Virus record (IMG/VR): IMGVR_UViG_3300029286_000009 | Coordinates: 186,001-250,000 of that record | DNA length: 64,000 nucleotides | Reading direction: 5' to 3' (one strand) | Part shown: in pieces, positions 1 through 64,000 of the stretch | Layout of the letters: each line of letters opens with the position of its first letter | Numbering within the stretch: the stretch's first letter is position 1 | Program-made: the position numbers and the translations under genes | Notes under the pieces: generated by a model | Told to the model about the DNA's origin: nothing | Databases searched by the model: none | What the model saw: the letters and a program-made list of their open reading frames with translations, nothing else

Positions 1-1067
1 CAGAGTATGACGATATGATTATAGAGAAGGGGACGAGAATATATAAATATTCATATATACATATAATACTATGCCCACTGTGTCTTTTATATAGAGAGCA
101 CCCGCACCCTTGTTTCTGACCTTTCGTTTTCATTTTGCCGCGTCTTTTTCGTTTTCTAGTCTTTATAACCCCTTGTTTTCCCTATTTTTTCTATTTAAGG
201 TCTTTTTGTCCCCGCTTTGACTCTATTTCCCATTTTTGTCTTCCCTGTTTTTACCCTTTCTAACCCTAATCTTCCACTTTAACTTTTCTTTGATTCCTTA
301 ATAGTAAAAACTACTTAACTAGCGTTGTACCAAATCGTATTTTTCATGATTTTTTCTGAAAAAGGTATCTCACTAATATCACTCATCTTCCTTTTTAAGG
401 GTGTCCCGATTTCCCATCCTGACAAAAAATACCTATTTTCACTTATGCGTAATTATTAAAGTAGTCATACGTGAGTATTTGTATATAAACATGCAAATAT
501 ACAAACAATTACTACACACAGTGACACCCTGCCCGCAATTAGCACATTTAACTACGCAACTATATACTATGAAACTGTGGCTGTTGTCTGGATCAGCCTG
601 AACTAAATACCAGTAGGTTGTATTTAATTTGGTTATGTTCTTTTTATTCTCTTGCGAAAGTTGAGGTGACTCCGATGCAAGAGCAACTACACTCAAGTGT
701 TCGAGGGTGTATAAACAGAGAGACGCCAGGCGTTGTTTCCTGTACCCAATAAACAATATGTTACCTGTGCATATAAACACTAGGTGGTATTAGACTCTCA
801 TATAACTCATAACATGGTCAGGGCAGACCTTTAATCCTCTTCGCCGAGGGTATCGTTAAGGGATATAAGATGAGTAAGAATACAAGGACAACGATTTTTT
901 CAAAAACAAATGAATATGTCTTCATTAAAGCTTTTCCCGCGATCTGCCAGTAAAAGGAGCTTGTCTAACTCAGAAAGAGGCGATCGGGAGATTGCTTTAG
1001 CTTTGTACAGCGCCCGCCAAAATTTTCTTTTATACACGCCTGCGTATAATTATATTTATAGTATAAT

Positions 1068-1210
1068 GGAGAGGGAACAAAGGATACCTGTTTACCGTAG
1101 TAGGCGGTACATAAGCTATACAGGTATCATCACCCTCTCCTATAGTAGCTGATAAAACCCGGCTCCCATCGGAGTTCCTCCTAGCTTCAAGGGCTCTGGG
1201 TTTTTCTTTC
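1068..1210 (+). ncRNA. Candidate small structured RNA
   Basis: Nested stems GGAGAGGG/CCCTCTCC, GATACCTGT/ACAGGTATC and TACCG/CGGTA, then a terminator-like stem with a T-run. Confidence 0.4.
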
Positions 1211-1779
1211 TTTGGGTGTGCTAATAGTTACACCCTGCGGTGCGGGATGCCTAAGGTGTGATGGCCCCGCAATCAAGACATATGCACCAGGAAAAGAAGT
1301 GGCTACCTTTCTCGGGGGGAGACCATTTCTTTTCTTGTACCTTTCTTTTCTTACCCACTAACCCAGTTAGTTTGAAGGGGTTATTACAATTATGCACGCG
1401 TGTTTATACTTATAGTAGAATAGAGGCATATCAAATTTTACTGGTGTGTCTCAATTTATACTTGGCAGTAGGAGGTTAAACTGCCAGAAGCTCGTCCCTC
1501 GTATTGTGCGGGGCTGAACGAGTGCAATTGTAAACATGATTTTCTTCTTTGGAAGGAGAAGGGAATGATTATCAGAGTTTACCCGGATGGCACGATCGAT
1601 CGTGTTATTGCGGTAGTGCGGCACTAGATGCCGCGGGGGAGTAGAAAGCACTCCCTGGCAACAGAAACAAAGGCTTTCATTATACCCGCGTGCAATTGTG
1701 TGGGTATAATATATGTAATAATTAATAGGAGAGAGACCCGCCATATAAAGGGGTTCAACGTCTTTTGTAGGAGGTTGTC

Positions 1780-2007
1780 ATGAAGGCTTTCACAATCGCT
1801 GGTGCATTGTTGGATCTCGCAATAACAAAATCGTATGCGGCTGTTCAGAGTGAGGTGAGGAACGAACTCACCAACGCGAAAGATTTCGTTGAGAAGATTA
1901 AATACGAACATGCGGTCAGAAAAGAACTGGCTGTAATCAACAGGCAGTCCGAGGAATTGAGGCGGCGACAGGCAGAGTATGCAGTCGCCCGGAAGTATTT
2001 CGGATGA
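1780..2007 (+). CDS. Hypothetical early protein, 75 aa
   Basis: Strong RBS AGGAGG; downstream of the promoter-like motif at about 1680-1720. Confidence 0.7.
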   Translation: MKAFTIAGALLDLAITKSYAAVQSEVRNELTNAKDFVEKIKYEHAVRKELAVINRQSEELRRRQAEYAVARKYFG

Positions 2008-2186
2008 CACGCCGTAACACGAGATGCAAGCCATTTTAGGCTTCTTCTCGCGTCGCGTGTCTTATTCTATTACGCGTAATGTATTATTATATATTATGAG
2101 TAATAGGACAGGACAATGTGCCTGCTCCTACTCCGGGAATTGATCAGCCTGGAGTTTGAATAAACCTGATCAGGAGGGATTGAGAC

Positions 2187-2399
2187 ATGAGAGCATTGGT
2201 CATAATAGGGGTAATTTTGGCGGTAGGTTACTACTTCTGCGTAGTGCCTATGAAGGCCGAGACCCAGGGGCTGAAGGGACAGATATCCCAGAAGATGGAG
2301 CAGATTCAAAGGTCGTCTCAACGAACGACCTGGGATCGACTGGTGCACCCCGGCACCAGCGATTTGGATCGGGTGATCCAGAAGGTGGCTGGCAAGTGA
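2187..2399 (+). CDS. Small membrane-anchored protein, 70 aa
   Basis: RBS GGAGG, N-terminal hydrophobic helix, followed by a terminator. Confidence 0.7.
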   Translation: MRALVIIGVILAVGYYFCVVPMKAETQGLKGQISQKMEQIQRSSQRTTWDRLVHPGTSDLDRVIQKVAGK

Positions 2400-2413
2400 C
2401 CAGCCATATAAAG

Positions 2414-2450
2414 AGAGTCTCCCCCTCGGTATTACGGGGAGGCTCTTTTT
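2414..2450 (+). terminator. Rho-independent terminator
   Basis: AGAGTCTCCCC...GGGGAGGCTCT stem followed by a T-run. Confidence 0.7.
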
Positions 2451-2504
2451 ATACCCGCACATAGTTAGGTTTTTTTGTTACGCGTGCATTATTATATATT
2501 AGGT

Positions 2505-2870
2505 AATAGTGGGAAGAAGGGACTGACGAGTTCTGGAACCCATAGTGCAGTGAGAGCTCATGACTCTTGTTGCACTCCAGGGGTTGACGACCCCGAGTCT
2601 ACTGGACGCCTTTACAAAGGTGCGTGAGAAACACCAATGTGAAGAAGAGGTAGGCGGGCTAGCAACTCAAAGCTAGCTTAAAGAATCTCTCGGATGGCTC
2701 AGCGTGCTTAACATTGTGTGTCGAGAGGCATACAATGGGGATAGGTTTGGTGCCTATTCTTGGAGCAGTGTGAGTGCAGAGAGTTCCTTCTAGAGTGACA
2801 AGTGGGCAGGTATGTCGCACTTACTCTAGGAGGTAGCAAGAAGACTGAGGGGAAACCTAAGGTCTTTTTG
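2505..2870 (+). ncRNA. Candidate multi-hairpin ncRNA of about 365 nt, family not recognised
   Basis: Promoter-like motif upstream; consecutive G-U-containing stems at 2544-2576, 2712-2737 (GAGA loop), 2738-2760 and 2786-2833; terminator at 2841-2869. Confidence 0.5.
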
Positions 2871-3249
2871 TCCCCGAACGGTTAGGAACGTATAAAACTG
2901 GGGGAATGTAGTAAAAATATAGATAGCCCCGCCCCCTTAACCCTTTGAAATCGCTAGACCTTTAGAAGACTAGATGTCCACCCCAAGGCGATATCCGTTC
3001 CGATGCTTTATCTAAGCCTATCTTATTGTTTTTATTCACTATTTTTCCTCTTCCCTTATCGTTGTTTATACATACCCCACTATATTCTCATCCCTGTTTA
3101 TTTATGCTTACTCCGCTGATCGGTTTTCTCTTATAAAACGCCCCTAAAATTTGTCGGGGCTTTCTGTAAAAGTTAAGGATGCTATTATAACATTATAATC
3201 ATGTTTTTGAGCCTACTTATTTAACCATCTAGCTAACTTCTATATAAAA

Positions 3250-4953
3250 TTGTTTACAAAAGGATACCAATTCATGATCACTTATATACCCCCTAGTGAG
3301 ACTGCTGCGCCAGATACTGATAGTCTACCTATTCCGACTGGTGCAGGTCAAATACCAGTATCAAAAGCTGATGGCTCTTACGAAGCTACCGATGCCGGTG
3401 ATATTAAGGTAAACAGTGTTGCGGCTACTGGGGAGTTGTCTTCTGCCTCTGTGGACACCGATGCGTTGTCCCTAAAAAGTGTAGACGAAAAACAACAAGG
3501 CAGTATTACTCCGGAAAGATTTTATGCAGCAGATGAAGATACTGGGTGTTCCTGTGAATTGCATCCGGTTGATGGTCTGACCCTTGCAACTACACTTATA
3601 GAAGGAAATATTGGGGCAGCAGAGTTAGTAATGCTCAGTTCGTTGTCTGATACTATTTTTTCGTCTAAGATGCTGACTGGTAGATTTGAGGTTCTACCGG
3701 CTTTTTATCAAACCGGGTCAACCCCAGGAACTGCTCAACTTAACGGGACCGGTATAGGGATAGGAATGCAATTTATTTGTCCTGCCACTTGTGCTCCTAC
3801 TGCTTTAAGTTTTCATCTCTCAGCTGTTGGATCAGCGGGTACACTAGGAGTAGCAATTTACGATATAACTACAAGCACAAATTTTACCTGCGGAACTACA
3901 GCGAGTATCTCCGCGACTGGGTGGTTCCGTCATACTTTTACAGCGGTCCAACTCTACGAAGGACATCAGTATGAAATACGAGTAACGTGGGTATCCGGCG
4001 ACCTAACTTTGACTCATCATAGAGTCCTACCTGGTCCTGGATGTGGTCATCCTGATTCGTGCACAGGGTTCTCTACGGCTGACAATTGGTCTACGGAAAC
4101 AGCACTCTTAACAGGTTACAGAGAATCTATCCCCAATTTTGTGTTGAATAGTAATGCTGATCATTGTCCCCAACTTGTTTACGGGGGTAACTCCACCGTT
4201 CTACTTCCTGGCTCCGCTGGAGCAACTACAGCTGCGGGGTTATTCCTGGATTGCTCTGCTTTAGTTGCAGGAACACTTTATTATCTCTATGGGTATTCTA
4301 CAGGAGGTGTTTTAGGGGTTGAGGCGTCGACAGTTGCCCCCACGAATTACGCCTTGGGAGATTTCGAGTATAAATCCACGGATTTAACAAGACGGCTCTT
4401 AGGAATGTTGATTCCAGAAGTTCTGATTGGCACAAGTGTTGGTCCCGTAATGGTATCTGACCGGTTATACGTAGCAAACATCAACCCAAAACTTCGTAAA
4501 ATTGGAAAGGTTAATCCTTATACAGTTCCAACAGCAGGAGCCGAAACAGCAGAGCTAATAGGTGCATATTATAGTTCTCCTGCTTCTTGGCGAGCAGATT
4601 CTGACGATTGGAAGGTAGAGGTATTAGTTATGATGCCTTCGCTCCTAGAAGCTAAGTGTTCGGCACAAACCGGTGCTGCCCCAGTAATCGGTATTGCACT
4701 TGATGGCAAGAAATTTAATCCGCAATTTAGTTCAATCGGAGGTGCAGAGTATGGAAATGGCCCATATGGTCATATCGTAGCCAACTTTTCTGCTTCACTT
4801 TCCAGGGGGAATCATTATCTATACCCAATTGCATGGATACGCTCTGACATTGCAGGACAGACTTTAAACTATATATATATGGTGCGGCTGCGGGGGAGAT
4901 TAACTCAATGGCTACTTTCAATGGACAAATTTTGGCATAAGGAACAAAAATGA
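3250..4953 (+). CDS. Fibre / receptor-binding-like virion protein; C-terminus probably frameshifted, start probably ATG 3274
   Basis: Thr/Gly/Ser-rich; C-terminal domain resembles that of 50644..52719; followed by a paralog of the gene that follows that fibre. Confidence 0.65.
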   Translation: MFTKGYQFMITYIPPSETAAPDTDSLPIPTGAGQIPVSKADGSYEATDAGDIKVNSVAATGELSSASVDTDALSLKSVDEKQQGSITPERFYAADEDTGCSCELHPVDGLTLATTLIEGNIGAAELVMLSSLSDTIFSSKMLTGRFEVLPAFYQTGSTPGTAQLNGTGIGIGMQFICPATCAPTALSFHLSAVGSAGTLGVAIYDITTSTNFTCGTTASISATGWFRHTFTAVQLYEGHQYEIRVTWVSGDLTLTHHRVLPGPGCGHPDSCTGFSTADNWSTETALLTGYRESIPNFVLNSNADHCPQLVYGGNSTVLLPGSAGATTAAGLFLDCSALVAGTLYYLYGYSTGGVLGVEASTVAPTNYALGDFEYKSTDLTRRLLGMLIPEVLIGTSVGPVMVSDRLYVANINPKLRKIGKVNPYTVPTAGAETAELIGAYYSSPASWRADSDDWKVEVLVMMPSLLEAKCSAQTGAAPVIGIALDGKKFNPQFSSIGGAEYGNGPYGHIVANFSASLSRGNHYLYPIAWIRSDIAGQTLNYIYMVRLRGRLTQWLLSMDKFWHKEQK

Positions 4954-5339
4954 ATAAATTAACAGATCAATTCTTGGCACTTAATTTTCCGACGATGATC
5001 GGGCTGTATGAAGGTGCCCCGGTTTTCCTTGGCACTCTTACGCCAGAACAAAGCATCATACGAGATGCTATAATCGCAGCCCAAGACAAAACAGGGGCGG
5101 ACTTAGCTATGCTAAAAGCTCTTCTAACCACTGAACAACAAACTTTATATATTGCCGCCCGGAAAATTTCTGTTCAGGCGGAACGACGTAGCCGTTATAC
5201 AGCAGAAACGGATTCACTTAGAGCTGAAATGGATTATGACTATACTGTAGGTTCGGATGAATGGAATGCAGCTTTGGCAGAATGGAAGGGAAAGGTGGAA
5301 ATGATTAAAGCAGAATTACCTTATCCGGCTTTTGAATAA
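4950..5339 (+). CDS. Fibre assembly chaperone-like protein
   Basis: C-terminus RKI.V..ER..RY..ETD..R...DY.YTVGS.EW..AL.EWK.....IK.ELPYP is clearly paralogous to 52712..53170. Confidence 0.65.
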   Translation: MNKLTDQFLALNFPTMIGLYEGAPVFLGTLTPEQSIIRDAIIAAQDKTGADLAMLKALLTTEQQTLYIAARKISVQAERRSRYTAETDSLRAEMDYDYTVGSDEWNAALAEWKGKVEMIKAELPYPAFE

Positions 5340-7893
5340 ATAATGAAACTATATTTTATAACCGAACAGTTCTCCATTGGTCTACATCTGAGAACCCAGA
5401 AGAATTGTCAACTAATTATTCTGCCCACGATGGCAGAACCGGGCGGCATTTTAAGACACATCCCTCTTACAAGGGTACCATAGCGAAGAAAAAGAAAAAG
5501 TCCATGCGCTTTTGACCGTAGACCCCGAAGAGTCATTCAGGTTAGCTGCGTACGAGGCTAGGGCGAACCTAGGCTCTTGTCTCTTCCGACCAATACGACT
5601 GACGTTACCCTTCAGACGGTCGAATGGGGCCAACCCTAATGGGTATGACGCACACGGACTCACTAACAATTCCCCCTTAATTAATACACACCAATCTCCC
5701 CGCAGTGGGACAGCCCCTTTATTTCATTCTCTATTAGAAATAATACTTTAGTTAAACGGGGTTTGTTAAGAGAATAATTCCGTATTATTATTGTTGTTTC
5801 TGTTATCTTAGTTCTTTATACTTTTTTAATTTACATGTTAAACAATTCGCAAACCGCTGCTCTGCTGTGTAACGCCCTAAGGCGTAGTACATATTTTGCA
5901 GCGAAGCACACTCTTTACAGTATTGCTTATTACTTTCGTCTGAATATTCTGTCATTGTATTACTGTTTTTTCCTTCTCATATATTTCCTGCAGAAGCTTC
6001 GTAAACCTAGAGTCATATTTTTCTAGTTCTTTATATATCCACTTTTTATCTTGCAATATCCTTGTTGTTGATTGTATACTCCCGTTCAGATCCACAGTCG
6101 CATAATTTATATGTTGGTAAAAAGGACATTGTTCAACTAAAAAATAACCGGTTTTTATCTTAATGATAGAAATATAACAAGTTGCTTTAAAGGTTCCGAA
6201 ACTAAATGGGGTCATGAAGTGCATTTCTTTACCAGTATCTATATAATATCCCGTATTTCCAACAAATTCTCCTCTTACTTCTACTGGCTTATCTTTATAA
6301 TAGAACGTATATCCGCCTTCTGCTTTTTTAAGTATACCGACTGGTTGTTCTTCCTCTACATATCCAGGTAATAACGAAACAAGTAACACAAAAATTACTA
6401 ACCCGAACACAGCAAGCCCCATTCTTGCAAGCATGGCTAAACCCGGATCCCGTTGTAGCTGTTCCCCGGTTTCATACAGCATCATTACCTCCTTTTTCTT
6501 TTGTAAGGTAACACCCTACCCATTTATCTGCTCTAAGTCCCCCTAGACGATGCTGCAACCTATAGTAATCTACGTCAAGTAGTTCATCTACGTTTTTACT
6601 CTCTTCGCCTTCACACCTATACATGCCGTTTAGTAGTGCCAATGCGTAGGGGTCAAAATATAATAAACCCATTTTGTCTCCTTCTATGCTGTACAAGTGA
6701 TTCCTATTTCTTCCCACCCGAAAGCAGTTAAGCCACATAATAACCAAATAGTTAGTGCAATTGCTCCCCACATTCTACTTTCTCCTTTTCCACACACACT
6801 GGTCTATCCAACATGTGTCTCTATCGCGATTGTCTAAAAGCATTGGTATAAGTAATATAATTGCAATGAGTAGTGTAATAGGACCAAGAGCTATACATAC
6901 AATGGAAATGAGTAGCATTATAAATAAATCTGCCCATTTTACACAGTACAGATCACAAAAGTATATATAATTGCACAATATAGCAGCTAAAATACCTGTT
7001 CCAAACCATATCAGTAACATCATTTTCTTTACTTTTCCTCCACTAAACATTCTGACCTAAGTATATTAAGCACATAATCTATCATATCATATTCACCACG
7101 TGCGTAGCCTGGTGTTAAAGAGCTTGCTCCCACACATGCGTCAGCATAGTGTATCTGTGCTAACTCTTTGGCTGCTTGTAGTTTTGTCCAAGTTGCATCA
7201 TTTCTTTCTCCACAATACTTTATCAAACCACCCCGTCATGAGTGCATAAAAAACTATCCCTATTAGAAGACCTATCGGACCCAAGGGCATGACTAACACA
7301 CCATTAACTGCCCCTAGACCAGTAATTGCACCTTCCATCTTAAGGCATCCGCGTAGTAGCAATAAACCGCCCGCAATACCCATTATTATCCACAAAAATA
7401 TTATCCCTAACATTGTTACCCTCCCATCACTGCATCGTACACAGCGGAGTTAGTGCATGTAACATTCTTACTGTACGCTTTCCATACACTAAACAACTGA
7501 TCGAACACTTTTATTTGTTGCTCAGAGATTACGAAAATCGGGCTTGTCATTTCACCTATACAATTTTGGAATTTATGTTCTAACCACATCCGCCGCCCAA
7601 ATTTATCGTGAGCTAAACTTATATTGTGTCCCATGGGTAAAAATCCATGGATAAATGCGTCTTCTTTCGAAAAAACTCTGTAATAGAGCTCTATCGTTCC
7701 TACCTGTGCTTTTACAATTAGTTTTTCCATAAAGGGGGTCATTTCTTCGTCTGTTCCTACTGGGAAGGTTTTGTCTTCGTGGTATTCTGTTATTAACTTC
7801 ATTTTTCCTCGCACAGTTCATCTTTGGGTAATGGTAACAAAGGTTTATAAGACTCAGTAGGTAATTTCATTGGTTTCTCCTTGTAATTTGTTT

Positions 7894-9183
7894 TTAATCT
7901 AACATACTTACTAGCCCTTTTTCCAGAGCTATTTTTCTGTCTATAACTAAAATACCTGTATCACCCATTTTTTTCACCCGAGATTGTTCTTTAATTGCAA
8001 ACTTGGGTATAAATACTTTTTCCCCGTCCACTTCACATAGTAGTGCCTTATTAACTCCTGTGTCTTGGAGCACTCTTACATTATCAATTGTAGCTACTCC
8101 TGTTACGGTTGGAAGCTTATCTGCGTGCCTAAAAGCGTGGCACGTTGCACATAGTGGACGAAAATCTGTCCACAATTCAAAACCTACTCGATCGTATAGC
8201 ATGTGATGTAGGTGCACTGTAGACAGAGAAATTGGACGCAAACAATCCCAACAGCGATCAAACGGACCAGTAGGAGTAATCATGGCAGCTTTTTTGTTGC
8301 ACCACTCTGGCATCTTACGATATTCTTCATAAGATTTTTTTTCAAATCGTTTTACACCCATCACTTGGTTATTGGCTAGTATCTCGGTTATGTTGGTCTC
8401 TATAAATTTTAACTGCCGCCTAATCACGTCTCTTGAATAAAAGAAATACTTTAACACAATAGCATCAATCCGCATATGAAACTGATGATAATCTACAAAC
8501 ATCTGCATAGCTATCGCAAGTGGAACTGGTAAAGACTTTTTTGCTGGTATACCCCATTGTTTGCGATAATTTTCAAAATCAGTGCTATTACGTAGCTGAA
8601 AAGGAAAGTAAAGCGTTAAGACATCTTTGCTCCACCCTTTCCCTATGTATAAGCTTTTAAACCACTCCTTTGTTAGTGGGGTTACCGCAATTTTAGGTTC
8701 TACATAGTTAGACGCGTAGTTATCCCAACGATACTGAATACGAGGATATACCCATTCAGCTGCTCGTGGATCGTCTGCTATGAGTCCTCGGAGCAGTGTT
8801 ATGTCTTCATGGCATAGTTCTTGTTCTTTATCCCACTTACTCTTAAGCTCATATTTACCGCGAGTCATAACCGCAAATAATACATCTTCTGCCCAATCTC
8901 TAAAGGCTTTGGCTCTATCAGTCTTAGCTAGCATTGCTGCTCTTATGACTCCGTGGTAACTGATTACTCGTAGTTCTTGATTGCCTCCAGGTGTCGTCAT
9001 TTTGACGACCCCCTGTTTAGACTTGAATTCATCGGTATTTCTGTCTATTAAACGGTAAAAATTATGCGTGTTTGAATAACCTAGAGCGGCTGCGATGTGG
9101 GACATAACTGCCCACCGGTTTCCTTCGTGGTCATAAATTTCTATTTCTGTGTTTTCAAATTTTACTAATTCTGTATTATTCAT
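7894..9183 (-). CDS. Bro-N domain protein with C-terminal HNH nuclease
   Basis: N-terminal TPGGNQ...ISYHGV...AKAFRDW (Bro-N); C-terminal CWDC...LHH..Y...LCATCH. Confidence 0.8.
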   Translation of the reverse strand: MNNTELVKFENTEIEIYDHEGNRWAVMSHIAAALGYSNTHNFYRLIDRNTDEFKSKQGVVKMTTPGGNQELRVISYHGVIRAAMLAKTDRAKAFRDWAEDVLFAVMTRGKYELKSKWDKEQELCHEDITLLRGLIADDPRAAEWVYPRIQYRWDNYASNYVEPKIAVTPLTKEWFKSLYIGKGWSKDVLTLYFPFQLRNSTDFENYRKQWGIPAKKSLPVPLAIAMQMFVDYHQFHMRIDAIVLKYFFYSRDVIRRQLKFIETNITEILANNQVMGVKRFEKKSYEEYRKMPEWCNKKAAMITPTGPFDRCWDCLRPISLSTVHLHHMLYDRVGFELWTDFRPLCATCHAFRHADKLPTVTGVATIDNVRVLQDTGVNKALLCEVDGEKVFIPKFAIKEQSRVKKMGDTGILVIDRKIALEKGLVSMLD

Positions 9184-12100
9184 ATCTTTCCTTTTATCTC
9201 TTCCAGCAATTCCGTGGGGTTATGCCCATAATATTTGTCATTACGTTCCACATGATCCATTACACTTACAGACCAACGCCCGTGTTCTGCTTTTACACTA
9301 CTGAACAGGAGCATAAACACTACTGTAAGACCACGTTCTTCATTATAAAAAGTCTCTAAGTAAGCATAATCTAAGCCCCGAGAAGCCTTGGCAACATAAC
9401 CTTGTCCAATGATATAAGCGTAAAGTGCATCAAACTCGGGATATGTAATCTGTAAACTAGCAAGGATTTTGTTATGTTGTTGGTCGTCAAATTTATACAT
9501 TTAACTTCTTAACTCCTCGGTAACCCTTCCATGCGGGGAATAATCTTTCAAACTTTTCGATTATTTCTTCTCGGGTATGTTCTTCCACTAATATATACCG
9601 ACCTAGTTGTCCTACTCTTGCCTTCAAGTCGGCGTGTTCTTTAATATACGTATGGATATATTCAGCTTCATTTTTATTCATTATCCTATCTCTGCAATGT
9701 TTCTCTCGAACTCATATACCTGCTCCCAAGTCTTTTGTTCGTTTGTATTCCTCGGTTGATTCTAACACTTTAACCAGGTTTTTATTAAAGCATTCTTGTG
9801 TTTCCCCTAAACCATGCCTGTTTAAAGTATTTATTACCCAATTCATGGCATGAACAAGTGGTCTAAGATCATCTCGGAAGAATCCATCTTCATGTTTAGT
9901 GTAACCTTCGTTTTGTTCTTTTACAAAATCATATCTACGATCGTGTATCTGATCAACACATTCTTGTATAGTGTCGAGCCAATCCAATGTCGCTCTTATA
10001 TTTTCAACCCAATAATCCGGATTTACCCACCCGGATTCAATATCCTCTAAAAGGCATTCCATTCTCGACTGCTGCAAGCTTATACTTTCTACATACTGCC
10101 CGTCTTCTATTTTTTTATCTCCCATAGACAACAACCCTTTATTTTTGTATTTGTCGTTCGCATTTGTGGCATTTCCAATATTTTATTGACATAAAATGGT
10201 CCCCCAAAAAACCGCCATAACCTGGAACAAAATATTTTTTAATTGTATGCATCGAAGTCCCACAATGGTAACATCTAATATGTGGGTTAGCTAGTCTATA
10301 TTCCTTCCATGCCGCACGAGCTTCTGATTCGGTATTGTAACGACGTCCGCCGATTCCCGACTTAAAGACCCGATATATTGCCCATATGCTATCTTTATGA
10401 TACCATATTAAAGAGTGTAAACCATCACCATTATAGAAAGCATGGATTATTTTAAAATAACCCCGTTTGATAGCTTGAGCGTGTCTTATATAGTGGTGGT
10501 TTGGTCCTAACCACTCTACTCCCTGGAATTTACTTTTACTAAAGGGTCTTGTCATTTTTTTTTCTCCTAGTCGTGCCATCCCGAATTAGCACGATTGATG
10601 CCGGGGCCGGGTGTATATGGTCTAGTCTTATCCTTTTTGTTGGTTATACACTTAGCAAGTTCGGGGTCTACTTCAATGCCTATACCGCGAATTAGTTGTG
10701 TTGTACCGCATGCGACACACTGGTGTTGCTGCCACCACCCAGTGCTATCTCCAACATCAGCAATATATTCAAAAACTTTTTGCCCACATTCACAAACCAA
10801 ATCAGCCATTGTCACCTCGCAGTCCTTTAGTGGCGTGTTCCATGAAGTCCCCGCACTCTTTGTGCAGAATCACAAATTGTCCTCTATAAAAAGAGACCCA
10901 ACAATCTTCATCTTCTGCTACTAGTTCATTGCATTTTTCACAGGCACGCTCTAATATGTCTTTTCTTACCAGATCACGTGTTATCAAAGGTCTTCTCCTA
11001 ATGCAAAATAGTCCTCTGGTTTCCCCGCTCGTTCCCAACACCGGTAGAATATATCGGATACTATAGGGACAGGAGTTTTATCATAAGCAATTAAAGCCAC
11101 GTGCTTTCCTTTGTCTTGTGCCCTTTTTATAATTGTGCTTAGAAGGATGTAACCTGCACTATCATCCTCATCATTGGATAAGTCTATATCCAACTGGTCT
11201 AAAAAGTCTGCTAGAATATAGTATGCATAGTCATCTATACTACGTTCAGTCCAATGCGACAATGTCTTCTCCTATTTCTTAATAAAAAACAAGATAGCGA
11301 GAGGTCCTAATGATATACATGCAATAAAAGCATCTACTGCATCAGGACCTATACTGCCCCATTTTTGGTATTCGCGATAACTTATCTGCCCGAAGGCGAA
11401 CAATCCGCACAATATCCAAGTTAGAACGATATAATACATCACGACTTGGGTTCTTCCTCTTTCTTCCTATACACATAACGTGCCAACCAACTGTGTCGGG
11501 GTGTGTTCTCCAAAAAGAATGCCATTATACCCAATACTAGAAGTAGAGAAAATATTCCAAAAAATAGACAGAATACAGCATAAATTAATCCTGAAAGGAT
11601 ATTTCCTACACGTAATCCATTATTTCCGTCGTACATGTTGCGCAGATGTGATAGAAAAAAGATTAAACCTGCTATTCCACCGCAAGTAAACCAAATGGCT
11701 CTAAAGTCCATTATTTTAACTCCTCTATAATTTCCCATTGTTCTGTGGTGCCCCGCCCCACGATTTTATCTAGGTAAGTGCGGGCTTCCTCCAGGGTGGT
11801 CCAATATGTTACTTTATGTCGCTTAATGTCCACATGATACACTAAATAGAATTTAGCATTTTTTTCCACTACCAAAGGGATTGTAAATTCATACAGGTAA
11901 CAATACTCGGATGCACGGTTGCAATAAAGAGATGTAATACCCCTGTAAACGTAACGGTCGCATACGATTTTTAATTCAGGTATTAATTGCAACTTATTTA
12001 TCTTGTAAAGACTATTTGAAATTTTTGACTAACAGGAATCACTGAAGCAGAACACGCGGGGTTTTGACATTTGAATCCGGCATTGTGTCCGTCGATTGTT

Positions 12101-15100
12101 AATCTAAAAAGACTTTTACCACACCATGGGCAGGTTAACAAGATTTTAGATTTTTCGGCTGCGGCTTCTGTGGGTGTGTCATCTAAAATAAGCCACTCAT
12201 TTGCTATATCTGCTCCATTTATACTTATAAAAAACTCCTCTACCGTCTTTGGTTCTTTAGTCATGTTAATTCCTTTATTTGATATTTTTCTGATTCTCGA
12301 GCCCTAACTTCTTGACGTGTGGGTATTTTCCATTCTTTTATACGTTGCGAAAGCCAATGGCATCTGTATTTTTTACAAAAGAAGCACCAGTCACATTCTC
12401 CATAACAAGGTTTCCCCCACAGGTGCACTCGCCACTGGTGTTTCTGCTTAGCTTTGCGCGACATTACTCTACGTTCTGCTCTACTACGCATTGGTGCTCC
12501 TGGGGGTGTTGGAGTGATCGGTAATCACTGAGGACAGGATACCTTTTCGAATAGTCTAGAAAAAGAGACTATCCGGATTAAACTTTAATAACTCAACTAA
12601 CTTAGCCGTTTTTACTTTTAGTTGCTCCACGCATGCTGTCTCTAAACCATGGTCTAAGAAGTAACTAGCTCGGTGCAATGCACTTCCCCGTAAGTTCTTG
12701 TAAACTGATTCATAATTAAAAGGGTATTCCTTCATACACCACAGCTGTAGAACTTCAAGATATTTGTTTATTCCAATCCTGCTGCAATCTTCGTTCGTCA
12801 TTTACCTAGTCTCCTGAGTTTACCCCACCAACGCTGCAACCTCTCCATTATACTTCCTATTACAACTACCGCTAATAGCCACCATGGTATTAAACGTGAT
12901 CTAGTCTTTTTCCTCATCTATCTGACCCCCACCAGTTTCTTCTATGCCTTCTGGTATTACACCAAATGCTTTTTGCCTAAAAGCGATTTGATGACCACAC
13001 TGATCACAGCCCCACCTTCCTGGAATTTCAATGTCACCAGTCATAAAGTTCTTCAACTTCTTCATTTCGCCGCCACAAACTTTGCACTCCATGCTATCCT
13101 CCTACTTATATCTGGGAATTTTGGAAAGGGCTTCTTTTGCTGCTGCCAACTCTTTGTTAGTGCTTTCTACTCTCAATCGCTTATCATAATTCTTAATAGC
13201 CTTACATAATTCTGTTAAATCACCGCCCCAATTACACCCCCAGTAATAATACAAAGCTGATATGAGTTGTATAGAGTTAAATAACCAGCCCATCTTTACG
13301 TCAACACTGAAGGAGATCGCTTCGGTTGTATGCCATGCATTCCTGTAACAGTCCTTAGTCCATGGGATACTGCCCTCTTTAGTCAACTTTGTGAGTTCTC
13401 TGACTATATCAACCACTTCCTGGTTCATTCTCTTTGTCCTTACATCGCATTTCCATGAGTTTTTGCTTTTTTACCTTCTTGTCTTCACATCTTTTCTCAC
13501 TTAACCTTTTTTCTTGGCGAACTACATTTTTATCAACGCTTTTCCAGAGAGTGGCTAGTAAATCTGCTCCCCAAAATAGTTCTTTATACTTTTCGTCATA
13601 ACACCAAAGTATATAAGATACAATACCGAATTCTAAACACACCTTAGTTTGTTCTATTCGTAGTGAGTAACCATTTTTATCCCAGTGTTTTTTCCACAAA
13701 ATCGCATCACATTCGGTTAACTCAATAAGCTTATTTATGAACCTTTCGTCAATTAATGTATTTGTCATTTTTTGCCCGCCTTAATTACTACCCACAGCTC
13801 ACCACTCACTTCATCATATAGCAGGTTCTCATTAGTAAGAGCCATTTTTCTTAGGGTTTCCGCAGAGAAAACTCTCCCATCTTTGTCTACGTCGCCTGCC
13901 TTGAATAACACACCTGTATATGTGGCGTTATCTTCCATATTACTCCTATTTCAACTCCTCAGGTAGGGTTAGTATATCTGCAGGAATCCCTATGGGTGTT
14001 ATTATACACCAAGAGTTATTACAGTACTTACAGTATATACGCGTTTTCTCAGTATCATCTACAAAATAAGGTTTTAGTTCCCGATGTCCCCAGCTGTCTT
14101 GTTTCCAGGTTTGTATCAGACTCCTGAGTATAGTAAGGTCTATTGAGCCGCAATTCGCACACTGGAACAGGGGAAGTCCGTATTTAGATGTACCCATATT
14201 TTTCTATTAACTCCCCACTAGATTTCTTCATTTGCATCGGATAAAGAACTCCGTCTTTTACTAAGTCTACTTCGGCGTAAAAATATCTGTGCTGGATATC
14301 ATACTCCAAGTGTTTAACCACAACTAGATAACCTTGTGCCTCTGCTTCGCTTATTTGCTCTTCGAATATCCTTCTAGCCTTTCTCTGAATAGCATCTTGA
14401 TTATTTTTAAACTGTGTATCTTTCACTTTACACCCGCATCGCTCTAGACATTAGTAACATTTTAAATTCGGTAGCTTTAAACTTCTCGTTACTCCAGCCT
14501 TTTTTCCTATTACTCATATATTCTCGCACATAGCTAGGAAGTAGGAAAGGATTTATCTTAACCGTTGGTAAAACATGTGTAACTACTCCTGTGTCATAAT
14601 CAACAGCCTTGTCAAAATCTCTACTAATAACTACTTCCGGCACGGGTTGAACACCTGTTCTTAAATAGTAGGGTAGTGTACCAGGCACAAATGATTCTAT
14701 TGCCCGGAACAATTCAATAATAGCCCACCCAGTATTGTCGTGTTTAACTAGTATCTCCATCGGTTTAATATACCAGTCTTCTACCTGTTCGTAATAAATG
14801 TCCAGTAGTTCTTGGTAGGTTAGATTTTTAATATCTTCTAGTGATAACTCTTTAGTCGCTGTTACCTTTACTTTTGTCATCTTCTCGTTCCTCATGCTCT
14901 AGGGAAATCTCCTGTGGTGTATGGAGGATCTCCTAGATAATGCCACCCGTCCGGAAACCCCGGATAAGGGTTTGGGTTGGGGCATGGTGGCGGGCAAGGT
15001 GGTGGACAAGGATATAAATACATTGGAGATGTAATATAGGTCTTATTAACTTTGTCCAACCAAGTTAGGCTAGTTATTAAATCTGTCAGTTCTTTGGCTT

Positions 15101-15249
15101 GTTCATATTCTCCTTCATAAATATGTTTTTGAACCTTGTCCCATAGTAACGTAATCTGGTTTTCAATGTCTACAGTATAAAACATGTTTTTATCCCCCTA
15201 ACTCTTATTACCAGTTTGGTTGTCTTGAAGTGCTGCTTTAAGAGTTACT

Positions 15250-16534
15250 GTCAAATACCGCCAGCTAAAGCAGGCGGCTTGTAAGTCGTACTTACGATAG
15301 GCTGTTTGACATCAGCCCGACTTCCAGCGGACATGCCCTTGGAAGCAAGGTAGTTTAGGCGAATATTTTTACTAGCGTTGAGGTCTGCATTGTGTTGAAA
15401 ACCACAAGACTTACATACAAACCAAGACTGGCTCTGCCGGTTCCTTCTCGCTATGTATCCGCAACGGGAACACTTCTGGCTTGTGTATCGAGGATCAACA
15501 TATTCAATCGCAATGCTCCTCATCCTGCCTTTGTAATCCAAGAAAGAACGAAGTCTCTCAAAAGACCAAGAGTGGATTCTTCGCCGTTGTTTTCTTTTCG
15601 CCTTTACTCTGCCTCGAATATCAACAAGATCCTCAAGGACAACGACAGAACCGGGGACAACTGTATCAACTATTCGCCTGGAAATTACGTGGTCACAATC
15701 CTTTCGGAAGCGGTTTTCCTTCTGCGAAAGCTTTTTAAGGTGTCTTTTCGCAGAATCAGTGCCTTTCGATTGGAGAGAGCGTTTGATTCTAAAGTATTTC
15801 TTGGTGGTTTCTTTCCATTGTCGTTCACCAATAAAGTCGGCATTACTGGTGACTGCGGGACGGTTAACTCCGAGGTCAATTCCTACGGTGATGTTCGTGG
15901 GCTCAACAACTGCATCGTCTGTAGAGACAACAACGTGCAAAAAGACTCTTCCGTCTCGCTTGAAGCAGAGGTCAGAGGAGCAGACTTTCCAGGAAAGATA
16001 TCTGCGGTAGTAGTCACAGACTATCAACGTAATGGGGATTCTTCCCTCGACAGAAGAAAGAAAAGCGGTTCCCTTATCAAGTCTAATCGTGGCGGATCTA
16101 GCATCATATCTAACTGTGAGGGCTTTCCCTGTAGGGCAAGAAGCCTTTTTACCTTTTTTCAACTTTGCTTTAGCAGATTTCAGAGCTTCTGTTGCTTTCA
16201 TTCTAGCGGAACACACGAGTTGACTCGGAAGGGACGTGGTTTCTCTTTCAAAACGATAGGTAGCATGGTGCAAATCAACTCCGTTGACCCTTGGGGCTTC
16301 CCATCCTGTTTGACAGACCCTAGCAAAAGACTGCGAAAATTGTTCTGCGGTCTCTTTGAGAGCTTGCAATTTGTCACTTTTAACAGGAAGTTTGAGAGTT
16401 ACGGTTTGCACGTTTGCTCCTTCATATACAAGGTAAAGCATCCGCAACTAAAAGTCAAGGCACAAATACTAAGAAAGGAGGAGCCGGCTTCCTCTGCCGC
16501 CTAAAGACGGCAGTCTCCGCCGGGACAAATCTTT
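15250..16534 (-). mobile_element. IS200/IS605-family TnpB-only (non-autonomous) element
   Basis: Terminal hairpins; plus-strand ends GTCAA at 15250 and ATGA at 16535; interrupts a reconstructable small ORF. Confidence 0.85.
15251..16447 (-). CDS. tnpB: TnpB RNA-guided nuclease
   Basis: RuvC motifs GIDLG, VLEDL and NADLNAS; zinc finger CSRC/CKSC; YTSQKCS. Confidence 0.92.
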   Translation of the reverse strand: MRMLYLVYEGANVQTVTLKLPVKSDKLQALKETAEQFSQSFARVCQTGWEAPRVNGVDLHHATYRFERETTSLPSQLVCSARMKATEALKSAKAKLKKGKKASCPTGKALTVRYDARSATIRLDKGTAFLSSVEGRIPITLIVCDYYRRYLSWKVCSSDLCFKRDGRVFLHVVVSTDDAVVEPTNITVGIDLGVNRPAVTSNADFIGERQWKETTKKYFRIKRSLQSKGTDSAKRHLKKLSQKENRFRKDCDHVISRRIVDTVVPGSVVVLEDLVDIRGRVKAKRKQRRRIHSWSFERLRSFLDYKGRMRSIAIEYVDPRYTSQKCSRCGYIARRNRQSQSWFVCKSCGFQHNADLNASKNIRLNYLASKGMSAGSRADVKQPIVSTTYKPPALAGGI

Positions 16535-17244
16535 ATGAACTCCCAACAATCGCTTGCAAGGTCAGCATCATAATAGCGATGCTTACTGGGTATTCTGATA
16601 ACGAAACCGTCTACCATTTGTTTAATTACTTTTAATTTTAGTTGAGAACTTTCTTCGGCATCCATGCTATTACTCCTGTTGTAAGTCTACCCAACCTGAG
16701 GTGGTCTTTTCATAAATATGCGTCCAATAGTGGGCAACGTTTAGTGCATATGTTATTGCATCCTCAAGTGTTTCAAAATACACGGAAAAGTCACCTTCTC
16801 CATCTGGGTAGCTATAACTCATAGCATAGATGTTCTTTATTTGTTCTATGTCTATATAATCCCCTTTCCCACACCTCGATTGTTTATACCTGCACAGTGT
16901 TTTGAGCAAGACAGGTTCTATTTTATTAAGCTCTTTAGGCATCAGGAACCCCTTTTAATGCTTCCGGATCAGAATATATCTCTACATGACCGCAGGCAAT
17001 ACAGAATCGTACATTGAAATTTATCGGTTCTTGTCTATCCTCCTGATTAATATACAAAGACATGAAATTCCAGTCGACATTGTTTGTAACAACCAATTCA
17101 TATAGTGGTGAGTATACAAGCCTGCACATCGGGCAGTGCTTAGTTGTTCGCTTTTTACATACCTTAGGTGGCTTCCATAACCCTAAAGTAGGCGACCCCT
17201 CAACTGTAACATAATTTGTAGATTCTATTTTCGTTTCTTCCATA

Positions 17245-17502
17245 TTATCTCTTATCATACTCATTATATTCCATGCAAGCAACACCCAATGCAGTTGCTT
17301 TTTTGATATTGCTCATCACTTCTTCATAATTCCAATCCTTGCCTACCAAACCATCTTGGGCTCTCCGTAGATAAACCTGCATATAGGAAATCCAAGAACC
17401 CAGTTCATGGTATTGGTCATGCTCGACCCCGCCCCAAATATTGTCTTGGTGGTCTCTTTCTGCATCAATTTGCATATATACTTGTGTTCTTGATAGTGCC
17501 AT
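17245..17502 (-). CDS. Possible MazG-like all-alpha NTP-pyrophosphatase-fold protein
   Basis: ER..Q...WG...H....W pattern and ALGVACME C-terminus. Confidence 0.35.
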   Translation of the reverse strand: MALSRTQVYMQIDAERDHQDNIWGGVEHDQYHELGSWISYMQVYLRRAQDGLVGKDWNYEEVMSNIKKATALGVACMEYNEYDKR

Positions 17503-17513
17503 GGTTACCTCAT

Positions 17514-17860
17514 CAAATATTCCTCACGGATACCCCGCACTTTAGTGCTGGGGAGGAAGTGAGACCCTGGAAACTAACAAAGTGCTAGCCCTTTCCAGTA
17601 GCCTGAGATTTCTAGCGTGGATTGACTTGTGGAGGCTTTGTCCACTACCATCCCTTATATCAAAATTTCCTGTTGATCTTCTGCCAAAAAATAAATGCTT
17701 TCTTGCCTTCCCAAGCGACTTTGTCAAATCGCCTGAATCCTAATATCTCTCTAGGGGCAGTATTACGAATATGGCTTCTGGCACCCTTGTATAACTTTCT
17801 ATTACACTTTCTAACTTGCTTGATTGTAAGTGGTGTAGTTCGCTCTTGGTTTTCTCCACC
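17514..17860 (-). pseudogene. iscB: 3' remnant of a second IscB element (frameshifted) including its element end
   Basis: Translates to ...TIKQVRKCNRKLYKGARSHIRNTAPREILGFRRFDKV..AFIF / GRRSTGNFDIRDG...SLPPQH, matching the C-terminus of 39227..40435; one extra base in the A6 run at 17686-17691; same end hairpin and ATGA flank. Confidence 0.9.
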
Positions 17861-18034
17861 ATGCTTCTACTATTATTATTTCTGGGTGCTGTTTATGTTT
17901 GTCTCTACAATCTCTACAGAAAAATGTATCTTCTGGGGGTTCTATGTCCAGGTTACTCCCATACGGAGTGCCCGAGTCTGCGATCTTACAGTAGCGTCCG
18001 CATATACTGCATCTGGTTGAATATCTAAACATAC

Positions 18035-18469
18035 CTAGCATCCCTTTAAGTCCGGGCATAAACGTGATAGCTCAGTTCTTATTTCTTCCCTTTTTCTCAA
18101 TTTATCTTCCACATTCATATTTGGTGTAGCTATCCAGAAAGATATTTGTCTGTCCTCTCTTTTGATGGAGTAGGCATCGGAAAGACTTTTTGCAAATCCC
18201 TCTACCAGATTGAGCAACGACGATGCCTCTTCATTGTTTGAAACAACTGTAGAACATTTCAAAGGTTCTACTACCGGAATCTCGTTAACTTCCCAAATGA
18301 TTTCGCCATTTTGCTTATAGCTAACAGTTATGTTGTTTTCTCTTAAATAATCTCTTATAGTATCCGATGCTTCCCAATCCTTCCCTGCTCTAGCTAACTT
18401 TATTAGCCTAATCCATGCTTCCACACTTTTTCTATTTATTAGTTTTTGTTGCATGTTACCAACTTTCAT
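18035..18469 (-). CDS. Protein with a CysRS C-terminal (anticodon-binding)-like domain
   Basis: ARAGKDWEASDTIRDYLRENNITV....GEIIW matches the AR..KDW..AD.IRD.L...GI.V.D...G..W signature. Confidence 0.6.
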   Translation of the reverse strand: MKVGNMQQKLINRKSVEAWIRLIKLARAGKDWEASDTIRDYLRENNITVSYKQNGEIIWEVNEIPVVEPLKCSTVVSNNEEASSLLNLVEGFAKSLSDAYSIKREDRQISFWIATPNMNVEDKLRKREEIRTELSRLCPDLKGC

Positions 18470-19687
18470 AGTCTGTTATATTTATCTCTTCCCCGCACCC
18501 GCACTTCACAGTAATGGCACTACCCAGAGACGTGGGGAAAAAAGAGAATATTAGACCCCCGCCGATGGCTCCAGTATAACCTGTAAAGCGGCATCCTGTT
18601 TTCTTGTGCTCTTCATACCACTTCTCATAGGTTTCATACTCTTTGTCTGACATTACAAAAGTCTTATCTGTATATTTTCCACCCATACACTCCTCCTTAA
18701 TTTGTTGCAACTCGTTGTGTTTTCTACTAATAACTTTTGCTAATTTTTTGACCATCTGTTTCAGGGCAAATATACGTTCTCGTTGCCTACTAAGCTCGTG
18801 TGCTTGTGCCTTGCATCGCAGGTCTAACATAATGAAAGCAGTTTGTGTCACTTCTTTTCTTCAATACCAAAAAACTTTAAAGCGAGTCTGACAGCGTCAT
18901 TGCTGTCACCATCCGGCTGTTTATCCTTGTTATATAGCCACATTGTTTTCCCTTCTTTGTCTATCAGTTTTTTGTGTCCGAGTAGGTATTTGAGTAGACT
19001 TTCTGCACAACTAGGACATAGGTCTTTTGTTTCATAATCAAAATAAATCTCTACTGTATGCCCACCTGATTCTCGGGTAATTCCATTAGGTATACTTAAT
19101 CTAATGGGTGTAGAAATTTCTTTACCACATTTATCGCAGTCTATTACTTTTCGTTCTGCCATTCGTTTCTCCCAGGGCGGTCACTAATTTTAATAGATAT
19201 TTCTGGTTCTATCTTAACATTTCCATCCCACACCCTTTCTGCCCCCAAGATTGGGTAGTCATCCAAGGTTCCATCCTCTTCTTCTCGGGTAATCATGACA
19301 ACCCACTCAGGGTCAAACTTTTTGAGTAATTTTTGTAATTCTTTGTTAATCATCAGTAGTGTCCTTCTACAAAAAATTTATGAATGGTTGCCCTAAGGTT
19401 ATTTCGTGATATTGTCTGTAATGCGTTTACTTGCCATTTAGTCGGGTCTTGTTTATTTTTGCTTTGCGTGCGAACATTTATTTCTGTAAAACCGTTAAGG
19501 TAGTCGTTAACAATTACGATTCCATATTTGTGGTGTCTAAATATATATTGGGTATACTGAGTAGAAGAATATTGCAAATTTTGCTGTCGCTTTGATTGTA
19601 AACTAAACCCATGGTCTCGCATAATCGCCTCTACTGTGTCTGAACTAAACCATGCTGTTAACAACGGTATAAGGCAAAGCAATAAGA

Positions 19688-19951
19688 TTATGTGTGCAAA
19701 TCTAAACATAATTCTCCGCGGACTAACTTTTCTTTTTGCTTCCTACTTAATTTTTTAATTTTGTGCTCCAGTCTACACGCCACCGATCTATTAGGACAAT
19801 CTATAGCCCATATCGCATACACAGGCAATCTCCTTGTGGTATACTTAGCTCCTTTTCCAGCATTATGCACTGCTACTCTTCTGTCTATATTAGTAGTTGT
19901 TCCGCAATACAGGGTATCGTCAGAGCACTGTAGCAGATAAACTTTCCACAT
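19688..19951 (-). CDS. GIY-YIG nuclease (UPF0213-like)
   Basis: VYLLQCSDDTLYCGTT.NIDRR...HN.GKGAKYT. Confidence 0.85.
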   Translation of the reverse strand: MWKVYLLQCSDDTLYCGTTTNIDRRVAVHNAGKGAKYTTRRLPVYAIWAIDCPNRSVACRLEHKIKKLSRKQKEKLVRGELCLDLHT

Positions 19952-20306
19952 CTAATCCACCCGCAGATTGGCACATAGGGCACACGGCGTAATTACCCGG
20001 CGGGTCACCAGGACCGCGAGTATAAAATATTATCTCCAATTCACTGTCTTTACCTGACCAACCACATTTGCAGATATATTTATAATTGGGGTATTCTATG
20101 ATCTGAATTTTCATTTTTCTGTGCCTCTACTATAATTATAGTACCCAACTTCGTCTTCGGGTAAAGTTTCTCCGTGCATAAAAGTCAATCTAGTAATAAA
20201 CTCTTGTAATTCCCATTGATTTTTTTCTAGATGATTTACGTATTCTTTGAGAGCAAACATAACTACTTGATATTCTTCGTCTGTAATGTATAATAATTTT
20301 GACATC

Positions 20307-20927
20307 TTAGTCTCCTACTAACCTCCTAATAACTGTAGATGCAGTAGCTGATTTCTTTATAGAATAGAAAAGGTCAGATACCCTGGTGGCAGATATAGCA
20401 TCTAGTTTCAAATAAGGCACAGGGTTGTGTGTTTTTCCTTTTACCATCAATTCTAAATGTAAATGAGCACCGTTAGATTTTCCAGTATTTCCTACCTCAC
20501 CTATAATTTGCCTAGCAGTTACCTGTTGCCCTTTATTTACTTTAACTAATCCAAGATGTGCATAGTAGGTGAACGTTTCTGGTTGGTGTTTTAGCAGTAT
20601 GGCATTCCCATATCCACTTAAATTCCGATGTCTTCCCGCGTACACTACACTACCTGACATACAAGCTCTTACTGGTGTGCCTTTTGGGGCTGCTATATCT
20701 ATACCTTGGTGGAAGTGTCCATGCCTATTACCAAAGGGAGAACAGATTTCGCCCCCTGCTACGGGAAAAAATAATGCTATACTCGGCGAGATTTGGCGGG
20801 GCAAAATAGGAATACCACTTCGCCCGCCAATTTTTTTGTTCTCTGTAGGAACTATTTTAGTCCTCACTGATGTATGTGCACATGAGACTAAAAGTAGTAG
20901 AGAAAATATGCAGATTAAATATCGCAC
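20307..20927 (-). CDS. M23 family peptidase, probable lipoprotein
   Basis: HQGID, YAHL and GAHLHLE motifs; lipobox LLVSC. Confidence 0.9.
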   Translation of the reverse strand: MRYLICIFSLLLLVSCAHTSVRTKIVPTENKKIGGRSGIPILPRQISPSIALFFPVAGGEICSPFGNRHGHFHQGIDIAAPKGTPVRACMSGSVVYAGRHRNLSGYGNAILLKHQPETFTYYAHLGLVKVNKGQQVTARQIIGEVGNTGKSNGAHLHLELMVKGKTHNPVPYLKLDAISATRVSDLFYSIKKSATASTVIRRLVGD

Positions 20928-21094
20928 TGGCTTCTGTTATGATGTGTCTACTTCCTTTACTAAAAATTTTGCATCTCCTATTTCAAAACCGTCAATATCA
21001 AACATCACATTGTTGTATAAACAATCTTCTAGTTGTGTTAGGTCAAAATCGTCTGCTACTTCTCCGATAATCCGAATGTATATTTCTGCTTTTT

Positions 21095-21376
21095 TCATGT
21101 AACACCAGTAGCTTTCCTGATATAGTTCAGTGCTAACTCCAATAAAGCATTGTAAGCTATTTTGGTTTGATTCCCTAACAATTCGCTACCAAAATAGCTG
21201 TCTAATTTACCTAACACATAGTTCTTCTTTTCCAACCCGGTGTAGGCTGACCCATCTTCATGTTTTAGTGTTTCCGCTTCAGTTACTACGGTAATTACTT
21301 GTGTAATCACTTCCTTGCCTACTCCTAAAGCCCACCGGACTAGAATCCATACTAAACTCCATAAAATTGCTTGCAT
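21095..21376 (-). CDS. Holin-like small membrane protein
   Basis: N-terminal hydrophobic helix then TG.EKK..V motif as in LL-H-type holins; near the M23 peptidase. Confidence 0.4.
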   Translation of the reverse strand: MQAILWSLVWILVRWALGVGKEVITQVITVVTEAETLKHEDGSAYTGLEKKNYVLGKLDSYFGSELLGNQTKIAYNALLELALNYIRKATGVT

Positions 21377-21378
21377 TT

Positions 21379-22029
21379 TCAGTTTCCTACTACTGTATAG
21401 TCTGTAAATGAGTCACCATAAAAGTTAGTGGTATTCATAGCACATAATTTTGCTAGGCGAGCAGTACCACTGCAAGTCATGGCGAATGCATACTTAGTTT
21501 TACTGACATCATACTTAGCCGTGTTGCCCGCATTTAGTCCCAATGACTGCCCTTGCCCCCAAGCGTCAGCGACTGCCCCAATATAAGTAAATGTCCAGTT
21601 ACCTAATTCAGTCTTATCCGCTATCAGCTTTTTCACCTGGTCATAAGAGAACTCCCTTGAAGCATTCTCCTGCCCATCCGTGATAATTAACATTAACATC
21701 TTTTCATTATACGGAACTGTTCCTAGCGTATTAATAGTTCGTCCCACCGCATCTAACAATGCAGTCCTTCCCCTAGGTATGTAGGTTATTCTATCTAGAT
21801 TACCAACCTCGTGGAGGGGTTTTTTGACGTAGTTAATCTCATACTGGTCATCAAACTGAGTAAGGCTAATAAAATACTCAGTTTCTTTGTCTTTCTTTAG
21901 TCCTTCTAGGTAAGAGTTAAAACCCCCTATAGTATCATCCCAACATGAGCACATAGACCCGGATCGGTCTAGAATTACACTAACATGCACTTTGTTCTTT
22001 CTTGAAAATGGACAAATAAATTCACTCAT
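21379..22029 (-). CDS. von Willebrand factor A domain protein
   Basis: MIDAS motif DRSGSM, T.LLDA, IITDGQEN. Confidence 0.9.
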   Translation of the reverse strand: MSEFICPFSRKNKVHVSVILDRSGSMCSCWDDTIGGFNSYLEGLKKDKETEYFISLTQFDDQYEINYVKKPLHEVGNLDRITYIPRGRTALLDAVGRTINTLGTVPYNEKMLMLIITDGQENASREFSYDQVKKLIADKTELGNWTFTYIGAVADAWGQGQSLGLNAGNTAKYDVSKTKYAFAMTCSGTARLAKLCAMNTTNFYGDSFTDYTVVGN

Positions 22030-22249
22030 TTATTACCTCGTAGTTTAACGTGTTCCTCATGGGTAACAAAATTACCCGCTTTGTCTCTATACCTAAATCC
22101 CATTCCTTCGCATATTTTACATAGCATTACTCCTTCTTCGCACTCGTATAAGTCCCGTGGATAATTACACTGGACACACTTCTTCGGATCATCGGGCCAG
22201 TCACATTTGAATGTACCTTGACCCATACATTGGGGGCAGGAGCATGGCA

Positions 22250-22600
22250 TTATCCTCTATGCCCCCGTCGCCACTCCTTCACACCCCGAGACATACGGTG
22301 TTTATGTTCTCCAGGGTGATTACGTTTCCATTGTAAGTAACTTTGCATTTCGTCTTTTTGTAGTAGCTCGTCTAAAGTCATTTCGGATAGGGCTTTGTTG
22401 GAAAAGAGCATGTGAACTTGTCCTCCGCAGTCAGCACAACAAGGAACAGTTTCCAAACCTCGCCCTCCCCTACTCTTGGGTTTTAGATGATGCCGTTGCG
22501 TGGCGGGGACGGTTTTACATAATTTACACAGATTGTTTACAAGTGTATTGAATTCTTCGTTTAATGGCTTCCCCATAATACCGTTCCCCATGTATGGCAA
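22250..22600 (-). CDS. Small HNH endonuclease
   Basis: CKLC...HHLKPKSRGG...CADC...VH. Confidence 0.75.
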   Translation of the reverse strand: MPYMGNGIMGKPLNEEFNTLVNNLCKLCKTVPATQRHHLKPKSRGGRGLETVPCCADCGGQVHMLFSNKALSEMTLDELLQKDEMQSYLQWKRNHPGEHKHRMSRGVKEWRRGHRG

Positions 22601-23411
22601 TAGCTTCGCAAGAAATTGCGAACTTTAATGTAATCCTATCCTCTTGTGTCTTATTTTCTTTTTGTTGTATTCTCTCCAAATGGCTTTTTGTGTAGAAACC
22701 CAGTTCCAGGGCTTTATCATAGAAAGCTGTATAGGTATTGACTGGGGGTTCTTGCCCCAGTAATTGTTTGTATATACCCCAAGATACTTCTTCAACTGTT
22801 GCGAGTAGAAGAGAGGCTCGGTCAGGTAAATCAATACCACATCTCCCCTCATTAAAAAAGACTATTTCTTGACTGGATGCCAGCCTATCCCTCATATTGA
22901 GTGCTTTATCGATGCAACAAATGGCAGTCCCTATACCCGATACTTGTCCATAGTAGTAATCAAAATCTTTTGTTCTACCTGCCAGGTTTGCCTTTTTCAT
23001 ATTTTGTTTTGCGATTTTTAATTCCATCTGGAGCATATTCTGAATATTCTCAAGGTTAGTTTCTGCTCGCTGGATTTCAGAATCACATTCTTGCAGTAGT
23101 TCAACGACTTTTGTCTTGTCCTCGGTACGTTGCATATAAACATCTATAAATTTAGAAATATCCATTTTACCCCCTCCTATTTCTTTAAGAAAACCTCAAA
23201 CCCATCAACTTCTAGTGTCTTCAGCGTGTCACGGCATTTTGAACACAACAAGACGGGTATCCTTTTGTTGGGTGCCGCCACGGATTGATTCACCATGATA
23301 TACAATTTGTCCTTATATCCGGACGCCAGTGCGGTATCTAATTTACGGCGGCAATCAAAACAAAAAGTTATGTCGCCTAGGCTTTCGTCCACTGCTTATA
23401 CCCTTTTTCGT

Positions 23412-24269
23412 TTAATGTGTTCCGCCTAAAAATAGCTGATCCATTAACTCATCTTTAGATTCCAACTGGGGTGTCTGATTAAAACCATTTTTTTCTAATT
23501 TCTCATTTATTTTTGCAACTAAATCACAGTAGCTGATGTTCCAATTTGCTTCTTTTAAAGTTTGTGCTAGGTAATATGTCATAGCACCATTATAATGCCC
23601 GTCTATAAACGCGTCCGCACTTGTTTGTGCGTCGCTTGAGCCCGAAATCAACACAGCATTTCCTTGTGTAGTAACATTGTGTAGAAACGACTGCGACCTC
23701 AGTCTATCCTGTCTCAGACGCGATGTCATTGGCTTAAGATTCTCGTCTAATTCCATATCACCAGATTCTAATAACACATGCAAAGGCGGTGGCATATACC
23801 TGCTCTTAACAAAGTGCCCATTTTTAACTGTCGGGGAATTTTTTAGTATGGTTCCAGAAAAACATGCATCAATGTGACATAGGAGGTGTGCGTTTGGATT
23901 CGCACACATAATTACCTTATTAATGTCATCATCCCGTAAAGGAAGATCCCAATCCATGTCGATCGGACATATACATTCATCCATACGGTCGGTTTCCCAT
24001 GTCGCTGTTTCGGTTGTGCAATTAACTTGAGTACCGTGCCCTGAGTAGCCCCAAAATGCTTTGTCGTTGTCTTGTAGGTTATTTACTAACCACTGAAGAC
24101 CTCTCATTATGTTTTTTCTGGTGGCCTTTTTATCATCTAAAATCTTGAATTCTGAGAAGCCATAGACGTCTTTTAGAATTTTGTAAAGCAGAATGACATC
24201 ATTTAGGCAACCTGAAAGAGGCGAATCCGGGTAAGCATTGATTGCAATGAGCAGGGCACGTTTCTTCAT
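23412..24269 (-). CDS. Metacaspase (peptidase C14)
   Basis: KRALLIAIN.Y...L.GC.ND, catalytic YSGHG and DACFSG, QTSADA, Q.PQL. Confidence 0.92.
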   Translation of the reverse strand: MKKRALLIAINAYPDSPLSGCLNDVILLYKILKDVYGFSEFKILDDKKATRKNIMRGLQWLVNNLQDNDKAFWGYSGHGTQVNCTTETATWETDRMDECICPIDMDWDLPLRDDDINKVIMCANPNAHLLCHIDACFSGTILKNSPTVKNGHFVKSRYMPPPLHVLLESGDMELDENLKPMTSRLRQDRLRSQSFLHNVTTQGNAVLISGSSDAQTSADAFIDGHYNGAMTYYLAQTLKEANWNISYCDLVAKINEKLEKNGFNQTPQLESKDELMDQLFLGGTH

Positions 24270-24668
24270 CTTGTCATACTCCTTATTTGCTAAAATCTGC
24301 CTTTAGCTCCTTAAGCTTTTTGATTTTTTCTATGATTTGTGTTTCCACATTTTCTTTAGAATCCCCAATAACGGAGAAGCGAGGAAAGTTTATAATTCTG
24401 CCCTTCCAACTAATCTTTTTTCCATCCCTTCTATATTCTGTGATTTTTTCTAACACGGGGATATAATAATCAACATCTCTTTTATACTTATACAATACCT
24501 TTCTCCTTGTCTTATGGCGAGCACTTTAGCGTGCTCGCCGCTCCTTGTCGGGGAACCGACCACACAGGCGATCGGGTTTTGCTTGTATGCCACTATCACA
24601 TATCCCTACCTATTTACAAGCAAGTTTTAAGTGGCACCCACCCTTTTATACTTTTGTTTCTAAGATAG

Positions 24669-25532
24669 TTATTTGTATTTTTCCAGTGCTGTTTGTATTT
24701 GTTTACAGCATATATCAAAATATTGCTGGTCAATCTCAAAACCAATAAATGCTCTATTAAGATTGATGCATGCTAGAGCTGTATTTCCGATACCCATAAA
24801 TGGATCTAATACCATGGTGGTTTTTGTAGTGCCATGTAATTTAATACACATTTCTGCAAGTTCAGCCGGAAATGACGCTGGATGTGGTCTTTCTTTTTCT
24901 CTTGATACAATTGTCTTGTAGGGGATGAACCACGTATTCCCTCGGCACCTAAGTCCTGTTGTGTTAGATTTCCATCTAGCCTTATTAGACTTATCTTTGT
25001 AAGGTGTACCGATCGCTAGGCGGTCTAACTCTACATCTCCTTGTTTCGTAAAATGGAATATATATTCGTGTGCGTCGGACAAATAACGACGACTGTTAAT
25101 CGGCTTTATATGTCCAACATTGATATCTTCTGTCAGATTATGATTATCGCCCGCCGCATTTTTCTCTATTACTATGGATTTGATCCAATGAATAGTATTC
25201 TGCAAACACAAATACTTCTTGATACGAAGTGCAACCTCTGTAGGTACCCAAGGGTCAGAGGGTTTGCTACCCATGTTCAGAAATAGGGAGCCGCGTGAGT
25301 CAAGTACGCGTACGACCCCTTCTGCCCAACGCTCTATCCAGTCTAAATAAGTCCCACGGCTAATTTTGTCATTATAAGAATTATATTTTACACCGATATT
25401 ATATGGAGGAGAAGTGACTACAACACTGACTTCTTCCTTACCTATTTTTTCCATTCCGTTTAAACAATCTTCCCGGAAAAGACTTATCTTCTCTGTTTTC
25501 AAGCACCTATCTACATTAGAACATAATGCCAT
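24669..25532 (-). CDS. Orphan N4-C/N6-A DNA methyltransferase (beta class); start reassigned to ATG 25532
   Basis: TSPPY, HPASFP and DPFMGIG motifs; AGGAG RBS before 25532. Confidence 0.9.
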   Translation of the reverse strand: MALCSNVDRCLKTEKISLFREDCLNGMEKIGKEEVSVVVTSPPYNIGVKYNSYNDKISRGTYLDWIERWAEGVVRVLDSRGSLFLNMGSKPSDPWVPTEVALRIKKYLCLQNTIHWIKSIVIEKNAAGDNHNLTEDINVGHIKPINSRRYLSDAHEYIFHFTKQGDVELDRLAIGTPYKDKSNKARWKSNTTGLRCRGNTWFIPYKTIVSREKERPHPASFPAELAEMCIKLHGTTKTTMVLDPFMGIGNTALACINLNRAFIGFEIDQQYFDICCKQIQTALEKYK

Positions 25533-25732
25533 CCGAATATCTCCTGTTGTAATTACCAATCTAATATCTACTAATAAGTATAGTACCCAAAAAATTTTCA
25601 AAAAGTGAAAAATAGTTGTATTTCTTTTTGATTTCATAAAGTTATAAATATTTTTACCCTGTTTTTCTCCATCCTGGGGCACTTTTGGGTACTATAATAA
25701 TATTAGTTTTGTTGAAAAAGGAAAAGAGATAT

Positions 25733-25850
25733 ATTAATAGTGTACACTCAGTGGAGTGTAATCCGCGAGAATAATAGTGTACCGGAGAAAATAATATACT
25801 AGCTAGATAATAATGTACCGGAGAAAATTGTACCCCCGAAAATAATAGTT
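25733..25850. repeat. Short direct repeats at the strand-switch point
   Basis: ATAATA(G/A)TGTACCGGAGAAAAT twice (25771, 25807) plus two degenerate TGTAC copies. Confidence 0.65.
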
Positions 25851-25890
25851 TTATAGCTCTGGAAAAGTAATAACTCTATAGAGGTCTGAT

Positions 25891-26364
25891 ATGACTAGAA
25901 GATTTCATGCTACCGTTATTGATGAGTATTTGTTATTGAAAAGGAAAGTTGCTAAGTGTGTAGATAAGGCTAAGCTTCATGATAAAGCTATACTGAAGCA
26001 GAGGAAAATATTAGAATCAGCGAGAAGATGGATAAAACGCATGTTGGAAATAGAGCACATTTGTCGAGATAATGGCTGGCCGCATCCTGATACGTTTGAC
26101 TCTGATTATACTGATGTGTTTACGAAGCAGAGTATTTTAAATACAGATCCATTTAGCAAGGCGTTGTTGACCCCAGATGGTAATCGTCCTGATAATATGT
26201 TCACTTCCTTTTCTAGTGTAGCTGACCAGCTATTAACCGATTTAAAGTATCTAGCAGACACAAATGTATTACCGCCTACGGATAAAAAGCCTAGTCTTTT
26301 TAGTCCAGATGGCAATCGATTCGTTTTGAATCTCGAAAATAACACTAAGGAGACAGCAGATTAG
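25891..26364 (+). CDS. Hypothetical protein
   Basis: GAGG RBS; first gene of the plus-strand block. Confidence 0.6.
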   Translation: MTRRFHATVIDEYLLLKRKVAKCVDKAKLHDKAILKQRKILESARRWIKRMLEIEHICRDNGWPHPDTFDSDYTDVFTKQSILNTDPFSKALLTPDGNRPDNMFTSFSSVADQLLTDLKYLADTNVLPPTDKKPSLFSPDGNRFVLNLENNTKETAD

Positions 26365-27237
26365 ATGTTGCTATTACTCGGGCAAAACACTGTTACTGCT
26401 GGAACTATAAAAAATGCAAAGTGGTTGCACTTACCTGGGTATGCTCCTAGATGCTTATGCGGTGCCGAAGATGGGTTTGCTGTAGTTAACCCGTACGCGT
26501 ACCCGGTATCTGCGAATGAGTGTATCTCGGTAATCATGGATGGTACTGTTAATTGTATGTGTTACTACGACAATGAGGTTTTGGCGGGGACCAACACAGG
26601 AATATATAGTCTTGATTGGTCTTCTTATGGGCACTATGCAGATGGTGGTAATCCTCTGGATGCAAGTGATAGCCTTTCTCTTAATTATAATACAACAAAT
26701 GGGTTGCTCTCTGACCAAATTATCTCCTTAGATGCATGTAATGAGTATCTGGTAGTGGTGACTTCTGTGGGGCTAAGTTGGAAAAAATCCAGTGGTGAGT
26801 TTATTAACTATGTGACTACTTCTGGTCATAAGGCATTTGTTGATTCTAGTCCTACTACCTACTTAGCAGATGGAAATACACTCAGAATTAAATATGGTGA
26901 ACCAGTATCTTTTGACGCATGGGATACGGAAATTGATCTGGGGGAGAGTATAAATGACCTTTGGGTAAGTAGTAATGTCATTTTTATGGCAACTGATATT
27001 GGCATAAGTATTTGGAATAGCGGTAGTCTTTATAACTACACGGCGGTCTCTGGTAGCTTACCTTTACGTCGTATTACAGGTGAACTTGATACCACATTTG
27101 ATTGGGGACATATTTTCGTCGCTAGTAGTGATTGTATAAATATATTTAATTTGAAACAGAAAGCAATAGAGAGTCATATAGACTTTAATGATTCTGCTGT
27201 GTTATGTATTGACTACCCTAGAATATACAGTAGGTGA
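26365..27237 (+). CDS. Beta-rich (propeller-like) hypothetical protein
   Basis: Repeating ..GT..G.. beta-blade patterns. Confidence 0.45.
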   Translation: MLLLLGQNTVTAGTIKNAKWLHLPGYAPRCLCGAEDGFAVVNPYAYPVSANECISVIMDGTVNCMCYYDNEVLAGTNTGIYSLDWSSYGHYADGGNPLDASDSLSLNYNTTNGLLSDQIISLDACNEYLVVVTSVGLSWKKSSGEFINYVTTSGHKAFVDSSPTTYLADGNTLRIKYGEPVSFDAWDTEIDLGESINDLWVSSNVIFMATDIGISIWNSGSLYNYTAVSGSLPLRRITGELDTTFDWGHIFVASSDCINIFNLKQKAIESHIDFNDSAVLCIDYPRIYSR

Positions 27238-27273
27238 GCCAACAAAATAACTAACTTAGTATAGGAGATAAGA

Positions 27274-27603
27274 ATGGGAGATTTTTCACGGAATGTTGAC
27301 CCTGTGCCTCTTAATGGCGGGGTTTTAGTAAGGGTAGTAGGTAATAGCCAAATGACTACAGGTGGTATTTATCTACCTGAAACTGCATCTACCCGCCCAG
27401 TTCAAGGTGTAGTAGAGTGTGTAAGTCGCGGTTATTATGATCCATCCGGCTCATGGCTGGACCACGAGGTACACATAGGTGATGTAGTAATTTTCAATTG
27501 GAGGTCAGGTTTTGATTTAATCTTAGATGATGCGGAATATCGTATCATTCACGAACGCGACATTGTCGCAATACTAAAAGGAGCTAACTATGGCGAAGAA
27601 TGA
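27274..27603 (+). CDS. groES: Co-chaperonin GroES
   Basis: PL...VLV, TTGGIYLP mobile loop, V..GD.V.F, II.E.DI.A. Confidence 0.9.
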   Translation: MGDFSRNVDPVPLNGGVLVRVVGNSQMTTGGIYLPETASTRPVQGVVECVSRGYYDPSGSWLDHEVHIGDVVIFNWRSGFDLILDDAEYRIIHERDIVAILKGANYGEE

Positions 27604-27939
27604 CATTTTTGATGGAAGTAGGACTTTGACTAAGGGGCAGGTTCGTATTTATGATGGCAATCGCCACATGCCCGACCAACTGGATGAAATTGCTCCAGTA
27701 ACCAGGCATGCGACATGGGCATCTATCAGAGAGCGTCAGCGACAAGGTAAGCCGGTACCGCAATCTTTTTCTTTAGATGAAGTAGAACTCATTGTAAAGA
27801 CTGCGGTTGCAGAGGCTTTACGAGAGGTAAGGGGCATGTCATTAGGTGAGGACGCCGAAATGTCCGTAGCGGGAAAATAATTGCGGTCTGAGGCAGAAGT
27901 AGGTACTATATTTATATGTAGGAGGGGAAGAACCCTTTC

Positions 27940-28257
27940 TTGTCTAAAAAGGAAAAAGGAGAATTTTACATGAATTTTCAGTTTTTAGTAGAGAGTTGTG
28001 TATCAATGTTTAAGGGACAAGCAGTAACCAAAAAGATTGCGGAAGCCATTATTAGGAATGTTTTTGATGATATTTCTGATGGTATGGTAAGAGGTGAGAG
28101 TATTAATGTACGTGGCTTTGGTACCTTCAGTGTAACCGAAAAGAAGGGTCGTGCGTATGTTGAACCGCGTACGCAGTCAACGGTGTATGTAGATGCGAAG
28201 AACTATCCAAGATTTTCGGCGTCACCAGTGTTGAAGGATGCAGTAAAGGGAAGCTAA
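27940..28257 (+). CDS. HU/IHF-family DNA-binding protein; start probably 27970
   Basis: GESINVRGFGTF, EPRT, PRFSAS..LKDAV. Confidence 0.88.
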   Translation: MSKKEKGEFYMNFQFLVESCVSMFKGQAVTKKIAEAIIRNVFDDISDGMVRGESINVRGFGTFSVTEKKGRAYVEPRTQSTVYVDAKNYPRFSASPVLKDAVKGS

Positions 28258-28654
28258 AAGATGGACTTTTATAAAGCACAAGTGAAGGCTGTAAGTAAGG
28301 CAAAAGCACGAGAAATCTTAAAGAAGATGCAGGCACAAGGTATTGAGGAAATGCACCTCCCTGCTATTCCTCGTCGTGAGATCGGGTCATTTCTAATTGA
28401 TGAACGCCCCAATCTGTGGACTATTGAAGTTGACGGTGTTCCTTGCTTTGAAGTGATTTCGAATAAGATTGCGGCATCTGCTATGCTACGCATGTTGGAT
28501 GAGTGTGGTCAAGACAAAATAAATCTTGCTCCGCTTTGTCCGCAATTCTTGGAAGACTTTCTTGCAGATAAACGTAAGGACGTTATGGCGTTTGAAATTG
28601 CACATACAGATCCAGGGGAAGAGCTTCCTGGTCATGTGTAATCTGGGGTAAATT

Positions 28655-29098
28655 ATGGGTTATTTGGATGTTAAAGCACTGGTGGTCTCGCGGGAAAAGA
28701 TGGATATGGATGGATTTGCATTTTGTGCACGCAAGAGCAATTATAGGAACTACGATACCGAGACTGCCATAACTAATGTGATTAGTAAGATGCAAGGCAC
28801 TGATTATGGTGTGTGTATCTTATATGAGCAACCAGGAGACCAGCCTAACTTAGTAAGAGTAATAGACAGGATTAGGAACAACGTAAAGGCAAAACGAGTT
28901 CCTGTTGTAGTAGTAACAAATTTGCATGCAACAGAAACTGATATGGATAGTTACTATGAGGCGGGAGCTCAATTGGTAATACCTAAAATGGGTGATAGCC
29001 AATTAAAAATGTTACTATCAGTAGTGGCTAGTTTTAGTGAATTTGTAGCGAGATTTCCTGAAAAGATGCAATTCAGGAATTACGTTTCTAGTAGGTGA
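28655..29098 (+). CDS. Response-regulator receiver-like protein, degenerate
   Basis: RVPVVVVT...YEAGA...IPK pattern; no canonical phosphoacceptor Asp. Confidence 0.55.
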   Translation: MGYLDVKALVVSREKMDMDGFAFCARKSNYRNYDTETAITNVISKMQGTDYGVCILYEQPGDQPNLVRVIDRIRNNVKAKRVPVVVVTNLHATETDMDSYYEAGAQLVIPKMGDSQLKMLLSVVASFSEFVARFPEKMQFRNYVSSR

Positions 29099-29103
29099 AC
29101 GAC

Positions 29104-29621
29104 GGGGCACACAGGTATCGACAGACGTTATGAGTAGATTTGTATTGGTGGTCGGTGTGAGTGGTACCGTAAATCATTCGAATTATAAATGCCGAAGATA
29201 ATTCTTTCGACATGCTCTCAGCTTTTTGTGAAGCCGACCGTAAGGTTAGTGTAGCATACGCTGGTTAATAGGGCGGAGTTCCCAGTAACTTATCAACAGA
29301 AAACTGGGTGGCGGAGGCAAGTGGGTTTTATACCTGCTTCCTCTCCTGGTTACGAGGCTAAACTGACCTGGTGGAGGCACGCGGGAAACCGCGTCCCCTA
29401 AATCCTATGCAAGTAGGTATCCTAGTGTCAGGCATTAGGATAGAGATGGGTAGGGTAATCGCCACCGTGCGGGAAACCAAACCTTCTAGCCCGCAAAAGT
29501 CAGCGGCGGGGTCTCGAAAAGGCTGGCAAACTCTCTGTCGGGAGTATAAATATGGACTACACCATCTAAATTTACATTTCGAAAGGCGGACTGGATCTGG
29601 GTTCGACTCCCAGGTGCTCCA
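29104..29621 (+). ncRNA. ssrA: tmRNA
   Basis: Acceptor stem GGGGCAC/GTGCTCC-A with G3-U70; T-arm CTGGGTTCGACTCCCAG; 5' GGTATCGAC; resume context ATAAAT-GCC at 29191; tag ORF to 29268. Confidence 0.92.
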
Positions 29622-29898
29622 TAAAATTGTCTTATAACAAAGCATTGCTCCCGAAGACATACAAGATTTGTATAATAAACATTGTAATTGGGTCGATGTC
29701 AAAGGTTTTAGGCATCTCCGATCGCCAACTGCGACGTATCCGAAAGATGCATATTAGCTGATCTGCCATGTGTAGAAACAGTAAAGTTAACGTCAACAGT
29801 GCTAGGCGGGGCGTTGATGGTTGATACTAGTCTAGCGGGGGAATAGTTAACGTGACTGTTCCCCCATTTCATATGTAAAGAAGGTAAGGAGAGGTTAA

Positions 29899-31125
29899 AT
29901 GGCGGAAGTTTTGAGTCAAGAAGTAGTTGTATATCAAGAGCATATAGTGGATTTTTATGGAGACCAAATTATATCGATACAGGATGAAAATAATGATGTG
30001 TGGTCTCCTGTAAAGGGATTGTGTGGTGCGATTGGCATCAAAGGTGTCCAAGACCAGATTAACAAAATTAAAAATGACGGGGCCTTCAGATTCAAGGCTA
30101 GCCTTGTAACTGCCCTAGATGGTAAGAATTACTCAACTTTTTGTATTCACGCTGATGATATTCCGATGTGGTTAGCAACAATTGGTACCGGTCGCGTTGA
30201 TGAGAGTGTAAAAAGTAAGTTGATTCTATATAAGAGAGAGTGTGCTAATGTATTGCGGGACTACTGGACTAAGGGTGCTGCTGTAAATCCCCGTTTGGGT
30301 AATCTTGATGTAGACCAGATTAAGAACATTGTTAATGAAGCTCTACAGGTTGCATTGGACGAATACAGACAGGCTAGGACGCCTGAGGAAATTGCTCAAC
30401 TTATCTTTGAGCGAGACGTTGTTATTTTGGCTGAGACGGCGAACCGTGTAGAAAGTCCCTTTCGTGATTCTATTTACAGACGCATCGAAGTGCTTATGGA
30501 CAGTCGTTTTGGTAAACTAGAACCTGCTGAAGAAGCAGAATTAGTAAAGGGACTTACTCCTTTGACCGAGAGCCTATTCCGTAAGCTATATTTGGGGCAG
30601 GGTTGGTGCCGAGATAAACTAGCTCTTTATTTCCCTAAGGAACTGAGTAGCAAGACACAGTTTGACCAGCTCCTAAAGATGTGGGATATTCCAGCACCTA
30701 AAAGGCAGTCTAGAACTTCTATCGCTTTCGCCCGCCGACTTTTGCGAGAAAATCATGTTAATAAGAAGACCATAAATCAGTTGATTACTGAGTTCAATAG
30801 GTCGCGGGAGTCTATTTTGCGGGCTATCAGTGATCAATGGAATTCTTTGAACAAGTCTTTCAAGAAATATTGCACCGCAGGCATAATTCCTAAAGGCAGG
30901 GCTTACAGTGATTATATTGATAGGTCTCCACTTTGGGTAGCCAAGCGTGAAGCTTTTAAGGAGACTTTTGATAATACTTGTTTCTATTGTGGATACCAGT
31001 CCCCTACTGGTATTGCGGTACACCATCTAAACTATATCCGTAGCGGACAAGAACTACCAACAGATTTGGAAATTGTTTGTAACACTTGCCACCAGAAGCG
31101 GCACAAAGAGAAGTATAACGTGTAA
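29899..31125 (+). CDS. P22 antirepressor N-terminal domain plus C-terminal HNH protein
   Basis: V.FYGD.I, LC.AIGI, WL..I, L..YK.EC..VL.DYWTKG.A.NPR; CFYC...HHLNY...CNTCH. Confidence 0.82.
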   Translation: MAEVLSQEVVVYQEHIVDFYGDQIISIQDENNDVWSPVKGLCGAIGIKGVQDQINKIKNDGAFRFKASLVTALDGKNYSTFCIHADDIPMWLATIGTGRVDESVKSKLILYKRECANVLRDYWTKGAAVNPRLGNLDVDQIKNIVNEALQVALDEYRQARTPEEIAQLIFERDVVILAETANRVESPFRDSIYRRIEVLMDSRFGKLEPAEEAELVKGLTPLTESLFRKLYLGQGWCRDKLALYFPKELSSKTQFDQLLKMWDIPAPKRQSRTSIAFARRLLRENHVNKKTINQLITEFNRSRESILRAISDQWNSLNKSFKKYCTAGIIPKGRAYSDYIDRSPLWVAKREAFKETFDNTCFYCGYQSPTGIAVHHLNYIRSGQELPTDLEIVCNTCHQKRHKEKYNV

Positions 31126-31136
31126 GGGAAGGTATA

Positions 31137-31766
31137 ATGGACTTTGAAATAGAAGTTAGGTCAGCAGGTGAGCTTTGTGAGAAGCTTCGTAATGTTACGT
31201 TGAGGGGCAGTACAATACCCCCTTATTTGAATTCTTTTATTAGAATTGAAACCTTTAACCCCCGCAATTTATCACCGTGTCAGCGGTACGCTTTATTACC
31301 GGAGCTCAAGAAAATAGAGGAATTGCGGTGGGAAATTCTTAGAGAATACGGGCAAGACATTTTACAGCTAAATGGCTATCTGAAGTGTCACTACCCAGAT
31401 AAGACTATTGACATATTACCGCCGGTCTGTGAGGAGTATGTAACACCTTGGGGTGAGTTGAAAGCCATCATAAACGACGGGTTGCATCGGGTATTTTTAG
31501 CCTATCAGATGGGTATTCCTGTGAACGTTGCTTACATTAGGGGGGTGCATCCGGGTTACCCCTATTACGCGCATATGAATCCCAAAGGATTTGACGACAT
31601 TGAACTTATAGAGGAAATACCGGAGAATTATGTGAAGAAGTTTCATGTTGCCAAAAACCACAAAGAGCTTTTCAGAAATTTCAGTAGTAAATTTGAGAAC
31701 GTAGGGGACTCAAGACCTAGGAAACAAGAGACCTTCCCTGAGGAAGTTTTAAAGCTTTTGGGATAA
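31137..31766 (+). CDS. ParB/Srx-like domain protein
   Basis: IINDGLHR motif preceded by LPP. Confidence 0.45.
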   Translation: MDFEIEVRSAGELCEKLRNVTLRGSTIPPYLNSFIRIETFNPRNLSPCQRYALLPELKKIEELRWEILREYGQDILQLNGYLKCHYPDKTIDILPPVCEEYVTPWGELKAIINDGLHRVFLAYQMGIPVNVAYIRGVHPGYPYYAHMNPKGFDDIELIEEIPENYVKKFHVAKNHKELFRNFSSKFENVGDSRPRKQETFPEEVLKLLG

Positions 31767-31847
31767 ACAATCTAGAGGTACAAGACACACAATTGAACCG
31801 GCTAGAAACAAACCTACACATGTAACTATCTTCTCGGACTGGAAAAA

Positions 31848-32918
31848 ATGACAGAACGCTATCAAAATTTGGCTTTGACGTTGCGCCCGCAACAGTTCAA
31901 AAATTTTATTTACAATGATCACATTGTAACGATACTGAAGAACATTGTCACGTCTGGTAAAATTCCGGCAGGTTTGCTCTTCTCTGGCTCGCGGGGACTA
32001 GGGAAGACAACTCTGTCTCGTTTATTTGCCAGAGCAATTAATTGTAATAGCAGAAAAACTGCAGAACCTTGTGGTAAGTGTGAAAGCTGTCAATTATCTA
32101 TGGCACAGAGACATCCTGATATATTAGAAATTAGTGGGTCTACTAACGGGAATATAGAGGATATAAGGCGTATTATAGAGCAGGCTATGCTTACTCCGGC
32201 AATTGGTAACTACAAGGTATTTATTATTGATGAAGCTCAGGGGCTGGGCAGATCTACAGCTTCATGGAATTCACTATTAAAGATTTTAGAAGAGCCGCCC
32301 CCACATGTCGTTTGGTTGTTTTGCACGACTGAAAAGGTCAAGATACCTGAAACGATTAAGTCGAGGTTAATAACGTTAGACTTAAAGTTAATTCCTACCC
32401 CTATAATTGAGAACTACCTTAAGAAGTTGCTTGCTGATGTTAAAGGCGAATCGGTTGCTCCCGTTGTTGCTCGCGTTGCCTGTAATTCTATGCGGGATGC
32501 CCTGACTTTGTTAGAGAAAGTGATATTGTACTGTAAAACCCCCAAGATTGGGTTTACGGAAGCTAACGCATTGATAGCCTTGGGGGCGTTTGACGAAACC
32601 AAGACAGCCTGTATTCTGGATGCCATAAATAGACATGACTGTAAGGATTTGTGGTGTATACTAGAGGGGCTAGTTGATTCGGGGGTGGATTTTGATACTC
32701 TATATAATGATGCCTTAGTCGCAGGAGTTACTAATCTGATGGGAGTAATGTTGGGGGCACAGGTTGATAGAGGGGATTTGTATCAACCTTTTGTACAAAT
32801 GGGCTCTCCTCGTATATTATATTTATCGGACGTGCTGGCACGGCGTAGTAAGCAATTTCATGAGGCTGAAAATAAGAAGTTCGTTCTAAGACTAATAGCG
32901 TTGGAGTTGTGTGCATAA
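31848..32918 (+). CDS. dnaX: DNA polymerase III gamma/tau-like clamp loader
   Basis: LRPQ.F, GSRGLGKTT, PCGKCESC, KVFIIDEA, LLKILEEPP. Confidence 0.92.
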   Translation: MTERYQNLALTLRPQQFKNFIYNDHIVTILKNIVTSGKIPAGLLFSGSRGLGKTTLSRLFARAINCNSRKTAEPCGKCESCQLSMAQRHPDILEISGSTNGNIEDIRRIIEQAMLTPAIGNYKVFIIDEAQGLGRSTASWNSLLKILEEPPPHVVWLFCTTEKVKIPETIKSRLITLDLKLIPTPIIENYLKKLLADVKGESVAPVVARVACNSMRDALTLLEKVILYCKTPKIGFTEANALIALGAFDETKTACILDAINRHDCKDLWCILEGLVDSGVDFDTLYNDALVAGVTNLMGVMLGAQVDRGDLYQPFVQMGSPRILYLSDVLARRSKQFHEAENKKFVLRLIALELCA

Positions 32919-33796
32919 TGTATTTTTCTGATTTTATAAGCAACCCTACCAGGGCTAAGTCTTATTTTCTTTCAGGTAAAGATGATTTCCTGAAAGAATA
33001 TCTGGTGGGATACATTTCTAAGATGCACAATAAGTCAGTTATTCGTTTGGATAAAAAGCAGCCCCCGAAGTATATGGGTAGTTCATTCTTATTCAGGGAG
33101 GAACCTTTGTGGGTAGTTGATCCAGCAACCACTTTCATTCCCGAGGGGCTTGCTATAAAGTTAGGTAATAAAATAACTAAGCCTTATACTAGTGCTGGAT
33201 ATGTAGAGATTGTTTGTAGTTTGACTTTCGATAATCAAATTGAGGACTTTGTAAAGCAATTGGCTTTAGTGGCGGGGCTAAATACTAGTTCAGAGTTCAT
33301 CAAATATATATGTTATCTAAACCAATATGACCCATGTTCTTGCTGTAATACAGTTAACTTGATAAGTTTGCATAAGAACATTTCTTTCGAAGAGATACCA
33401 CTAATTAGTGGTAGTATTGTGAACCCAGATATAACTACTACTGTTAATCATTTTGTAGATGGGAAGTATAGTTACGTCTTAACTGACATTATACAGGCTA
33501 AGGTTGACTCTAGATTGCTTTGTTTCATTCTAGCAGATACGATTGCACGTGCCATGGATACAGTTGGGGTGGTGAAACCTACGTGGATGCAAAGGCGTTT
33601 ACTGCAGCTCTGGTCTAAGTTAGAACCACTAAATGTAGGTATTATTCTGTCTACTCTAAATTCAATCCATAGAGATATCTTGTCTCCCACAGCAGTCATA
33701 CGATCGCGTCTAGTTTATTTAGTGGCGTATATTGGGGGATGGTCAAATATTAACATAGGAGATGTCAATAGAAATAATGGATATTACGAAGAATGA
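32909..33796 (+). CDS. Probable clamp loader delta-like subunit
   Basis: Overlaps dnaX; N-terminal YFLSGKDDFLK resembles HolA. Confidence 0.45.
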   Translation: MCIMYFSDFISNPTRAKSYFLSGKDDFLKEYLVGYISKMHNKSVIRLDKKQPPKYMGSSFLFREEPLWVVDPATTFIPEGLAIKLGNKITKPYTSAGYVEIVCSLTFDNQIEDFVKQLALVAGLNTSSEFIKYICYLNQYDPCSCCNTVNLISLHKNISFEEIPLISGSIVNPDITTTVNHFVDGKYSYVLTDIIQAKVDSRLLCFILADTIARAMDTVGVVKPTWMQRRLLQLWSKLEPLNVGIILSTLNSIHRDILSPTAVIRSRLVYLVAYIGGWSNINIGDVNRNNGYYEE

Positions 33797-34603
33797 TAGG
33801 GCTTTCTATACTGCCGCTATAGACTTTGTGACTGAAAACCTTGAGATAGTAAACAATTTTGTTGCTCTAAATGGGTTGTCGGGGTCGTTGGGCCAGGATT
33901 TGTCTGACGTGGTCATAATAGGCATCAAGAAGTGGCTAACGAGTCCAGAAGGTGAGGGTTGGTTGGGTACCTTAGGATATAAACGTTCTGGTAAACCTGA
34001 AAAGACTTATTTAGATCGGGTATGTCCAGTTTGTAGCGGAATACATATGCGGTATGCTAATGTAAGATGTGAGCGGTGTGGGCGCTATATGTGCCATCCT
34101 TGTACGTCTGTAGTTGATTCTAGATATCATATCATATGGTGTGACCATTGTATCGCAGACGTGGCGTTAATAAACTTTCCTAGTAGCATTAGAGAATACT
34201 AGTTTTTTTATTTAGGAGGCTTATAATGGCAAGAGAGTGGGAGGAGACCCCAGAAGCTGACAATCTGGATTATGATGACAACCCCTACATTTCTCCGGGT
34301 GATAATGCTTCTCGTCGGTATTGGGCACGTGAAGCATGGTTATACCGCCCAGAAGACTTAGAGGAGCATGACAGTCGCCGTGGGACTGACCGGAGGTATA
34401 TGCGTGGTATGAACAAATATTTGCGAGACGAACTTCGTTTGCGAAATAATACTGAGGGGTTGGTTTGATGAAGAAAACAGGTAAATTTTTTCAGAAAATG
34501 TTAGGGGATATACATAACGAAACTTGTATGTGTCGGCGTTGTCGTGCTAGGGTAGATGCTATGGAAAGGCGTCCCATACGCTTAGACTCAATACGGAACT
34601 GGG

Positions 34604-35353
34604 ATGATGTTAGGGAAATTACCGAAGTTACAGAAGAATATAACGAATAGTCAAAATTTACGAGAGGCTGGACGTGTCCTACGGGACGCGTTCAACCTCA
34701 TCTTAACGTATGTCCAGCCGGGGGTCTCCTTGCAGGATATAGACTTTCGTGTAGAGAAATTCTTACGTCAAAACCACGCCTTGTCCACGCCCCGTCTCCT
34801 CAATTTTCCTTACCAGTTTTCGGCATCCATTAATTATGAAGTAGTAAATGGATACCCAGATGATAGGTGTGTGGTAGCAGGCGATATAATATCAATAGAT
34901 ATGGGCATTTTTTGTAGGGGTGTGTTTGTGGATAAAGCGGTGTCTGTTGCATTTCCTCCAGTTAGTGGTAAAGTAGCTTACTTACTTAAAGCCGCACAAG
35001 ACTGCTTAGATGTAGGAATACGGTCTTCTGCAGCGGGAGCTAATAATAAGATTATAGGGAAGATGATAGAAATGACAGCGAATTATTACGGAATGTCTAC
35101 ATCTCCTCGCTTCTCTGGGCATGCTATAGGTGAGGAGCCACATATGTATCCTTTAATACCCAATGTGGCTAACGCTGCGGTTGAGGAGGTTATACTGAGA
35201 GAAGGGCAGAGTATTACGATTGAACCCATAGTATTCTATGGCAGTTCTCATTCTATCGATTCTTCAAAACATCTTATTATTTCTGACTCAATAAGTGCTC
35301 ACTTTGAAGAGACTATAATTATTCATAGTAACCATGTTGAGGTTGTGACATGA
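34604..35353 (+). CDS. map: Methionine aminopeptidase (M24)
   Basis: GDIISIDMG, D, GHAIG..H, TIEP, SAHFEET. Confidence 0.88.
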   Translation: MMLGKLPKLQKNITNSQNLREAGRVLRDAFNLILTYVQPGVSLQDIDFRVEKFLRQNHALSTPRLLNFPYQFSASINYEVVNGYPDDRCVVAGDIISIDMGIFCRGVFVDKAVSVAFPPVSGKVAYLLKAAQDCLDVGIRSSAAGANNKIIGKMIEMTANYYGMSTSPRFSGHAIGEEPHMYPLIPNVANAAVEEVILREGQSITIEPIVFYGSSHSIDSSKHLIISDSISAHFEETIIIHSNHVEVVT

Positions 35354-35682
35354 AAGAACTTCTATTTGTTATATGTGCTTATTCACTGGCAAGTATACTA
35401 GTTGAACAAGGTATTTTTAAAGAGCCCCGCGAATGGCTAAAATCTTGTGTGGCAGACAATTCTAACTGGTTGCTACGCAAGTTTTGTGCTTTAATCCGTT
35501 GTATGTGGTGTGCGGGGGTATGGTGCGGATTTATACTATGTTGGATGGGGTTTAATATAGTAGATATAAATCACTGGGATTTTTTCTTTTGTGGGCTGAT
35601 AAGCGGTTTTACTACGTATTTAATTCATCAATTTATGTTGCGTTTAGATATATATTTGAAAGAATTTGGGATTGAGTCTTAA
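35350..35682 (+). CDS. DUF1360-like membrane protein
   Basis: IF...R and LI.C.WC.GVW within hydrophobic helices. Confidence 0.6.
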   Translation: MKELLFVICAYSLASILVEQGIFKEPREWLKSCVADNSNWLLRKFCALIRCMWCAGVWCGFILCWMGFNIVDINHWDFFFCGLISGFTTYLIHQFMLRLDIYLKEFGIES

Positions 35683-35700
35683 TTGGCTCTCTGACAGGGA

Positions 35701-36165
35701 ATGTTAATCGTGACCTATTGGGACGATGAGGATAATAGAAAGGTATTAAGGGAAGAAAAACTGCGTGAAAAGCGGGGGCTCCTTGTTAAATCTGCTCCTC
35801 CACCAGTTGAGTCAGCTATAGATAAAGAACATTTAGATAAGGTTCTTGCTATCTTAGAGCAACAAATGCAATTGACTGCCGCACAAACACAGCAGCTGAA
35901 CGAATTGCATCAAGCATTAGATAACCAAGGGCAGGTTTTATCTAAGCTTTTAGAAAAAGAACCTGTTGTTATAACAGAAGGTGGCATTACAAAAACTGTA
36001 AAGAGGGCTTCCGAAGAATTGCCTATTCTTGGTGATATTGATGTAAATGTTGTGGATACTTCAGGTATCGAGACACAGGGGGAGGCAGGAGAGCAAAAAA
36101 CAGAGGGCAATAGCGTAAAAGACCGTGTAGCTAGACTACGGGAATTAAAGAACAAGGGGAAATAA
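35701..36165 (+). CDS. Coiled-coil hypothetical protein
   Basis: Q/L/E-rich heptads; directly upstream of the actin-like gene. Confidence 0.55.
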   Translation: MLIVTYWDDEDNRKVLREEKLREKRGLLVKSAPPPVESAIDKEHLDKVLAILEQQMQLTAAQTQQLNELHQALDNQGQVLSKLLEKEPVVITEGGITKTVKRASEELPILGDIDVNVVDTSGIETQGEAGEQKTEGNSVKDRVARLRELKNKGK

Positions 36166-36167
36166 AG

Positions 36168-37223
36168 ATGGAGCAAAATCAGGAATTACTTAAAGAAATA
36201 CCGGTATCTATTTCTTATCTTTCAGGAATCGGAGTCGATATTGGAACTAGCTTTCTTCAAGTAGCGAGAGAGAGAACAGATGGCAAGGTTGAGTTTGTGT
36301 CTGAAAGGGACGCTTTCTATGCGATTAAACCCACGTCGGCGGTATCCGCAAAATTTATTGAAAAATCTCTTGTTCAGAAGGGGGCTTTTGTCTTAAAATC
36401 TGATGGCATCTTTTATGTAGTGGGTAGAGAGGCGATTGCTACAGCGATAGAAAGGGGTGGCTCGGTGGAGAGACCACTAAAGAAGGGTGTCCTTAGTATG
36501 AAGGATAAAGATGCAATGGGAATGCTTGCGGTTTTGCTTAAGTCGCTTGTCAAAGAAGCTCAAACCCCAGGAGAAATATGTGTTTATTCCTATCCGGCTG
36601 ACCCGTTAGACCAGTCGTTTGATGTAGTATATCATCAACATAGGATGGGAGAAATTCTAGGTAAAATGGGGTATAAAGCTGTACCACTGTTGGAATCAGA
36701 AGCTTTAGCGTACAGTGAGCTTATGGATGAAGATTTAACCGGAATTGCGGTTTCATGCGGTGCTGGTATGTTTAATTTTGCGTGTTTTTCAGTTGGACAG
36801 TGTCTTCTTAGCTTCAGTATAGCCCAAGGTGGTGATTACATTGATAAATCTGTAGCTAAACCTCTAGACATTTCGGAGACCGAAGTGCAGGCGGAAAAGG
36901 AAAGTCCAACTATGGATTTGAATAATCCTAAAGGACAGATACAAGAAACTATAGTGATGTATTATGACAATTTAATCAAATATGTTTGTGATGTCTTAGA
37001 AAAGAAGATTGGGCAGTTCGATGAAATGCCTAAATTCACTAAGCCTATAACTATAGTTATATCTGGAGGCACTAGTCTTCCTAAGGGCTTTATGGAAAAG
37101 ATGTCTGTTGCACTTTTATCTAAAAATTTTCCATTTACGATTGGCAACATAAAACGTGCAGGAGATCCGCTCACGGCAGTTGCGAATGGTTGTTTAATAT
37201 TTTCTCAAATGATGAGAGAATAA
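36168..37223 (+). CDS. Actin-like (MreB/FtsA/ASKHA) ATPase
   Basis: GVDIGTS, E.EA.A, CGAG, GGDYID, ISGGTS, P..AVA.G. Confidence 0.85.
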   Translation: MEQNQELLKEIPVSISYLSGIGVDIGTSFLQVARERTDGKVEFVSERDAFYAIKPTSAVSAKFIEKSLVQKGAFVLKSDGIFYVVGREAIATAIERGGSVERPLKKGVLSMKDKDAMGMLAVLLKSLVKEAQTPGEICVYSYPADPLDQSFDVVYHQHRMGEILGKMGYKAVPLLESEALAYSELMDEDLTGIAVSCGAGMFNFACFSVGQCLLSFSIAQGGDYIDKSVAKPLDISETEVQAEKESPTMDLNNPKGQIQETIVMYYDNLIKYVCDVLEKKIGQFDEMPKFTKPITIVISGGTSLPKGFMEKMSVALLSKNFPFTIGNIKRAGDPLTAVANGCLIFSQMMRE

Positions 37224-37240
37224 TCTTTAAGTAAAAAGGA

Positions 37241-38437
37241 ATGGAAAAAATGGGAAAGGAAATAGTAACAAAGGAATTTAATTTTATGGAAGACACTATT
37301 GTGGCGGTTGACCAAAACGATGTGTGGTATATTTCTCCACGACATATTTGTGAAAATGTAGGATTAGATTGGGCTTCTCAGAGTAGAAAAATTGAGAAGG
37401 AGTCTGAGAAGTTCAACCGTTGTCTTATGACAACAGTTGGTCACGATGGTAAACTGCGTGAAATGGTTATGATACCTGTGACACGTATAAATACATGGAT
37501 ATTGAGTATCAATGCAAAGCGTGTCAAAAACTTAAGAGTAAGAGCATATCTACGGAAATACCAAGATCAGCTATCCGATTGGTTGTATGAAGCGGGATTT
37601 CTAGGAGCGGCGGTAAATAAGGATGTGTTGTTACTCCCTGCGGAACGACAGGTGGAAGTATTGGGAGATGCTCTTCACAGAGCTCGCTTGCAAAGTGAAC
37701 CATTGAATGAGTATCAAGAGAAGATAGCGACCATTTTAGGTTTACCTGACTTAGAAGGGATGGATAAATATAAGACTCAGCGTCTGCAGATGTTGACAGA
37801 TGTTAAATTAGGTGTTGCTAGTCCTTTGTTCTCAAAAGGTTTGCGGGGAGTAGTAAGACTAACTGATGAACTATTTTACATCGCTTATATGATAGAAAGG
37901 TGGTGTGTTGATAAGCTGATTTGCTGTTTTCCACAAGACTTGCCCACGCCTGTGGCGATAGAGCAATATATAAGAGATAAAGGTTATTGTGAACCTTGGG
38001 TGGTTAAACCCATTAGGCACGCAGATGCACGAAGGGTGGTTAAGCTTAATACTCTGTTTAGCTATAGTATTTCTGATTTAATAATACGATTTAATAAACC
38101 AGCTGAATTGATACACAATGCTATGTTTAGAGTAGTAAAAGATATGGAGGATGTATTTACTGCGACTGAAGTTAAACTGGAACTTCCAGCCATAAGAGAC
38201 AGAGCCAGTATGTCAGCTAGGCGGGAGCAGTATATGAAAACGGCTGAGTGGTGGGATAAGCGAAACGCTTTTTTCAAAGTTTTCAATTGTTGTGTAGTTT
38301 GTGGGGATATGGAGGTTGCATCTTCGCGATTTGAGGCACACCACTTGCACTATGATACATTAGGATTTGAGTCACCTTGGGATTTAGTGCCCTTGTGTAA
38401 AGATTGTCATACTAAGGTAGAAGGAAGGAGTAGGTGA
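37241..38437 (+). CDS. P22 antirepressor N-terminal domain plus C-terminal HNH protein
   Basis: ICENVGLDWASQ..K, DGKLREM, WILSIN..RVK; CVVC...HHLHY...LCKDCH. Confidence 0.82.
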   Translation: MEKMGKEIVTKEFNFMEDTIVAVDQNDVWYISPRHICENVGLDWASQSRKIEKESEKFNRCLMTTVGHDGKLREMVMIPVTRINTWILSINAKRVKNLRVRAYLRKYQDQLSDWLYEAGFLGAAVNKDVLLLPAERQVEVLGDALHRARLQSEPLNEYQEKIATILGLPDLEGMDKYKTQRLQMLTDVKLGVASPLFSKGLRGVVRLTDELFYIAYMIERWCVDKLICCFPQDLPTPVAIEQYIRDKGYCEPWVVKPIRHADARRVVKLNTLFSYSISDLIIRFNKPAELIHNAMFRVVKDMEDVFTATEVKLELPAIRDRASMSARREQYMKTAEWWDKRNAFFKVFNCCVVCGDMEVASSRFEAHHLHYDTLGFESPWDLVPLCKDCHTKVEGRSR

Positions 38438-38992
38438 TATGGCAAAAATAGAAGAACCAATTACAATTATGGGATTTGCATGGATAGATGATGATGGTGT
38501 TGTAAATTGGGCAACTAGAGAGGATATGGATGGGGTTAAACCGAAAGATCGCCCTAAGGATTGCATTTCATGTGTCATCGAAATTACTCCAACTAACGAA
38601 TGGGTAGATCGTGCCAAAAATGAATATGATTTCTTGGGGGATATTGCAGGAAGAATCAATCAATTTAATTCTGATTTAGAAGCTTTACAGAAATCAATAA
38701 AAATAGGGAGGGAATGATATGGCCAATTTTATACCAATTGAGCATCTTAACGAGGATTACGACGCGGATAGATATGCGATGACCCCATCTCGCCGCCGTA
38801 AAATTCACAAACACCGCAAGGAGATGGACCTGTACGGACCGAAATTACCTTATGATTTCGGGATATTTCGGCATAAATTCGGTCACCGATTTTATGAGTT
38901 TGAAGCTGTTTGTCCTAAGTGCGGGTATATAATGTACGTTACCAAACTGACTTGTGCAGTAATATGTAAGTGTGGAGAATTGGTTAAAGTAG

Positions 38993-39226
38993 GTCAACCA
39001 CCCCACGCCTAAAGGCGGGGGCTTGAAAGAGCCTTGGTTGACTAGGGGGCATTAATTTGCAGCAGTTGAGAACCAGAAATACATACACACCCCAAAATAT
39101 TCCGCACGTTTCGGGCGACTGTGGTTGGACATTAAAAGTCCTGGTGGGTAGGGACGGTGTGTCCAGCTTAAAAACGGTTTCCAACAATCCCGATGCGGTC
39201 CCAACCTCAGAAAAGAGGAGCGAAAC
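38993..39226 (+). ncRNA. omega-RNA (HEARO-like) scaffold
   Basis: About 230-nt structured leader of iscB with GTCAACC/GGTTGAC closing stem. Confidence 0.8.
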
Positions 39227-40435
39227 TTGAGAGTATTTGTTAAAAATCAAAAAGGTAATCCATTAATGCCGACTACTCCAAGAGGAGCAAGAGTGCTTCT
39301 CTGTGCAGGGAAAGCGGTAGTGGTTAAACGAACACCGTTCACTATCCAACTCACAGCAGCAACTGGCGAGACAAAACAGCCTGTCGTCTTAGGTGTAGAC
39401 AGCGGCTTCACTCACGTCGGTTTATCTGCGGTATCAGACAGGGCTGAATTGTATGCGGCAGAAGTCTTATTACGCACCGACATGGTTAAGCTCAATGCCG
39501 AACGAGCAATGTATCGACGTAACAGGCGAAGTCGCAAGACATGGTACCGTCAACCGAGGTTCCTTAATAGGTCGAAACCGAAGGGTTGGTTGGCACCTAG
39601 TATTCAGCACAAACTAGACTCACATAAGAAGTTGATCGACAAGGTAAAAGGACTGCTGCCAATCACCAAGGTTGTTATTGAGGTTGCCGCATTTGATATT
39701 CAGAAGATTAAAAATCCTGAGATATTCGGCGAAGGCTACCAGAATGGTGAGCAGTCCGGTTTTTGGAATGTCAGGGAGTATGTATTTCACAGGGACAGCC
39801 ACAAGTGCCAAGCTCCAAAGTGTAATCATAAAGACAAAATACTTAACGTCCATCATGTTGTTAGCCGGCAGACAGGCGGTGATAGACCCCATAATCTAAT
39901 TACACTTTGTGAAACCTGTCACAAGAGTCACCATAAAAAAGCACTAGACCTTAAGATCAATGCGGGAAACGGATTCAAAGCAGAAACGTTCATGTCAATG
40001 GTAAGGTGGAGATTAACTCAGGACACAGGCTCACAACACACATTTGGTTATATCACAAAAACAAATCGCATTGCTGCACGTTTAGAGAAGTCTCATATCA
40101 ACGATGCTTTCATTATTGCAGGTGGTGGACAGAATCGGACCACAGCATTAACGATCAAACAAGTAAGAAAGTGCAATCGCAAACTATACAAAGGCAGCCG
40201 AAGCCACATCAGGAATACTGCCCCACGTGAAATATTAGGTTATCGACGCTTCGATAAGGTGAAGTGGGGTCGTGTTGAAGCCTTTATTTTCGGAAGACGA
40301 TCCACTGGCAATTTCGATATCAGGGACGGCAACGGGAAAAGTCTCCACAAATCTATTAACGCAAAACACATTAGGTTGCTGGAAAGAGCTTCAACAAGCT
40401 TGATTTCCAGAACCTCACTTCCTCCCCAGTGCTAA
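39227..40435 (+). CDS. iscB: IscB RNA-guided nuclease
   Basis: PLMP, RuvC-I GVDSG, RRNRRSRK bridge helix, IEVAAFD, HNH (VHH...N...CETCH), SHINDA. Confidence 0.95.
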   Translation: MRVFVKNQKGNPLMPTTPRGARVLLCAGKAVVVKRTPFTIQLTAATGETKQPVVLGVDSGFTHVGLSAVSDRAELYAAEVLLRTDMVKLNAERAMYRRNRRSRKTWYRQPRFLNRSKPKGWLAPSIQHKLDSHKKLIDKVKGLLPITKVVIEVAAFDIQKIKNPEIFGEGYQNGEQSGFWNVREYVFHRDSHKCQAPKCNHKDKILNVHHVVSRQTGGDRPHNLITLCETCHKSHHKKALDLKINAGNGFKAETFMSMVRWRLTQDTGSQHTFGYITKTNRIAARLEKSHINDAFIIAGGGQNRTTALTIKQVRKCNRKLYKGSRSHIRNTAPREILGYRRFDKVKWGRVEAFIFGRRSTGNFDIRDGNGKSLHKSINAKHIRLLERASTSLISRTSLPPQC

Positions 40436-40463
40436 AGCACGGGGTATCCGTGAGGAATATTCG

Positions 40464-40991
40464 ATGAGTCTTGATTATATAGAATCTTTATTTGATATTC
40501 TGGATGGCAAGGTAAACTTTTCCAATGTTGGGAAGAAGAAACGCGGGCGTAAAGCAGGTTATAAGCATTCTCAAGAAACTATAGAGAAGATAGCAGACCA
40601 GATGCGTAATCGCACTAAAACTGAGGAGGAGAAGAAAAAAATATCACAATCTTTACAAGGCATCCCCAAATCTAAAAGTACACGTAGAAAAATTTCTAGG
40701 TCTAAAAAGGGGGATAATCCTGTTAAAATTTCTGATGATTTACTCTCAGCATACAATGGAGCAAAAAGGGAAAAAGATGTTTCTACATCGACTGCAGAAT
40801 GGTTAGAAAGGTGTGGACACAATAGAGTTGAGTTGTGCGAGTGGATTAAGGCTCACTCCGATGAATTTAATGAATTTGGATTTGATGAATTTGAGAATGA
40901 GGCTGGGGATATATATACTGAGAAACTTCTAAATGAAGGGTTTTATAAAGAGTCCCCTATTGACCAAGATGCACACAATGAGGATAAGTAA
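40464..40991 (+). CDS. NUMOD3-repeat DNA-binding protein
   Basis: GYKHSQETIEKI, KTEEEKKKIS and KSTRRKIS repeats. Confidence 0.65.
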   Translation: MSLDYIESLFDILDGKVNFSNVGKKKRGRKAGYKHSQETIEKIADQMRNRTKTEEEKKKISQSLQGIPKSKSTRRKISRSKKGDNPVKISDDLLSAYNGAKREKDVSTSTAEWLERCGHNRVELCEWIKAHSDEFNEFGFDEFENEAGDIYTEKLLNEGFYKESPIDQDAHNEDK

Positions 40992-41620
40992 TGGCTGGTG
41001 ATAAACCCCAAAAGGGCATTAGGAATAAAGTGAATTATAATCCTAAGTCCAGAAACAATCTCACTCAGTATACACGACCAAAGACAGAGGCTGAAAAGAA
41101 GAAGCTTCTTAAGTCTATTGCGGCTGAAGCTGAGATAGATCTCGAATTATTAGAAGTTATTGTTCCAACAAAGAAGGTTTTTACGGATGAGGAGCAGAAG
41201 CGTTTTCTTAAACTTGTAAAATTGCATCTTACAGAATTAACAGAACAGGGAGCTAAGGTTACGACACAGGATATGCAGGCTTTGGCAAGTCTCTGTAAGA
41301 ATCTAGTAATGGAAGACCGGCTTCTGGAAGACGCCAAGACAAAGTTTAAGCAAGATCCCACTGCAATTGTCAATGTCATGGCGGCGGTGGATAAACTGAA
41401 GAAGGCAAATGAGAAACTTTCTGAGAGCTTGGCGACAAATAGGAATATAAGAGTAGATCCCAAGAGGGGGAGCAATATTACTATTCTTGATATTCTGGAA
41501 GCTTATGAATCAGAAACATTCGGTAGTGCAGAAGAACGGCTAGCTGTACTTGAGGCAGAGGAAGAGGAATTGGCAGGGGAAGATAAGTATGTCACGACTA
41601 TTGATGATATGATTAGGTAA
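40991..41620 (+). CDS. Probable terminase small subunit
   Basis: Helical 209-aa protein immediately upstream of terL; position-based call. Confidence 0.5.
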   Translation: MAGDKPQKGIRNKVNYNPKSRNNLTQYTRPKTEAEKKKLLKSIAAEAEIDLELLEVIVPTKKVFTDEEQKRFLKLVKLHLTELTEQGAKVTTQDMQALASLCKNLVMEDRLLEDAKTKFKQDPTAIVNVMAAVDKLKKANEKLSESLATNRNIRVDPKRGSNITILDILEAYESETFGSAEERLAVLEAEEEELAGEDKYVTTIDDMIR

Positions 41621-41626
41621 CTTGCC

Positions 41627-43399
41627 ATGGCTTTTGAACAATTAGAAAAACAATTTGGTACAAAATGTAAAGAACTTATAGAGATATGGAAGAGATACCC
41701 CTCCTTGGCTGCTAAAGACCTCCTATACAACCCCCTGTCATCCAATCCCGACGAAAACTTCTCTCTATCCCCCATTCAACGCGTTGTGACTAACCGAATA
41801 TGGCATGCTCGTAATAGTATTACTGTAGCTTGCCGTGGTTTTGGTAAGACATTTGATGCTGCTACTATGGGTATTTTATCTGCACTTCTCAATCCGGGAC
41901 GAAGAGTGGGATGTATGTCAGCTTCTTTTCGTCAGGCTAAACAGATATTTGAGGAGGTTTCTAATATATGGAATAGGTCTCCTCTCTTACAGGCATGTAC
42001 TGATCGTGCACCTGTCATAGCTAATGATGCTTGTACACTGGTATTTAAAGCTGTGCCTGGGCATAACCCCTCTAAGATGATCGGTCTTCCGCTTGCGGAT
42101 GGGCAAAAGGTCAGGGGGGCGCGTATGCATACACTGATGCTGGATGAAGTTTGTGTCATCCCAGAAAATACTTTTCAAACTGTTCTCCGCCCCTTTGCTG
42201 CTACATCTATGGAGCCCACCAAACAGACCCGGTTGGCTAAAGAACGTAGACGTATTATGGGCCTTAATCTATCTGAGGATAAGAAGCAAGAAATGTTAGA
42301 CTTATTATCGGGGCGGTCTTCAGTTAACCAGATACATATGTTTACATCGGGATATTATTCTTTTAATTGGGTGTATAATCTGTATTGCAAATATTCAGAC
42401 CGTATGCATGGTATTAAGCGGGGTGCCATAGATGGTTTAGATGATGGTTATACTGATAATCCTCTTCATTATGCTACCTTCCAAATTCCTTATTGGTCTT
42501 TAGAAGAAGGATGGTTGTCTGAGGGTGGTTTATCTGATGCTCGCCGTGACATGTCCTCTATTCAGTTCAGAATGGAATATGAGGCTGCCTGGATATCTGA
42601 TAGTGGTGGGTTCTTTAAGATATCTGACATAGAACAATGTCGTGCTGAGAATTTAGGTATAGACTTGCAAATGCGTCCTTACGGGGATCCTGGAAGACAG
42701 TATATTATGACACTTGACCCTGCTCGTACCTCTGATGCTTTCGCTATTGTCATTTCTGAAGTTGACCCCACGTTCGGACTCAAGATATCTCATATGGAGC
42801 AGCATTTCAAGGTTCCCACCCCCAAAATTGTTGAACGTATACTCCAGCTTACTAGTAAATTTAATATTGTTGAAATTGGGATGGATCGAGGCGGCGGTGG
42901 CCAAACTGTAGCTGACTATTTGGCACATGGTAATGTTGAATTTTCTCCAATCTTTGATAAGGATGATGAACGATATAGGGGAATGCGTGGGCGACATATT
43001 TTACAACTTATAGATTTTAGTCCAACGTGGATTGAGAATGCAAATCATAATGCGAATTTCTTGTTAGAACGAAGAAAAGTAGCTTTTCCGAAGCGCCCAA
43101 TGGAAGGTGCGTCTTCCTCAAGTAAACTGGATGAACTTGATAGGAATGTAAAAATCGTTGAGCAATTAATCATGCAGCTGATTAGTATACAGATATCTGA
43201 AACTAGAACAGGGAAAGCTCATTTTGATTTACCTGAAACTGGTGGTGGGTTTGTAAAGCATAAAGATTTATATTCAGCATTTATTATGGCGTGTGATTTA
43301 GTATATAATAAAATTCAATCAAGTCTATTACCTACGGTTAATATGCCCTTACTAGGCATAATTACACCAAGGATGAATATGGGCGGAGGATACTACTAA
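41627..43399 (+). CDS. terL: Terminase large subunit
   Basis: Walker A RGFGKT, RG.R..LMLDE, F.MEY.A, nuclease LDPAR and KDLYSA. Confidence 0.92.
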   Translation: MAFEQLEKQFGTKCKELIEIWKRYPSLAAKDLLYNPLSSNPDENFSLSPIQRVVTNRIWHARNSITVACRGFGKTFDAATMGILSALLNPGRRVGCMSASFRQAKQIFEEVSNIWNRSPLLQACTDRAPVIANDACTLVFKAVPGHNPSKMIGLPLADGQKVRGARMHTLMLDEVCVIPENTFQTVLRPFAATSMEPTKQTRLAKERRRIMGLNLSEDKKQEMLDLLSGRSSVNQIHMFTSGYYSFNWVYNLYCKYSDRMHGIKRGAIDGLDDGYTDNPLHYATFQIPYWSLEEGWLSEGGLSDARRDMSSIQFRMEYEAAWISDSGGFFKISDIEQCRAENLGIDLQMRPYGDPGRQYIMTLDPARTSDAFAIVISEVDPTFGLKISHMEQHFKVPTPKIVERILQLTSKFNIVEIGMDRGGGGQTVADYLAHGNVEFSPIFDKDDERYRGMRGRHILQLIDFSPTWIENANHNANFLLERRKVAFPKRPMEGASSSSKLDELDRNVKIVEQLIMQLISIQISETRTGKAHFDLPETGGGFVKHKDLYSAFIMACDLVYNKIQSSLLPTVNMPLLGIITPRMNMGGGYY

Positions 43400-45414
43400 T
43401 GGCTAAGAGGATTGTTGCAAAGGCAAAAAAAGAGGTTCAGGCGTTTCTAAATGATTACCCCGATGCGGAATTTGCGGGAGCACAAAAGGCAGAGGATGGT
43501 ACAACTAAGTTAATATTTCGTCCTAGGCTTGCTGTGTTAGCCCCTGAAGAACAACCAGCATTGGCACGTGACGGGAGACATGTTCCACCCGAGATAAGAG
43601 TTAAGCAGCGTGCTATAGCTGAAATCACTTACCGAGACGCACTTATACATTCCGATCTTGATCTTGCTAAACCTGACATCACTTCTGAGCACCCCAAGAA
43701 AATTTATAATAGAATATTTGGGTATTATCGTAGTATGGACGTTTTTGGATCGTATATTGACGTCAAAGCAGATCTCGCCGTGTCTGGTTTTGAGAATGAT
43801 TGCGAGGATATGGCTATTAAAGAGTTCTATGATAATTGGTGCCAGGATGTTGATCTGGAGCAAGTTTTGGAATGGATATATCACGAGTTTTTTACTTCCG
43901 GATTAGTTCGTACCTATAAGGTGGTAGGGCGTTATGAACCTCAGGTTAATACATTGTCGGAGGTCAAGAAGCCCCCGCAACCCGCGACTCCCAAGAGACA
44001 AGAGGGGGAAGATGACTTGGATTATAAGTTGCAAAGACAAATGTGGCTACAAGGGCAGATACCGGATTATATACCAGAAGCAGAGAATCTAAAAGAGTAT
44101 GCTGCAAGAAAGAAGCGTTGGTCTAAGGGTTTTATCCCGATTGCGTACACCGTATTAAACCCCCAGGCTGTAGAACTGGTAGGTCCTCCAGATTTTAATC
44201 AAACCCGTGTGGTTTTGCACCCATCAGACGAAATGTCGGAACTGGTGAAACGAGAGAGTATTACAGGGAAAATTACCGATGCGGAGAAATCCATACTAGA
44301 GAGTATGCCCCCAGAGATAAAGCATGCTATTAAGGAAGGTAAGCCAATAGAGCTTGATCCGGATTTTGTGGGGGCGATAGATAATAGGCGACGTCCTTAC
44401 GAAAAGTATGCTATTAATCCCATGGTCAGAGCTCTAGAGGCTGTAGAATATAAGAAATCTTTACGCGAGGCTGACTATAGTACAATAGATGGTATTACGT
44501 CAGAAATATTAGTAATTACTGTCGGCGATAAAGACAATCCTGTTTTGCGTGTGGATGACTTGAAAAAAGTTTCGGATTTATTTAATACAGCACAGAAAGC
44601 TTTTCAGGTGGTTTGGAACCATACTCTAAAAGTAGAAAGAGTGTCCGCGCAAAACGTAGACCAAATCTTTGGGGCGGATAAATTTGAACAAGCTGAAAGA
44701 GATATTTCAGGGTCAATGCGGGTTCCTAGGGCCCTGTTAGATGGTCTGGTAATTGGTAATACCAGTAAAGAAGCCATGTCTATGGCTGTTAAGTCCCTGA
44801 CTGCAGAGATTGCTTTTGCACGTCGACAAGTTACGCGGTGGCTGTATAAAGAGTATAAAGCTATTGCAGATGCGTATGGATTTAAGCGCATCCCTTCTAT
44901 TCGTTGGGACGATATGATTTTAAAAGATGAATTAGCTATGAAGACCCTAGTAATGTCTTTGGTAGATAGGCGTATTATCTCTTATGAAACCGCACACAAA
45001 CTGCTTGGATTTGATCCAGAGTTTGAAAAAAAGATGCTTACCAAAGAAAAGAAAGATGTTATTGATGGGAACTTTGGTATTCTCGGGTCTCCTTACCAAC
45101 AGGGTGCTGGTAATAGCGGAGATAGTCAAGACAAGCAAAAAACACCATCCGGCACGCCCTCGGAGGGCCGTCCGAAAGGTCAGCCTGCACCTAAGACCCC
45201 GGCACCAGCGACCCCAGAAGGAAAAACGAAGCATATAATTAAGAAAGAGGTAAGAACTATAAAGAAGGAAGAGATACACCGCCAAGCAGCTAGCATAGCA
45301 GAGCTGTTTGATGAGCAGGAATTGAACTCTTTAGAAACACTTATCAAGGCAATAAGGGAGATTAAGGGTATAGAATTAGGTAGCCTGGTAAATCAGGAAG
45401 AGGGGTTGGTATGA
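43399..45414 (+). CDS. Portal protein
   Basis: Directly after terL; size; L.DRRIISYET...LG and GRP tail. Confidence 0.78.
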   Translation: MAKRIVAKAKKEVQAFLNDYPDAEFAGAQKAEDGTTKLIFRPRLAVLAPEEQPALARDGRHVPPEIRVKQRAIAEITYRDALIHSDLDLAKPDITSEHPKKIYNRIFGYYRSMDVFGSYIDVKADLAVSGFENDCEDMAIKEFYDNWCQDVDLEQVLEWIYHEFFTSGLVRTYKVVGRYEPQVNTLSEVKKPPQPATPKRQEGEDDLDYKLQRQMWLQGQIPDYIPEAENLKEYAARKKRWSKGFIPIAYTVLNPQAVELVGPPDFNQTRVVLHPSDEMSELVKRESITGKITDAEKSILESMPPEIKHAIKEGKPIELDPDFVGAIDNRRRPYEKYAINPMVRALEAVEYKKSLREADYSTIDGITSEILVITVGDKDNPVLRVDDLKKVSDLFNTAQKAFQVVWNHTLKVERVSAQNVDQIFGADKFEQAERDISGSMRVPRALLDGLVIGNTSKEAMSMAVKSLTAEIAFARRQVTRWLYKEYKAIADAYGFKRIPSIRWDDMILKDELAMKTLVMSLVDRRIISYETAHKLLGFDPEFEKKMLTKEKKDVIDGNFGILGSPYQQGAGNSGDSQDKQKTPSGTPSEGRPKGQPAPKTPAPATPEGKTKHIIKKEVRTIKKEEIHRQAASIAELFDEQELNSLETLIKAIREIKGIELGSLVNQEEGLV

Positions 45415-46229
45415 TGCCTGGACCTAAATTAACATTGGAAGACATAGAATTCTTGAAAAATAATAGAGATAAAATGTCTAATCGAGAACTTGCCCAAACA
45501 TTGGGGTGCTCAGTTCATACAATTATTGACAAAGTTAGAAAGTATGGATTACCTCTACACAAGGTGTCGAAGTATACACCCAATGAGCATTATTTTGATG
45601 AACTGACCCTAGAGAACTGTTACTATGGGGGGTTTATTGCAGCGGATGGGTGTATTTATCCTAGGTATAAACAACTTAGTTTTGAACTTCAGATTAGGGA
45701 TTACACCCAATTACTTAGATTTGCGTCATTAACCGAATTTGGCGGGAAAGTATATCTTAAGGAAAGGCCAAATAGGGGATGGTCCGCACAAATGTATGTG
45801 GTATGCGAAAGATGGGTGGAACAGTTAAGACACCATTTCAATATTGTTCCTAAAAAATCTCTTATTTTACAACCACCCAATCTGCAGGATGTAAATCAGA
45901 TTTTGGCGTACTCGATTGGTTATGTAGATGGTGATGGTACGGTTGGTAAGTATACCAATAACCTACAGAATAGAACAGACTGGTTTGTAGGTGCATCAGG
46001 CACTTATGAGTTACTTTCGTTTATAAAATGTGCTTTTGATGACCTTGTTCCTCCTGTAGGTAAACCAGCAAGTGTGCTTGGGATGCGTCGGGGAGGGCAG
46101 TTACAAGCGTATAGGTTTATCTACCAGATAAGGGGCAAGCGTGCGGAACATATACTGAGCAAACTCGTTAGCATTGATTGCCCACACCTTGATAGAAAAT
46201 GGAACAAAGTTAGGGAGGAATTATTATGA
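45411..46229 (+). CDS. Free-standing LAGLIDADG homing endonuclease with N-terminal HTH
   Basis: YYGGFIAADG and YSIGYVDGDG helices; C-terminal RKW. Confidence 0.85.
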   Translation: MMPGPKLTLEDIEFLKNNRDKMSNRELAQTLGCSVHTIIDKVRKYGLPLHKVSKYTPNEHYFDELTLENCYYGGFIAADGCIYPRYKQLSFELQIRDYTQLLRFASLTEFGGKVYLKERPNRGWSAQMYVVCERWVEQLRHHFNIVPKKSLILQPPNLQDVNQILAYSIGYVDGDGTVGKYTNNLQNRTDWFVGASGTYELLSFIKCAFDDLVPPVGKPASVLGMRRGGQLQAYRFIYQIRGKRAEHILSKLVSIDCPHLDRKWNKVREELL

Positions 46230-47770
46230 GTAAATATCGATTATTTGGTAGTGCTCCTTACCAGATTGAGATTATGGATAAGAAGCCTAGAAAGGACATA
46301 TATAAGCACATCTCCTTTCCAGAGGTAGTTACGCCAGATTTGATTGCTTTTGCCGGCAAAATGGTAGAAAGTGGCCCTAATCTTAATCGAGCATATTTTG
46401 ACCAAGCGGAATTGGTAAAAGCACGACCCACTTTACTTAATAAAGCAATTGATATTGAGCATGAAGTAGACAAAGTAATTGGGCATATTTACCAAGGTGC
46501 GTATATCGAACGTGAATCTAACTTGTTGATAACTTCAGATAACTTTAATCCTGAAAAACATATTGATGTTGTTATAGGTGGAATAGTTTACATCGATCGG
46601 TTCCCACAGATAGAAAGTTCAATGAGTAGAAAAGCTTATGGGTTGTCTATGGAATGCTGGTTTGATGCATTTTCTTTGCTTTTGGAGAATGGTATTAAAC
46701 TGTCTTTAGAAGAGGCTGAGGCATTAGGATTAGCCGAATTTATTGAACAGTTGTTTGGTAAGTTTAAGTCCCAGGAAGATTTTGATAATGCACATAGTTT
46801 GATGGTTACATGTGCAGACCAGAGTAAAAAGAAACTTAAATTATTCAAGTTTCTTCATGATATCACGTGGGCAGGAGTAGCTGTGGTTGGTTCTCCAGCA
46901 TGTCCCAGTTGTACTGTGTTGAATATAAGTGGAAACGATGAAGATGAGATGGCAACAGCATCCCAACTCTTCTCTTTGGATCTTCGTCGTGTTGAGTCTT
47001 ATATGGAGTTAATTAGAAACAATAAAGAGATATCTCCTATAAATTTTCAGGTGATAGAAACATTAGAAAACTGCGATTGTCCTAACGACGAACAAGCAAC
47101 AGACACTTTTATCCCTTCGGCACCGCCTACTGCTAATCCCCCTACTGGGGTTGGACTTCCTCATACACCCAATGATTTCACTTCTTTTCCTGCTGCGTGC
47201 CCGCAATATCGGTTGGACGCTGATATGTGGTGTGCTTATGCAGATCAGCAGTGTGTGACAGCGGGTGATAGAACTTTTAAAGATTGTCATCGCTGGACTA
47301 AAGACCCTGTAGGACGTTGGTTGTTTGACACTAGAAGTACAAACAAAGAAGAGGACGGTTTAGTACCTAGCGGAGATGAGGAAGCCAGTACCGAAGGTGT
47401 AGTAGAAGAAGGGTGCGTTGCTTCTGTAGGTTACAAGTTGGCTGCTGCTAGTTACGCCCGTGAGGTGTGGGCTTGTGAGAACGAATCTGCTGCTATTTGG
47501 ACCACCCAGTTTATAGAGAGCTTACCTAATTCATGTTTTGCAGTTGTTGAAACCGGGTATAAAGATCATATGGACAAGAATGCACGCCACCTTCCTTTTA
47601 AGGATAGCTCAGGTAAAGTTGACTTGACACGCCTGAAGGATGCGTTAGTTAAGGCTAAGCAAATCAAGGCTGTACTAGGAAGTGATACTGATAGTGAATT
47701 AAGAAATCGAGCACAAAATCGGCTTGCACCATATGCTAAGAAGTATCTTAGTCGAGGTGAGGGGGATTAA
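46226..47770 (+). CDS. Probable prohead protease
   Basis: N.N...F, IDIEH...VIGHI, LSMEC, G.A.V..PA; located after the portal. Confidence 0.65.
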   Translation: MSKYRLFGSAPYQIEIMDKKPRKDIYKHISFPEVVTPDLIAFAGKMVESGPNLNRAYFDQAELVKARPTLLNKAIDIEHEVDKVIGHIYQGAYIERESNLLITSDNFNPEKHIDVVIGGIVYIDRFPQIESSMSRKAYGLSMECWFDAFSLLLENGIKLSLEEAEALGLAEFIEQLFGKFKSQEDFDNAHSLMVTCADQSKKKLKLFKFLHDITWAGVAVVGSPACPSCTVLNISGNDEDEMATASQLFSLDLRRVESYMELIRNNKEISPINFQVIETLENCDCPNDEQATDTFIPSAPPTANPPTGVGLPHTPNDFTSFPAACPQYRLDADMWCAYADQQCVTAGDRTFKDCHRWTKDPVGRWLFDTRSTNKEEDGLVPSGDEEASTEGVVEEGCVASVGYKLAAASYAREVWACENESAAIWTTQFIESLPNSCFAVVETGYKDHMDKNARHLPFKDSSGKVDLTRLKDALVKAKQIKAVLGSDTDSELRNRAQNRLAPYAKKYLSRGEGD

Positions 47771-47773
47771 CAA

Positions 47774-49294
47774 ATGGGAAATTTTGACTATAGTTTTGCT
47801 CCTAGAGTTGCTAATGCATTCGCGACCCCTTATCCGGCGTATGCCTGCAAGACTTTAACAGTGTCGGGTTTGTCAGTTGATTACAGTTTAAAGGATAATT
47901 CTTCATTGTTCACTATTTTGTCTGCTCCCGTGGAATTTTTGATTAAGGATATTACACAAGATATCTCTATAAAACTGAATTCAACAGACCATGATGCTGT
48001 TCCCATAGGTGTTGGTACGACATTTGGTGCTTCACCTTTTGTTACTACAGATATATATGTAACTGTATCGGGTTCATCTACCGCAACATTTACTATATTT
48101 GCTATGGGTTGGAAGTAAATGGCAGACCGTTCTGTAGGTATTCGCACATCTGGTGCCGATACTTATGTCGCTGCATTTACAGCAGCAGAACAAGCGGAGG
48201 GTAAAGAGCGTGTAGTTCAACTTACTGGATTGACTGCTGGGAAAGTGAGCGAAAATCTAGCAAACTCTATTCGGACGGTTATAAGCGATGACGTATATGA
48301 TGCTACAACTTTTTCGGGGAGTATTGTTATTGGTGATTCAGCTTACTTAACATGTTATTTACGACATTCCAGATCGGACGGTGAATGTCTTGTAACTCCT
48401 TTACTTTGCGATAATTATGGAATAGTAATGGGTTGTTTAGATAGCCAGAAGTCCAAAGTAATGCTACCAGTTGTTAGTGGTACATCCTATTTATCGAATA
48501 ATCTTTCTTGGGCTGTTATGGAAACAGGAGCTTGGAAGGTTTTTGTTCATGTTTCGGGATTGTCTGCAGCTAACTCTGTGGACTTATGGGCTTTCACGAT
48601 ATAGGTAAGGATATATGACTAGATATAATATGATTTCTAGTGATCCATCTCGGGCGTACTCGGGTTACGCGGCTACGTCTGTAGATTTAGAAAATGTTGT
48701 GGATTATGATTTGAAGGATAACACAACACTGTTTGACTCGGTCGGTGTAGCTCGGATTTGTATAATTAAAACTACTGCACCAGTGTACGTAAAGTTTAAT
48801 TCGACAGATAATGACCCAATAGAGTTTTTTTCTAATGACGGGTTTAGTTTTGGGTTACTCCCTATAGAAAATATTTATATAACCGCGGCGTTGTTAGCAC
48901 ACGTACGTGTAATTATAATAGGATATAACTAACATGGCTAAAGAACCTATTGTGATAGAGTGGACGTCTACCACAAAGGGAGACGACCCTAAACGATTTA
49001 GAATTGAGGACGTAAAGGCAGGTAAGTATGAGAAATGGTACTGGCTAAAAAGAATTAAGAGGTCGATTGTGGGCGAATAGAAAGATGCCTAACTATTACA
49101 TCGGGTACTGTGATACTACAACAAGTGGAATATCTTACAACGATATGGTAAACTATGTGAATATTGTAGTTTCTGGTATTACCATATCTGGTACGGATTA
49201 TTATGATTTTGAGGGACAGGGTGGGATAGTAACCACTGAGTCAGGGCGTGTTGTGGTTATCAACAACGAATATATCGACGGGGGAGTGTTTTAG
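47774..49294 (+). other. Cluster of small beta-rich virion-like proteins (47774..48118, 48119..48604, 48615..48932, 49067..49294)
   Basis: 47774 and 48615 are paralogs (DY.LKDN..LF and K.NSTD.D); all lie in the head operon. Confidence 0.55.
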
Positions 49295-49317
49295 TACTTT
49301 CGGGAGTTTAAACTAGA

Positions 49318-50577
49318 ATGTCTACAACAATTCAAATTAGAAGAGGTTTAAAAATCAATTTGCCCACTTTGGAAGAGGGGGAATTAGCTTATACAGTAGA
49401 CGAAAATCTTGTGTACGTTGGGGATGGTTCGCATAACTATTGTGTAGGTAATGTAGCTTCGGGGGTGGGAAACCCTTCAGGAAATTTAGTTGCTGGGCGT
49501 GTATATGTCAATACTGCTAGTGGTACGATCTTCTTTTGTAATGGTTCTGAATGGGTGGGTATCGGTGGTTCGGTTGGCACTTTAGATGATATTCAGGATG
49601 GCATTAATTATCAGCGTGTAGCTGCATCCGAAGTAGACTCTTCGGGGTATGTTATTCAAATCAACGATGGAACTCACTCTGTTACAGCAGAACAAAGCAG
49701 AGATCACATTGATAATGCAACAATTCACAGGTCTATTAATGACAGCGGCTCCTCTAATATAGATTTATGGTCAGCCCAGAGAATTATGGACCAGTTGGGG
49801 ATTGCCATTAGAGGAATTGATTGGCAGTCATCAGTTCTGACTATTTCAGGTAGCCCGCCCGTTGGACCCGCAGAAGGGGAACGTTATATTATCTCTGTTG
49901 GTGCTACGGGGGGTTGGACAACTTATGATAATTACATTTCAGAGTGGACAGTTGCTAGTGGAACTTGGGTAATGACTCAACCTAATGAAGGTTTTGCAGC
50001 TTGGGTTGAGGATGTAGACAAACTCTATTTGTATACCGGTAATACTTGGACTCCCATGTCCTCAGTAACTCACCATAACTATCTGTCTGGTTTGGACGGC
50101 GGGAGCGAAGGAAGTTATTATCATCTTTCTCCTGCAGACTTTGCTGCCCTGACAACCAATCGTGCTGATACTGTTAAAGCTATTGTAGGACCCATGGCTT
50201 CAGGGACTCAAACATCTATCTCAGTTGACTACAACGAACCTCTAGGCGTATTCGATTTTGTAGTTAGTGTTGCTCACTCAGCTACTACAGGGCAAACAGC
50301 TGATGATCACCACGCAGAACAACATGCCCTTACAAGTTCTACAGTGCACACAGTAACAACGGTATCTGGTTATGTATTAAGAGCAACAGGAACTAATACC
50401 TTTGATTTTGGTCCTCTTATATCTACTGATTTACCTCTTCATGCTTCTAGACATCAGCATGGTGGTGACGATGAAGTTGCTACAGCTACGCCTGCGGCAA
50501 ATGCCATTCCGAAGTCAACGGCGGGGGCTGATTTGAATAATTGGATAACTCTTTTGGACGGGGGTAGTTTTGTCTAA
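49318..50577 (+). CDS. Fibre protein with Mtd-N-like anchor and DUF2793-like domain
   Basis: IQIRRG....L..GELA..D...YVGDG; PP.GP.EG.RYI...W...PNEG. Confidence 0.7.
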   Translation: MSTTIQIRRGLKINLPTLEEGELAYTVDENLVYVGDGSHNYCVGNVASGVGNPSGNLVAGRVYVNTASGTIFFCNGSEWVGIGGSVGTLDDIQDGINYQRVAASEVDSSGYVIQINDGTHSVTAEQSRDHIDNATIHRSINDSGSSNIDLWSAQRIMDQLGIAIRGIDWQSSVLTISGSPPVGPAEGERYIISVGATGGWTTYDNYISEWTVASGTWVMTQPNEGFAAWVEDVDKLYLYTGNTWTPMSSVTHHNYLSGLDGGSEGSYYHLSPADFAALTTNRADTVKAIVGPMASGTQTSISVDYNEPLGVFDFVVSVAHSATTGQTADDHHAEQHALTSSTVHTVTTVSGYVLRATGTNTFDFGPLISTDLPLHASRHQHGGDDEVATATPAANAIPKSTAGADLNNWITLLDGGSFV

Positions 50578-50643
50578 GGTTTTTTATTATTTAGGTATTT
50601 TGGTGGGGGCTATATGAAATTCGGTACCTAAAAGGATTTATGA

Positions 50644-52719
50644 ATGTCAACAGTTATTCAAGTTAAAAGAGGTACTGAGGCACAGATATTAGAAAACCCA
50701 ATGGCAGTTGGGGAGTTAGCCCTATGTACCTCAACTTGCTCAATTTTTTCTTATAACGGTGTAACCAAATGCCTGATTGGTAAAGCAATCGTAGATACTT
50801 ATGACAATATGACTACTTACAGCGGTGTAAGTGGCCGCTTCTTCTTCAGTTCTGACACGGGAAATTTGTATGTTCATACAGGAACAGTCTGGTCTGGTAT
50901 TTCTTTATTAGACAACTATATAACTTCTTCAACTTTATCCACAACCAGTGGCAATATTGTATCACAAATAATCATCTCACATGGCAGTTTACAGAATTTA
51001 AACACTGATGATCACACACAGTATTTCTTAGCAGACGGTTCTAGAGAATTATCTGGTAATTTACTACCAGAGATGACTGGTGCTAGTGGTGTAGTGTCAA
51101 CGCGGGACTTAGGCAGTCCTACCCAGAAAATAAATAATATTTATGTGCATGATGTCCGTATGGGTGGGGAATCGTTATATGTGAATGATAAACTCATTCT
51201 GTATGATACATCACCTGAATTAGTTTTTAGAACAGATGCGAATCAGGATTTATCTCTAAAGACGTACGGACTTGGTGACATAAACCTAATATCAGATCAT
51301 GCTGATGTGGGTTTAGTTGCCTACGACACTTTTTCTGTTATAGCTGAAACAGTAGATTTATGGGCGGACGTCAAAGTTACTGGAAAGGTTTCATCTTCAG
51401 AAGGATTCCAGATCAATGAAGCTGCTCCAGCAGGTCAGTTTTTGAGGTCTAATGGGACAGTGTTTTTTGGTGGAACAATTCAAACTGGGGATATCCCCGA
51501 TATTTCTGCAAACTATATAACTCCTGCTAGATTAACTACTGTGTCGGGTGATCTCATTACTCAAATCCCTTCATTAGAAGAGTATGCAACCCAAAGTTGG
51601 GCAAATGGACAATTCATTACACCAGTTGTTCTGACAACTACTAGCGGAGATATAGTAACACAAATTCCGAGTTTAACAAATTATGTTACTACGTCTACTC
51701 TATCTACTGTAAGTGGGAATATAATGACGCAGATTCCTGATGTGGTGGGAGGAAGATTGGATTATGTTTCAACAACCCAGATAAAATGGTCATTTTTAAA
51801 TTCAAATCAGGTACGAATTTTCAACAATTCTACTTTTCTCGAAGAGGTTGTTAACTGTTCTTCTGAGCCTACTCTTTCATCTACAGGTAATGATATAGGT
51901 GGTGTAGCAATAACCTACGATACAGTTTATGATATATTTGCGGTTTACACTAGTGCTACTACTATCGCATTGGCTGTTGCTAAATGGGCTGTATCTACTG
52001 CTGGTTCTAGTGCAAGATATGCTGCGTGGGTTACGAGTACGGATTATAAAGTAGGGGATAAAGTGTCTAACGGTGGTTCCTATTACCCATGTATTGCGGC
52101 ACATACATCTGATACTTTTGCTACAGATTTAGCTGCTGGAAAATGGGGACCAGCCATGGCTGGTACCGGAGATCTTTTGGGGTTGGATATACTTGGTGGT
52201 TCTCCTGTTTTTTCGAATACCGGTGCATGGCGGGGGTATAGATGGTTAGGGACAGTTACAACTTTTAATGATTCGGGATCGAAGTTTAAGAGTAGCACAA
52301 CGCAATTATCTATTTCAAATTATTATAATGCTAAATTATTTAGGATTGGTCCTGCAAATGTAACTGCATCTTGGACGTATGATACTGCTGTTTGGAGGGA
52401 AAGCAATACAGGAACTGGGCAGACAAGAGCTGTTCATGCCCCATGTAGAACACAGTATGTTACCGGAGTAATAAGTGAGCATACGAATACTGCTGTTGGT
52501 GGGGCAATTTGGCTTGGTATCGCCGTAGACTCATCTACTACTAATACTGTTACTGCTTCTCACGCTTTTTCTAGCACTTGGTTTTGGCTTGTAAATCCCA
52601 TTTCTTTTTCATTGGCTAAAGGCTATCATTATATTACGTCATTAGAATATCCACAGGCTGGAGTTAATACGATTATGGGTGGTGGCTACTTACAAACCCA
52701 TATAATGATACTTGCATAA
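50644..52719 (+). CDS. Fibre / receptor-binding protein with Mtd-N-like anchor and CBM5/12-like insert
   Basis: IQVKRG...GELA; TTxSG repeats; AW....Y.VGDKV...G..Y.C..AHTS. Confidence 0.7.
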   Translation: MSTVIQVKRGTEAQILENPMAVGELALCTSTCSIFSYNGVTKCLIGKAIVDTYDNMTTYSGVSGRFFFSSDTGNLYVHTGTVWSGISLLDNYITSSTLSTTSGNIVSQIIISHGSLQNLNTDDHTQYFLADGSRELSGNLLPEMTGASGVVSTRDLGSPTQKINNIYVHDVRMGGESLYVNDKLILYDTSPELVFRTDANQDLSLKTYGLGDINLISDHADVGLVAYDTFSVIAETVDLWADVKVTGKVSSSEGFQINEAAPAGQFLRSNGTVFFGGTIQTGDIPDISANYITPARLTTVSGDLITQIPSLEEYATQSWANGQFITPVVLTTTSGDIVTQIPSLTNYVTTSTLSTVSGNIMTQIPDVVGGRLDYVSTTQIKWSFLNSNQVRIFNNSTFLEEVVNCSSEPTLSSTGNDIGGVAITYDTVYDIFAVYTSATTIALAVAKWAVSTAGSSARYAAWVTSTDYKVGDKVSNGGSYYPCIAAHTSDTFATDLAAGKWGPAMAGTGDLLGLDILGGSPVFSNTGAWRGYRWLGTVTTFNDSGSKFKSSTTQLSISNYYNAKLFRIGPANVTASWTYDTAVWRESNTGTGQTRAVHAPCRTQYVTGVISEHTNTAVGGAIWLGIAVDSSTTNTVTASHAFSSTWFWLVNPISFSLAKGYHYITSLEYPQAGVNTIMGGGYLQTHIMILA

Positions 52720-53170
52720 TTATGGGGAGGGTGTTGATATGAACGAAGTGATGGACGAGAAAATTTTGGCGGAGGCACAAAAATCAAAAGAAATTCATAA
52801 CGAATTGTTGGCAGTAGGGCTGTTAGTTAGTGGTGTAGATTCTAATGATAACATACATTTAGATGGGGCTGATGCCCAAGGTTTAGTTCCGTTAGTATTG
52901 GCAGCACATGGGCTCAGTTCCTCGTCAGCTGAATGTATAGCCTTAAAAATTGCTTTAGGAGAAACATCTTCAGAGTGGTTGGCTTATATTGGGGTGAGGA
53001 AGATTCCCATAAAATTACAGCGCGAGGAGAGGTTCAGAACAGAAACAGATCCCGTTCGTATGAATATAGATGATGAATATACGGTAGGGTCTGCAGAGTG
53101 GACGACTGCGTTAGAGGAATGGAAAACTTTGAAGAGTCAAATTAGAACTGAGTTACCCTATCCAGGATAA
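52712..53170 (+). CDS. Fibre assembly chaperone-like protein; start probably 52739
   Basis: Paralog of 4950..5339. Confidence 0.65.
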   Translation: MHNYGEGVDMNEVMDEKILAEAQKSKEIHNELLAVGLLVSGVDSNDNIHLDGADAQGLVPLVLAAHGLSSSSAECIALKIALGETSSEWLAYIGVRKIPIKLQREERFRTETDPVRMNIDDEYTVGSAEWTTALEEWKTLKSQIRTELPYPG

Positions 53171-53371
53171 ATGATAGTGTAATAAACAGGCGATTTCGGA
53201 TAATAACTAAGTTACTTTGTTAGGATGGAGAGCATTACTATTAGGCAGTGCTAATTACTGAAGAGGTAATATGCAACAATTTTTAATTGGATTGGAATGC
53301 GGAATGGCTCTAGGAAGAATTCTATTGGCAGTTCTTTATGAGTTGCGGCGGAGGTAAAAAGTTATAGTATT

Positions 53372-54046
53372 TTGGGATCGATGCATAGTAAATTTGCAGA
53401 AATAGGAGACCCGAAATTGGCAACGATATTTTTATCGGATGTTGATGTGGGCGGAAGGCATGATAATAATTATACCTTGTTGCTTGACTATCTGCGTCAG
53501 TATATAAAGGAAACTGATAAAATTGTTATTGTAGGGGATTTACTTAATCTACAAGATGCTCCTATGGGTGAAGTCTTGTCTGTGGCACAAGATATACTGA
53601 AGTTTCTCTTCAAAGACTGCCGTTCCAAGTTACATTACATAATTGGGGATAAAGATAATGATATGATATTTCTTAAAGATATATTTCCTATTGTTCACTC
53701 CGCTCTTACTTTTCCTATCGCTAATAAGAAAGCAATCTGCTTGCATGGGCATTTGCTAACTCCCACTGTAGACACCTCAAGTGGTTTCTTCCATCAATTA
53801 TATAAAAGACTTTGTCCGGAGCAAGAGTCAGTATACGAAGCTAATATTGTAACTGTCTTTAAAGACAAGTTTGATTATGTTATTACTGGACATACTTTCT
53901 CGCCCACTATTAAGGATTTGGGGGGCATTACTTACATAAATGTTGGTGATGTAGTGGTTAATAAGACACTTTTGATCGCAAGGGCCAATGGGTTTGAGTT
54001 AATCAGTTATGTAACAGGTGAAGTTGTTGCGAGTGCTGGAGTTTAA
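53372..54046 (+). CDS. Calcineurin-like metallophosphoesterase (LpxH-like), degenerate
   Basis: SDVD, VGDLL, GDKD, HGH, GHTF and YINVGD motifs. Confidence 0.7.
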   Translation: MGSMHSKFAEIGDPKLATIFLSDVDVGGRHDNNYTLLLDYLRQYIKETDKIVIVGDLLNLQDAPMGEVLSVAQDILKFLFKDCRSKLHYIIGDKDNDMIFLKDIFPIVHSALTFPIANKKAICLHGHLLTPTVDTSSGFFHQLYKRLCPEQESVYEANIVTVFKDKFDYVITGHTFSPTIKDLGGITYINVGDVVVNKTLLIARANGFELISYVTGEVVASAGV

Positions 54047-54049
54047 AGA

Positions 54050-54367
54050 ATGATAAAAGACCAGCCAAGAGATATAGAAAATGTTACCGTAGGAAATTCA
54101 GTGGGTGGAATATTGCCTGTTCAGAACTTTACTGTAGTGAGTGGTGAATGGACACCTATCATAACAAATACTGACATAAAAGAATTTCTTCTACAACCCC
54201 GCCAAAAGTACACTTGGTTCTTTGCTACTGCATCTGGTGCAGCCACCTACTTCACATTTCGGGATGGGGCCGCTTGGGAGACTAGGTTAGTAGTTGATAC
54301 ATCTGCAACGATAGGATGGGTTAGTTCTGATTACAGTATAACTATGGAATTTTTGGCTGGTCGATGA
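54050..54367 (+). CDS. Small virion-like protein
   Basis: Beta-rich; co-oriented and overlapping the next gene. Confidence 0.5.
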   Translation: MIKDQPRDIENVTVGNSVGGILPVQNFTVVSGEWTPIITNTDIKEFLLQPRQKYTWFFATASGAATYFTFRDGAAWETRLVVDTSATIGWVSSDYSITMEFLAGR

Positions 54368-57174
54368 AAATTATTTACCCTTTCCCTATTTCTGATTACT
54401 ATACTAAAGACCAAATAGACTCTTTTCTAATGGGTATTACCCCTACTATATCTGGAGTTTATGGTATAATTGCTACTTACCAAGATAACCTTTGGTATGT
54501 GAGTGGGCAGTCTTTATCAGATTGGGCTAGTGCTACTTTTGTAGGTACAGCAGCAATGACCACCATTAGTGGGGATTTGGTAGCACAAATGGAACTTGGT
54601 GGCGGAGTAACCCAAGAGCAACTAACTACCGCTTCTGGAGATATAGTTGTTCAAATTCCTTCCTTAGTGGGTTACGCTACACAGAGTTGGGTTGCTAATT
54701 CTTATGTAGATAATGGGCAAATGACTACTATAAGTGGGGATATTATAGCTCAAATTGGTGAGCCTGGGGGCGGGGTCACGTTTGAGCAGTTAACTACTGC
54801 AAGTGGTGATATTGTTTCTCAGATACCTACTGATTACGTTACGCATGGACAAATTACCACGGTAAGCGGGGATGTTGTGGCTCAAATTCCTTCTTTATCA
54901 GGTTATGCTACACAGTCTTGGGCAAATCTAAATTTTATCGATTTAAATGAAATGACTACTATCAGCGGAGATTTATTAGCTCAGGTAGGTGGAGGCATTA
55001 CTGTAGAACAGCTAACTACAACTTCCGGCGATATTATATCTCAGATACCCGCGTTGGTGGGACAGGGTGGCATTACTACAAACCTTATAGGGTTAACTTG
55101 GTATGTAGATGGCAGCACTATTAGCGGTGGAACGGCGGGCTTACCTACGGGAAGCCTTAATGCACTTTTAATTAACAGTGGCGTAGAATGGGTATCAACT
55201 ACGTCTGGGACACCATCAGTTAGTAGCATTAAATTTACGGACGGGTCAGAGGCAACCACAGCGAGGTCTGTAGTGGCTTGTTCAGGAACTGAGGTCACTC
55301 AAGTTTTTGATGTCTACTATAGCGATAGTTTTCCAAAAGAATTATTTACACTTCCAGCTAATTGCGAAGTTACTAACGTAGCTATAACTGTTGTAAGTGG
55401 GTTTTTAGGTGGTTACGGGGCAGAAATGTACCCGACACTCGATCTTATCACTGGTACTACAAATGCAGGTGCAGCGACTAGTTTTAGAAGGGGAGGGGAG
55501 TATTTAAAAAATGGGTGGTATGTTAATTATATAGGAGTAGGTTGCACAAATGGTGCGGTTATAAAGCCTAAATATGGTAAGGTATGGTCTGCTGGAACGG
55601 CTGATTGCCGCGACAGTTTAGCAATTACAGTGAGTGGTGGCCAGATATCTTTCACAAAGGACGGAGGGAATTATTGGCAAGCATGTGATTTATTTAGGGT
55701 ACCAGATACTGGAAATTATGAAATCGGTGTGTATAACGCAATCACACTTAATTCTTTTTCATCGAGCAGCGCTCCTGGTCTTTACGGAATAACACAGTCT
55801 TATAAAACAGGTAATCAAACAGGTACCCAGATTACAACCTGGACGGTGAGTACAAGTTATAGTGTAAGGTTATCTGCAAGATACGCAGTTAGTTATAAAA
55901 TAGGTGAAGAACTTGATAATGAATCAATAATAAAGGAGTTTACTCCTTCTGTTTATACATCAGTTTCTGGACTTCAACAGGGCAATATTTGGTATCCGAC
56001 CGCGTCTGACCGTTTAATAAAGATTTATAAGAATGAAACTGTTGCGGATACTTCTGGTTATATGCAAGTTACGATAAAGTATAGAGAACATTGTTTTGAT
56101 GCTGCACAACAGACAGTAATTTCGGGCGGGGAAAATATTTATATAGAACAAACAGATTACAATAGGTTTGCAGTTTCAGCGACTACTCCGTGTTATCAGA
56201 GCTTATGCCAACGAACTATTCAGGCATCGATTTCTGGTGTGTCCTTTCCTATCGGATTCTCATTATTACCATCTAATCATATCTTACAAAGTATGTCCTT
56301 GACTTTAAGCGGGGTTGTAGGGGGTGGGGGGTCAACTGTTGGGATTTCTATCCCAGATAAAGCTGTGAGCCAATTCGATAATTATACATTAGTTAATAAA
56401 GATGTTCTTCTAGATAATCAAGCACAGATAAGTTCTGTGTGGCTCTTTAACAAGACTGCTGGGGCCCAGTTTACACTTAAACAAGCAAGGGAGGTAGTTG
56501 CAGGTACTTACACACTTGGTGATATTTACTCTGGTACGCACAATGGGGATGGTGAGCAACAATTTGATTTTGCTCCAGTTACCGTAACCGGTACCGGATC
56601 TGATACAATGTATATTTCTGTGTATTGGAGTGGGGGTACAGAAACCGCCGGAGCTACTATTGTTGCATCATACAGAAAAGTAGGTAACCTAACTGGATAT
56701 CAATCTGGTTTTGCAAGTTCCGTCTCATATGGGTGTTGGGTAAAGGTTGGTTATGCCCCTTCGTTGTCAGTTGGTGTTCCTGCAGATCAAACAAGATTTA
56801 TTCCTGTGTTTACTTCAGCATCTGGAACGGTTATCTCTACAGGTACATTTGGTCCGTATAGTGAAGTAGTTCCCATAGAAATTTATTCAACATCTACAAA
56901 TATATCAGACCCAACTTCGGGTTTACTTGATTTAACTTACAGCTATTATAATCCGCAAAGTATTCAATACAACCGCGGTTATGGTTTACCTTGGTCGGGT
57001 GATGTTGGGACAGAGATAACTCATAATTTTGGAAATATTAATCATACAATATACATTACTCCTAATGATATAAATCCAGGAAATTGGTGGGTTACTAAGG
57101 GAATTAACACTGATACAGTGTATTCTAATACATTGTCTGGTACTGGAACTTTCGATTGGTTTATCCAGCTATAA
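54364..57174 (+). CDS. Large fibre-like virion protein with tandem TTxSGD repeats
   Basis: Seven TT(I/A/V/T)SGD(L/I/V)..Q repeats at about 54556-55050; Thr/Ser/Gly-rich. Confidence 0.7.
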   Translation: MKIIYPFPISDYYTKDQIDSFLMGITPTISGVYGIIATYQDNLWYVSGQSLSDWASATFVGTAAMTTISGDLVAQMELGGGVTQEQLTTASGDIVVQIPSLVGYATQSWVANSYVDNGQMTTISGDIIAQIGEPGGGVTFEQLTTASGDIVSQIPTDYVTHGQITTVSGDVVAQIPSLSGYATQSWANLNFIDLNEMTTISGDLLAQVGGGITVEQLTTTSGDIISQIPALVGQGGITTNLIGLTWYVDGSTISGGTAGLPTGSLNALLINSGVEWVSTTSGTPSVSSIKFTDGSEATTARSVVACSGTEVTQVFDVYYSDSFPKELFTLPANCEVTNVAITVVSGFLGGYGAEMYPTLDLITGTTNAGAATSFRRGGEYLKNGWYVNYIGVGCTNGAVIKPKYGKVWSAGTADCRDSLAITVSGGQISFTKDGGNYWQACDLFRVPDTGNYEIGVYNAITLNSFSSSSAPGLYGITQSYKTGNQTGTQITTWTVSTSYSVRLSARYAVSYKIGEELDNESIIKEFTPSVYTSVSGLQQGNIWYPTASDRLIKIYKNETVADTSGYMQVTIKYREHCFDAAQQTVISGGENIYIEQTDYNRFAVSATTPCYQSLCQRTIQASISGVSFPIGFSLLPSNHILQSMSLTLSGVVGGGGSTVGISIPDKAVSQFDNYTLVNKDVLLDNQAQISSVWLFNKTAGAQFTLKQAREVVAGTYTLGDIYSGTHNGDGEQQFDFAPVTVTGTGSDTMYISVYWSGGTETAGATIVASYRKVGNLTGYQSGFASSVSYGCWVKVGYAPSLSVGVPADQTRFIPVFTSASGTVISTGTFGPYSEVVPIEIYSTSTNISDPTSGLLDLTYSYYNPQSIQYNRGYGLPWSGDVGTEITHNFGNINHTIYITPNDINPGNWWVTKGINTDTVYSNTLSGTGTFDWFIQL

Positions 57175-57335
57175 ATTTTTATTTAACTTTATACACCGAA
57201 AACCGTGTAATTAACTAACTTAAATATATAAGCAGATAATAAAAGGTGGAAAAGGTCAAGGTTTTGTGGGGGCAGAACAGGTGATAATAAGTCGCCAAAA
57301 GACTTGGTACACTCTATTAGTGGAGGGTTTAATGA

Positions 57336-58067
57336 ATGAAATCGACCAATAAAAACAAGCAAATTAGGGCAACAGCTAAGCAGGCAGTCGCAGAAGTTTT
57401 AGCTGACGAAACTAATCAGAAAGGCAAACTGGAAGAGCTTGTTGAAGGTTATCAGACTGACCTCGCAGATTTGTCAGATGCCAAAGCTGCGGTTGAGGAG
57501 GATAATCAGTCTCTTGCAGCTGAAAATGAAGCCCTAAGAAGCGAAAAGAAAGACTTAGAGCAAAAGATTATTGATTTAGAGAAGGAAATTTCTAAGCTTA
57601 CAGCGTTGCACGCTGCAGCGGAACTGGCTAAGAACGATCTGGAAACTAAGTTGCATAATATGGAACAGGATGCTGCTATGCAGAAAAGGATAGCTGAGCT
57701 TGAGGAGGCTGATCTCCTGGAGAGTGCTAGTGTAACAGATAAACTGAGAACTAAAATTAAGAAGATGGATGACGAAGAGTTCGCTGACTACAAAGGTGAG
57801 CTTGTAGCATTCAAAGTTCGTTGGGAAAAGAAGGTTGCTCAGACTGCAACTGTTCCTGTGGGTGTGGCAGTTGACAATGGTGTAGATACTGACACAGATA
57901 TTAGTGACGACGTGCTAGACAACCCGAGAACGACTGCGGCAGAACTCCTGAAACTCAAAAAGCAAATGGCATCTCTTACTGTTATTCCTGCTGGAGGCGA
58001 CGATGACCTCCCAGAAGAGATGGCTAAAGACTATGCGAGCATGTGGGATGAGGAGGAGAAGAAATAA
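57336..58067 (+). CDS. Capsid scaffolding protein
   Basis: Acidic long coiled coil upstream of the capsid genes. Confidence 0.6.
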   Translation: MKSTNKNKQIRATAKQAVAEVLADETNQKGKLEELVEGYQTDLADLSDAKAAVEEDNQSLAAENEALRSEKKDLEQKIIDLEKEISKLTALHAAAELAKNDLETKLHNMEQDAAMQKRIAELEEADLLESASVTDKLRTKIKKMDDEEFADYKGELVAFKVRWEKKVAQTATVPVGVAVDNGVDTDTDISDDVLDNPRTTAAELLKLKKQMASLTVIPAGGDDDLPEEMAKDYASMWDEEEKK

Positions 58068-58591
58068 TGTTTATTGCAAGACAACCTGTGCTTGAGAATT
58101 CATTCTGCAAGCATGACATTACACAAGATTCTTCTTACGTTTCAAGTTCCCCAATCGTTTGTCCGCAGGGCGTAGTAGTTACTATAGCAGGCTGCGACGG
58201 TGAAACGACTGTGGTCAAAATGATGGATGATTGCGATCAGGTACCGTTTGGGTTTCTAATGCAAGAAATCCGTCAGTATTATGACAGGGAGTACGTGCCA
58301 TGGGGTGGGCGACTACCGAGACATCAGGGAACTCAACAAGAGTTTATTGGTGGACCTGTAGGCGTAGCACACTTGGGTCTCTGGAGCACAAACGTATATG
58401 ATGTGGATGTACCGATCAGTGCTGGTGACAAGCTTTATGCTTCAGCTAGCGGAACGTTGTGCACCGCTTCTGGTAGTGGTTATTGCCAATCTGGAGTAAA
58501 TAATACTACTCCGGTAGCAGTAGCGATGAACACACTAACAGTGGCTAGATTGGTGCAGGGACGACAGCTGCACATTAAGGCTCTGATATAA
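58067..58591 (+). CDS. Head decoration/cement-like protein
   Basis: P.G.L and AGDKLY...G.L motifs; lies between scaffold and capsid. Confidence 0.55.
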   Translation: MFIARQPVLENSFCKHDITQDSSYVSSSPIVCPQGVVVTIAGCDGETTVVKMMDDCDQVPFGFLMQEIRQYYDREYVPWGGRLPRHQGTQQEFIGGPVGVAHLGLWSTNVYDVDVPISAGDKLYASASGTLCTASGSGYCQSGVNNTTPVAVAMNTLTVARLVQGRQLHIKALI

Positions 58592-58597
58592 TAGGGG

Positions 58598-59686
58598 GTG
58601 TGTTATAAAATGGCTATTAGTTTAGAAAGAAAATGTGAACTTTTTAAAGCGACCGCCGACATGCACACGCCGCGGGGCCTTAGGGCTTTCCAAGAGTTTG
58701 CAGCTTCTTTAACCGGACCAATTTTAAAGAAGGTTGAAGAGAAGTCTTACATGCGGCAGTTGTTTTCGGTCATCAGGCTTGGTCCTGGCCAGCAACCGTC
58801 ATTCCCAATCGCGGATGACTTTGATAGCCCTATCTGGATTCTTCCTGGTATGGCTTATGTTGCACAGGACACCATGGAACTCGGGGCAGAAGAGGTCTTA
58901 ATTCCTACGTTCACCTTACAGGCGGCGAAGAATTGGCTCCTCAAGTATGCTCGTGAGGGACGTGTGGATATTGTTACTAAGGCTCAGCAGGCAGTTGCTA
59001 ATGCAATTGCTGCATATGAGGAAGAGGCTGGATGGAGAACCATTATTCCTGCTGTAACTTCAGCATTTGATGGTGCAGGCATTCTACCTCCTCGTGCTGC
59101 TCCTGTATATGAAATGGCAGCGGGCGATGCCTCTGCGGGCTATTTCTCAAAGGAGCTTTTGAATCGCATGATAGTTGGATATCAGCGGTTAGGTCGTAAT
59201 CTGGGGGAACTTTGGATTTCTCCGGAAGACATGGCTGACATTAGAGAGTATACGGACACCGAAGTTGACCCAGTAACTCGAAGGGAAATTTTTCAGGCTG
59301 CTGGTCTAGGCAGTATTTGGGGAGTTACCTTTAGGGTTGCAGATTGTCTAGGTGTGCGTGGTAAATACAACATCAATGACAAGACGTCATTGTATGGTCC
59401 GTTCAGGGGCGACACAAGTAATCACTTTAATGATTACACAATCACTCACGGTAATGTTCTTGATGAGAATGGAAACTTGGATACGGCTGGTGAGACTCAG
59501 GTATATGGGTTTGACAAGTCCGACATGTCTCTTATCATGATAATTAAGCAGGAGTACGAAGCCCATGACGATCCGACTCTACACAGACGCCAGCAACAAG
59601 GCTTTTATGGCTGGTGCGAGTATGGCTTTGCATGTCTCGAAGCCCGCAGCATGTGCCTTGGTGTCGTTGATAGGTATACCCCATAA
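58598..59686 (+). CDS. Major capsid protein; start probably 58610
   Basis: About 360 aa, last large gene of the head module, C-terminal G.YGW.EYGF, strong terminator downstream. Confidence 0.78.
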   Translation: MCYKMAISLERKCELFKATADMHTPRGLRAFQEFAASLTGPILKKVEEKSYMRQLFSVIRLGPGQQPSFPIADDFDSPIWILPGMAYVAQDTMELGAEEVLIPTFTLQAAKNWLLKYAREGRVDIVTKAQQAVANAIAAYEEEAGWRTIIPAVTSAFDGAGILPPRAAPVYEMAAGDASAGYFSKELLNRMIVGYQRLGRNLGELWISPEDMADIREYTDTEVDPVTRREIFQAAGLGSIWGVTFRVADCLGVRGKYNINDKTSLYGPFRGDTSNHFNDYTITHGNVLDENGNLDTAGETQVYGFDKSDMSLIMIIKQEYEAHDDPTLHRRQQQGFYGWCEYGFACLEARSMCLGVVDRYTP

Positions 59687-59953
59687 GGAGGCGTAAACAT
59701 GGCGATAATCTATCTTGACCTAAGTGGGAAGACCCGTAAGGTAAAGACCACTGATTGGAAACATCGGCTCTGGGACGGCTCCTGGGGACGATATGGTTGG
59801 TTCTGTCAATTTAACCTAGAGCCTTATTTCCTTACAACTAAGGTTACTGATGAGGCAGCATACGCCGGAGATGGCTTCAATGCCTTCTGGCACATCCGCT
59901 GGGGTTAATCAATAATCAAATCAATAACTTAGGTTAATTACCCCAAGTTAACT

Positions 59954-59984
59954 AAAGCGGACTCTTGGGTCCGCTTTTCTTTTT
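59954..59984 (+). terminator. Rho-independent terminator after the capsid operon
   Basis: AAAGCGGAC-TCTTGG-GTCCGCTTT followed by a T-run. Confidence 0.8.
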
Positions 59985-60622
59985 CACACCATTCTTTTCA
60001 TTTTTTGCTGTTAATTTTTACCTCTCGGACACTTTTGGGTAATATACTTATAGTATAGACCAAAAGTATAAGGAGATTTAGGATGGCAGGTTCAAAACGT
60101 ATTGCATGGACTCCTGAAGAGGACAAACTTCTTAAGGAGAATTATGGTAAGGTTACTTCTAAGGAACTGGTAGCTTTAATACCAACACACAGTAGCGGTT
60201 CTATTCGTGCTCGTGCGGATTATTTCAGGAAGAAGGGGGATGCTGAAATTCCTGAAAAACAAGAAAAAAGAAAGTATGATGTTAACTTTGGTTTCTTTGA
60301 TGAAATAGGTTTAGAGCAGTGTGCTTTTGCGGGGTTGGTAGCTAGTGATGGGTGTATTAAGCCTAAGAAAAACTTGGTACAGGTGTCTTTGAAGGACTAT
60401 GATTATTTAAGAGAGTGGGCAAACGTAATAGGATACACTGGACCAGTTCATACTTATGATATTGCTGAGGGGCAGATTGGACACGGTCAAATTTCTGTTT
60501 TGTTAGTGCATGGTGTCCCACGTTGGCTTGATGTCCTGTATAAGATATTTAATGTGACCCCAAAGAAATCATTAACACTATCTCCTCCGAACCTCACTAA
60601 CAGAGAACAAATTCTTGCTTAC

Positions 60623-61865
60623 CGAAATTCCTTGGTTTAAAGCCCCCGAATTTATTCGTGGGCTTTCATGAAAAACACGGAATCATTTAACTTCCTTTGT
60701 GTCAAAATATAGTAGGTGCGTAAAATATGAGAAAGTCTTTTCAATACAGGATTTATCCAACTAAGAAGCAACAAACATTGCTGCTAAATACCCTTGAGCA
60801 ATGCAGGCGGTTGTATAATCATCTGCTGGAACAGCGTAAAAATAGTTGGGAACAATTCCATAAAGGGCTTTCTCTCTATGACCAACAAGCAACCTTTCCT
60901 ACACTGAAAGAACGCGTTCCTGAACTTAAAGACATTCATTCTCAAGTTTTGCAAAATGTAGCCGTCAGAATAGACCTTGCATTTAAGGCTTTCTTCCGCA
61001 GAGTGAAACAAGGTGTCGATCCCGGATATCCTCGGTTTCGTGGATTCGGTAGATATGACTCCTTCACATACCCTCAAACTGGATTCAGACTCAACGAAAA
61101 ATCCGTAAGTCTTTCCAAAATTGGGAAAGTAAAAGCAGTAATTCATAGACCAACTGAAGGGACAATCAAGACTTGTACCATTAGAAAAACTGCAACTCAG
61201 AAATGGTTTATCTCTTTCTCTTGCGAAGTAGATAGAAATATTCTCCCTGACAATACTGTCTCTGTTGGGCTTGACGCAGGACTCTCTTCGTTCATGACAC
61301 TCTCTAATGGTGAAAAGGTTGATAACCCTCGTTTCTTTAAACAAGAGGCTAAAAATCTTGCAAAGGTTCAACGCAGACTTTCCAAACAAACCAAAGGAAC
61401 CCGTAAGAGGCACAAGTGTCGCAAGATAGTTTCTCGCGTTCATGAGCGAATCACGAACAAGAGAAAAGATTTTGCTCACAAGCTGTCTCGTAAACTCATA
61501 GACGCCTATGGTGTGATAGCTATTGAAGACCTGTCCATCAATAATATGCAAAAAGATAACTTTCGCTGCATTAACCGTGGAATAGCAGACGTGGCTTGGC
61601 GAAATTTCTTTGATATGCTGGTCTACAAGGCAGAATGCGCCGGTAGAATAGTAATCAAAGTCAATCCCGCCTACACTAGCCAAATTTGCTCACATTGTGG
61701 ATATCGTCAAAAGATTCCATTATCAACTAGAGTTTTTAAGTGCCCATGTTGTAATTTCGAAATTGATAGAGATGTTAATGCTGCGATAAATATTCTCAGT
61801 CTGGGGCTACAGACTGTTGGCTCTGCCAAAGAAGCCCCCCGCCTTTAGGCGTGGGGAATAGTCAC
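60623..61865 (+). mobile_element. IS200/IS605-family TnpB-only element
   Basis: Follows TTAC (60619-60622); left hairpin near 60640-60665; right hairpin GAAGCCCCCCGCCTTTAGGCGTGGGG ending in TCAC. Confidence 0.8.
60727..61848 (+). CDS. tnpB: TnpB RNA-guided nuclease
   Basis: YRIYPT HTH, GYPRF, GLDAG, IEDL, TSQICS.CG, DRDVNAA.NI. Confidence 0.95.
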   Translation: MRKSFQYRIYPTKKQQTLLLNTLEQCRRLYNHLLEQRKNSWEQFHKGLSLYDQQATFPTLKERVPELKDIHSQVLQNVAVRIDLAFKAFFRRVKQGVDPGYPRFRGFGRYDSFTYPQTGFRLNEKSVSLSKIGKVKAVIHRPTEGTIKTCTIRKTATQKWFISFSCEVDRNILPDNTVSVGLDAGLSSFMTLSNGEKVDNPRFFKQEAKNLAKVQRRLSKQTKGTRKRHKCRKIVSRVHERITNKRKDFAHKLSRKLIDAYGVIAIEDLSINNMQKDNFRCINRGIADVAWRNFFDMLVYKAECAGRIVIKVNPAYTSQICSHCGYRQKIPLSTRVFKCPCCNFEIDRDVNAAINILSLGLQTVGSAKEAPRL

Positions 61866-62240
61866 TCGTAAGTGGAAGAAGTTTGAGGACTACCTCTCCA
61901 AATAACTTCCCTTCTTCTCCTATTAGACTATACACGGGAGGACTAGACTATGACTATGCAAGAGTGGTTGTTACAAATAGAGAAGGATATTCAAATGCTT
62001 AGGTTGGTTAGGGATGTACTAAATGACTTTCTTTACTCCTTGCCCGGCACTGGTTACCCCAAAGACGATTGTTGCAGTCCTTGTGATGATAACTCTTCTA
62101 ATCCTATGGAAGAGCTTTCCGAAATTATTATGTTACGTCTAGACATACTTAAACAGGTGCTCCCCCGTCTTGGTTCTGCTATTGATGATTTTAGTTCTTT
62201 GATGGCTGGTAGTGTTCCTAAGGGAGAGGAGGGTTAAACT

Positions 62241-62642
62241 GTGGAAGATTTAGAAAATGAAGTTAAAAAAGTAAATAAAGCAATAATTGAAACTAATCCT
62301 GAGTGGTCTTTTTGGCAACGTACTCTAGCCAATCTCATTAACGCCAGTGGTGTATTCCTTTGGGTGTTCGTATCTGTCTACCTCCTTTACACGTATGATA
62401 AAAATTTAGAACTAAGTATACTACGCGACGCAATGTTGAATATAATTATACCAGCTACGGTGTATGGTGTTTTTACGCTTTTTTCTGCGATGACTTTAGT
62501 ATCTTGGTTCTTCCCGTATTTCTCCTTTCGCACTTTAATGGAAAAAGGTACGCCTATGGAGCGTTTGGGGTGCATGGGTTTTTGGGCAGTGATAGGATTA
62601 TGTATCGCTATGATTATTTGTAAAGCGATAAATCCAGGTTAA
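62241..62642 (+). CDS. Holin-like membrane protein with three predicted helices
   Basis: Hydrophobic helices; directly upstream of a peptidoglycan hydrolase. Confidence 0.5.
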   Translation: MEDLENEVKKVNKAIIETNPEWSFWQRTLANLINASGVFLWVFVSVYLLYTYDKNLELSILRDAMLNIIIPATVYGVFTLFSAMTLVSWFFPYFSFRTLMEKGTPMERLGCMGFWAVIGLCIAMIICKAINPG

Positions 62643-62643
62643 G

Positions 62644-63207
62644 ATGAAAAGGTTATTAGTTGCTGTAGTAATAACACTTATTGCAGTAACTTCCAATGCA
62701 GAACCTCTTAAAATGAGTGATATTGTTTTTAGTGATGATCCACTAGAGAATAGTGTTATACGTAGAATGGATTTTTGGACTAAATTTTATCTAGCCCGCC
62801 GGGTGCCTTACGGGTGGGGAGCGAACTGGTCGATCTACTTCGACTGTTCAGGTGGTATAGAAACGATATGCCGTAAAAGTGGTATAGGGCATTTGCCTAG
62901 GACTACTTCAGAACGTATGTGGCGTACGTGGGCTAATAAAAAAAGATGGACCATTAATAAGGAGATGTGGCAGCAATCAAGATTTCCTTATTTAATCTTT
63001 TACACGTTTCCATCTAAACCAGGCAAGCCACCTCGACCATATGGACATGTTTGTTTTGCTTGGAAAAAGGATGATTTAAAGGTTATCACTATTGCTGAAG
63101 CATCTTCTAGTGCTGGTTATTTTAAGGAGACTCTGATGCGTAAAAAGGATTACCATGACCAGCATTGGGTGGGGCTATTGCAATTAAATTTATTACCAGG
63201 TAAGTAA
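62644..63207 (+). CDS. NlpC/P60 peptidoglycan hydrolase (probable endolysin) with signal peptide
   Basis: PYGWG...FDCSG, LPRT, GHV, EASS. Confidence 0.85.
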   Translation: MKRLLVAVVITLIAVTSNAEPLKMSDIVFSDDPLENSVIRRMDFWTKFYLARRVPYGWGANWSIYFDCSGGIETICRKSGIGHLPRTTSERMWRTWANKKRWTINKEMWQQSRFPYLIFYTFPSKPGKPPRPYGHVCFAWKKDDLKVITIAEASSSAGYFKETLMRKKDYHDQHWVGLLQLNLLPGK

Positions 63208-63209
63208 GT

Positions 63210-63509
63210 ATGTATTACCCAGGGATGATTACACAGACAATTTTGGTTATGGTTATTATTGGAGCCATGGCTGTAGTTGGTTATCTTGGTGTGAAAAACC
63301 ATTTCCAAAAGAGCAAGATATTTACAATAGAGGCACAGCTTAAAGAGTGCGAACTTGCAAAGGCTTCTGTGCAAAAGACTAATATTTTTCTGCAAAGCAA
63401 TATGGATATTTTAAACTCGTATTACAATCAGAAGAAGAAGCCGAAGCCACCCGCGATTGTGGGAGGGCAACTAAAGTTAGAGAATATTTTTATGGGGCCA
63501 CCAAGATGA
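63210..63509 (+). CDS. Probable i-spanin
   Basis: N-terminal TM helix plus coiled coil after the endolysin. Confidence 0.55.
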   Translation: MYYPGMITQTILVMVIIGAMAVVGYLGVKNHFQKSKIFTIEAQLKECELAKASVQKTNIFLQSNMDILNSYYNQKKKPKPPAIVGGQLKLENIFMGPPR

Positions 63510-63859
63510 GAAATTATATCCTCATTATCGTATTCTTACTACTGGTTTCTTGTGCTAGCATACCGCGGGAGCAGCTCCTAGTAAGCGAAATTACTTTACC
63601 ACCTCGTCCTGATGTGGTAATGATAGATAAGGGTAAGGGTGATACTAAAAAATACCCTAATACAAAATGGGTTAGCGAGCCTTCTATGGACAGCAAGAAG
63701 GGGATTGCCTGTTGGTCTTATAAAGATGTGCAAGTTATTAGTGATGGACTAGCTGACTGGCAGGTTTGGGCTGATGCTATAGAGTCAATCGTAAAAAGTC
63801 ATAATGGGGGGGAAATTAATAAGGACACTGCACCTTGGTATAAACGCTGGATAAGGTAG
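63506..63859 (+). CDS. Probable o-spanin lipoprotein
   Basis: Lipobox LLVSC, Pro-rich, overlaps the i-spanin stop. Confidence 0.6.
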   Translation: MRNYILIIVFLLLVSCASIPREQLLVSEITLPPRPDVVMIDKGKGDTKKYPNTKWVSEPSMDSKKGIACWSYKDVQVISDGLADWQVWADAIESIVKSHNGGEINKDTAPWYKRWIR

Positions 63860-64000
63860 GTGCCCATGTCTGAAGCGGATACACGACAAGCTGAGTTACT
63901 GGGTGAATTGGAAGAGATTGTCTCTCAATTAGCACAACAGACTGATAGTAAGACAACTAATCTTCAAGTTTATATAGAAGAGCAGAAAAAACTTTTGGAT

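What the first reader, a model, noticed from the sequence alone, without database searches (positions are those of the whole stretch)
660..2880. Array of promoter - structured RNA - terminator units in a nearly gene-free 3 kb
Seen: five copies of a TTATAC(A/C)CGC/ACGCGT plus TATAAT-like motif, each followed by 150-370 nt of back-to-back hairpins and mostly a terminator; only two units carry a convincing ORF. Many stems depend on G-U pairs (e.g. GAGGCATATCA/TGGTGTGTCTC near 1424-1452), so they fold as plus-strand RNA rather than as DNA palindromes. Established: large phages often place immediate-early host-takeover modules behind tandem strong promoters. Inference: here the products may largely be small RNAs (decoys, sponges or anti-defence RNAs). 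I recognise no known family, so this is the best candidate for an undescribed system.
Basis: partly seen in the sequence, partly recalled or inferred. Interest (0 to 1): 0.75.

Follow-up and report, generated by a model that had tools for sequence, protein, structure and literature searches.

The report
Phage cassette array with ORF-free RNAs
A nearly gene-free 3.7 kb of an uncultivated 260-kb lake phage is a row of short promoter-to-terminator cassettes: two encode tiny proteins and at least two probably make stably folded RNAs with no known family, but nobody has yet seen the transcripts.

Summary
The window is part of a 259.7-kb freshwater jumbo-phage contig. Between window -475 and 3274, public gene callers and my ORF scans find only two genes: 75 aa (1780-2007) and 70 aa (2187-2399). 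Recoding any single stop codon does not add genes.

The repeated motif is real and clustered. It always follows a terminator T-run: hairpin, AAGGyTCTTTTT, then (T)ACCCGCG or ACGCGT, then an AT-rich TATAAT-like -10. It is better called a terminator-promoter junction module than a -35 box.

Plus-strand RNA folding is well above shuffled controls. The last unit, U5 (2508-2880), has z = -6.4 to -7.1 on the plus strand and -2.1 to -2.5 on the minus strand. U2 (1422-1675) has z = -4.6 to -5.1. U1 is weak, and 660-1030 is not structured.

A 545-kb relative (terminase 61% identical) has a syntenic array. Most of its cassettes carry small ORFs. Its last unit is a 636-nt ORF-free RNA with z = -7.6, without sequence or covariance-model similarity to U5.

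There are no Rfam matches, no usable homologues for covariation and no RNA runs. Verdict: an early-type cassette array in which U5 and U2 are good candidate non-coding RNAs. The decoy or sponge function is untested.

The parts
748..782 (+). Promoter-like box copy (ATGTTACCTGTGC...). It is 80% identical over 35 nt to the element directly upstream of the 118-aa gene at window -888.
   Evidence: the repeat finder family D8; regex scan
790..1030 (+). ORF-poor stretch 'Uc'. Not significantly structured. Holds a possible 27-aa micro-ORF (870-953) with a weak Shine-Dalgarno site.
   Evidence: z = -0.38 on the plus strand; ORF scoring
1022..1067 (+). Junction/promoter P1: T-run, TTATACACGC (1030-1039), then TATAAT-like hexamers (1045-1050, 1057-1067).
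   Evidence: P1 and P2 share a 22-nt segment at 86% identity (D17)
1068..1340 (+). Unit U1, ORF-free. Contains a 5' hairpin (about 1068-1140), a terminator-like hairpin with T-run (about 1153-1212), then three more hairpins (1214-1337).
   Evidence: fold z = -2.0 plus strand, -1.3 minus strand; hairpin list
1326..1365 (+). Conserved 39-nt CT-rich element (TTCTTTTCTTGTACC...CCCACTAACCC) just upstream of P2.
   Evidence: 90-95% identical in relatives G001 (two copies) and G002, while neighbouring proteins are not conserved
1390..1421 (+). Promoter P2: TTATGCACGCGTG box (1390-1402), then TATAGT/TAGAAT -10 candidates (1411-1421).
1422..1675 (+). Unit U2: six hairpins and no gene call. It holds a 20-aa micro-ORF (1565-1627) whose Shine-Dalgarno site is paired inside a hairpin.
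   Evidence: z = -4.55 and -5.1 plus strand vs -2.7 minus strand; 17 of 83 pairs are G-U; ORF scoring
1669..1715 (+). Junction/promoter P3: AAAGGCTTTCATTATACCCGCGTG, then TATAAT at 1705-1710.
1716..2062 (+). Unit U3: 5' leader, 75-aa ORF (1780-2007; strong Shine-Dalgarno site; N-terminal hydrophobic segment followed by a charged helical part), and a 3' hairpin at 2006-2061.
   Evidence: gene calls; codon score 11.0 with SD; hairpin z = -5.6; only self-hits among 5.8 billion proteins
2062..2099 (+). Promoter P4: 12-bp palindrome ATTACGCGTAAT (2069-2080), then TATATT/TATTAT.
2100..2450 (+). Unit U4: 70-aa ORF (2187-2399; N-terminal transmembrane-like helix) and a canonical intrinsic terminator at 2410-2450.
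   Evidence: gene calls; terminator scan; terminator z = -3.8
2446..2507 (+). Double junction/promoter P5: TTTTTATACCCGC (2446-2458), a second T-run with TTACGCGTGC (2470-2487), then an AT-rich -10 region.
2508..2876 (+). Unit U5: an ORF-free RNA of about 370 nt with nine hairpins. It ends in a terminator (2836-2871) that contains the 19-nt repeat (2858-2876; other copy at 196-214).
   Evidence: MFE -156.5 kcal/mol. z = -6.41 and -7.07 on the plus strand; -2.50 and -2.14 on the minus strand. DNA parameters give -3.2 and -1.9. 26 of 127 pairs are G-U. Repeat.
2878..2916 (+). Conserved element directly after U5 (…GAACGTATAAAACTGGGGGAATGTA…).
   Evidence: 85% identical to G001 at the same position after its last unit

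Best explanation
This is a tandem array of short, self-contained transcription cassettes in the small-gene (probably early) block of an uncultivated freshwater jumbo phage.

Each cassette starts at a conserved junction module. The module consists of the previous unit's terminator hairpin and T-run, a (T)ACCCGCG or ACGCGT box, and an AT-rich TATAAT-like -10. Each cassette ends at its own hairpin terminator. Host RNA polymerase probably reads the cassettes, and a factor may bind the partly palindromic box. Both of these points are inference.

Two cassettes (U3, U4) express small membrane-anchored proteins, like most cassettes of the relative's array. At least U5 (about 370 nt) and U2 (about 250 nt) are most likely expressed as stable, hairpin-dense, untranslated RNAs. 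U1 is a less certain third.

U5 and its positional counterpart in the relative share no sequence. I therefore infer that whatever these RNAs do depends on generic hairpin-rich structure, such as protein or RNase binding, or decoy or stability roles, and that they evolve fast.

Shown: the anatomy, the clustering, the folding statistics and the synteny. Inferred: transcription, timing and trans action.
For: - The junction module is clustered: 5 of 13 genome hits lie in 4 kb, against 2-9 genome-wide in shuffles. All exact copies in the window lie in the region.
- The same module and an array in the same order are present in G001, whose terminase is 61% identical.
- Only two ORFs are called, and recoding does not help.
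- The region has the lowest running plus-strand z of 50 kb scanned.
- U5 has z = -6.4 to -7.1 and U2 has z = -4.6 to -5.1, with strand asymmetry and 20% G-U pairs.
- RNA parameters give a stronger signal than DNA parameters.
- G001's last unit is 636 nt, ORF-free, with z = -7.6.
- G001 also has an ORF-free unit of about 165 nt after its CT element, as U2 follows the CT element here.
- No phage sigma-70 region 2, T7-type polymerase or beta-prime was found.
Against: - There is no transcript evidence. No RNA run was listed, and the DNA contigs laid on the region gave only the same phage.
- There is no covariation. All nine public copies are at least 99.9% identical. Covariance models of two U5 domains find nothing in four relatives. 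U5 and the G001 unit do not align.
- No sigma-70-type -35 is present, and the promoter scan is not above shuffles.
- U1 and 660-1030 fold weakly or not at all.
- Micro-ORFs with Shine-Dalgarno sites exist.
- Most cassettes in the relative are coding.
Confidence: 0.5

Rival explanations
1. The hairpin-dense units act in cis and are not functional RNAs. They are stacked terminators or insulators and stability elements. They close the plus-strand small-gene block and shield the neighbouring AT-rich, strand-skewed stretch (a possible origin or terminal region) and the downstream genes from read-through.
For: - The box travels with terminator T-runs.
- U5 and its G001 counterpart are each the last unit of the array and are followed by the same conserved element.
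- They lack sequence conservation.
- In G001 the array ends against convergently oriented genes.
- An AT-rich repeat region with purine-rich and CT-rich tracts adjoins the array in both phages.
Against: - Only the last of the nine U5 hairpins has a T-run. One good terminator would suffice.
- U5 has its own promoter-like module directly upstream. A pure insulator would not need one.
Confidence: 0.2
2. The 'empty' units are mRNAs for micro-proteins of 40 aa or fewer that gene callers miss. The RNA structure regulates their translation.
For: - A 20-aa ORF at 1565-1627 has an AAGGAG Shine-Dalgarno site. A 27-aa ORF lies at 870-953 and a 38-aa ORF at 2560-2676.
- Neighbouring cassettes and the relative's cassettes encode small proteins.
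Against: - Codon scores are within the null range.
- The 20-aa ORF's Shine-Dalgarno site is sequestered in a 14-bp hairpin.
- The U5 ORFs lack Shine-Dalgarno sites.
- Nothing in the region is conserved at protein level in relatives.
Confidence: 0.15
3. The units are decaying remnants of former small-gene cassettes in a fast-turnover region, with no present function. The apparent structure comes from leftover terminators and complementary purine-rich and CT-rich tracts.
For: - The neighbourhood evolves very fast: one conserved protein in 28 kb versus G001.
- A duplicated promoter copy at 748-782 has no gene behind it.
- U1's main hairpin pairs low-complexity purine-rich and CT-rich runs.
Against: - The U5 and U2 stems are of complex sequence and fold 4.5-7 sd better than dinucleotide shuffles, on one strand only.
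- The region is identical across samples of 2019 and 2021.
- An equally extreme ORF-free unit sits at the same position in G001.
Confidence: 0.1

Closest known systems
Host-takeover / early gene modules of large virulent phages (SPO1 terminal-redundancy module, T5 pre-early region, T7 A1-A3 promoters); from my own knowledge, not tested here
   Same: Dense tandem promoters and terminators driving many very small genes in one orientation. Likely read by host RNA polymerase.
   Different: Those modules are mostly protein-coding and use near-consensus sigma-70/sigma-A promoters. Here only 12% of 3.7 kb is coding. There is no -35 consensus. A lineage-specific CCCGCG/ACGCGT box follows each terminator.
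RNA-seq-defined ncRNAs of jumbo phage PA5oct (ncRNA1 236 nt, ncRNA2 451 nt, in the terminal-repeat region; PMC7318152)
   Same: Jumbo phage relying on host polymerase. ORF-free segments of similar length without database similarity.
   Different: The PA5oct RNAs are defined by expression (2-5% of phage reads), with no promoters recognised. Here promoters, terminators and folds are predicted, but expression is unknown. A terminal-repeat location is not established.
Morons (autonomous promoter-ORF-terminator cassettes in phage genomes); from my own knowledge
   Same: U3 and U4 have exactly this anatomy.
   Different: Morons are usually single insertions in late regions of temperate phages. Here the cassettes form an array that shares one junction module, and several lack an ORF.
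Large structured ncRNAs associated with phages (ROOL, GOLLD, HEARO) in Rfam
   Same: Length class (370-640 nt), multi-hairpin, phage-borne.
   Different: No match at gathering score, nor at E up to 5, in window 1-3400. Those families are conserved with covariation, whereas U5 has no detectable homologue.
T4 middle promoters (-10 plus a MotA box at -30 replacing the -35); from my own knowledge
   Same: A TATAAT-like -10 without a -35, plus a phage-specific upstream box.
   Different: The box sequence is unrelated. Its spacing to the -10 varies from 2 to 21 nt. MotA/AsiA homologues were not searched for.

Membership tests
Any curated Rfam family (riboswitches, ribozymes, 6S, ROOL, GOLLD, HEARO, sRNAs) | Covariance-model score at or above the family's gathering score | tested here: not met
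   Only the tmRNA (29104-29624) and HEARO (38993-39205) pass in the window. Window 1-3400 at E up to 5 gives three chance-level hits.
Intrinsic (Rho-independent) terminator | G+C-rich hairpin immediately followed by a T-run on the transcribed strand | tested here: met
   Met for U4 (2410-2450), U5 (2836-2871), U1 (about 1153-1212) and the U1 distal hairpin 1288-1337. U2 and U3 end in hairpins with weak T-runs, so those two are inconclusive.
Sigma-70-type promoter | A -35 TTGACA-like hexamer 16-18 nt upstream of a TATAAT-like -10 | tested here: not met
   -10-like hexamers are present at every unit. The two-hexamer scan gives only 9/12 matches at 1029 and 1383, and its total count (14) is not above shuffles (11.3 +/- 3.4).
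T4-type middle promoter (activator box replacing the -35) | Box at a fixed position, about -30, relative to the -10 | tested here: not met
   The distance from the box to the nearest -10 varies from 2 to 21 nt across G000 and G001 copies. The distance to the preceding T-run is constant at 2-4 nt.
T4-type middle promoter (activator box replacing the -35) | MotA/AsiA-like activator and co-activator encoded by the phage | not tested
   I searched only for sigma-70 region 2, T7-type RNA polymerase and beta-prime; none was found.
Conserved structured-RNA family (new or old) | Homologues in related genomes with compensatory base changes | tested here: not met
   All nine public copies are at least 99.9% identical. 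Models R1 and R2 of U5 domains find nothing significant in G001-G004. blastn and MAFFT find no similarity to the G001 unit. Protein-guided searches found no closer relatives.
Structured RNA by thermodynamic criterion | MFE far below dinucleotide shuffles, on one strand only | tested here: met
   U5: -6.4 to -7.1 versus -2.1 to -2.5. U2: -4.6 to -5.1 versus -2.7. U1: only -2.0. Region 790-1030: -0.4.
Expression-defined phage ncRNA (PA5oct type) | Discrete abundant transcript from an ORF-free locus | not testable with these tools
   No RNA run was listed. The single read-laying run returned DNA contigs only.
Lambda-type late leader (short terminated transcript read through by an antiterminator into late genes) | Unit lies directly upstream of, and co-oriented with, a late operon in related phages | tested here: inconclusive
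   In G000, two co-oriented genes follow U5 after 400 nt and a further hairpin. In G001 the counterpart is followed by convergent genes. No antiterminator was sought.
Type I toxin-antitoxin locus | Small hydrophobic toxin ORF with an overlapping antisense RNA promoter | tested here: inconclusive
   The 70-aa ORF has an N-terminal hydrophobic helix. No convincing minus-strand promoter was found in the unit. The cassettes are not paralogous.

The most novel reading that the evidence does not exclude
A lineage of freshwater jumbo and megaphages devotes part of its most promoter-dense early locus to fast-evolving, hairpin-dense, untranslated RNAs. These are about 250-640 nt long, and a large one always closes the array. 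They would act in trans, for example as decoys or sponges for host RNases, dsRNA- or RNA-sensing defence proteins or RNA chaperones. Selection would act on generic structure rather than sequence, and expression would come from a lineage-specific terminator-promoter junction module.
Probability: 0.15. Interest if true: 0.8.

Novelty: new variant of a known kind. Interest (0 to 1): 0.5.

Why it matters
Large phages are annotated almost entirely by their proteins. A locus where the conserved parts are cis elements and the products seem to be structured RNAs points to an RNA-based layer of early infection that annotation pipelines skip. The 39-nt CT-rich element is 90-95% identical between phages whose terminases are 51-61% identical.

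If U5-type RNAs are expressed, they would be new large phage ncRNAs in the same size class as ROOL and GOLLD, but apparently evolving without sequence conservation. The junction module would be a compact natural terminator-plus-promoter part and a marker for finding such arrays in other uncultivated phages.

If the units turn out to be cis insulators or micro-ORF mRNAs, the locus is an ordinary, if unusually gene-poor, early region.

Tried and rejected
- Rfam, at gathering scores and at E up to 5: nothing in the region.
- ARAGORN: no tRNA-like genes.
- Alternative genetic codes (TAG, TGA or TAA as sense): no hidden long ORFs. Rejected.
- Pfam and PHROGs on the two ORFs and the neighbouring genes: no hits for the ORFs.
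- Homologues of the 75-aa ORF, the 559-aa neighbour and the AAA_33 kinase among 5.8 billion proteins: only self-hits, plus one non-syntenic 55% relative.
- Nine public contigs carrying the locus: all at least 99.9% identical, so useless for covariation.
- Read laying on four DNA runs: low-depth contigs of the same phage, no variants, no end information.
- RNA runs: none listed.
- INPHARED blastn: no match. The terminase has only about 25% identity to Bacillus phages.
- CT-element pattern in IMG/VR and in JGI metagenomes: only G001, G002 and chance hits. The second conserved element finds only G001.
- Single-sequence covariance models of two U5 domains against four relatives: no hit in the syntenic locus.
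- Antisense or similarity search of U1, U2 and U5 against the phage's own genome: only the 19-nt repeat.
- IscB homologues as a clue to the host: spread over many phyla, so uninformative.
- Reading the box as a -35 element: rejected because its spacing to the -10 varies.
- Codon-usage scoring: too weak to decide on ORFs under 40 aa.
Full report
**Source and setting.** The window is bases 186001-250000 of a 259,732-bp IMG/VR virus record, judged 96% complete with 42% G+C. The same sequence occurs in lake and freshwater metagenomes from 2019 and 2021. The phage has no close cultured relative. Its large terminase is about 25% identical to those of Bacillus phages. Four uncultivated relatives were found through the terminase:
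- G001, 545 kb, 61% identity.
- G002, 256 kb, 51% identity.
- G003, a 67-kb fragment.
- G004, 211 kb, 49% identity.

The finding lies near the end of a plus-strand block of small genes (genome 162-191 kb) that has a higher G+C than the rest of the genome. I found no phage sigma-70 region 2, T7-type polymerase or beta-prime. Transcription by the host polymerase is therefore the default assumption.

**Checking the observation: gene poverty.** Between window -475 and 3274, gene callers on nine public contigs report only a 75-aa ORF (1780-2007) and a 70-aa ORF (2187-2399). My ORF list and a codon and Shine-Dalgarno score agree. Both ORFs have strong Shine-Dalgarno sites. Everything else is within the null range, except micro-ORFs of 20 aa (1565-1627) and 27 aa (870-953) that have Shine-Dalgarno sites. 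Reading TAG, TGA or TAA as sense does not produce long ORFs, so stop-codon recoding is not the explanation. Coding density is about 12% over 3.7 kb, in a genome that is otherwise densely coding.

**Checking the observation: the motif.** TTATACMCGC occurs exactly three times in the 64-kb window, all here (1030, 1680, 2449), with a one-mismatch copy at 1390. ACGCGT-type boxes are at 1396, 2072 and 2480.

Aligning all copies from this phage and from G001 shows what the motif really is. It consists of the 3' arm and T-run of the preceding hairpin (AAGGyTCTTTTT), then 2-4 nt, then (T)ACCCGCG or ACGCGT, then an AT-rich stretch with TATAAT-like hexamers. The first transcribed bases are often ATAGAG or GGAGAG.

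The distance from the box to the T-run is constant. The distance to the nearest -10 varies from 2 to 21 nt. It is therefore a terminator-promoter junction module rather than a -35 element. The generic sigma-70 scan is not enriched here.

A strict pattern for the module has 13 plus-strand hits genome-wide (2-9 in 20 shuffles), five of them within 4 kb here. Related copies continue upstream of the window, at genome 185125, 185608 and 185881, with weaker ones to 176 kb. The 19-nt exact repeat at 196-214 and 2858-2876 is one such module.

**Checking the observation: folding.** I ran a sliding scan over genome 150-200 kb (150-nt windows, dinucleotide shuffles). Windows 1051-2850 have mean z = -3.0 on the plus strand. 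This compares with -0.49 (sd 1.3) elsewhere and -1.7 on the minus strand. It is the lowest running mean in the 50 kb.

Results per unit:

| Unit | Coordinates | z, plus strand | z, minus strand |
|---|---|---|---|
| U5 | 2508-2880 | -7.07 and -6.41 | -2.14 and -2.50 |
| U2 | 1422-1675 | -5.1 and -4.55 | -2.7 |
| U1 | 1072-1385 | -2.0 | -1.3 |
| Uc | 790-1030 | -0.4 | -1.6 |

A fifth of the predicted pairs in U5 and U2 are G-U. With DNA parameters the U5 signal drops to -3.2 on the plus strand and -1.9 on the minus strand. Its lower boundary (660) is too generous.

**Comparison with relatives.** blastn of the region against the four relatives gave only two short, strong matches.
- A 39-nt CT-rich element (1326-1365) is present twice in G001 and once in G002 at 90-95% identity.
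- The element at 2878-2916 is present in G001.

Scans of IMG/VR and the JGI metagenomes with these elements found no further relatives.

Read on its minus strand, the G001 locus (L025 14400 to 7900) has the same parts in the same order:
1. Junction modules.
2. A purine-rich, then AT-rich, then CT-rich stretch.
3. The CT element.
4. More cassettes.
5. A last unit, followed by the conserved 2878-2916 element.

About eight of its eleven or so cassettes carry small ORFs of 58-170 aa. Several have an N-terminal hydrophobic helix and a charged tail, like the 75-aa and 70-aa ORFs here.

Three G001 units are ORF-free:
- The stretch holding the skewed tracts.
- A unit of about 165 nt right after CT element a (z = -5.1 and -4.2). 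Its position parallels U2 here.
- The last unit: 636 nt, -267 kcal/mol, z = -7.6. Its position parallels U5.

U5 and that last unit nevertheless share no sequence. Covariance models of two U5 domains find nothing in the syntenic locus of any relative. Proteins of the neighbourhood are also not conserved: one hit in 28 kb and none inside the region. The cis elements are the most conserved feature of the locus.

**What could not be obtained.** All nine public contigs with the locus are at least 99.9% identical. Protein-guided searches found no relative of intermediate distance with synteny. No RNA run was listed. The single read-laying run returned low-depth DNA contigs of the same phage. I therefore have neither covariation nor expression evidence.

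**Interpretation.** The best-supported reading is a tandem array of autonomous cassettes built from one junction module. U3 and U4 are small-protein cassettes. U5 and U2 are the real candidates for non-coding RNAs, and U1 is a weak one.

U5 has its own promoter-like module, nine hairpins of complex sequence and a canonical terminator. It is G-rich and C-poor, which is the composition expected of an untranslated RNA that must escape Rho. That last point is inference from general knowledge.

The positional counterpart in G001 is equally structured but unrelated in sequence. Any function is therefore likely to rest on generic hairpin density. It could be binding or titrating a protein (RNase III or E, a chaperone, a defence sensor), or a cis role as a terminator stack or insulator at the end of the block. 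I cannot separate these, and I give the trans-acting ncRNA reading about 0.5. The alternatives are:
- cis insulator or origin-associated transcription, 0.2;
- micro-ORF mRNAs, 0.15;
- decaying cassettes, 0.1.

The specific 'decoy, sponge or anti-defence' idea remains speculation.

**Comparison with known systems.**
- The architecture resembles the early host-takeover modules of large virulent phages and 'moron' cassettes (my own knowledge).
- The nearest documented case of ORF-free, unexplained RNAs in a jumbo phage is PA5oct. There, RNA-seq defined four ncRNAs, two of which (236 and 451 nt) lie in the terminal-repeat region and make up 2-5% of phage reads (PMC7318152).
- Membership in any Rfam family, in sigma-70 consensus promoters or in T4-type middle promoters fails the tests I could run.
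- The units cannot yet be called an RNA family, because no homologues exist.

I rate this a new variant of a known kind. It is interesting mainly for U5, the junction module and the conserved CT element, and it is limited by the absence of expression and covariation data.

Noticed in passing
window 29104-29624: Phage-borne tmRNA (Rfam 61.9 bits; ARAGORN) with an unusual predicted tag peptide, ASSPGYEAKLTWWRHAGNRVP*, that lacks the usual hydrophobic C-terminal end.
   Followed up: no
window 38993-40435 and 60727-61848: HEARO (omega) RNA directly upstream of an IscB gene (RRXRR + HNH domains), plus a separate TnpB gene (OrfB_IS605, Cas12f1-like TNB). These are RNA-guided nuclease elements inside a jumbo phage. 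IscB homologues at 50-67% identity are spread over many anoxic-sediment MAG phyla.
   Followed up: partly
L002 15700-16600 (window -300 to 600): An AT-rich (30-37% G+C), strongly strand-skewed stretch: purine-rich, then CT-rich. It has a 152-nt tandem repeat of promoter-like units, three copies of a 28-nt TATA-rich repeat, and an inverted pair. The same order of tracts occurs in G001 (L025 11250 to 10700, minus strand). It could be an origin (R-loop type), a packaging site or a terminal region.
   Followed up: partly
window 1326-1365; L025 14090-14054 and 10274-10240 (minus strand); L026 732-693 (minus strand): A 39-nt CT-rich element (two TTCTTTTCTT half-sites around GTACC, then CCCACTAACCC, then a small ACCC/GGGT hairpin). 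It is 90-95% identical between phages whose neighbouring proteins are not conserved, and it always lies just upstream of a promoter-like region. A weaker copy is at L002 15043-15070.
   Followed up: partly
window 2878-2916; L025 7991-7954 (minus strand): A second conserved non-coding element, directly after the last unit of the array in both phages. The motif ATAGCCCCGCCC (window 2923) recurs next to CT element b in G001.
   Followed up: partly
L002 14500-14800 (genome 184.5-184.8 kb): Exceptionally stable predicted folding inside the called 169-aa ORF (down to -74 kcal/mol per 150 nt; z = -2.6 to -5.4 on the plus strand and -3.1 to -5.1 on the minus strand), with local G+C of 54-60%.
   Followed up: no
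window 49318-50577 and 50644-52719: Two adjacent proteins with an Mtd_N (major tropism determinant N-terminal) domain. One also has DUF2793, the other a CBM_5_12 domain. They are tail-fibre-like. I did not look for a diversity-generating retroelement.
   Followed up: no
L004 (ENA contig k141_1529915): The same phage is assembled as a 320,389-bp contig elsewhere, about 57 kb longer on the left than the 259,732-bp record. This may reflect a concatemeric or permuted assembly, or a more complete genome.
   Followed up: no
window 7894-9183, 29899-31125, 37241-38437: Several anti-repressor-type proteins: one Bro-N and two P22_AR_N paralogues.
   Followed up: no

What the first reader, a model, noticed from the sequence alone, without database searches (positions are those of the whole stretch)
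2505..2870. Self-contained multi-stem RNA of about 365 nt with no recognisable family
Seen: own promoter-like motif and terminator; 13-bp stem at 2544-2576, 11-bp stem capped by a GAGA (GNRA) loop at 2712-2737, 9-bp stem at 2738-2760 and a long stem at 2786-2833, all with G-U pairs. I do not see RNase P, SRP, tmRNA or group I intron cores. A 38-codon ORF (2560..2676) lies inside but has a weak RBS.
Basis: partly seen in the sequence, partly recalled or inferred. Interest (0 to 1): 0.65.

Follow-up and report, generated by a model that had tools for sequence, protein, structure and literature searches.

The report
Orphan structured RNA in huge phage
A 260-kb lake phage carries a roughly 360-base gene that seems to make a tightly folded non-coding RNA of no known family, and a related 545-kb phage has a larger folded RNA at the same position, so this is probably a new phage RNA whose function is still unknown.

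Summary
Window 2505-2870 (+) folds at -153 kcal/mol, z = -7.6 against shuffles. The opposite strand gives only z = -1.8. 25 of the 125 predicted pairs are G-U. No Rfam family matches, even at E <= 10.

The window is part of a 259.7-kb uncultured freshwater jumbo phage. The RNA is the last unit of a 1.8-kb module (about 1036-2876) holding five similar terminator-plus-promoter cassettes, two small membrane-type ORFs and other folded segments.

The only relative with this module is a 545-kb phage (terminase 61% identical). At the syntenic spot it has the same promoter cassette and the same 3' flank, enclosing an ORF-free unit of about 650 nt. That unit folds even better (z = -10.8) and is the most stable intergenic fold in its genome. 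The two RNA bodies cannot be aligned by sequence, and covariance models give only weak matches. The 38-codon ORF is not conserved.

Best reading: an independently transcribed phage non-coding RNA that acts through its fold, probably as a protein-binding decoy or scaffold. There is no expression data, no covariation, and only two loci. It is a new orphan among large phage RNAs, and its function is open.

The parts
2466..2512 (+). Promoter cassette P5: a T-run left by the upstream terminator, a TTACGCGTG box, an AT-rich spacer and GGTAATAG. The inferred transcription start is about 2510-2516.
   Evidence: Five similar cassettes lie at about 1036, 1392, 1683, 2070 and 2478, all on the + strand. 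The cassette in front of the G001 RNA aligns with P5. It is not listed by the sigma-70 consensus scan.
2509..2543 (+). H1, a two-tier 5' hairpin
   Evidence: MFE and centroid fold
2544..2576 (+). H2, a 13-bp hairpin. Its loop carries the self-complementary UCAUGA and the AUG of the 38-codon ORF.
2580..2594 (+). H3, a 6-bp GC-rich hairpin
2597..2655 (+). H4, a long three-tier hairpin with a 9-nt loop
2656..2679 (+). H5, an 8-bp hairpin whose two arms both contain GCUAGC
2687..2783 (+). Three-way-junction domain: three stacked 5-bp tiers carrying H6 (2712-2737, 11 bp, GAGA loop) and H7 (2738-2760, 9 bp)
   Evidence: The segment 2684-2836, which spans this domain and H8, folds at -69.4 kcal/mol, z -6.84.
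2786..2833 (+). H8, a long hairpin of 12 bp, a bulge, then 8 bp
2837..2870 (+). Terminator-like 3' hairpin with a GAAA loop, followed by UUUUU. An upstream A-rich arm can pair with the U-run.
   Evidence: Not reported by the terminator scan.
2858..2876 (+). 19-nt motif TAAGGTCTTTTTGTCCCCG overlapping the RNA's 3' end. An exact second copy lies at 196-214.
   Evidence: A 95%-identical copy follows a terminator hairpin in G001 at 125,634.
2877..2912 (+). Conserved 3' flank: ACGGTT..GAACGTA..AAA.TGGGGGAATGTA
   Evidence: The best local alignment between the G000 and G001 loci falls here. In IMG/VR the motif occurs only in G001 (the scan may leave out the window's own record), and in the metagenome scan the only true match is this phage.
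2560..2676 (+). Internal 38-codon ORF, probably not translated
   Evidence: No PHROG hit. No similar ORF in the G001 unit. Called as a gene in 1 of 7 assemblies.
1036..2462 (+). The rest of the multi-promoter module: cassettes P1-P4; folded units 1068-1345 and 1420-1700; small ORFs 1565-1627 (20 aa), 1780-2007 (75 aa) and 2187-2399 (70 aa); strong terminator 2413-2450

Best explanation
Window about 2510-2870 (+) is a stand-alone gene for a non-coding RNA of about 360 nt in an uncultured freshwater jumbo phage. It is probably read from its own promoter cassette, the last of five similar terminator-promoter cassettes in a 1.8-kb module of small, probably early, genes. It ends at a weak hairpin-plus-U terminator.

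The RNA folds into eight helical elements, including a three-way junction, and about 68% of its bases are paired. I infer that it acts in trans through its shape rather than its sequence. The most likely role is binding and sequestering or scaffolding a host or phage protein (a decoy or scaffold) during infection.

Shown here: the fold, its strand specificity, the lack of coding signal, the conserved flanks, and a positional counterpart in a related phage. Inferred: transcription, the early timing, and the protein-binding mechanism.
For: 1. Fold: z -7.59 on the + strand against -1.84 on the - strand, and the centroid equals the MFE. 25 of 125 pairs are G-U and G exceeds C. This means selection at the RNA level on this strand.
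2. Genome background: it is among the most stable ORF-free windows of the genome and the most strand-asymmetric.
3. A related 545-kb phage (G001) has a syntenic module. The promoter cassette and 3' flank align. Between them lies a 651-nt ORF-poor unit with -270 kcal/mol, z -10.8. It is the most stable of 1086 intergenic windows in that genome. Its 27-bp helix holds 8 G-U pairs by my own reading of the sequence.
4. Not a leader: in G001 no same-strand gene follows the unit.
5. Not coding: the 3' 190 nt have no ORF, and the 38-aa ORF has no relatives and no G001 counterpart.
6. No retroelement or guide-RNA partner: no reverse transcriptase in the genome, and IscB/HEARO and TnpB lie far away.
7. 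Shape rather than sequence: the two bodies are unalignable (z 0.6-0.9), yet both are extreme folders.
8. Precedent: abundant large ORF-less phage transcripts of unknown role exist, for example in ICP1 (PMC7567579).
Against: - No evidence of transcription: none of the 7 runs that hold the sequence is an RNA run.
- No covariation: all recovered copies are 100% identical, and the only relative cannot be aligned.
- Covariance models of the two halves find nothing convincing in G001: 9.1 bits for the 3' half; 14.6 and 12.5 bits for the 5' half, and only with filters off on a 3.2-kb target. Homology of the two RNAs is therefore unproven, and the bodies could be unrelated cargo.
- The promoter does not match the sigma-70 consensus and the terminator is weak.
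- The decoy/scaffold mechanism rests on analogy only. No repeated loop motif or known protein-binding motif was found.
Confidence: 0.55

Rival explanations
1. Swappable cargo. The unit is one slot of a hyperplastic region bounded by PeSL-like composite terminator-promoter cassettes. The G000 and G001 bodies are unrelated sequences exchanged by recombination between cassettes. The RNA may be a recent acquisition with a lineage-specific function, or none.
For: The flanks are conserved while the bodies are unalignable and differ in length, 366 against about 650 nt. The cassettes are repeated within the module and conserved between phages. PeSLs do exactly this in T4-like phages (PMC2839356, PMC4122927).
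Against: Both bodies are extreme, strand-specific folders at the same slot, which random cargo would not explain. The small ORFs of the module are also barely alignable, so plain divergence can account for the unalignable bodies. This rival is compatible with the body being a functional RNA.
Confidence: 0.2
2. A small-protein gene. The unit is an mRNA for the 38-aa peptide (2560-2676) with a long structured 3' UTR, like the two small-ORF units upstream.
For: The ORF starts about 50 nt after the inferred start site, similar to the 5' UTR lengths of the 75-aa and 70-aa units. One gene caller predicted it (L021).
Against: It has a weak Shine-Dalgarno sequence (GAGAG, 3-nt spacing), whereas the neighbouring ORFs have GGAGG. 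The AUG is buried in the loop of a 13-bp hairpin. There is no PHROG hit and no similar ORF in the G001 unit. Six of seven assemblies' gene calls omit it. The most strongly folded part (2684-2836, z -6.8) lies outside the ORF.
Confidence: 0.07
3. A cis-acting leader. The folded RNA plus terminator would be a riboswitch-like or antitermination (put-like) element controlling read-through into genes 3274-5339.
For: The structured RNA ends in a weak, possibly conditional terminator, and same-strand genes follow in G000.
Against: About 400 nt of unstructured, CU-rich sequence and another terminator-like hairpin (about 3138-3168) separate it from the next gene. In G001 the unit is followed by the end of a converging gene block, not by a same-strand gene. 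The downstream 559-aa gene has no homologue in G001, and its one relative lies in a different context. No riboswitch family matched.
Confidence: 0.06
4. A replication-related transcript. A structured primer or activator RNA for an origin, as with ColE1 RNA II or the T4 and T7 origins that depend on promoters upstream of an easily unwound stretch.
For: Several tandem promoters sit in a 3-kb gene-poor region, a highly folded transcript is present, and strand-biased AT/CT-rich tracts flank the module (100-450 and 2925-3130).
Against: The downstream tract would give pyrimidine-rich RNA, which is poor for a stable R-loop. The tract is not conserved in G001, where the downstream sequence is purine-rich on the RNA strand. 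GC skew in the window follows gene orientation, with no turn at the locus. No antisense regulator or initiator-binding repeats were seen.
Confidence: 0.06

Closest known systems
GOLLD and ROOL (large ornate RNAs often carried by phages; Rfam families)
   Same: Large (hundreds of nt), intricately folded, ORF-free and phage-encoded, with unknown function. GOLLD was first seen in lake metagenomes (named in PMC7567579; cryo-EM preprint 10.1101/2024.12.08.627333).
   Different: No match to either covariance model even at E <= 10. No tRNA genes nearby: ARAGORN finds none in the 64-kb window. Only two loci are known and there is no covariation support. At 366 nt it is smaller than either family.
ICP1 phage ncRNA of about 800 nt (its most abundant transcript)
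   Same: A stand-alone transcript in an ORF-less gap of a lytic phage, with no tRNA association and an unknown role (PMC7567579).
   Different: The ICP1 RNA is shown by RNA-seq, whereas this one has no expression data. There is no sequence relationship: blastn against 50,697 phage records finds nothing.
PeSL cassettes (promoter-early stem-loop) of T4-like hyperplastic regions
   Same: Repeated composite terminator-plus-promoter motifs flank short variable units. The flanks are conserved between related phages while the content differs (PMC2839356, PMC4122927).
   Different: The motif sequence is different (a CGCGTG box plus an AT-rich stretch ending in GTAATAG) and the phage lineage is unrelated (terminase no more than 26% identical to any cultured phage). 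Here the last slot holds a folded non-coding unit rather than an ORF. Recombination at these cassettes has not been shown.
phi29 pRNA and adenovirus VA RNA (from my own knowledge; analogies only)
   Same: Viral RNAs read from their own early promoter. Relatives keep the fold and function while the sequence drifts almost beyond alignment. They act by binding a protein: the packaging motor for pRNA, PKR for VA RNA.
   Different: No pRNA model match. This phage has a T4-type large terminase, which needs no pRNA. A shared fold between the G000 and G001 RNAs is not demonstrated.

Membership tests
Any Rfam 15 family (RNase P, SRP, tmRNA, 6S, group I/II introns, GOLLD, ROOL, OLE, HEARO, pRNA, riboswitches, self-cleaving ribozymes) | Score at or above the family's gathering threshold against its covariance model | tested here: not met
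   cmscan of the whole window finds only HEARO (38993-39205) and tmRNA (29104-29624). At E <= 10 over 2000-3300, the best hit inside the RNA is SNORA17 at 17 bits, E 2.1. The G001 counterpart also has no hit.
GOLLD / ROOL | Frequent adjacency to tRNA genes in phage genomes | tested here: not met
   ARAGORN finds no tRNA in the 64-kb window.
IscB/TnpB guide RNA (HEARO / omega RNA) | Lies directly beside, or overlapping the end of, the nuclease gene | tested here: not met
   IscB with its HEARO RNA is at 38993-40435 and TnpB at 15251-16447. The nearest is more than 12 kb away.
Retron / DGR / group II intron RNA | A reverse transcriptase encoded with the RNA | tested here: not met
   No RVT_1 match anywhere in the 259.7-kb genome, and the control genomes did ring. 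The RNA is single-copy with no template/variable repeat pair.
PeSL-like regulatory cassette region | Repeated composite terminator-promoter motifs flanking short variable units, conserved between related phages | tested here: met
   Five cassettes lie in 1.5 kb, plus one at G000 176.3 kb. The same cassettes are in G001. The unit contents are not alignable.
PeSL-like regulatory cassette region | The cassettes act as early promoters and as recombination points | not testable with these tools
   There is no expression data and only two genomes to compare.
Intrinsic (Rho-independent) terminator at the 3' end | A GC-rich hairpin immediately followed by a U-run | tested here: inconclusive
   The hairpin at 2837-2870 has a GAAA loop and five U. 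Its core is only 4+3 bp, and the terminator scan did not list it. The G001 unit ends in a clearer 12-bp hairpin.
Sigma-70-type promoter | TTGACA and TATAAT hexamers 16-18 nt apart | tested here: not met
   The consensus scan does not list 2466-2512. It lists an internal match at 2708-2736, and the total number of matches is at the chance level (14 found against 11.3 expected). No phage sigma factor was found. The T7-type polymerase search also found nothing, but its control genomes did not ring either, so it says nothing about absence.
Small-protein gene | An ORF conserved in relatives, with a ribosome-binding site | tested here: not met
   The Shine-Dalgarno sequence is weak and the AUG lies inside hairpin H2.
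Cis-regulatory leader / riboswitch | A conserved same-strand gene directly downstream | tested here: not met
   G001 has no same-strand gene after the unit. In G000 the next gene starts about 400 nt later.
CsrB/RsmZ-type protein sponge | Many GGA motifs displayed in hairpin loops | tested here: not met
   The loop sequences (GACG, UCAU, GAC, CGUGAGAAA, AACUCAAA, GAGA, UUGGU, GGUA, GAAA) hold no GGA.

The most novel reading that the evidence does not exclude
A lineage of huge freshwater phages keeps a fast-evolving, very large structured RNA at a fixed slot closing a multi-promoter module of small genes: 366 nt in the 260-kb phage and about 650 nt in the 545-kb phage. Selection acts on the architecture and not on the sequence. 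That would make it a new class of ornate phage RNA working as a structural decoy or scaffold against a host protein, a bacterial-virus counterpart of adenovirus VA RNA.
Probability: 0.25. Interest if true: 0.75.

Novelty: new member of a known kind. Interest (0 to 1): 0.55.

Why it matters
Large structured RNAs of unknown function, such as GOLLD, ROOL and the ICP1 RNA, are among the least understood products of phage genomes, and huge phages have hardly been searched for them.

This locus offers a clean, bounded candidate. It has conserved promoter and 3' flank 'handles' in two distant huge phages, each enclosing one of the strongest RNA folds in its genome. If the two RNAs are orthologues, they show an RNA kept for its shape while its sequence drifts beyond alignment. 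That would point to a protein-binding decoy or scaffold role in infection.

The conserved flanks also give a practical way to fish further members out of new lake metagenomes. More members would make covariation tests possible.

Tried and rejected
**Searches for homologues**
- blastn of the RNA and of its G001 counterpart against 50,697 phage records: no match.
- blastn of the RNA against five related IMG/VR records: only chance hits of 14-20 nt. One of them lay inside a coding region.
- IMG/VR pattern scans returned only G001. The patterns were the 19-mer, the 3'-flank motif, a hairpin motif shared by eye, and the CT-rich post-terminator motif.
- The single metagenome scan with the 3'-flank motif returned the phage itself plus seven loci. 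The five I printed or matched to those are chance matches inside an amidotransferase-like coding region; two (L080, L082) I filed as chance because they have no similarity to window 1-3300.
- Protein word searches with the 70-aa, 559-aa and 246-aa neighbours found only the phage's own proteins, plus one 55% relative of the 559-aa protein in a tail-fibre-like gene cluster without the module.
- The search for related loci with the 567-aa reading of the downstream ORF (the 559-aa gene from its upstream TTG start) found nothing.
- All seven assemblies carrying the locus are identical over the RNA (one has a single mismatch elsewhere in 1-3300). Contigs from four runs show no variant inside the RNA and no junction that skips the module. 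Microdiversity therefore gives no covariation, and there is no sign of excision between the 19-nt repeats.

**Tests of homology between the two RNAs**
- Pairwise alignment of the two RNA bodies: z 0.6 (global) and 0.9 (local) against shuffles. Shared 7-mers number 35 against 22 expected and are not collinear.
- Single-sequence covariance models R1 (2684-2836) and R2 (2508-2682): nothing in 1.14 Mb of related phage DNA. With filters off, only weak hits appear inside the G001 RNA. This is inconclusive.

**Other checks**
- Extended similarity around the two 19-mer copies: none.
- Host assignment through IscB relatives: hits of at most 67% identity spread over many phyla, so uninformative.
- Closest cultured phage by terminase: at most 26% identity.
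- Alternative genetic codes were not tried, because long standard-code ORFs show that the genome uses table 11.

Full report
**Where the window comes from.** The window is bases 186,001-250,000 of a 259,732-bp linear IMG/VR virus record that is estimated to be 96% complete.
- It carries a T4-type large terminase, Bro-N, a DNA methylase, IscB with its HEARO RNA, TnpB and a tmRNA.
- Near-identical DNA occurs in lake and freshwater metagenomes from four studies.
- The terminase is at most 26% identical to that of any cultured phage. This is therefore an uncultured, deep-branching jumbo phage, and its host is unknown (one search gave no answer).

**The observation.**
- *Fold and strand.* Window 2505-2870 on the + strand folds at -153 kcal/mol, against -112.8 +/- 5.3 for dinucleotide shuffles. 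That is z = -7.59, and the centroid fold is identical to the minimum-energy fold. The reverse complement gives -95 kcal/mol and z = -1.84.
The full fold has eight helical elements, including a three-way junction at 2687-2783.
- *Pairing and composition.* 125 base pairs cover 68% of the bases. 25 of the pairs are G-U, and G (31%) far exceeds C (19%). G-U pairs become C-A mismatches on the other strand. That explains the strand asymmetry and points to selection on an RNA read from the + strand.
- *Genome background.* Among 200-nt windows in ORF-free gaps of the whole phage genome, this locus ranks third of 425 by energy and shows the largest difference between strands. It had the lowest z-score in the part of the genome that I shuffled.

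**No known family.** cmscan against the 4227 Rfam families finds nothing here at gathering thresholds. With E up to 10 it returns only chance-level hits.

**Coding.** The 38-codon ORF at 2560-2676 exists, but several things argue against translation:
- Its AUG lies in the loop of the 13-bp hairpin.
- Its only Shine-Dalgarno-like letters are GAGAG, 3 nt upstream, whereas the two small ORFs just upstream have GGAGG at normal spacing.
- It has no PHROG match.
- Six of seven assemblies' gene calls omit it.
- The best-folded part, 2684-2836 (z -6.84), lies beyond the ORF, where no ORF of 30 codons or more exists on the + strand.

**Surroundings.**
- *Gene-poor stretch.* Gene callers leave G000 185,526-187,779 empty, which corresponds to window 1-1779 and a little sequence before it.
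- *Promoter cassettes.* From about 1036 to 2876 lies a module with five similar cassettes. Each has a T-run from a preceding hairpin, then a (T/A)ACGCGTG-like box, an AT-rich stretch and (A/G)GTAATAG or TATAAT. They sit at about 1036, 1392, 1683, 2070 and 2478, all on the + strand. A sixth lies at G000 176.3 kb.
- *Units they precede.* These are folded units at 1068-1345 (z -3.9) and 1420-1700 (z -4.6, with a 20-codon ORF behind a strong Shine-Dalgarno sequence); ORFs of 75 aa and 70 aa with hydrophobic N-termini; and finally the RNA.
- *Upstream terminator.* A strong terminator at 2413-2450 separates the 70-aa unit from the RNA's cassette.
- *Caveats.* The sigma-70 consensus scan does not recognise these cassettes. 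It lists an internal match at 2708-2736, but the total count is at the chance level. The phage encodes no detectable sigma-70 region 2. The search for a T7-type polymerase also found nothing, but its controls did not ring, so it is uninformative. The 3' hairpin of the RNA (2837-2870, GAAA loop, five U) is weak, and the terminator scan did not list it.

**Relatives.**
- *No microdiversity.* Every copy of the locus I could recover is identical over the RNA.
- *Related records.* A terminase search of IMG/VR gave five related records, and I fetched four of them in full. Only one, a 545,322-bp phage (G001, terminase 61% identical), shares the module.
- *Synteny.* tblastn synteny places the counterpart of G000 184-195 kb at G001 about 420-444 kb, in reversed orientation. 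A gene-poor stretch lies there, at 433.9-436.4 kb. Read on the minus strand, it has the same architecture: the same cassettes, small ORFs with hydrophobic N-termini, and a last ORF-poor unit.
- *Conserved flanks.* The cassette in front of that unit aligns with P5. The sequence after it aligns with window 2877-2912 (ACGGTT..GAACGTA..AAA.TGGGGGAATGTA), and this is the best local alignment between the two loci. A further block, window 1325-1425, is 75% identical.
- *The G001 unit.* It is 651 nt and folds at -270.4 kcal/mol, z = -10.8. It is the most stable of 1086 intergenic windows in that genome. It has no Rfam match. It includes a 27-bp helix with eight G-U pairs (sequence, pairs read by me).
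- *No downstream gene.* The unit abuts the end of a converging gene block, so no same-strand gene follows it. The unit therefore cannot be a leader.

**Are the two RNAs homologous?** This is not demonstrable.
- The bodies do not align better than shuffles: z 0.6 global and 0.9 local. Shared 7-mers are near the chance number and are not collinear.
- A covariance model of 2684-2836 finds nothing.
- A model of 2508-2682 finds nothing with default filters in 1.14 Mb. With filters off it gives 14.6 and 12.5 bits inside the G001 RNA on the correct strand. That is too weak to count.
- The small ORFs of the two modules are also barely alignable; the best pair has E 0.05. Divergence between the phages is therefore close to saturation for anything not strongly constrained. 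Unalignable bodies fit either diverged orthologues or swapped cargo.

**No further members.** I could not find any more members of this locus:
- four IMG/VR pattern scans;
- the one metagenome scan;
- two blastn searches of cultured phages;
- three protein word searches with neighbouring genes.

**What it most likely is.** The evidence supports an independently transcribed, non-coding, highly folded RNA gene kept at a fixed slot in two distant huge phages.

Several mechanisms can be set aside:
- Retroelement RNA: no reverse transcriptase in the genome.
- Nuclease guide RNA: the nucleases are far away and carry their own RNA.
- Leader or riboswitch: no conserved downstream gene.
- CsrB-like sponge: no GGA motifs in the loops.
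- A replication-primer role cannot be excluded, but nothing specific supports it.

Three things lead me to infer that the RNA works through its shape, most plausibly as a protein-binding decoy or scaffold made early in infection. Foldedness persists while sequence does not. Few long single-stranded stretches are available for base pairing. And the unit sits among small host-takeover-type genes behind repeated promoters.

The long helices (H8 here, the 27-bp helix in G001) are the right size for RNase III, so processing is likely; that rests on my own knowledge and was not tested here. The mechanism is an inference by analogy with phi29 pRNA and adenovirus VA RNA.

**Compared with what is known.** The module resembles the PeSL composite promoter-terminator cassettes of T4-like hyperplastic regions (PMC2839356, PMC4122927). 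The RNA itself belongs with the orphan large phage RNAs: GOLLD, ROOL and the ICP1 transcript of about 800 nt (PMC7567579). It is not a member of any of those families.

**Verdict.**
- It is a new orphan of a known kind. There are only two loci, no expression data and no covariation.
- Interest is 0.55. I give probability 0.25 to the more novel reading, a fast-evolving class of giant structural RNAs in huge phages.

Noticed in passing
window 196-214 and 2858-2876; G001 125,634-125,652 (L007 1501-1519): An exact 19-nt direct repeat, TAAGGTCTTTTTGTCCCCG, lies 2662 nt apart in the window. A 95%-identical copy follows a terminator hairpin at an unrelated place in the 545-kb relative. There is no extended similarity around the copies and no contig that skips the interval. 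It looks like a conserved signal at transcript 3' ends or a protein-binding site, not an attachment site.
   Followed up: partly
window 1036-2462: Four more promoter cassettes precede other folded units: 1068-1345 (z -3.9) and 1420-1700 (z -4.6). There is also a 20-codon ORF (1565-1627) with a strong Shine-Dalgarno sequence, and two small ORFs (75 aa and 70 aa) with hydrophobic N-termini and no relatives anywhere.
   Followed up: partly
window 100-450 and 2925-3130: Strongly pyrimidine-rich (C/T) tracts on the + strand flank the module. They fold no better, or worse, than shuffles (z 0 to +1.5). The tract after the RNA is not conserved in G001.
   Followed up: no
window 2556-2562: The loop of the 13-bp hairpin H2 carries the self-complementary hexamer UCAUGA, a possible kissing-loop dimerisation site. 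It also contains the AUG of the 38-codon ORF. No palindromic loop was seen in the G001 RNA.
   Followed up: no
window 29104-29624: A phage-encoded tmRNA scores 61.9 bits against Rfam. It spans 521 nt against a 374-position model, and ARAGORN predicts an unusual tag peptide (ASSPGYEAKLTWWRHAGNRVP).
   Followed up: no
window 38993-40435 and 15251-16447 (-): A complete HEARO RNA (111 bits) lies directly upstream of an IscB gene (RRXRR + HNH). A TnpB-like gene (OrfB_IS605 + Cas12f1-like TNB) is also present. IscB relatives of at most 67% identity occur in many bacterial and archaeal phyla.
   Followed up: partly
window 50644-52719: This protein has an Mtd_N (major tropism determinant) N-terminus and a CBM_5_12 domain, yet the genome holds no reverse transcriptase (RVT_1). 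It is therefore apparently not part of a diversity-generating retroelement.
   Followed up: partly
G000 180,900-181,230; 143,300-143,600; 178,000-178,400; G001 450,433-450,683 (+): Other very stable folds lie in ORF-free gaps of both phages, for example G001 450,483 at -97.5 kcal/mol per 200 nt. These may be further non-coding RNAs and were not examined.
   Followed up: no
G000 183,290-184,030 (L083 4071-4811): A 246-aa protein with Zeta-toxin/AAA_33 kinase-type Pfam domains lies 4.5 kb upstream of the RNA. It is conserved at 31-34% identity in G001 and G004.
   Followed up: no

What the first reader, a model, noticed from the sequence alone, without database searches (positions are those of the whole stretch)
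4861..4953. (AT)n tract frameshifts the fibre C-terminus: possible phase switch
Seen: TATATATATAT at 4870-4880. The present frame ends in an atypical MVRLRGRLTQWLLSMDKFWHKEQK. Removing one AT gives YIYGAAAGEINSMATFNGQILA*, which ends in ILA* exactly as the paralog 50644..52719 does, with the stop at 4938-4940 forming the TAAGGA RBS of the chaperone gene. Established: dinucleotide tracts mediate slipped-strand phase variation. Inference: reversible change of a receptor-binding tip; a plain mutation or assembly error is equally possible.
Basis: partly seen in the sequence, partly recalled or inferred. Interest (0 to 1): 0.6.

Follow-up and report, generated by a model that had tools for sequence, protein, structure and literature searches.

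The report
AT-repeat frameshift allele of phage fibre
An extra AT in a short TA repeat shifts the frame at the end of a tail-fibre-like gene of an uncultivated jumbo phage. The intact and the shifted versions both occur in near-identical copies of this phage, so it is a real slippage mutation, but nothing shows a fast reversible switch.

Summary
TATATATATAT lies at 4870-4880 inside ORF 3274-4953 of a 259.7-kb IMG/VR jumbo-phage contig. The present frame ends in an unrelated 24-residue tail. With one AT fewer, the gene ends ...NYIYGAAAGEINSMATFNGQILA*, with the stop at 4938-4940.

That in-frame protein exists. P0156 (554 aa) is encoded on five other contigs from ENA, Logan and JGI. The three I read are at least 99.97% identical to the window and carry a 9-nt tract.

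The 11-nt frameshift allele also occurs on an independent Logan contig (SRR15164342) that lacks the window's private SNP. An assembly error is therefore unlikely.

A family of about 1,000 proteins, absent from Pfam, conserves a C-terminal G-x-[IVL]-x-x end that only the in-frame reading supplies. AlphaFold2 puts these residues in the confident last beta-strand.

Evidence for an evolved switch is lacking:
- The tract is short and follows from common codons for Y-I-Y.
- It is not enriched in the genome and is absent from the 55%-identical homolog.
- One +AT event explains all haplotypes.

Verdict: a real slippage-born, probably inactivating allele. A phase switch is possible but unproven.

The parts
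3274..4953 (+). Receptor-binding (tail-fibre-like) protein gene, frameshift allele: 559 aa as called (P0005). The ATG at 3274 is the start used by the gene callers; a TTG at 3250 lies upstream in frame.
   Evidence: Member of an unnamed family of about 1,000 proteins, some of which carry an Mtd_N phage-fibre N-terminus. The AF2 model is built of beta-sandwich domains that resemble phage baseplate and tail-tip proteins and lectins.
4870..4880 (+). TA tract, 11 nt here. It is 9 nt in the in-frame allele of four loci from other assemblies.
4881..4940 (+). Ancestral 3' end of the gene, out of frame here. It encodes GAAAGEINSMATFNGQILA plus TAA, including the family's conserved glycine at position -5 and the last beta-strand.
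   Evidence: G550 conserved in at least 90% of 54 sequences; strand TFNGQIL, pLDDT about 90.
4879..4953 (+). Out-of-frame tail of the present allele: 24 codons (MVRLRGRLTQWLLSMDKFWHKEQK) plus TGA, which overlaps the next ATG.
   Evidence: The HMM alignment to the family stops at the tract.
4456..4456 (+). Private SNP of the window's contig: T here, C in all four other assemblies. It gives Ser395 instead of Pro, which the 55%-identical homolog also has.
4950..5339 (+). Small downstream ORF (P0003, 129 aa), a paralog of 52712/52739-53170. It is possibly fibre-associated; its function is not established.
   Evidence: phrog_2432, unknown function; 46% identity over 68 aa. No BLAST similarity to the ORF downstream of the homolog's fibre gene.
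50644..52719 (+). Second fibre gene (P0002, 691 aa; Mtd_N and CBM_5_12). Its C-terminal domain is distantly related, and it ends ...IMILA*.
52712..53170 (+). Paralog of the small downstream ORF (P0004). The likelier start is the ATG at 52739, which follows GGGGAGGG.

Best explanation
The window carries a genuine natural allele of a phage receptor-binding-protein gene. In this allele, replication slippage added one AT unit to a short TA run, from TATATATAT to TATATATATAT. The +2 shift replaces the last 19 residues with 24 unrelated, basic residues. The lost residues include the end of one beta-strand, a short strand and the conserved terminal strand with its G-x-I-x-x end. The distal beta-sandwich domain is therefore probably misfolded or non-functional (inferred). 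The phage would still have its second fibre gene in the main structural module (inferred). The intact allele circulates alongside it in near-identical genomes. The change can in principle revert by loss of one AT. Even so, the data fit an ordinary repeat-mediated indel that persisted in one lineage better than an evolved high-frequency switch.
For: Shown:
- The tract and both reading frames.
- The in-frame 554-aa protein P0156 is on five contigs. The four loci read from three of them carry a 9-nt tract.
- The frameshifted 559-aa protein occurs on the window's contig and on Logan contig SRR15164342_56707, which lacks the window's private SNP.
- The five assemblies differ at only 13 alignment columns in 21.7 kb: 3 SNPs, 1 SNP 12 nt from a contig end, a 7-bp tandem indel and the AT indel. 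There is no four-gamete conflict.
- Nine other SSR-bearing proteins of the window (T8, G7, GA x5, a 9-nt AT tract and others) show only single substitutions or start-call differences among assemblies, and no length variants.
- The family C-terminus is conserved, and only the in-frame reading matches it.
- The AF2 models of the homolog and of P0156 both end in confident beta-strands.
- The tract arises from common codons and is not enriched.
- The homolog's DNA has no tract at this place.
Against:
- Loss of function is inferred from conservation and models and was not tested.
- I could not establish that the samples are independent. Accession searches in papers found nothing.
- That the one length-variable repeat found lies in a host-recognition gene is what a contingency locus would also look like.
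Confidence: 0.63

Rival explanations
1. True contingency locus. The TA tract switches the accessory fibre ON (9 nt) and OFF (11 nt) reversibly and at high frequency, as bet-hedging over host range or receptor use.
For: Both states occur in near-clonal genomes from several assemblies. It is the only length-variable repeat among eleven SSR-bearing genes compared. It lies in a receptor-binding gene of a phage that has a second fibre cassette. Phage contingency loci are documented for homopolymers (bioRxiv 10.1101/2025.10.21.683753; Sorensen et al. 2021, Cell Rep 35:109214, cited in PMC10877375).
Against: - The tract has only 4.5 or 5.5 units. From my own knowledge, known dinucleotide switches use longer tracts.
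- The tract is not enriched, is explained by codon usage and is absent from the homolog.
- No 7- or 13-nt state is present in the 90% cluster.
- One event suffices for the haplotypes.
- SSRs are reported as under-represented in coliphage tail-fibre genes.
Confidence: 0.2
2. Sequencing or assembly artefact in the window's contig.
For: Metagenome assemblies can miscall repeats, and no reads could be examined.
Against: The same 11-nt tract is in an independent Logan assembly of another run with a different base at window 4456. Other repeats of similar or greater length are stable across assemblies.
Confidence: 0.07
3. The frameshifted tail is a functional new C-terminus that changes receptor specificity rather than destroying the protein.
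For: The shifted frame stays open for 24 codons and ends in an ATGA overlap that keeps coupling with the next gene. The allele persisted long enough to be found in two assemblies.
Against: A random frame stays open for 24 codons about a quarter of the time (my estimate). The tail matches nothing in the family, and the nearly invariant glycine and the terminal strand are lost.
Confidence: 0.06
4. Recoding: ribosomes or RNA polymerase slip on the UA run, so the 11-nt allele still yields some full-length protein.
For: A +2 shift on UAUAUAU allows perfect re-pairing of the tyrosine tRNA (read from the sequence).
Against: There is no X XXY YYZ heptamer. A -1 slip gives no re-pairing. +2 hops are rare (my knowledge). 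The in-frame DNA allele exists, so no recoding need be invoked.
Confidence: 0.03

Closest known systems
Hypermutable polyG tracts in Campylobacter phages (Sorensen et al. 2021, Cell Rep 35:109214; cited in PMC10877375)
   Same: A simple repeat inside a phage gene changes length by slippage and shifts the frame, creating phage subpopulations with different host-recognition properties.
   Different: Those are long G homopolymers with demonstrated high-frequency variation within lysates. Here the repeat is a 4.5/5.5-unit TA dinucleotide, only two states are seen between assemblies, and no rate was measured.
Contingency loci of T2/T4 and other phages (Gomez, Barrick and Waters, bioRxiv 10.1101/2025.10.21.683753)
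   Same: Polymerase slippage at short repeats (6 nt or more) in phage ORFs gives reversible frameshifts.
   Different: That work covers homopolymers only. Variants were detected at about 3e-4 per read within populations. Tail-fibre genes were depleted of SSRs. Here the variant is fixed at consensus level in two assemblies.
Bacterial dinucleotide-repeat phase variation, such as the (TA)n between hifA and hifB of Haemophilus influenzae and the CT/AG repeats in Helicobacter pylori outer-membrane genes (my own knowledge, not checked here)
   Same: The number of dinucleotide units sets the ON or OFF state.
   Different: Those tracts are typically longer and are maintained by selection. The tract here is a chance product of Y-I-Y codons.
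Other phage systems that vary fibres: diversity-generating retroelements (Bordetella phage Mtd) and invertible fibre segments (Mu Gin, P1 Cin) (my own knowledge)
   Same: The target is the distal, receptor-binding end of a fibre. The second fibre of this phage even carries an Mtd_N domain.
   Different: These need dedicated enzymes (a reverse transcriptase or an invertase). None of them is involved at 4870-4880.

Membership tests
SSR contingency locus (slipped-strand phase variation) | A simple repeat in the ORF whose unit number sets the reading frame | tested here: met
   A 9-nt tract gives the in-frame 554-aa protein; an 11-nt tract gives the frameshifted 559-aa protein.
SSR contingency locus (slipped-strand phase variation) | Tract-length polymorphism among otherwise near-identical genomes | tested here: met
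   Identity of at least 99.97% over 8.6-21.7 kb, with the tract differing.
SSR contingency locus (slipped-strand phase variation) | High-frequency, reversible switching within one clonal population | not testable with these tools
SSR contingency locus (slipped-strand phase variation) | Recurrent, independent changes (homoplasy) on the genome phylogeny | tested here: inconclusive
   There are only three haplotypes at the informative sites and no four-gamete violation, so a single event suffices. The Logan frameshift contig does not cover the other informative indel.
SSR contingency locus (slipped-strand phase variation) | Repeat longer or more frequent than chance, or conserved in relatives | tested here: not met
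   Two tracts of 11 nt against 0.3-0.6 expected. P(TATATATAT | Y-I-Y) is 0.16. The homolog L002 has no tract.
Unnamed phage RBP family (about 1,018 proteins at E<=1e-3; not in Pfam or PHROGs) | Core motifs (PAFYQTG, TLYY.Y, GPV..D.R, G.HY) and a G-x-[IVL]-x-x C-terminal end | tested here: met
   The core motifs are present in the window's protein. The C-terminal end is present only in the in-frame reading.
Tail-fibre assembly chaperone (for ORF 4950-5339) | Match to a chaperone family (for example Caudo_TAP or Phage_tail_APC), or a demonstrated requirement for fibre folding | tested here: not met
   No Pfam hit. phrog_2432 has unknown function. Only weak Atlas leads (TM 0.40-0.48 to Phage_tail_APC; XkdW by features). 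No similarity to the ORF after the homolog's fibre gene.
Programmed ribosomal frameshift | A slippery heptamer that allows tRNA re-pairing in the new frame, and conservation of the two-frame arrangement | tested here: not met
   No X XXY YYZ heptamer at the site. Relatives and sister genomes encode the end in one frame.

The most novel reading that the evidence does not exclude
The TA run is a working dinucleotide contingency locus in a jumbo phage. It would toggle an accessory receptor-binding protein ON and OFF while a second fibre stays constant. That would be a bet-hedging device not yet described for dinucleotide repeats or for jumbo phages.
Probability: 0.17. Interest if true: 0.55.

Novelty: new member of a known kind. 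Interest (0 to 1): 0.3.

Why it matters
As it stands, this is a clean natural example of a repeat-slippage frameshift in a phage host-recognition gene. The intact and the broken alleles were both recovered from near-identical genomes. It also shows that the deposited protein of this contig has a wrong-frame C-terminus. The work defines a large unnamed family of phage receptor-binding proteins with a conserved C-terminal strand. If read data showed both tract lengths within single populations, this would extend phage contingency loci, known so far for homopolymers, to dinucleotide repeats and to jumbo phages.

Tried and rejected
- Close relatives: none in GenBank phages by tblastn or megablast, and none in IMG/VR by peptide or DNA patterns. 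The metagenome DNA scan returned only the window's own contig.
- The genome search on the ENA loci: those records are not held, so I could not test whether the other 11-nt TA tract (genome 162476) varies between assemblies.
- The search for related loci with the 54-sequence alignment found no usable conserved stretch. With the 3-sequence alignment it found one fragment in a Deltaproteobacteria MAG, which gives no host information.
- Paper searches for the sample accessions found nothing.
- The Pfam and PHROGs scans of the two fibres gave no family for the window's fibre.
- Programmed frameshifting was considered and rejected (no slippery heptamer; an in-frame DNA allele exists).
- I did not fold the frameshifted protein.
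The in-frame reading was taken from the window by reference in scripts, and afterwards from the natural protein P0156.

Full report
**Where the window lies.** The window is positions 186001-250000 of a 259,732-bp IMG/VR virus record, Ga0247841_10000060, with a CheckV completeness of 96%. It is an uncultivated jumbo phage of 42% G+C. The main structural module is at about 41-60 kb of the window. It holds the terminase (41627-43399), the portal (43399-45414), a fibre-like protein (49318-50577), a second fibre (50644-52719) and the major head protein (58598-59686). The gene in question, 3274-4953, and the small ORF after it, 4950-5339, form a lone plus-strand pair. The genes after them are mostly small and lie on the minus strand.

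**The observation.** TATATATATAT occupies 4870-4880.
- In the present frame the protein ends ...TLNYIY-MVRLRGRLTQWLLSMDKFWHKEQK*. Its TGA (4951-4953) overlaps the next ATG.
- In the -1/+2 frame the text reads ...YIY-GAAAGEINSMATFNGQILA*. Its TAA is at 4938-4940, followed by GGA and, 6 nt later, the ATG at 4950.
- The second fibre ends ...HIMILA*.

**Which frame is ancestral.**
- A word search found a 55%-identical homolog, P0006 (622 aa), and a distant one, P0007.
- After the aligned tyrosines, P0006 has 19 more residues, ending ...MGIIEC. That is the same number as the in-frame reading of the window. P0007 ends ...KGIIWC.
- A profile search of 1.84 billion representatives found 1,018 relatives at E<=1e-3, and 78 at E<=1e-30. 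None of those scanned belongs to a Pfam family for this region.
- In 113 relatives the extreme C-terminus is patterned. Position -5 is G in 57, position -3 is I, V or L in 73, position -1 is G, A or C in 70, and position -7 is V, F, I or L in 76.
- On a weight matrix of the last eight residues, TFNGQILA scores 5.8 bits against a family median of 7.0. Only 33 of 7,387 random frame ends in this genome (0.45%) do as well. KFWHKEQK scores -3.0.
- An HMM of the family's C-terminal segment aligns the in-frame reading through column 38 of 45. It aligns the current reading only to column 23, which is the tract.
- In a 54-sequence alignment the glycine at position -5 (G550) is conserved in at least 90% of sequences.

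**Both alleles exist in nature.**
- The 90%-identity cluster of the window's protein has three members. They are the window's own 559-aa protein, P0156 (554 aa) and P0157 (559 aa).
It is encoded on five contigs. I read three of them as four loci: ENA ERZ27250635 (165.6 kb; loci L004 and L006), ENA ERZ27250602 (320.4 kb; L007) and Logan SRR8536341 (15.1 kb; L008). All four loci carry TATATATAT.
- P0157 is the frameshifted form. It lies on Logan contig SRR15164342_56707 (13.5 kb, L005), which carries the 11-nt tract.
- A five-way alignment over 21.7 kb has 13 variable columns:
  - three SNPs;
  - one SNP 12 nt from the end of the Logan contig;
  - a 7-bp indel in a TCCTGAT/TCCTGAC tandem, in an intergenic stretch at genome 184415-184421;
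  - the AT indel.
- The window's contig has a private T at 4456 (Ser395). All the others, including the other frameshift contig and the distant homolog, have Pro.

An assembler artefact is therefore unlikely. The same extra AT appears in a different data set on a slightly different background.

**Controls.** I looked up nine other window proteins whose genes contain repeats: T8 and T7, G7, GA x5, a 9-nt AT tract with A7, a CA 9-mer and others. Across the same assemblies they differ only by single amino-acid substitutions or by start-codon calls. None has a length variant.

**What the frameshift does to the protein.**
- AlphaFold2 with a 54-sequence alignment gives confident models. The intact homolog (P0006:200-622) reaches pLDDT 92 and pTM 0.92. 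The natural in-frame allele (P0156:134-554) reaches pLDDT 88.7 and pTM 0.90.
- Both models are stacks of beta-sandwich domains. Foldseek finds phage baseplate and tail-tip proteins (phi812, Bxb1, Douge), lectins and many uncharacterised phage proteins, with low overall TM-scores.
- In the P0156 model the tract-encoded residues lie in strand TLNYIYG. This is followed by a lower-confidence loop, a short strand INS and the terminal strand TFNGQIL, which has pLDDT of about 90.
- The frameshift therefore removes the end of one strand and the last two strands, including the nearly invariant glycine. That this abolishes folding or function is an inference; I could not test it.

**Is it a phase switch?**

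Points in favour:
- Both states exist in near-clonal genomes.
- It is the only length-variable repeat found.
- It lies in a host-recognition gene of a phage that has a second fibre.

Points against:
- The tract has only 4.5 or 5.5 units.
- The genome holds two 11-nt TA tracts against 0.3-0.6 expected, which is not remarkable. The other one is intergenic, at genome position 162476.
- TAT makes up 64% of Tyr codons and ATA 39% of Ile codons. Y-I-Y therefore becomes TATATATAT 16% of the time by codon usage alone.
- The homolog's DNA has no repeat at this place.
- No 7-nt or 13-nt variant is in the cluster.
- The haplotypes need only one +AT event: consensus background, then +AT (the Logan contig), then two further SNPs (the window).
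- The other indel in the region is also repeat-mediated, as ordinary spontaneous indels usually are.

The decisive test is counting tract lengths in reads.

**What is known.**
- Frameshifting repeats in phage genes have been described for homopolymers. One case is the polyG tracts of Campylobacter phages (Sorensen et al. 2021, cited in PMC10877375).
- The other is T2, T4 and further phages, where repeats of 6 nt or more vary at about 3e-4 per read. In that study SSRs were under-represented in tail-fibre genes (bioRxiv 10.1101/2025.10.21.683753).
- Dinucleotide phase variation is known in bacteria (my own knowledge).
- The present case is at most a new member of this kind, and membership in the strict sense (fast and reversible) is untested.

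- 50644-52719 shares only a distantly related C-terminal domain with the gene in question.
- ORFs 4950-5339 and 52712-53170 are true paralogs, with 46% identity over 68 residues.
- Their role as chaperones is only suggested, by position and by weak Atlas leads. The ORF after the homolog's fibre gene shows no similarity to them.

**Verdict.** An assembly error is unlikely. The best reading is a real slippage-born frameshift allele that probably inactivates an accessory receptor-binding protein. A true phase switch remains possible, at about one chance in five or six, and would need read-level or culture evidence.

Noticed in passing
window 2480-2900 (+): An ORF-free, G+C-richer stretch of about 420 nt upstream of the fibre gene folds far better than shuffles on the + strand (MFE -166 kcal/mol, z -7.7, 0 of 100 shuffles as good). 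The - strand does not (z -1.4). No Rfam family matches. It is a candidate structured RNA of unknown kind.
   Followed up: partly
window 38993-39205 (+) and 39227-40435 (+): HEARO RNA (RF02033, 111 bits against a gathering score of 83) lies directly upstream of a 402-aa HNH-endonuclease ORF (phrog_119, E 3e-63). This is an IscB/OMEGA-like RNA-plus-nuclease module inside a jumbo phage.
   Followed up: no
window 29104-29624 (+): A phage-encoded tmRNA: Rfam RF00023 at 61.9 bits against a gathering score of 47. ARAGORN gives the tag peptide ASSPGYEAKLTWWRHAGNRVP*.
   Followed up: no
genome 184415-184421 (1,585 nt before the window's start); L006:5141-5154: A 7-bp indel in a TCCTGAT/TCCTGAC tandem, in an intergenic stretch. 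It is present in the window's contig and in ERZ27250635, and absent in ERZ27250602 and SRR8536341. It is a second slippage-type polymorphism.
   Followed up: partly
window 50644-52719: The second fibre carries an Mtd_N domain (major tropism determinant N-terminus) and a CBM_5_12 module. I did not look for a diversity-generating retroelement. Between assemblies it differs by one substitution, P670S.
   Followed up: no
window 7894-9183 (-), 29899-31125 (+), 37241-38437 (+), 15251-16447 (-): Three fusion ORFs combine an Ant/Bro-N-like anti-repressor domain with an HNH domain. There is also a transposase (phrog_506), which suggests many mobile or selfish elements in this part of the genome.
   Followed up: no
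L007 (ENA ERZ27250602 contig, 320,389 bp): A near-identical contig is about 60 kb longer than the window's 259,732-bp record. Either the IMG/VR record is incomplete despite the 96% estimate, or the ENA contig is concatemeric or chimeric.
   Followed up: no

What the first reader, a model, noticed from the sequence alone, without database searches (positions are those of the whole stretch)
7894..38437. Three-member family: swappable antirepressor/Bro N-terminus, unknown middle domain, HNH
Seen: 7894..9183 (Bro-N), 29899..31125 and 37241..38437 (both P22 Ant-N) share a middle block (TPLTKEWFKSLYIGKGWSKDVLTLYFP / TPLTESLFRKLYLGQGWCRDKLALYFP / VRLTDELFYIAYMIERWCVDKLICCFP) and an HNH with Y....W..K...C..C...HH..Y...G.E...D...C..CH. 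I do not recognise the middle domain. Inference: a mobile homing-endonuclease-like family that captured DNA-binding antirepressor domains, or nucleases aimed at competing prophages.
Basis: partly seen in the sequence, partly recalled or inferred. Interest (0 to 1): 0.6.

Follow-up and report, generated by a model that had tools for sequence, protein, structure and literature searches.

The report
Jumbo-phage homing endonuclease family
Three divergent genes in this roughly 260-kb phage genome belong to a rare family of selfish, self-inserting DNA-cutting enzymes built from an antirepressor-type DNA-binding head, a pair of helix-turn-helix motifs and an HNH nuclease; this is a new domain combination of a well-known kind of mobile gene, not a new kind of system.

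Summary
ORFs 7894..9183(-), 29899..31125(+) and 37241..38437(+) are paralogues. They are 25-36% identical outside the N-terminus, with pairwise E from 1e-26 to 8e-11. One has a Bro-N head and two have a P22_AR_N head. All three have an intact C-terminal HNH.

The "unknown" middle block is not in Pfam, but it folds confidently (pLDDT 92) into two three-helix helix-turn-helix sub-domains. It is therefore a bipartite DNA-binding module, not a new fold.

A profile search of 1.84 billion proteins finds only about 18 real clusters. Nearly all share this architecture, and those traced come from phage-like metagenome contigs.

In four related phage lineages with the same gene order, the volactin/orf92 junction is 14-30 nt. 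In this phage it is 1219 nt and holds the third gene. The slot after the phage tmRNA that holds the second gene is empty in one relative and holds LAGLIDADG endonucleases in two others.

One family member is a chimera: its head matches the second gene and its body matches the first. That shows the heads are exchanged by recombination.

Best reading: free-standing HNH homing endonucleases (confidence about 0.75). No cleavage has been shown. The locus of the first gene could not be tested.

The parts
7894..9183 (-). ORF1 (P0001, 429 aa): Bro-N head, helical linker, tandem HTH, HNH, and a C-terminal extension of about 70 aa
   Evidence: ORF; Pfam; family alignment; belongs to the Bro clade of the tree, support 99/99
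8875..9144 (-). ORF1 Bro-N domain (residues 14-103)
   Evidence: Pfam PF02498, E 8e-12; PHROG anti-repressor families, E down to 1e-20
8335..8688 (-). ORF1 middle block (residues 166-283), the tandem HTH by homology to ORF2
   Evidence: BLASTP; alignment
8119..8334 (-). ORF1 HNH module (residues 284-355): C311, C314, H326, H327, D340, C345, C348, H349
   Evidence: Alignment; Pfam HNH, E 0.13; PHROG 8060, E 5.5e-6
7897..8118 (-). ORF1 C-terminal extension (residues 356-429). It is conserved in the Bro clade and in P0016. Probably a small beta-barrel.
   Evidence: Alignment; PHROG 8389, E 4e-4; ESM Atlas structural neighbours are orphan phage proteins, TM 0.76-0.87. This is a lead only.
29899..31125 (+). 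ORF2 (P0002, 408 aa): P22_AR_N head, helical linker, tandem HTH, HNH
   Evidence: ORF; Pfam; AlphaFold model, pLDDT 82
29947..30282 (+). ORF2 P22_AR_N domain (residues 17-128)
   Evidence: Pfam PF10547, E 9e-26; BFVD matches to Ant-N and Bro-N proteins
30283..30549 (+). ORF2 helical linker (residues 129-217): long helices with lower model confidence
   Evidence: Model (pLDDT 52-83)
30550..30882 (+). ORF2 tandem helix-turn-helix (residues 218-328). Sub-domain 1 has helices 224-233, 238-244 and 252-261. Sub-domain 2 has helices 275-286, 292-299 and 303-323.
   Evidence: Models (pLDDT 92, pTM 0.80). Sub-domain 2 matches sigma-70 region 4, KorA and DeoR HTHs at Z 6-8.1, rmsd 1-2 A. All ten Atlas rows are HTH families; three span both halves and two match sub-domain 1 alone.
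30898..31122 (+). ORF2 HNH module (residues 334-408): two leading helices, then a beta-beta-alpha core with C361, C364, H375, H376, D389, C394, C397, H398
   Evidence: Pfam HNH, E 2e-4, 21.9 bits against a cut-off of 21.4; model; closest solved sequence is the HNH of type I-E HNH Cascade, 8yb6 (E 1.7e-4)
37241..38437 (+). ORF3 (P0003, 398 aa): P22_AR_N head, linker, tandem HTH, HNH. It is inserted between volactin and orf92.
   Evidence: ORF; Pfam; junction sequences; gap of 1219 nt against 14-30 nt in relatives
37277..37591 (+). ORF3 P22_AR_N domain (residues 13-117)
   Evidence: Pfam E 2.6e-25
37847..38200 (+). ORF3 middle block (residues 203-320), the tandem HTH by homology
   Evidence: BLASTP; alignment
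38213..38434 (+). ORF3 HNH module (residues 325-398). The last His of the helix is replaced (TKVE), as in its whole clade.
   Evidence: Pfam HNH, E 9e-4; alignment

Best explanation
The three genes are free-standing (intergenic) HNH homing endonuclease genes of one rare family, which so far looks confined to phages.

Each protein has three parts:
- A KilA-N/Bro-type DNA-binding head (Bro-N or P22_AR_N) at the N-terminus.
- A long helical linker followed by a bipartite helix-turn-helix pair. Together with the head this gives a long, composite recognition site.
- A zinc-stabilised beta-beta-alpha-metal HNH nuclease at the C-terminus.

[quoted passage not shown] Recombinational repair from the gene-carrying genome then copies the gene and its flanks across. 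This is intronless homing with marker exclusion.

The three copies are not recent duplicates. Each belongs to a different clade and is closer to genes from other metagenomes than to its paralogues in this genome. The heads are exchanged between family members by recombination, which would retarget the enzyme.

What is shown: the architecture, the folds, intact catalytic residues, rarity, insertion polymorphism at two of three loci, and head exchange. What is inferred: cleavage, target sites and homing itself.
For: Architecture and folds:
- Domains. Models with pLDDT 82 and 92.
- HTH assignment.
- HNH core invariant in 19 members. It is most similar among solved chains to the HNH of type I-E HNH Cascade.

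Insertion polymorphism:
- L008/L009, L010, L016 and L017 keep the order M24, orf154, volactin, orf92, orf97, orf175, orf209, terL. Their volactin-to-orf92 gaps are 14-30 nt against 1219 nt here.
- The junction sequences show the ORF dropped into a spacer of about 5 nt.

Alternative occupancy of the slot between tmRNA and ParB-CE:
- ORF2 in this phage.
- A 275-aa LAGLIDADG-like ORF in L010.
- A 319-aa LAGLIDADG_3 plus HTH_23 ORF in L017.
- Only a small ORF in L016.

Mobility:
- None of about 80 volactin loci from other phages has a family member within 10 kb.
- Homologues P0005, P0006, P0007, P0010, P0011 and P0016 lie in unrelated contexts. P0007 sits beside an HNH_2 gene and a P22_AR_N plus MUG113 gene.

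Head exchange:
- The P0016 head is 48% identical to the ORF2 head (E 1e-43). Its body is 35-36% identical to P0013 and ORF1 (E 1e-53 to 1e-57) and only 25% identical to ORF2.
- On the tree P0016 falls inside the Bro clade, support 99/99.

Literature:
- Free-standing homing endonucleases are defined by intergenic position between conserved genes. In T4, segB lies in the tRNA gene region (PMC2988022).
- Homing endonucleases carry DNA-binding domains at one end and the nuclease at the other, and they shuffle domains (PMC10448857).
- Bro-N and KilA-N heads are known on GIY-YIG/T5orf172 homing endonucleases (PMC8096241).
Against: - No biochemical evidence of cleavage exists, and no target site has been identified.
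- The nearest relatives are only about 50-75% identical in flanking proteins. No co-conversion tract or recent homing event can therefore be seen.
- The ORF1 locus could not be tested, because its flanking gene has no relatives in 5.8 billion proteins.
- Pfam HNH scores are marginal.
- The ORF3 clade lacks the last His of the canonical motif.
- GC content equals the genome's, so the insertions are not recent imports from a distant source.
- The domain order (DNA-binding at the N-terminus, HNH at the C-terminus) is the reverse of T4 Mob and I-HmuI.
Confidence: 0.75

Rival explanations
1. Domesticated or weaponised nucleases. The proteins no longer home. The phage keeps them to cut the DNA of competing phages, prophages or satellites that its DNA-binding heads recognise, as with Odn and Gp5 of ICP1.
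For: Domestication of homing endonucleases in phage-satellite conflicts is documented (PMC10448857; PMC8096241). The three genes have host-like GC content and intact catalytic residues. ORF3's 3' end carries the ribosome-binding site of the downstream gene, which favours retention.
Against: No target element is known. Presence/absence and replacement by LAGLIDADG genes at the same slot is the pattern of selfish turnover, not of a retained function. PADLOC gives nothing beyond weak HNH or N-domain matches. This reading overlaps with marker exclusion by ordinary homing.
Confidence: 0.15
2. Transcription regulators of the antirepressor/Bro type. The heads and HTH pair bind DNA or a repressor to control gene expression, and the HNH is a structural zinc module without nuclease activity.
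For: PHROGs and BFVD label the N-domains as anti-repressor or Bro. The protein has three DNA-binding modules. The PLE protein CapR shows that relatives of homing endonucleases can become regulators.
Against: The P22_AR_C repressor-binding half is absent. The general-base His and all zinc cysteines are invariant across 19 members. The genes are dispensable in relatives.
Confidence: 0.05
3. An HNH cofactor of the terminase for genome packaging (HK97 gp74 type), at least for ORF3, which lies 3 kb upstream of terL.
For: ORF3 lies close to the terminase gene at 41627..43399.
Against: Four related lineages with the same packaging module and a terL 49-56% identical lack any such gene. The other two copies are far from terL. 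The protein is four times the size of such cofactors and carries three DNA-binding modules.
Confidence: 0.03

Closest known systems
Free-standing HNH homing endonucleases of T-even phages (MobA-E; I-HmuI-like enzymes)
   Same: They are intergenic ORFs between genes conserved in related phages, and they are sporadically present. They combine an HNH nuclease with separate DNA-binding modules, including HTH. Different endonuclease families can replace each other at one site (PMC2988022).
   Different: The domain order is reversed: here the HNH is C-terminal. The DNA-binding part is a Bro-N or P22_AR_N head plus a divergent HTH pair, not NUMOD or IENR motifs. The HNH is of the zinc-finger CxxC...HH...CxxCH type, closest to the Cascade-fused HNH.
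Bro-N/KilA-N plus T5orf172 (GIY-YIG-like) homing endonucleases of ICP1, T5-like and other phages
   Same: They have an N-terminal Bro/KilA-type DNA-binding head fused to a C-terminal nuclease, they are multi-copy in one phage genome, and their domains shuffle (PMC8096241; PMC10448857). A P22_AR_N plus MUG113 gene lies directly beside family member P0007.
   Different: Here the nuclease is HNH, not GIY-YIG/T5orf172. There is also an extra bipartite HTH between the head and the nuclease.
P22 Ant antirepressor and Bro proteins
   Same: They share an N-terminal domain homologous to P22_AR_N or Bro-N.
   Different: There is no P22_AR_C, ORF6C or other antirepressor C-terminal half. The protein has a nuclease instead and is not in an immunity region.
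LAGLIDADG plus HTH free-standing endonucleases in the sister phages (L010 3858-4685; L017 3566-4525)
   Same: They occupy the same slot downstream of the phage tmRNA and carry HTH DNA-binding motifs. The Atlas fold search also pairs the middle domain with LAGLIDADG_3 plus HTH_23 proteins.
   Different: The nuclease fold is unrelated and there is no sequence similarity.

Membership tests
Free-standing homing endonuclease (HNH class) | HNH beta-beta-alpha-metal nuclease domain with catalytic and zinc residues intact | tested here: met
   Pfam HNH, E 2e-4 to 0.13. C361, C364, H375, H376 and C394 are invariant; D389, C397 and H398 are at least 90% conserved in 19 members. The model shows two strands and a helix at residues 372-401. 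Profile match to the HNH of 8yb6.
Free-standing homing endonuclease (HNH class) | Separate sequence-reading DNA-binding module or modules | tested here: met
   Bro-N or P22_AR_N head and a tandem HTH. DNA binding itself was not assayed.
Free-standing homing endonuclease (HNH class) | The ORF lies between genes that are conserved and adjacent in related genomes, with sporadic presence | tested here: met
   ORF3: relatives L008/L009, L010, L016 and L017 have gaps of 14-30 nt against 1219 nt here. ORF2: the slot is empty in L016 and holds LAGLIDADG genes in L010 and L017. ORF1: not testable, as no relatives of the flanking gene were found.
Free-standing homing endonuclease (HNH class) | Site-specific cleavage of the gene-less allele, followed by gene conversion | not testable with these tools
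   This needs an enzyme assay and a homing assay.
P22 Ant-type antirepressor | P22_AR_N together with the C-terminal antirepressor half (P22_AR_C or equivalent) | tested here: not met
   Only the N-domain matches. The C-terminal two thirds are an HTH pair plus HNH.
Bro-N/KilA-N plus T5orf172 homing endonucleases | C-terminal T5orf172/GIY-YIG nuclease domain | tested here: not met
   No GIY-YIG, T5orf172 or MUG113 match in any of the three genes or in 10 further members.
Terminase-associated HNH (HK97 gp74 type) | A small HNH protein conserved next to the terminase genes of all related phages | tested here: not met
   Absent from relatives that have the same packaging module.
T4 Mob / I-HmuI HNH endonucleases | N-terminal HNH followed by C-terminal NUMOD/HTH DNA-binding region | tested here: not met
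   The order is reversed here, and no NUMOD match is found in the three proteins.

The most novel reading that the evidence does not exclude
The family is a naturally modular, three-part DNA-reading nuclease. Its head (Bro-N or P22_AR_N) is exchanged between members by recombination, and this retargets cleavage. That would explain how one jumbo-phage lineage has seeded many different intergenic sites. One of these sites is a hot spot just downstream of the phage tmRNA, where HNH and LAGLIDADG elements displace each other. If each module reads its own sub-site, the family would be a new scaffold for studying how homing endonucleases acquire new targets.
Probability: 0.35. Interest if true: 0.45.

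Novelty: new variant of a known kind. Interest (0 to 1): 0.3.

Why it matters
The finding adds a previously uncatalogued architecture to the repertoire of phage homing endonucleases: a KilA-N/Bro-type head, a divergent bipartite HTH and a C-terminal zinc-finger HNH. It also gives a clean natural example of head swapping within one family.

This uncultured jumbo phage is heavily colonised by mobile nucleases. The 64-kb window holds three members of this family, at least one LAGLIDADG gene, an IscB with its guide RNA and a TnpB. That matters for annotation: these genes would otherwise be labelled "antirepressor". It also matters for understanding mosaicism in huge phages.

It does not reveal a new biological principle.

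Tried and rejected
- Megablast of 10 kb against cultured phages: no match.
- tblastn of ORF2 against cultured phages: only the N-domain matches Ant proteins. The C-terminal half matches only the HNH of Streptomyces phages.
- Word-index protein search with the C-terminal half: found only itself. That is why the exhaustive profile search was used. Two of its 20 hits, P0015 and P0020, are repeat proteins and were discarded.
- Single-protein and first alignment scans of IMG/VR returned only a near-identical copy of the same phage.
- Foldseek against the PDB gave nothing at E <= 0.001, with either the full model or the middle model.
- A profile of the middle block against PDB sequences gave nothing below E 0.2.
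- No Pfam family covers the middle block in 13 members examined.
- hhalign of the middle block against the canonical HTH pair of the L017 LAGLIDADG protein: no similarity. Sub-domain 1 against sub-domain 2: not significant. The HTH assignment therefore rests on structure, not sequence.
- I considered that the long tmRNA (521 nt) next to ORF2 holds an intron with ORF2 as its endonuclease. I rejected this because Rfam finds no intron and the ORF lies 275 nt beyond the tmRNA 3' end. The relatives' tmRNAs are 393-507 nt, with the extra length inside the pseudoknot region.
- ORF1 locus: the downstream flanking gene has no homologue outside this phage. All contigs that carry it also carry ORF1, so presence/absence is untested there.
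- NCBIfam and PADLOC gave only sub-threshold HNH-type matches.
- The reads tools, complex prediction and alternative genetic codes were not needed and were not used.


Full report
**Observation.** The three ORFs are at exactly the coordinates given: 7894..9183 on the minus strand (429 aa, P0001), 29899..31125 (408 aa, P0002) and 37241..38437 (398 aa, P0003). Pfam finds Bro-N in the first (E 8e-12) and P22_AR_N in the other two (E 9e-26 and 3e-25). All three have a weak C-terminal HNH match (E 0.13, 2e-4, 9e-4). PHROGs gives anti-repressor families for the heads and HNH endonuclease families for the tails. With the heads removed, the proteins still align at E 1e-26, 9e-23 and 8e-11. The middle block alone aligns at 3e-19, 2e-15 and 5e-5.

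**Genome.** The window is bases 186001-250000 of a 259,732-bp IMG/VR virus record rated 96% complete. Searching that whole record finds only these three members; the one other weak HNH match lies inside an IscB gene. The same phage also occurs on contigs of up to 320 kb in other samples. No cultured phage resembles it at the DNA level.

**Rarity of the family.** The word-index search found only the query itself and Pfam left the middle block unassigned. I therefore ran the exhaustive profile search, using the middle block of the three paralogues. Among 1.84 billion representative proteins it found 20 hits at E <= 1e-3. Two are repeat proteins and were discarded. The remaining 18 include the window's own genes. 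Nearly all are 380-470 aa with the middle block at about residues 160-330, and they carry P22_AR_N (13 members) or Bro-N (5 members) at the N-terminus with an HNH at the C-terminus.

In the 19-sequence alignment (P0002 numbering) the residues Y339, W346, C361, C364, H375, H376, Y379, G383, E385 and C394 are invariant. K349, D389, C397 and H398 are nearly invariant. This set is a CxxC/CxxC zinc site plus the His-His strand of a beta-beta-alpha-metal nuclease. The closest solved sequence is the HNH domain fused to Cas5 in type I-E HNH Cascade, 8yb6 (E 1.7e-4).

**The middle domain.** No Pfam model covers it in any member examined. A profile of it finds nothing in PDB sequences. With the family alignment, AlphaFold models it very confidently: pLDDT 90-97 inside the full-length model, and pLDDT 92 with pTM 0.80 on its own. 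It consists of two three-helix units.

- The second unit (P0002 residues 274-328) superposes on sigma-70 region 4, KorA, DeoR, LuxR-type and Tc3 helix-turn-helix domains at Z 6-8.1 and rmsd 1-2 A over about 50 residues. The hit list is uniformly HTH.
- In the ESM Atlas shape search all ten rows are HTH families. Three rows span both units (85-94 residues aligned, TM 0.47-0.52; HTH_1, HTH_23, HTH_28). Two rows match the first unit alone (IS30-type HTH_38/HTH_23). One row is a LAGLIDADG_3 plus HTH_23 endonuclease cluster.
- Foldseek against the PDB was not significant, but it listed bipartite HTH domains such as SETMAR, Tc3 and CENP-B.

I conclude that the middle domain is a divergent bipartite HTH DNA-binding module. 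It is uncatalogued by sequence but is not a new fold. The assignment for the first unit is weaker than for the second. Sequence-profile comparisons with canonical HTH pairs, and between the two units, were negative.

**Presence and absence in relatives.** Homologues of the neighbouring actin-like gene (Pfam Volactin) led to related phage contigs. Four lineages keep the gene order M24 peptidase, orf154, volactin, orf92, orf97, orf175, orf209, large terminase. They are L008/L009 (volactin 74% identical), L010 (75%), L016 (64%) and L017 (50%). In all of them volactin is followed by orf92 after 14-30 nt. In this phage the gap is 1219 nt and is filled by P0003. The junction sequences show the ORF sitting in what is a spacer of about 5 nt in L008. 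The ribosome-binding site of orf92 now lies inside the 3' end of P0003.

P0002 lies between a phage tmRNA (Rfam, 29104..29624) and a ParB-CE gene. The same tmRNA-to-ParB-CE slot differs among relatives:

- L010 holds a 275-aa ORF with a classic LAGLIDADG motif and an HTH.
- L017 holds a 319-aa LAGLIDADG_3 plus HTH_23 ORF and a small ORF.
- L016 holds only the small ORF.

The two LAGLIDADG ORFs are related to each other (29% identity, E 1e-19) but not to P0002. The 275-nt spacer before P0002 contains a short reading frame that resembles the C-terminal HTH of the L017 enzyme (12 of 22 residues, E about 1). This is only a hint of a decayed predecessor.

None of about 80 volactin-bearing loci from other phages has a family member within 10 kb. 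The P0001 locus could not be tested, because its flanking gene has no relatives.

**Mobility and head exchange.** Family members from other samples sit in unrelated contexts:

- P0005 (57% identical to P0003) lies upstream of a RecA-like gene.
- P0010 lies upstream of a metallophosphatase gene.
- P0016 lies at the end of an array of small ORFs.
- P0007 lies next to an HNH_2 gene and a P22_AR_N plus MUG113 (GIY-YIG-like) gene.

P0007, P0011, P0016 and the 138-kb relative all come from one sample, which suggests the family has expanded in this phage lineage.

A maximum-likelihood tree of the middle-plus-HNH region places the three window genes in three different clades, so they are not recent duplicates. 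The Bro clade has 99/99 support and contains P0016, whose head is of the P22_AR_N type. That head is 48% identical to the head of P0002 (E 1e-43). Its body is 35-36% identical to P0013 and P0001 (E 1e-53 to 1e-57) and only 25% identical to P0002.

**Interpretation.** The defining traits of free-standing phage homing endonucleases are intergenic position between conserved genes, sporadic presence, replacement by other endonuclease families at the same site, and DNA-binding modules at one end with the nuclease at the other (PMC2988022; PMC10448857). Those that can be tested computationally are met. Bro-N and KilA-N heads are already known on GIY-YIG/T5orf172 homing endonucleases (PMC8096241). 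Here the same kind of head is joined, through a bipartite HTH, to an HNH nuclease.

The most likely mechanism is cleavage of the empty allele of a co-infecting relative, followed by copying of the gene during recombinational repair. Cleavage, the target sites and homing are all inferred. A plausible guess is that the targets lie in the conserved neighbours: the tmRNA 3' region or ParB-CE for P0002, and the volactin 3' end or orf92 for P0003.

The rival readings are less well supported. They are a domesticated anti-competitor nuclease, a regulator with an inactive HNH, and a terminase cofactor. The reasons are the turnover pattern at these sites, the invariant catalytic residues, and the absence of these genes from relatives that share the same packaging module.

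**Comparison and novelty.** BFVD holds no viral protein model that covers the whole architecture; it gives only head matches and one HNH match. The ESM Atlas has no large cluster with this architecture. This is a new domain architecture within a known kind of element, so I rate it as a new variant of a known kind, of modest interest.

Noticed in passing
window 29104..29624 (+); also L010 3303-3695, L016 3750-4252, L017 3017-3523: A phage-encoded tmRNA (Rfam RF00023, 61.9 bits) is conserved at the same position in the related jumbo phages. Its length varies from 393 to 521 nt, and the extra sequence lies in the central pseudoknot region. ARAGORN predicts a tag peptide. The slot just downstream of it is a hot spot for endonuclease genes.
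   Followed up: partly
window 38993..39205 (+) and 39227..40435 (+): A HEARO/omega RNA (Rfam RF02033, 111 bits) is followed by an IscB gene (RRXRR, E 8e-62, plus HNH). This is an RNA-guided nuclease element in a phage genome. It is inserted between orf97 and orf175, which are 10-43 nt apart in relatives L008, L010, L016 and L017. It lies 556 nt downstream of ORF3.
   Followed up: partly
window 15251..16447 (-): A TnpB-like gene (OrfB_IS605, E 4e-11, plus Cas12f1-like TNB, E 2e-22). This is a second OMEGA-type nuclease in the same window. Its GC content, like IscB's, is 45-46% against 41% for the window.
   Followed up: no
window 45411..46229 (+): A 272-aa ORF with weak LAGLIDADG_3 and HTH matches lies between the 671-aa and 514-aa structural genes downstream of the terminase. 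It is absent from L008, L009 and L016, where those two genes are adjacent. L017 has a homologue at the same site (34% identity). This is another free-standing homing endonucleases gene. ORF 60083..60640 shows related similarity (30% identity to the L017 copy).
   Followed up: partly
window 29687..29743 (+), within the spacer 29625..29898: A short frame ending in a stop resembles the C-terminal HTH of the LAGLIDADG endonuclease that occupies this slot in L017 (12 of 22 residues identical, E about 1). It may be a relic of an earlier occupant displaced by ORF2.
   Followed up: partly
window 29837..29865 (+): A 13-bp GC-rich hairpin followed by a T-rich tail lies 34 nt upstream of the ORF2 start. 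It could be the tmRNA terminator or a translational control element for ORF2.
   Followed up: no
window 36168..37223 (+), 31137..31766 (+), 40464..40991 (+): Three conserved genes stand out. One is an actin-like Volactin-family gene (E 3e-59) with hundreds of homologues on large phage contigs. One is a ParB-CE gene. One is a 175-aa protein with a NUMOD3 motif just upstream of the terminase, which may be a small terminase or DNA-binding packaging factor.
   Followed up: no
window 7897..8118 (-), ORF1 residues 356-429: A C-terminal extension is conserved in the Bro clade and in P0016. Its structural neighbours in the ESM Atlas are orphan phage proteins of 65-129 aa (TM 0.76-0.87) and OB/TOBE-like barrels. 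Its function is unknown.
   Followed up: partly
L010 1481-2002: The relative L010 carries a 173-aa HNH_5 endonuclease gene between the Cpn10-like gene and the HU-like gene. This site is empty in the window's phage, so each lineage has its own set of endonuclease insertions.
   Followed up: no
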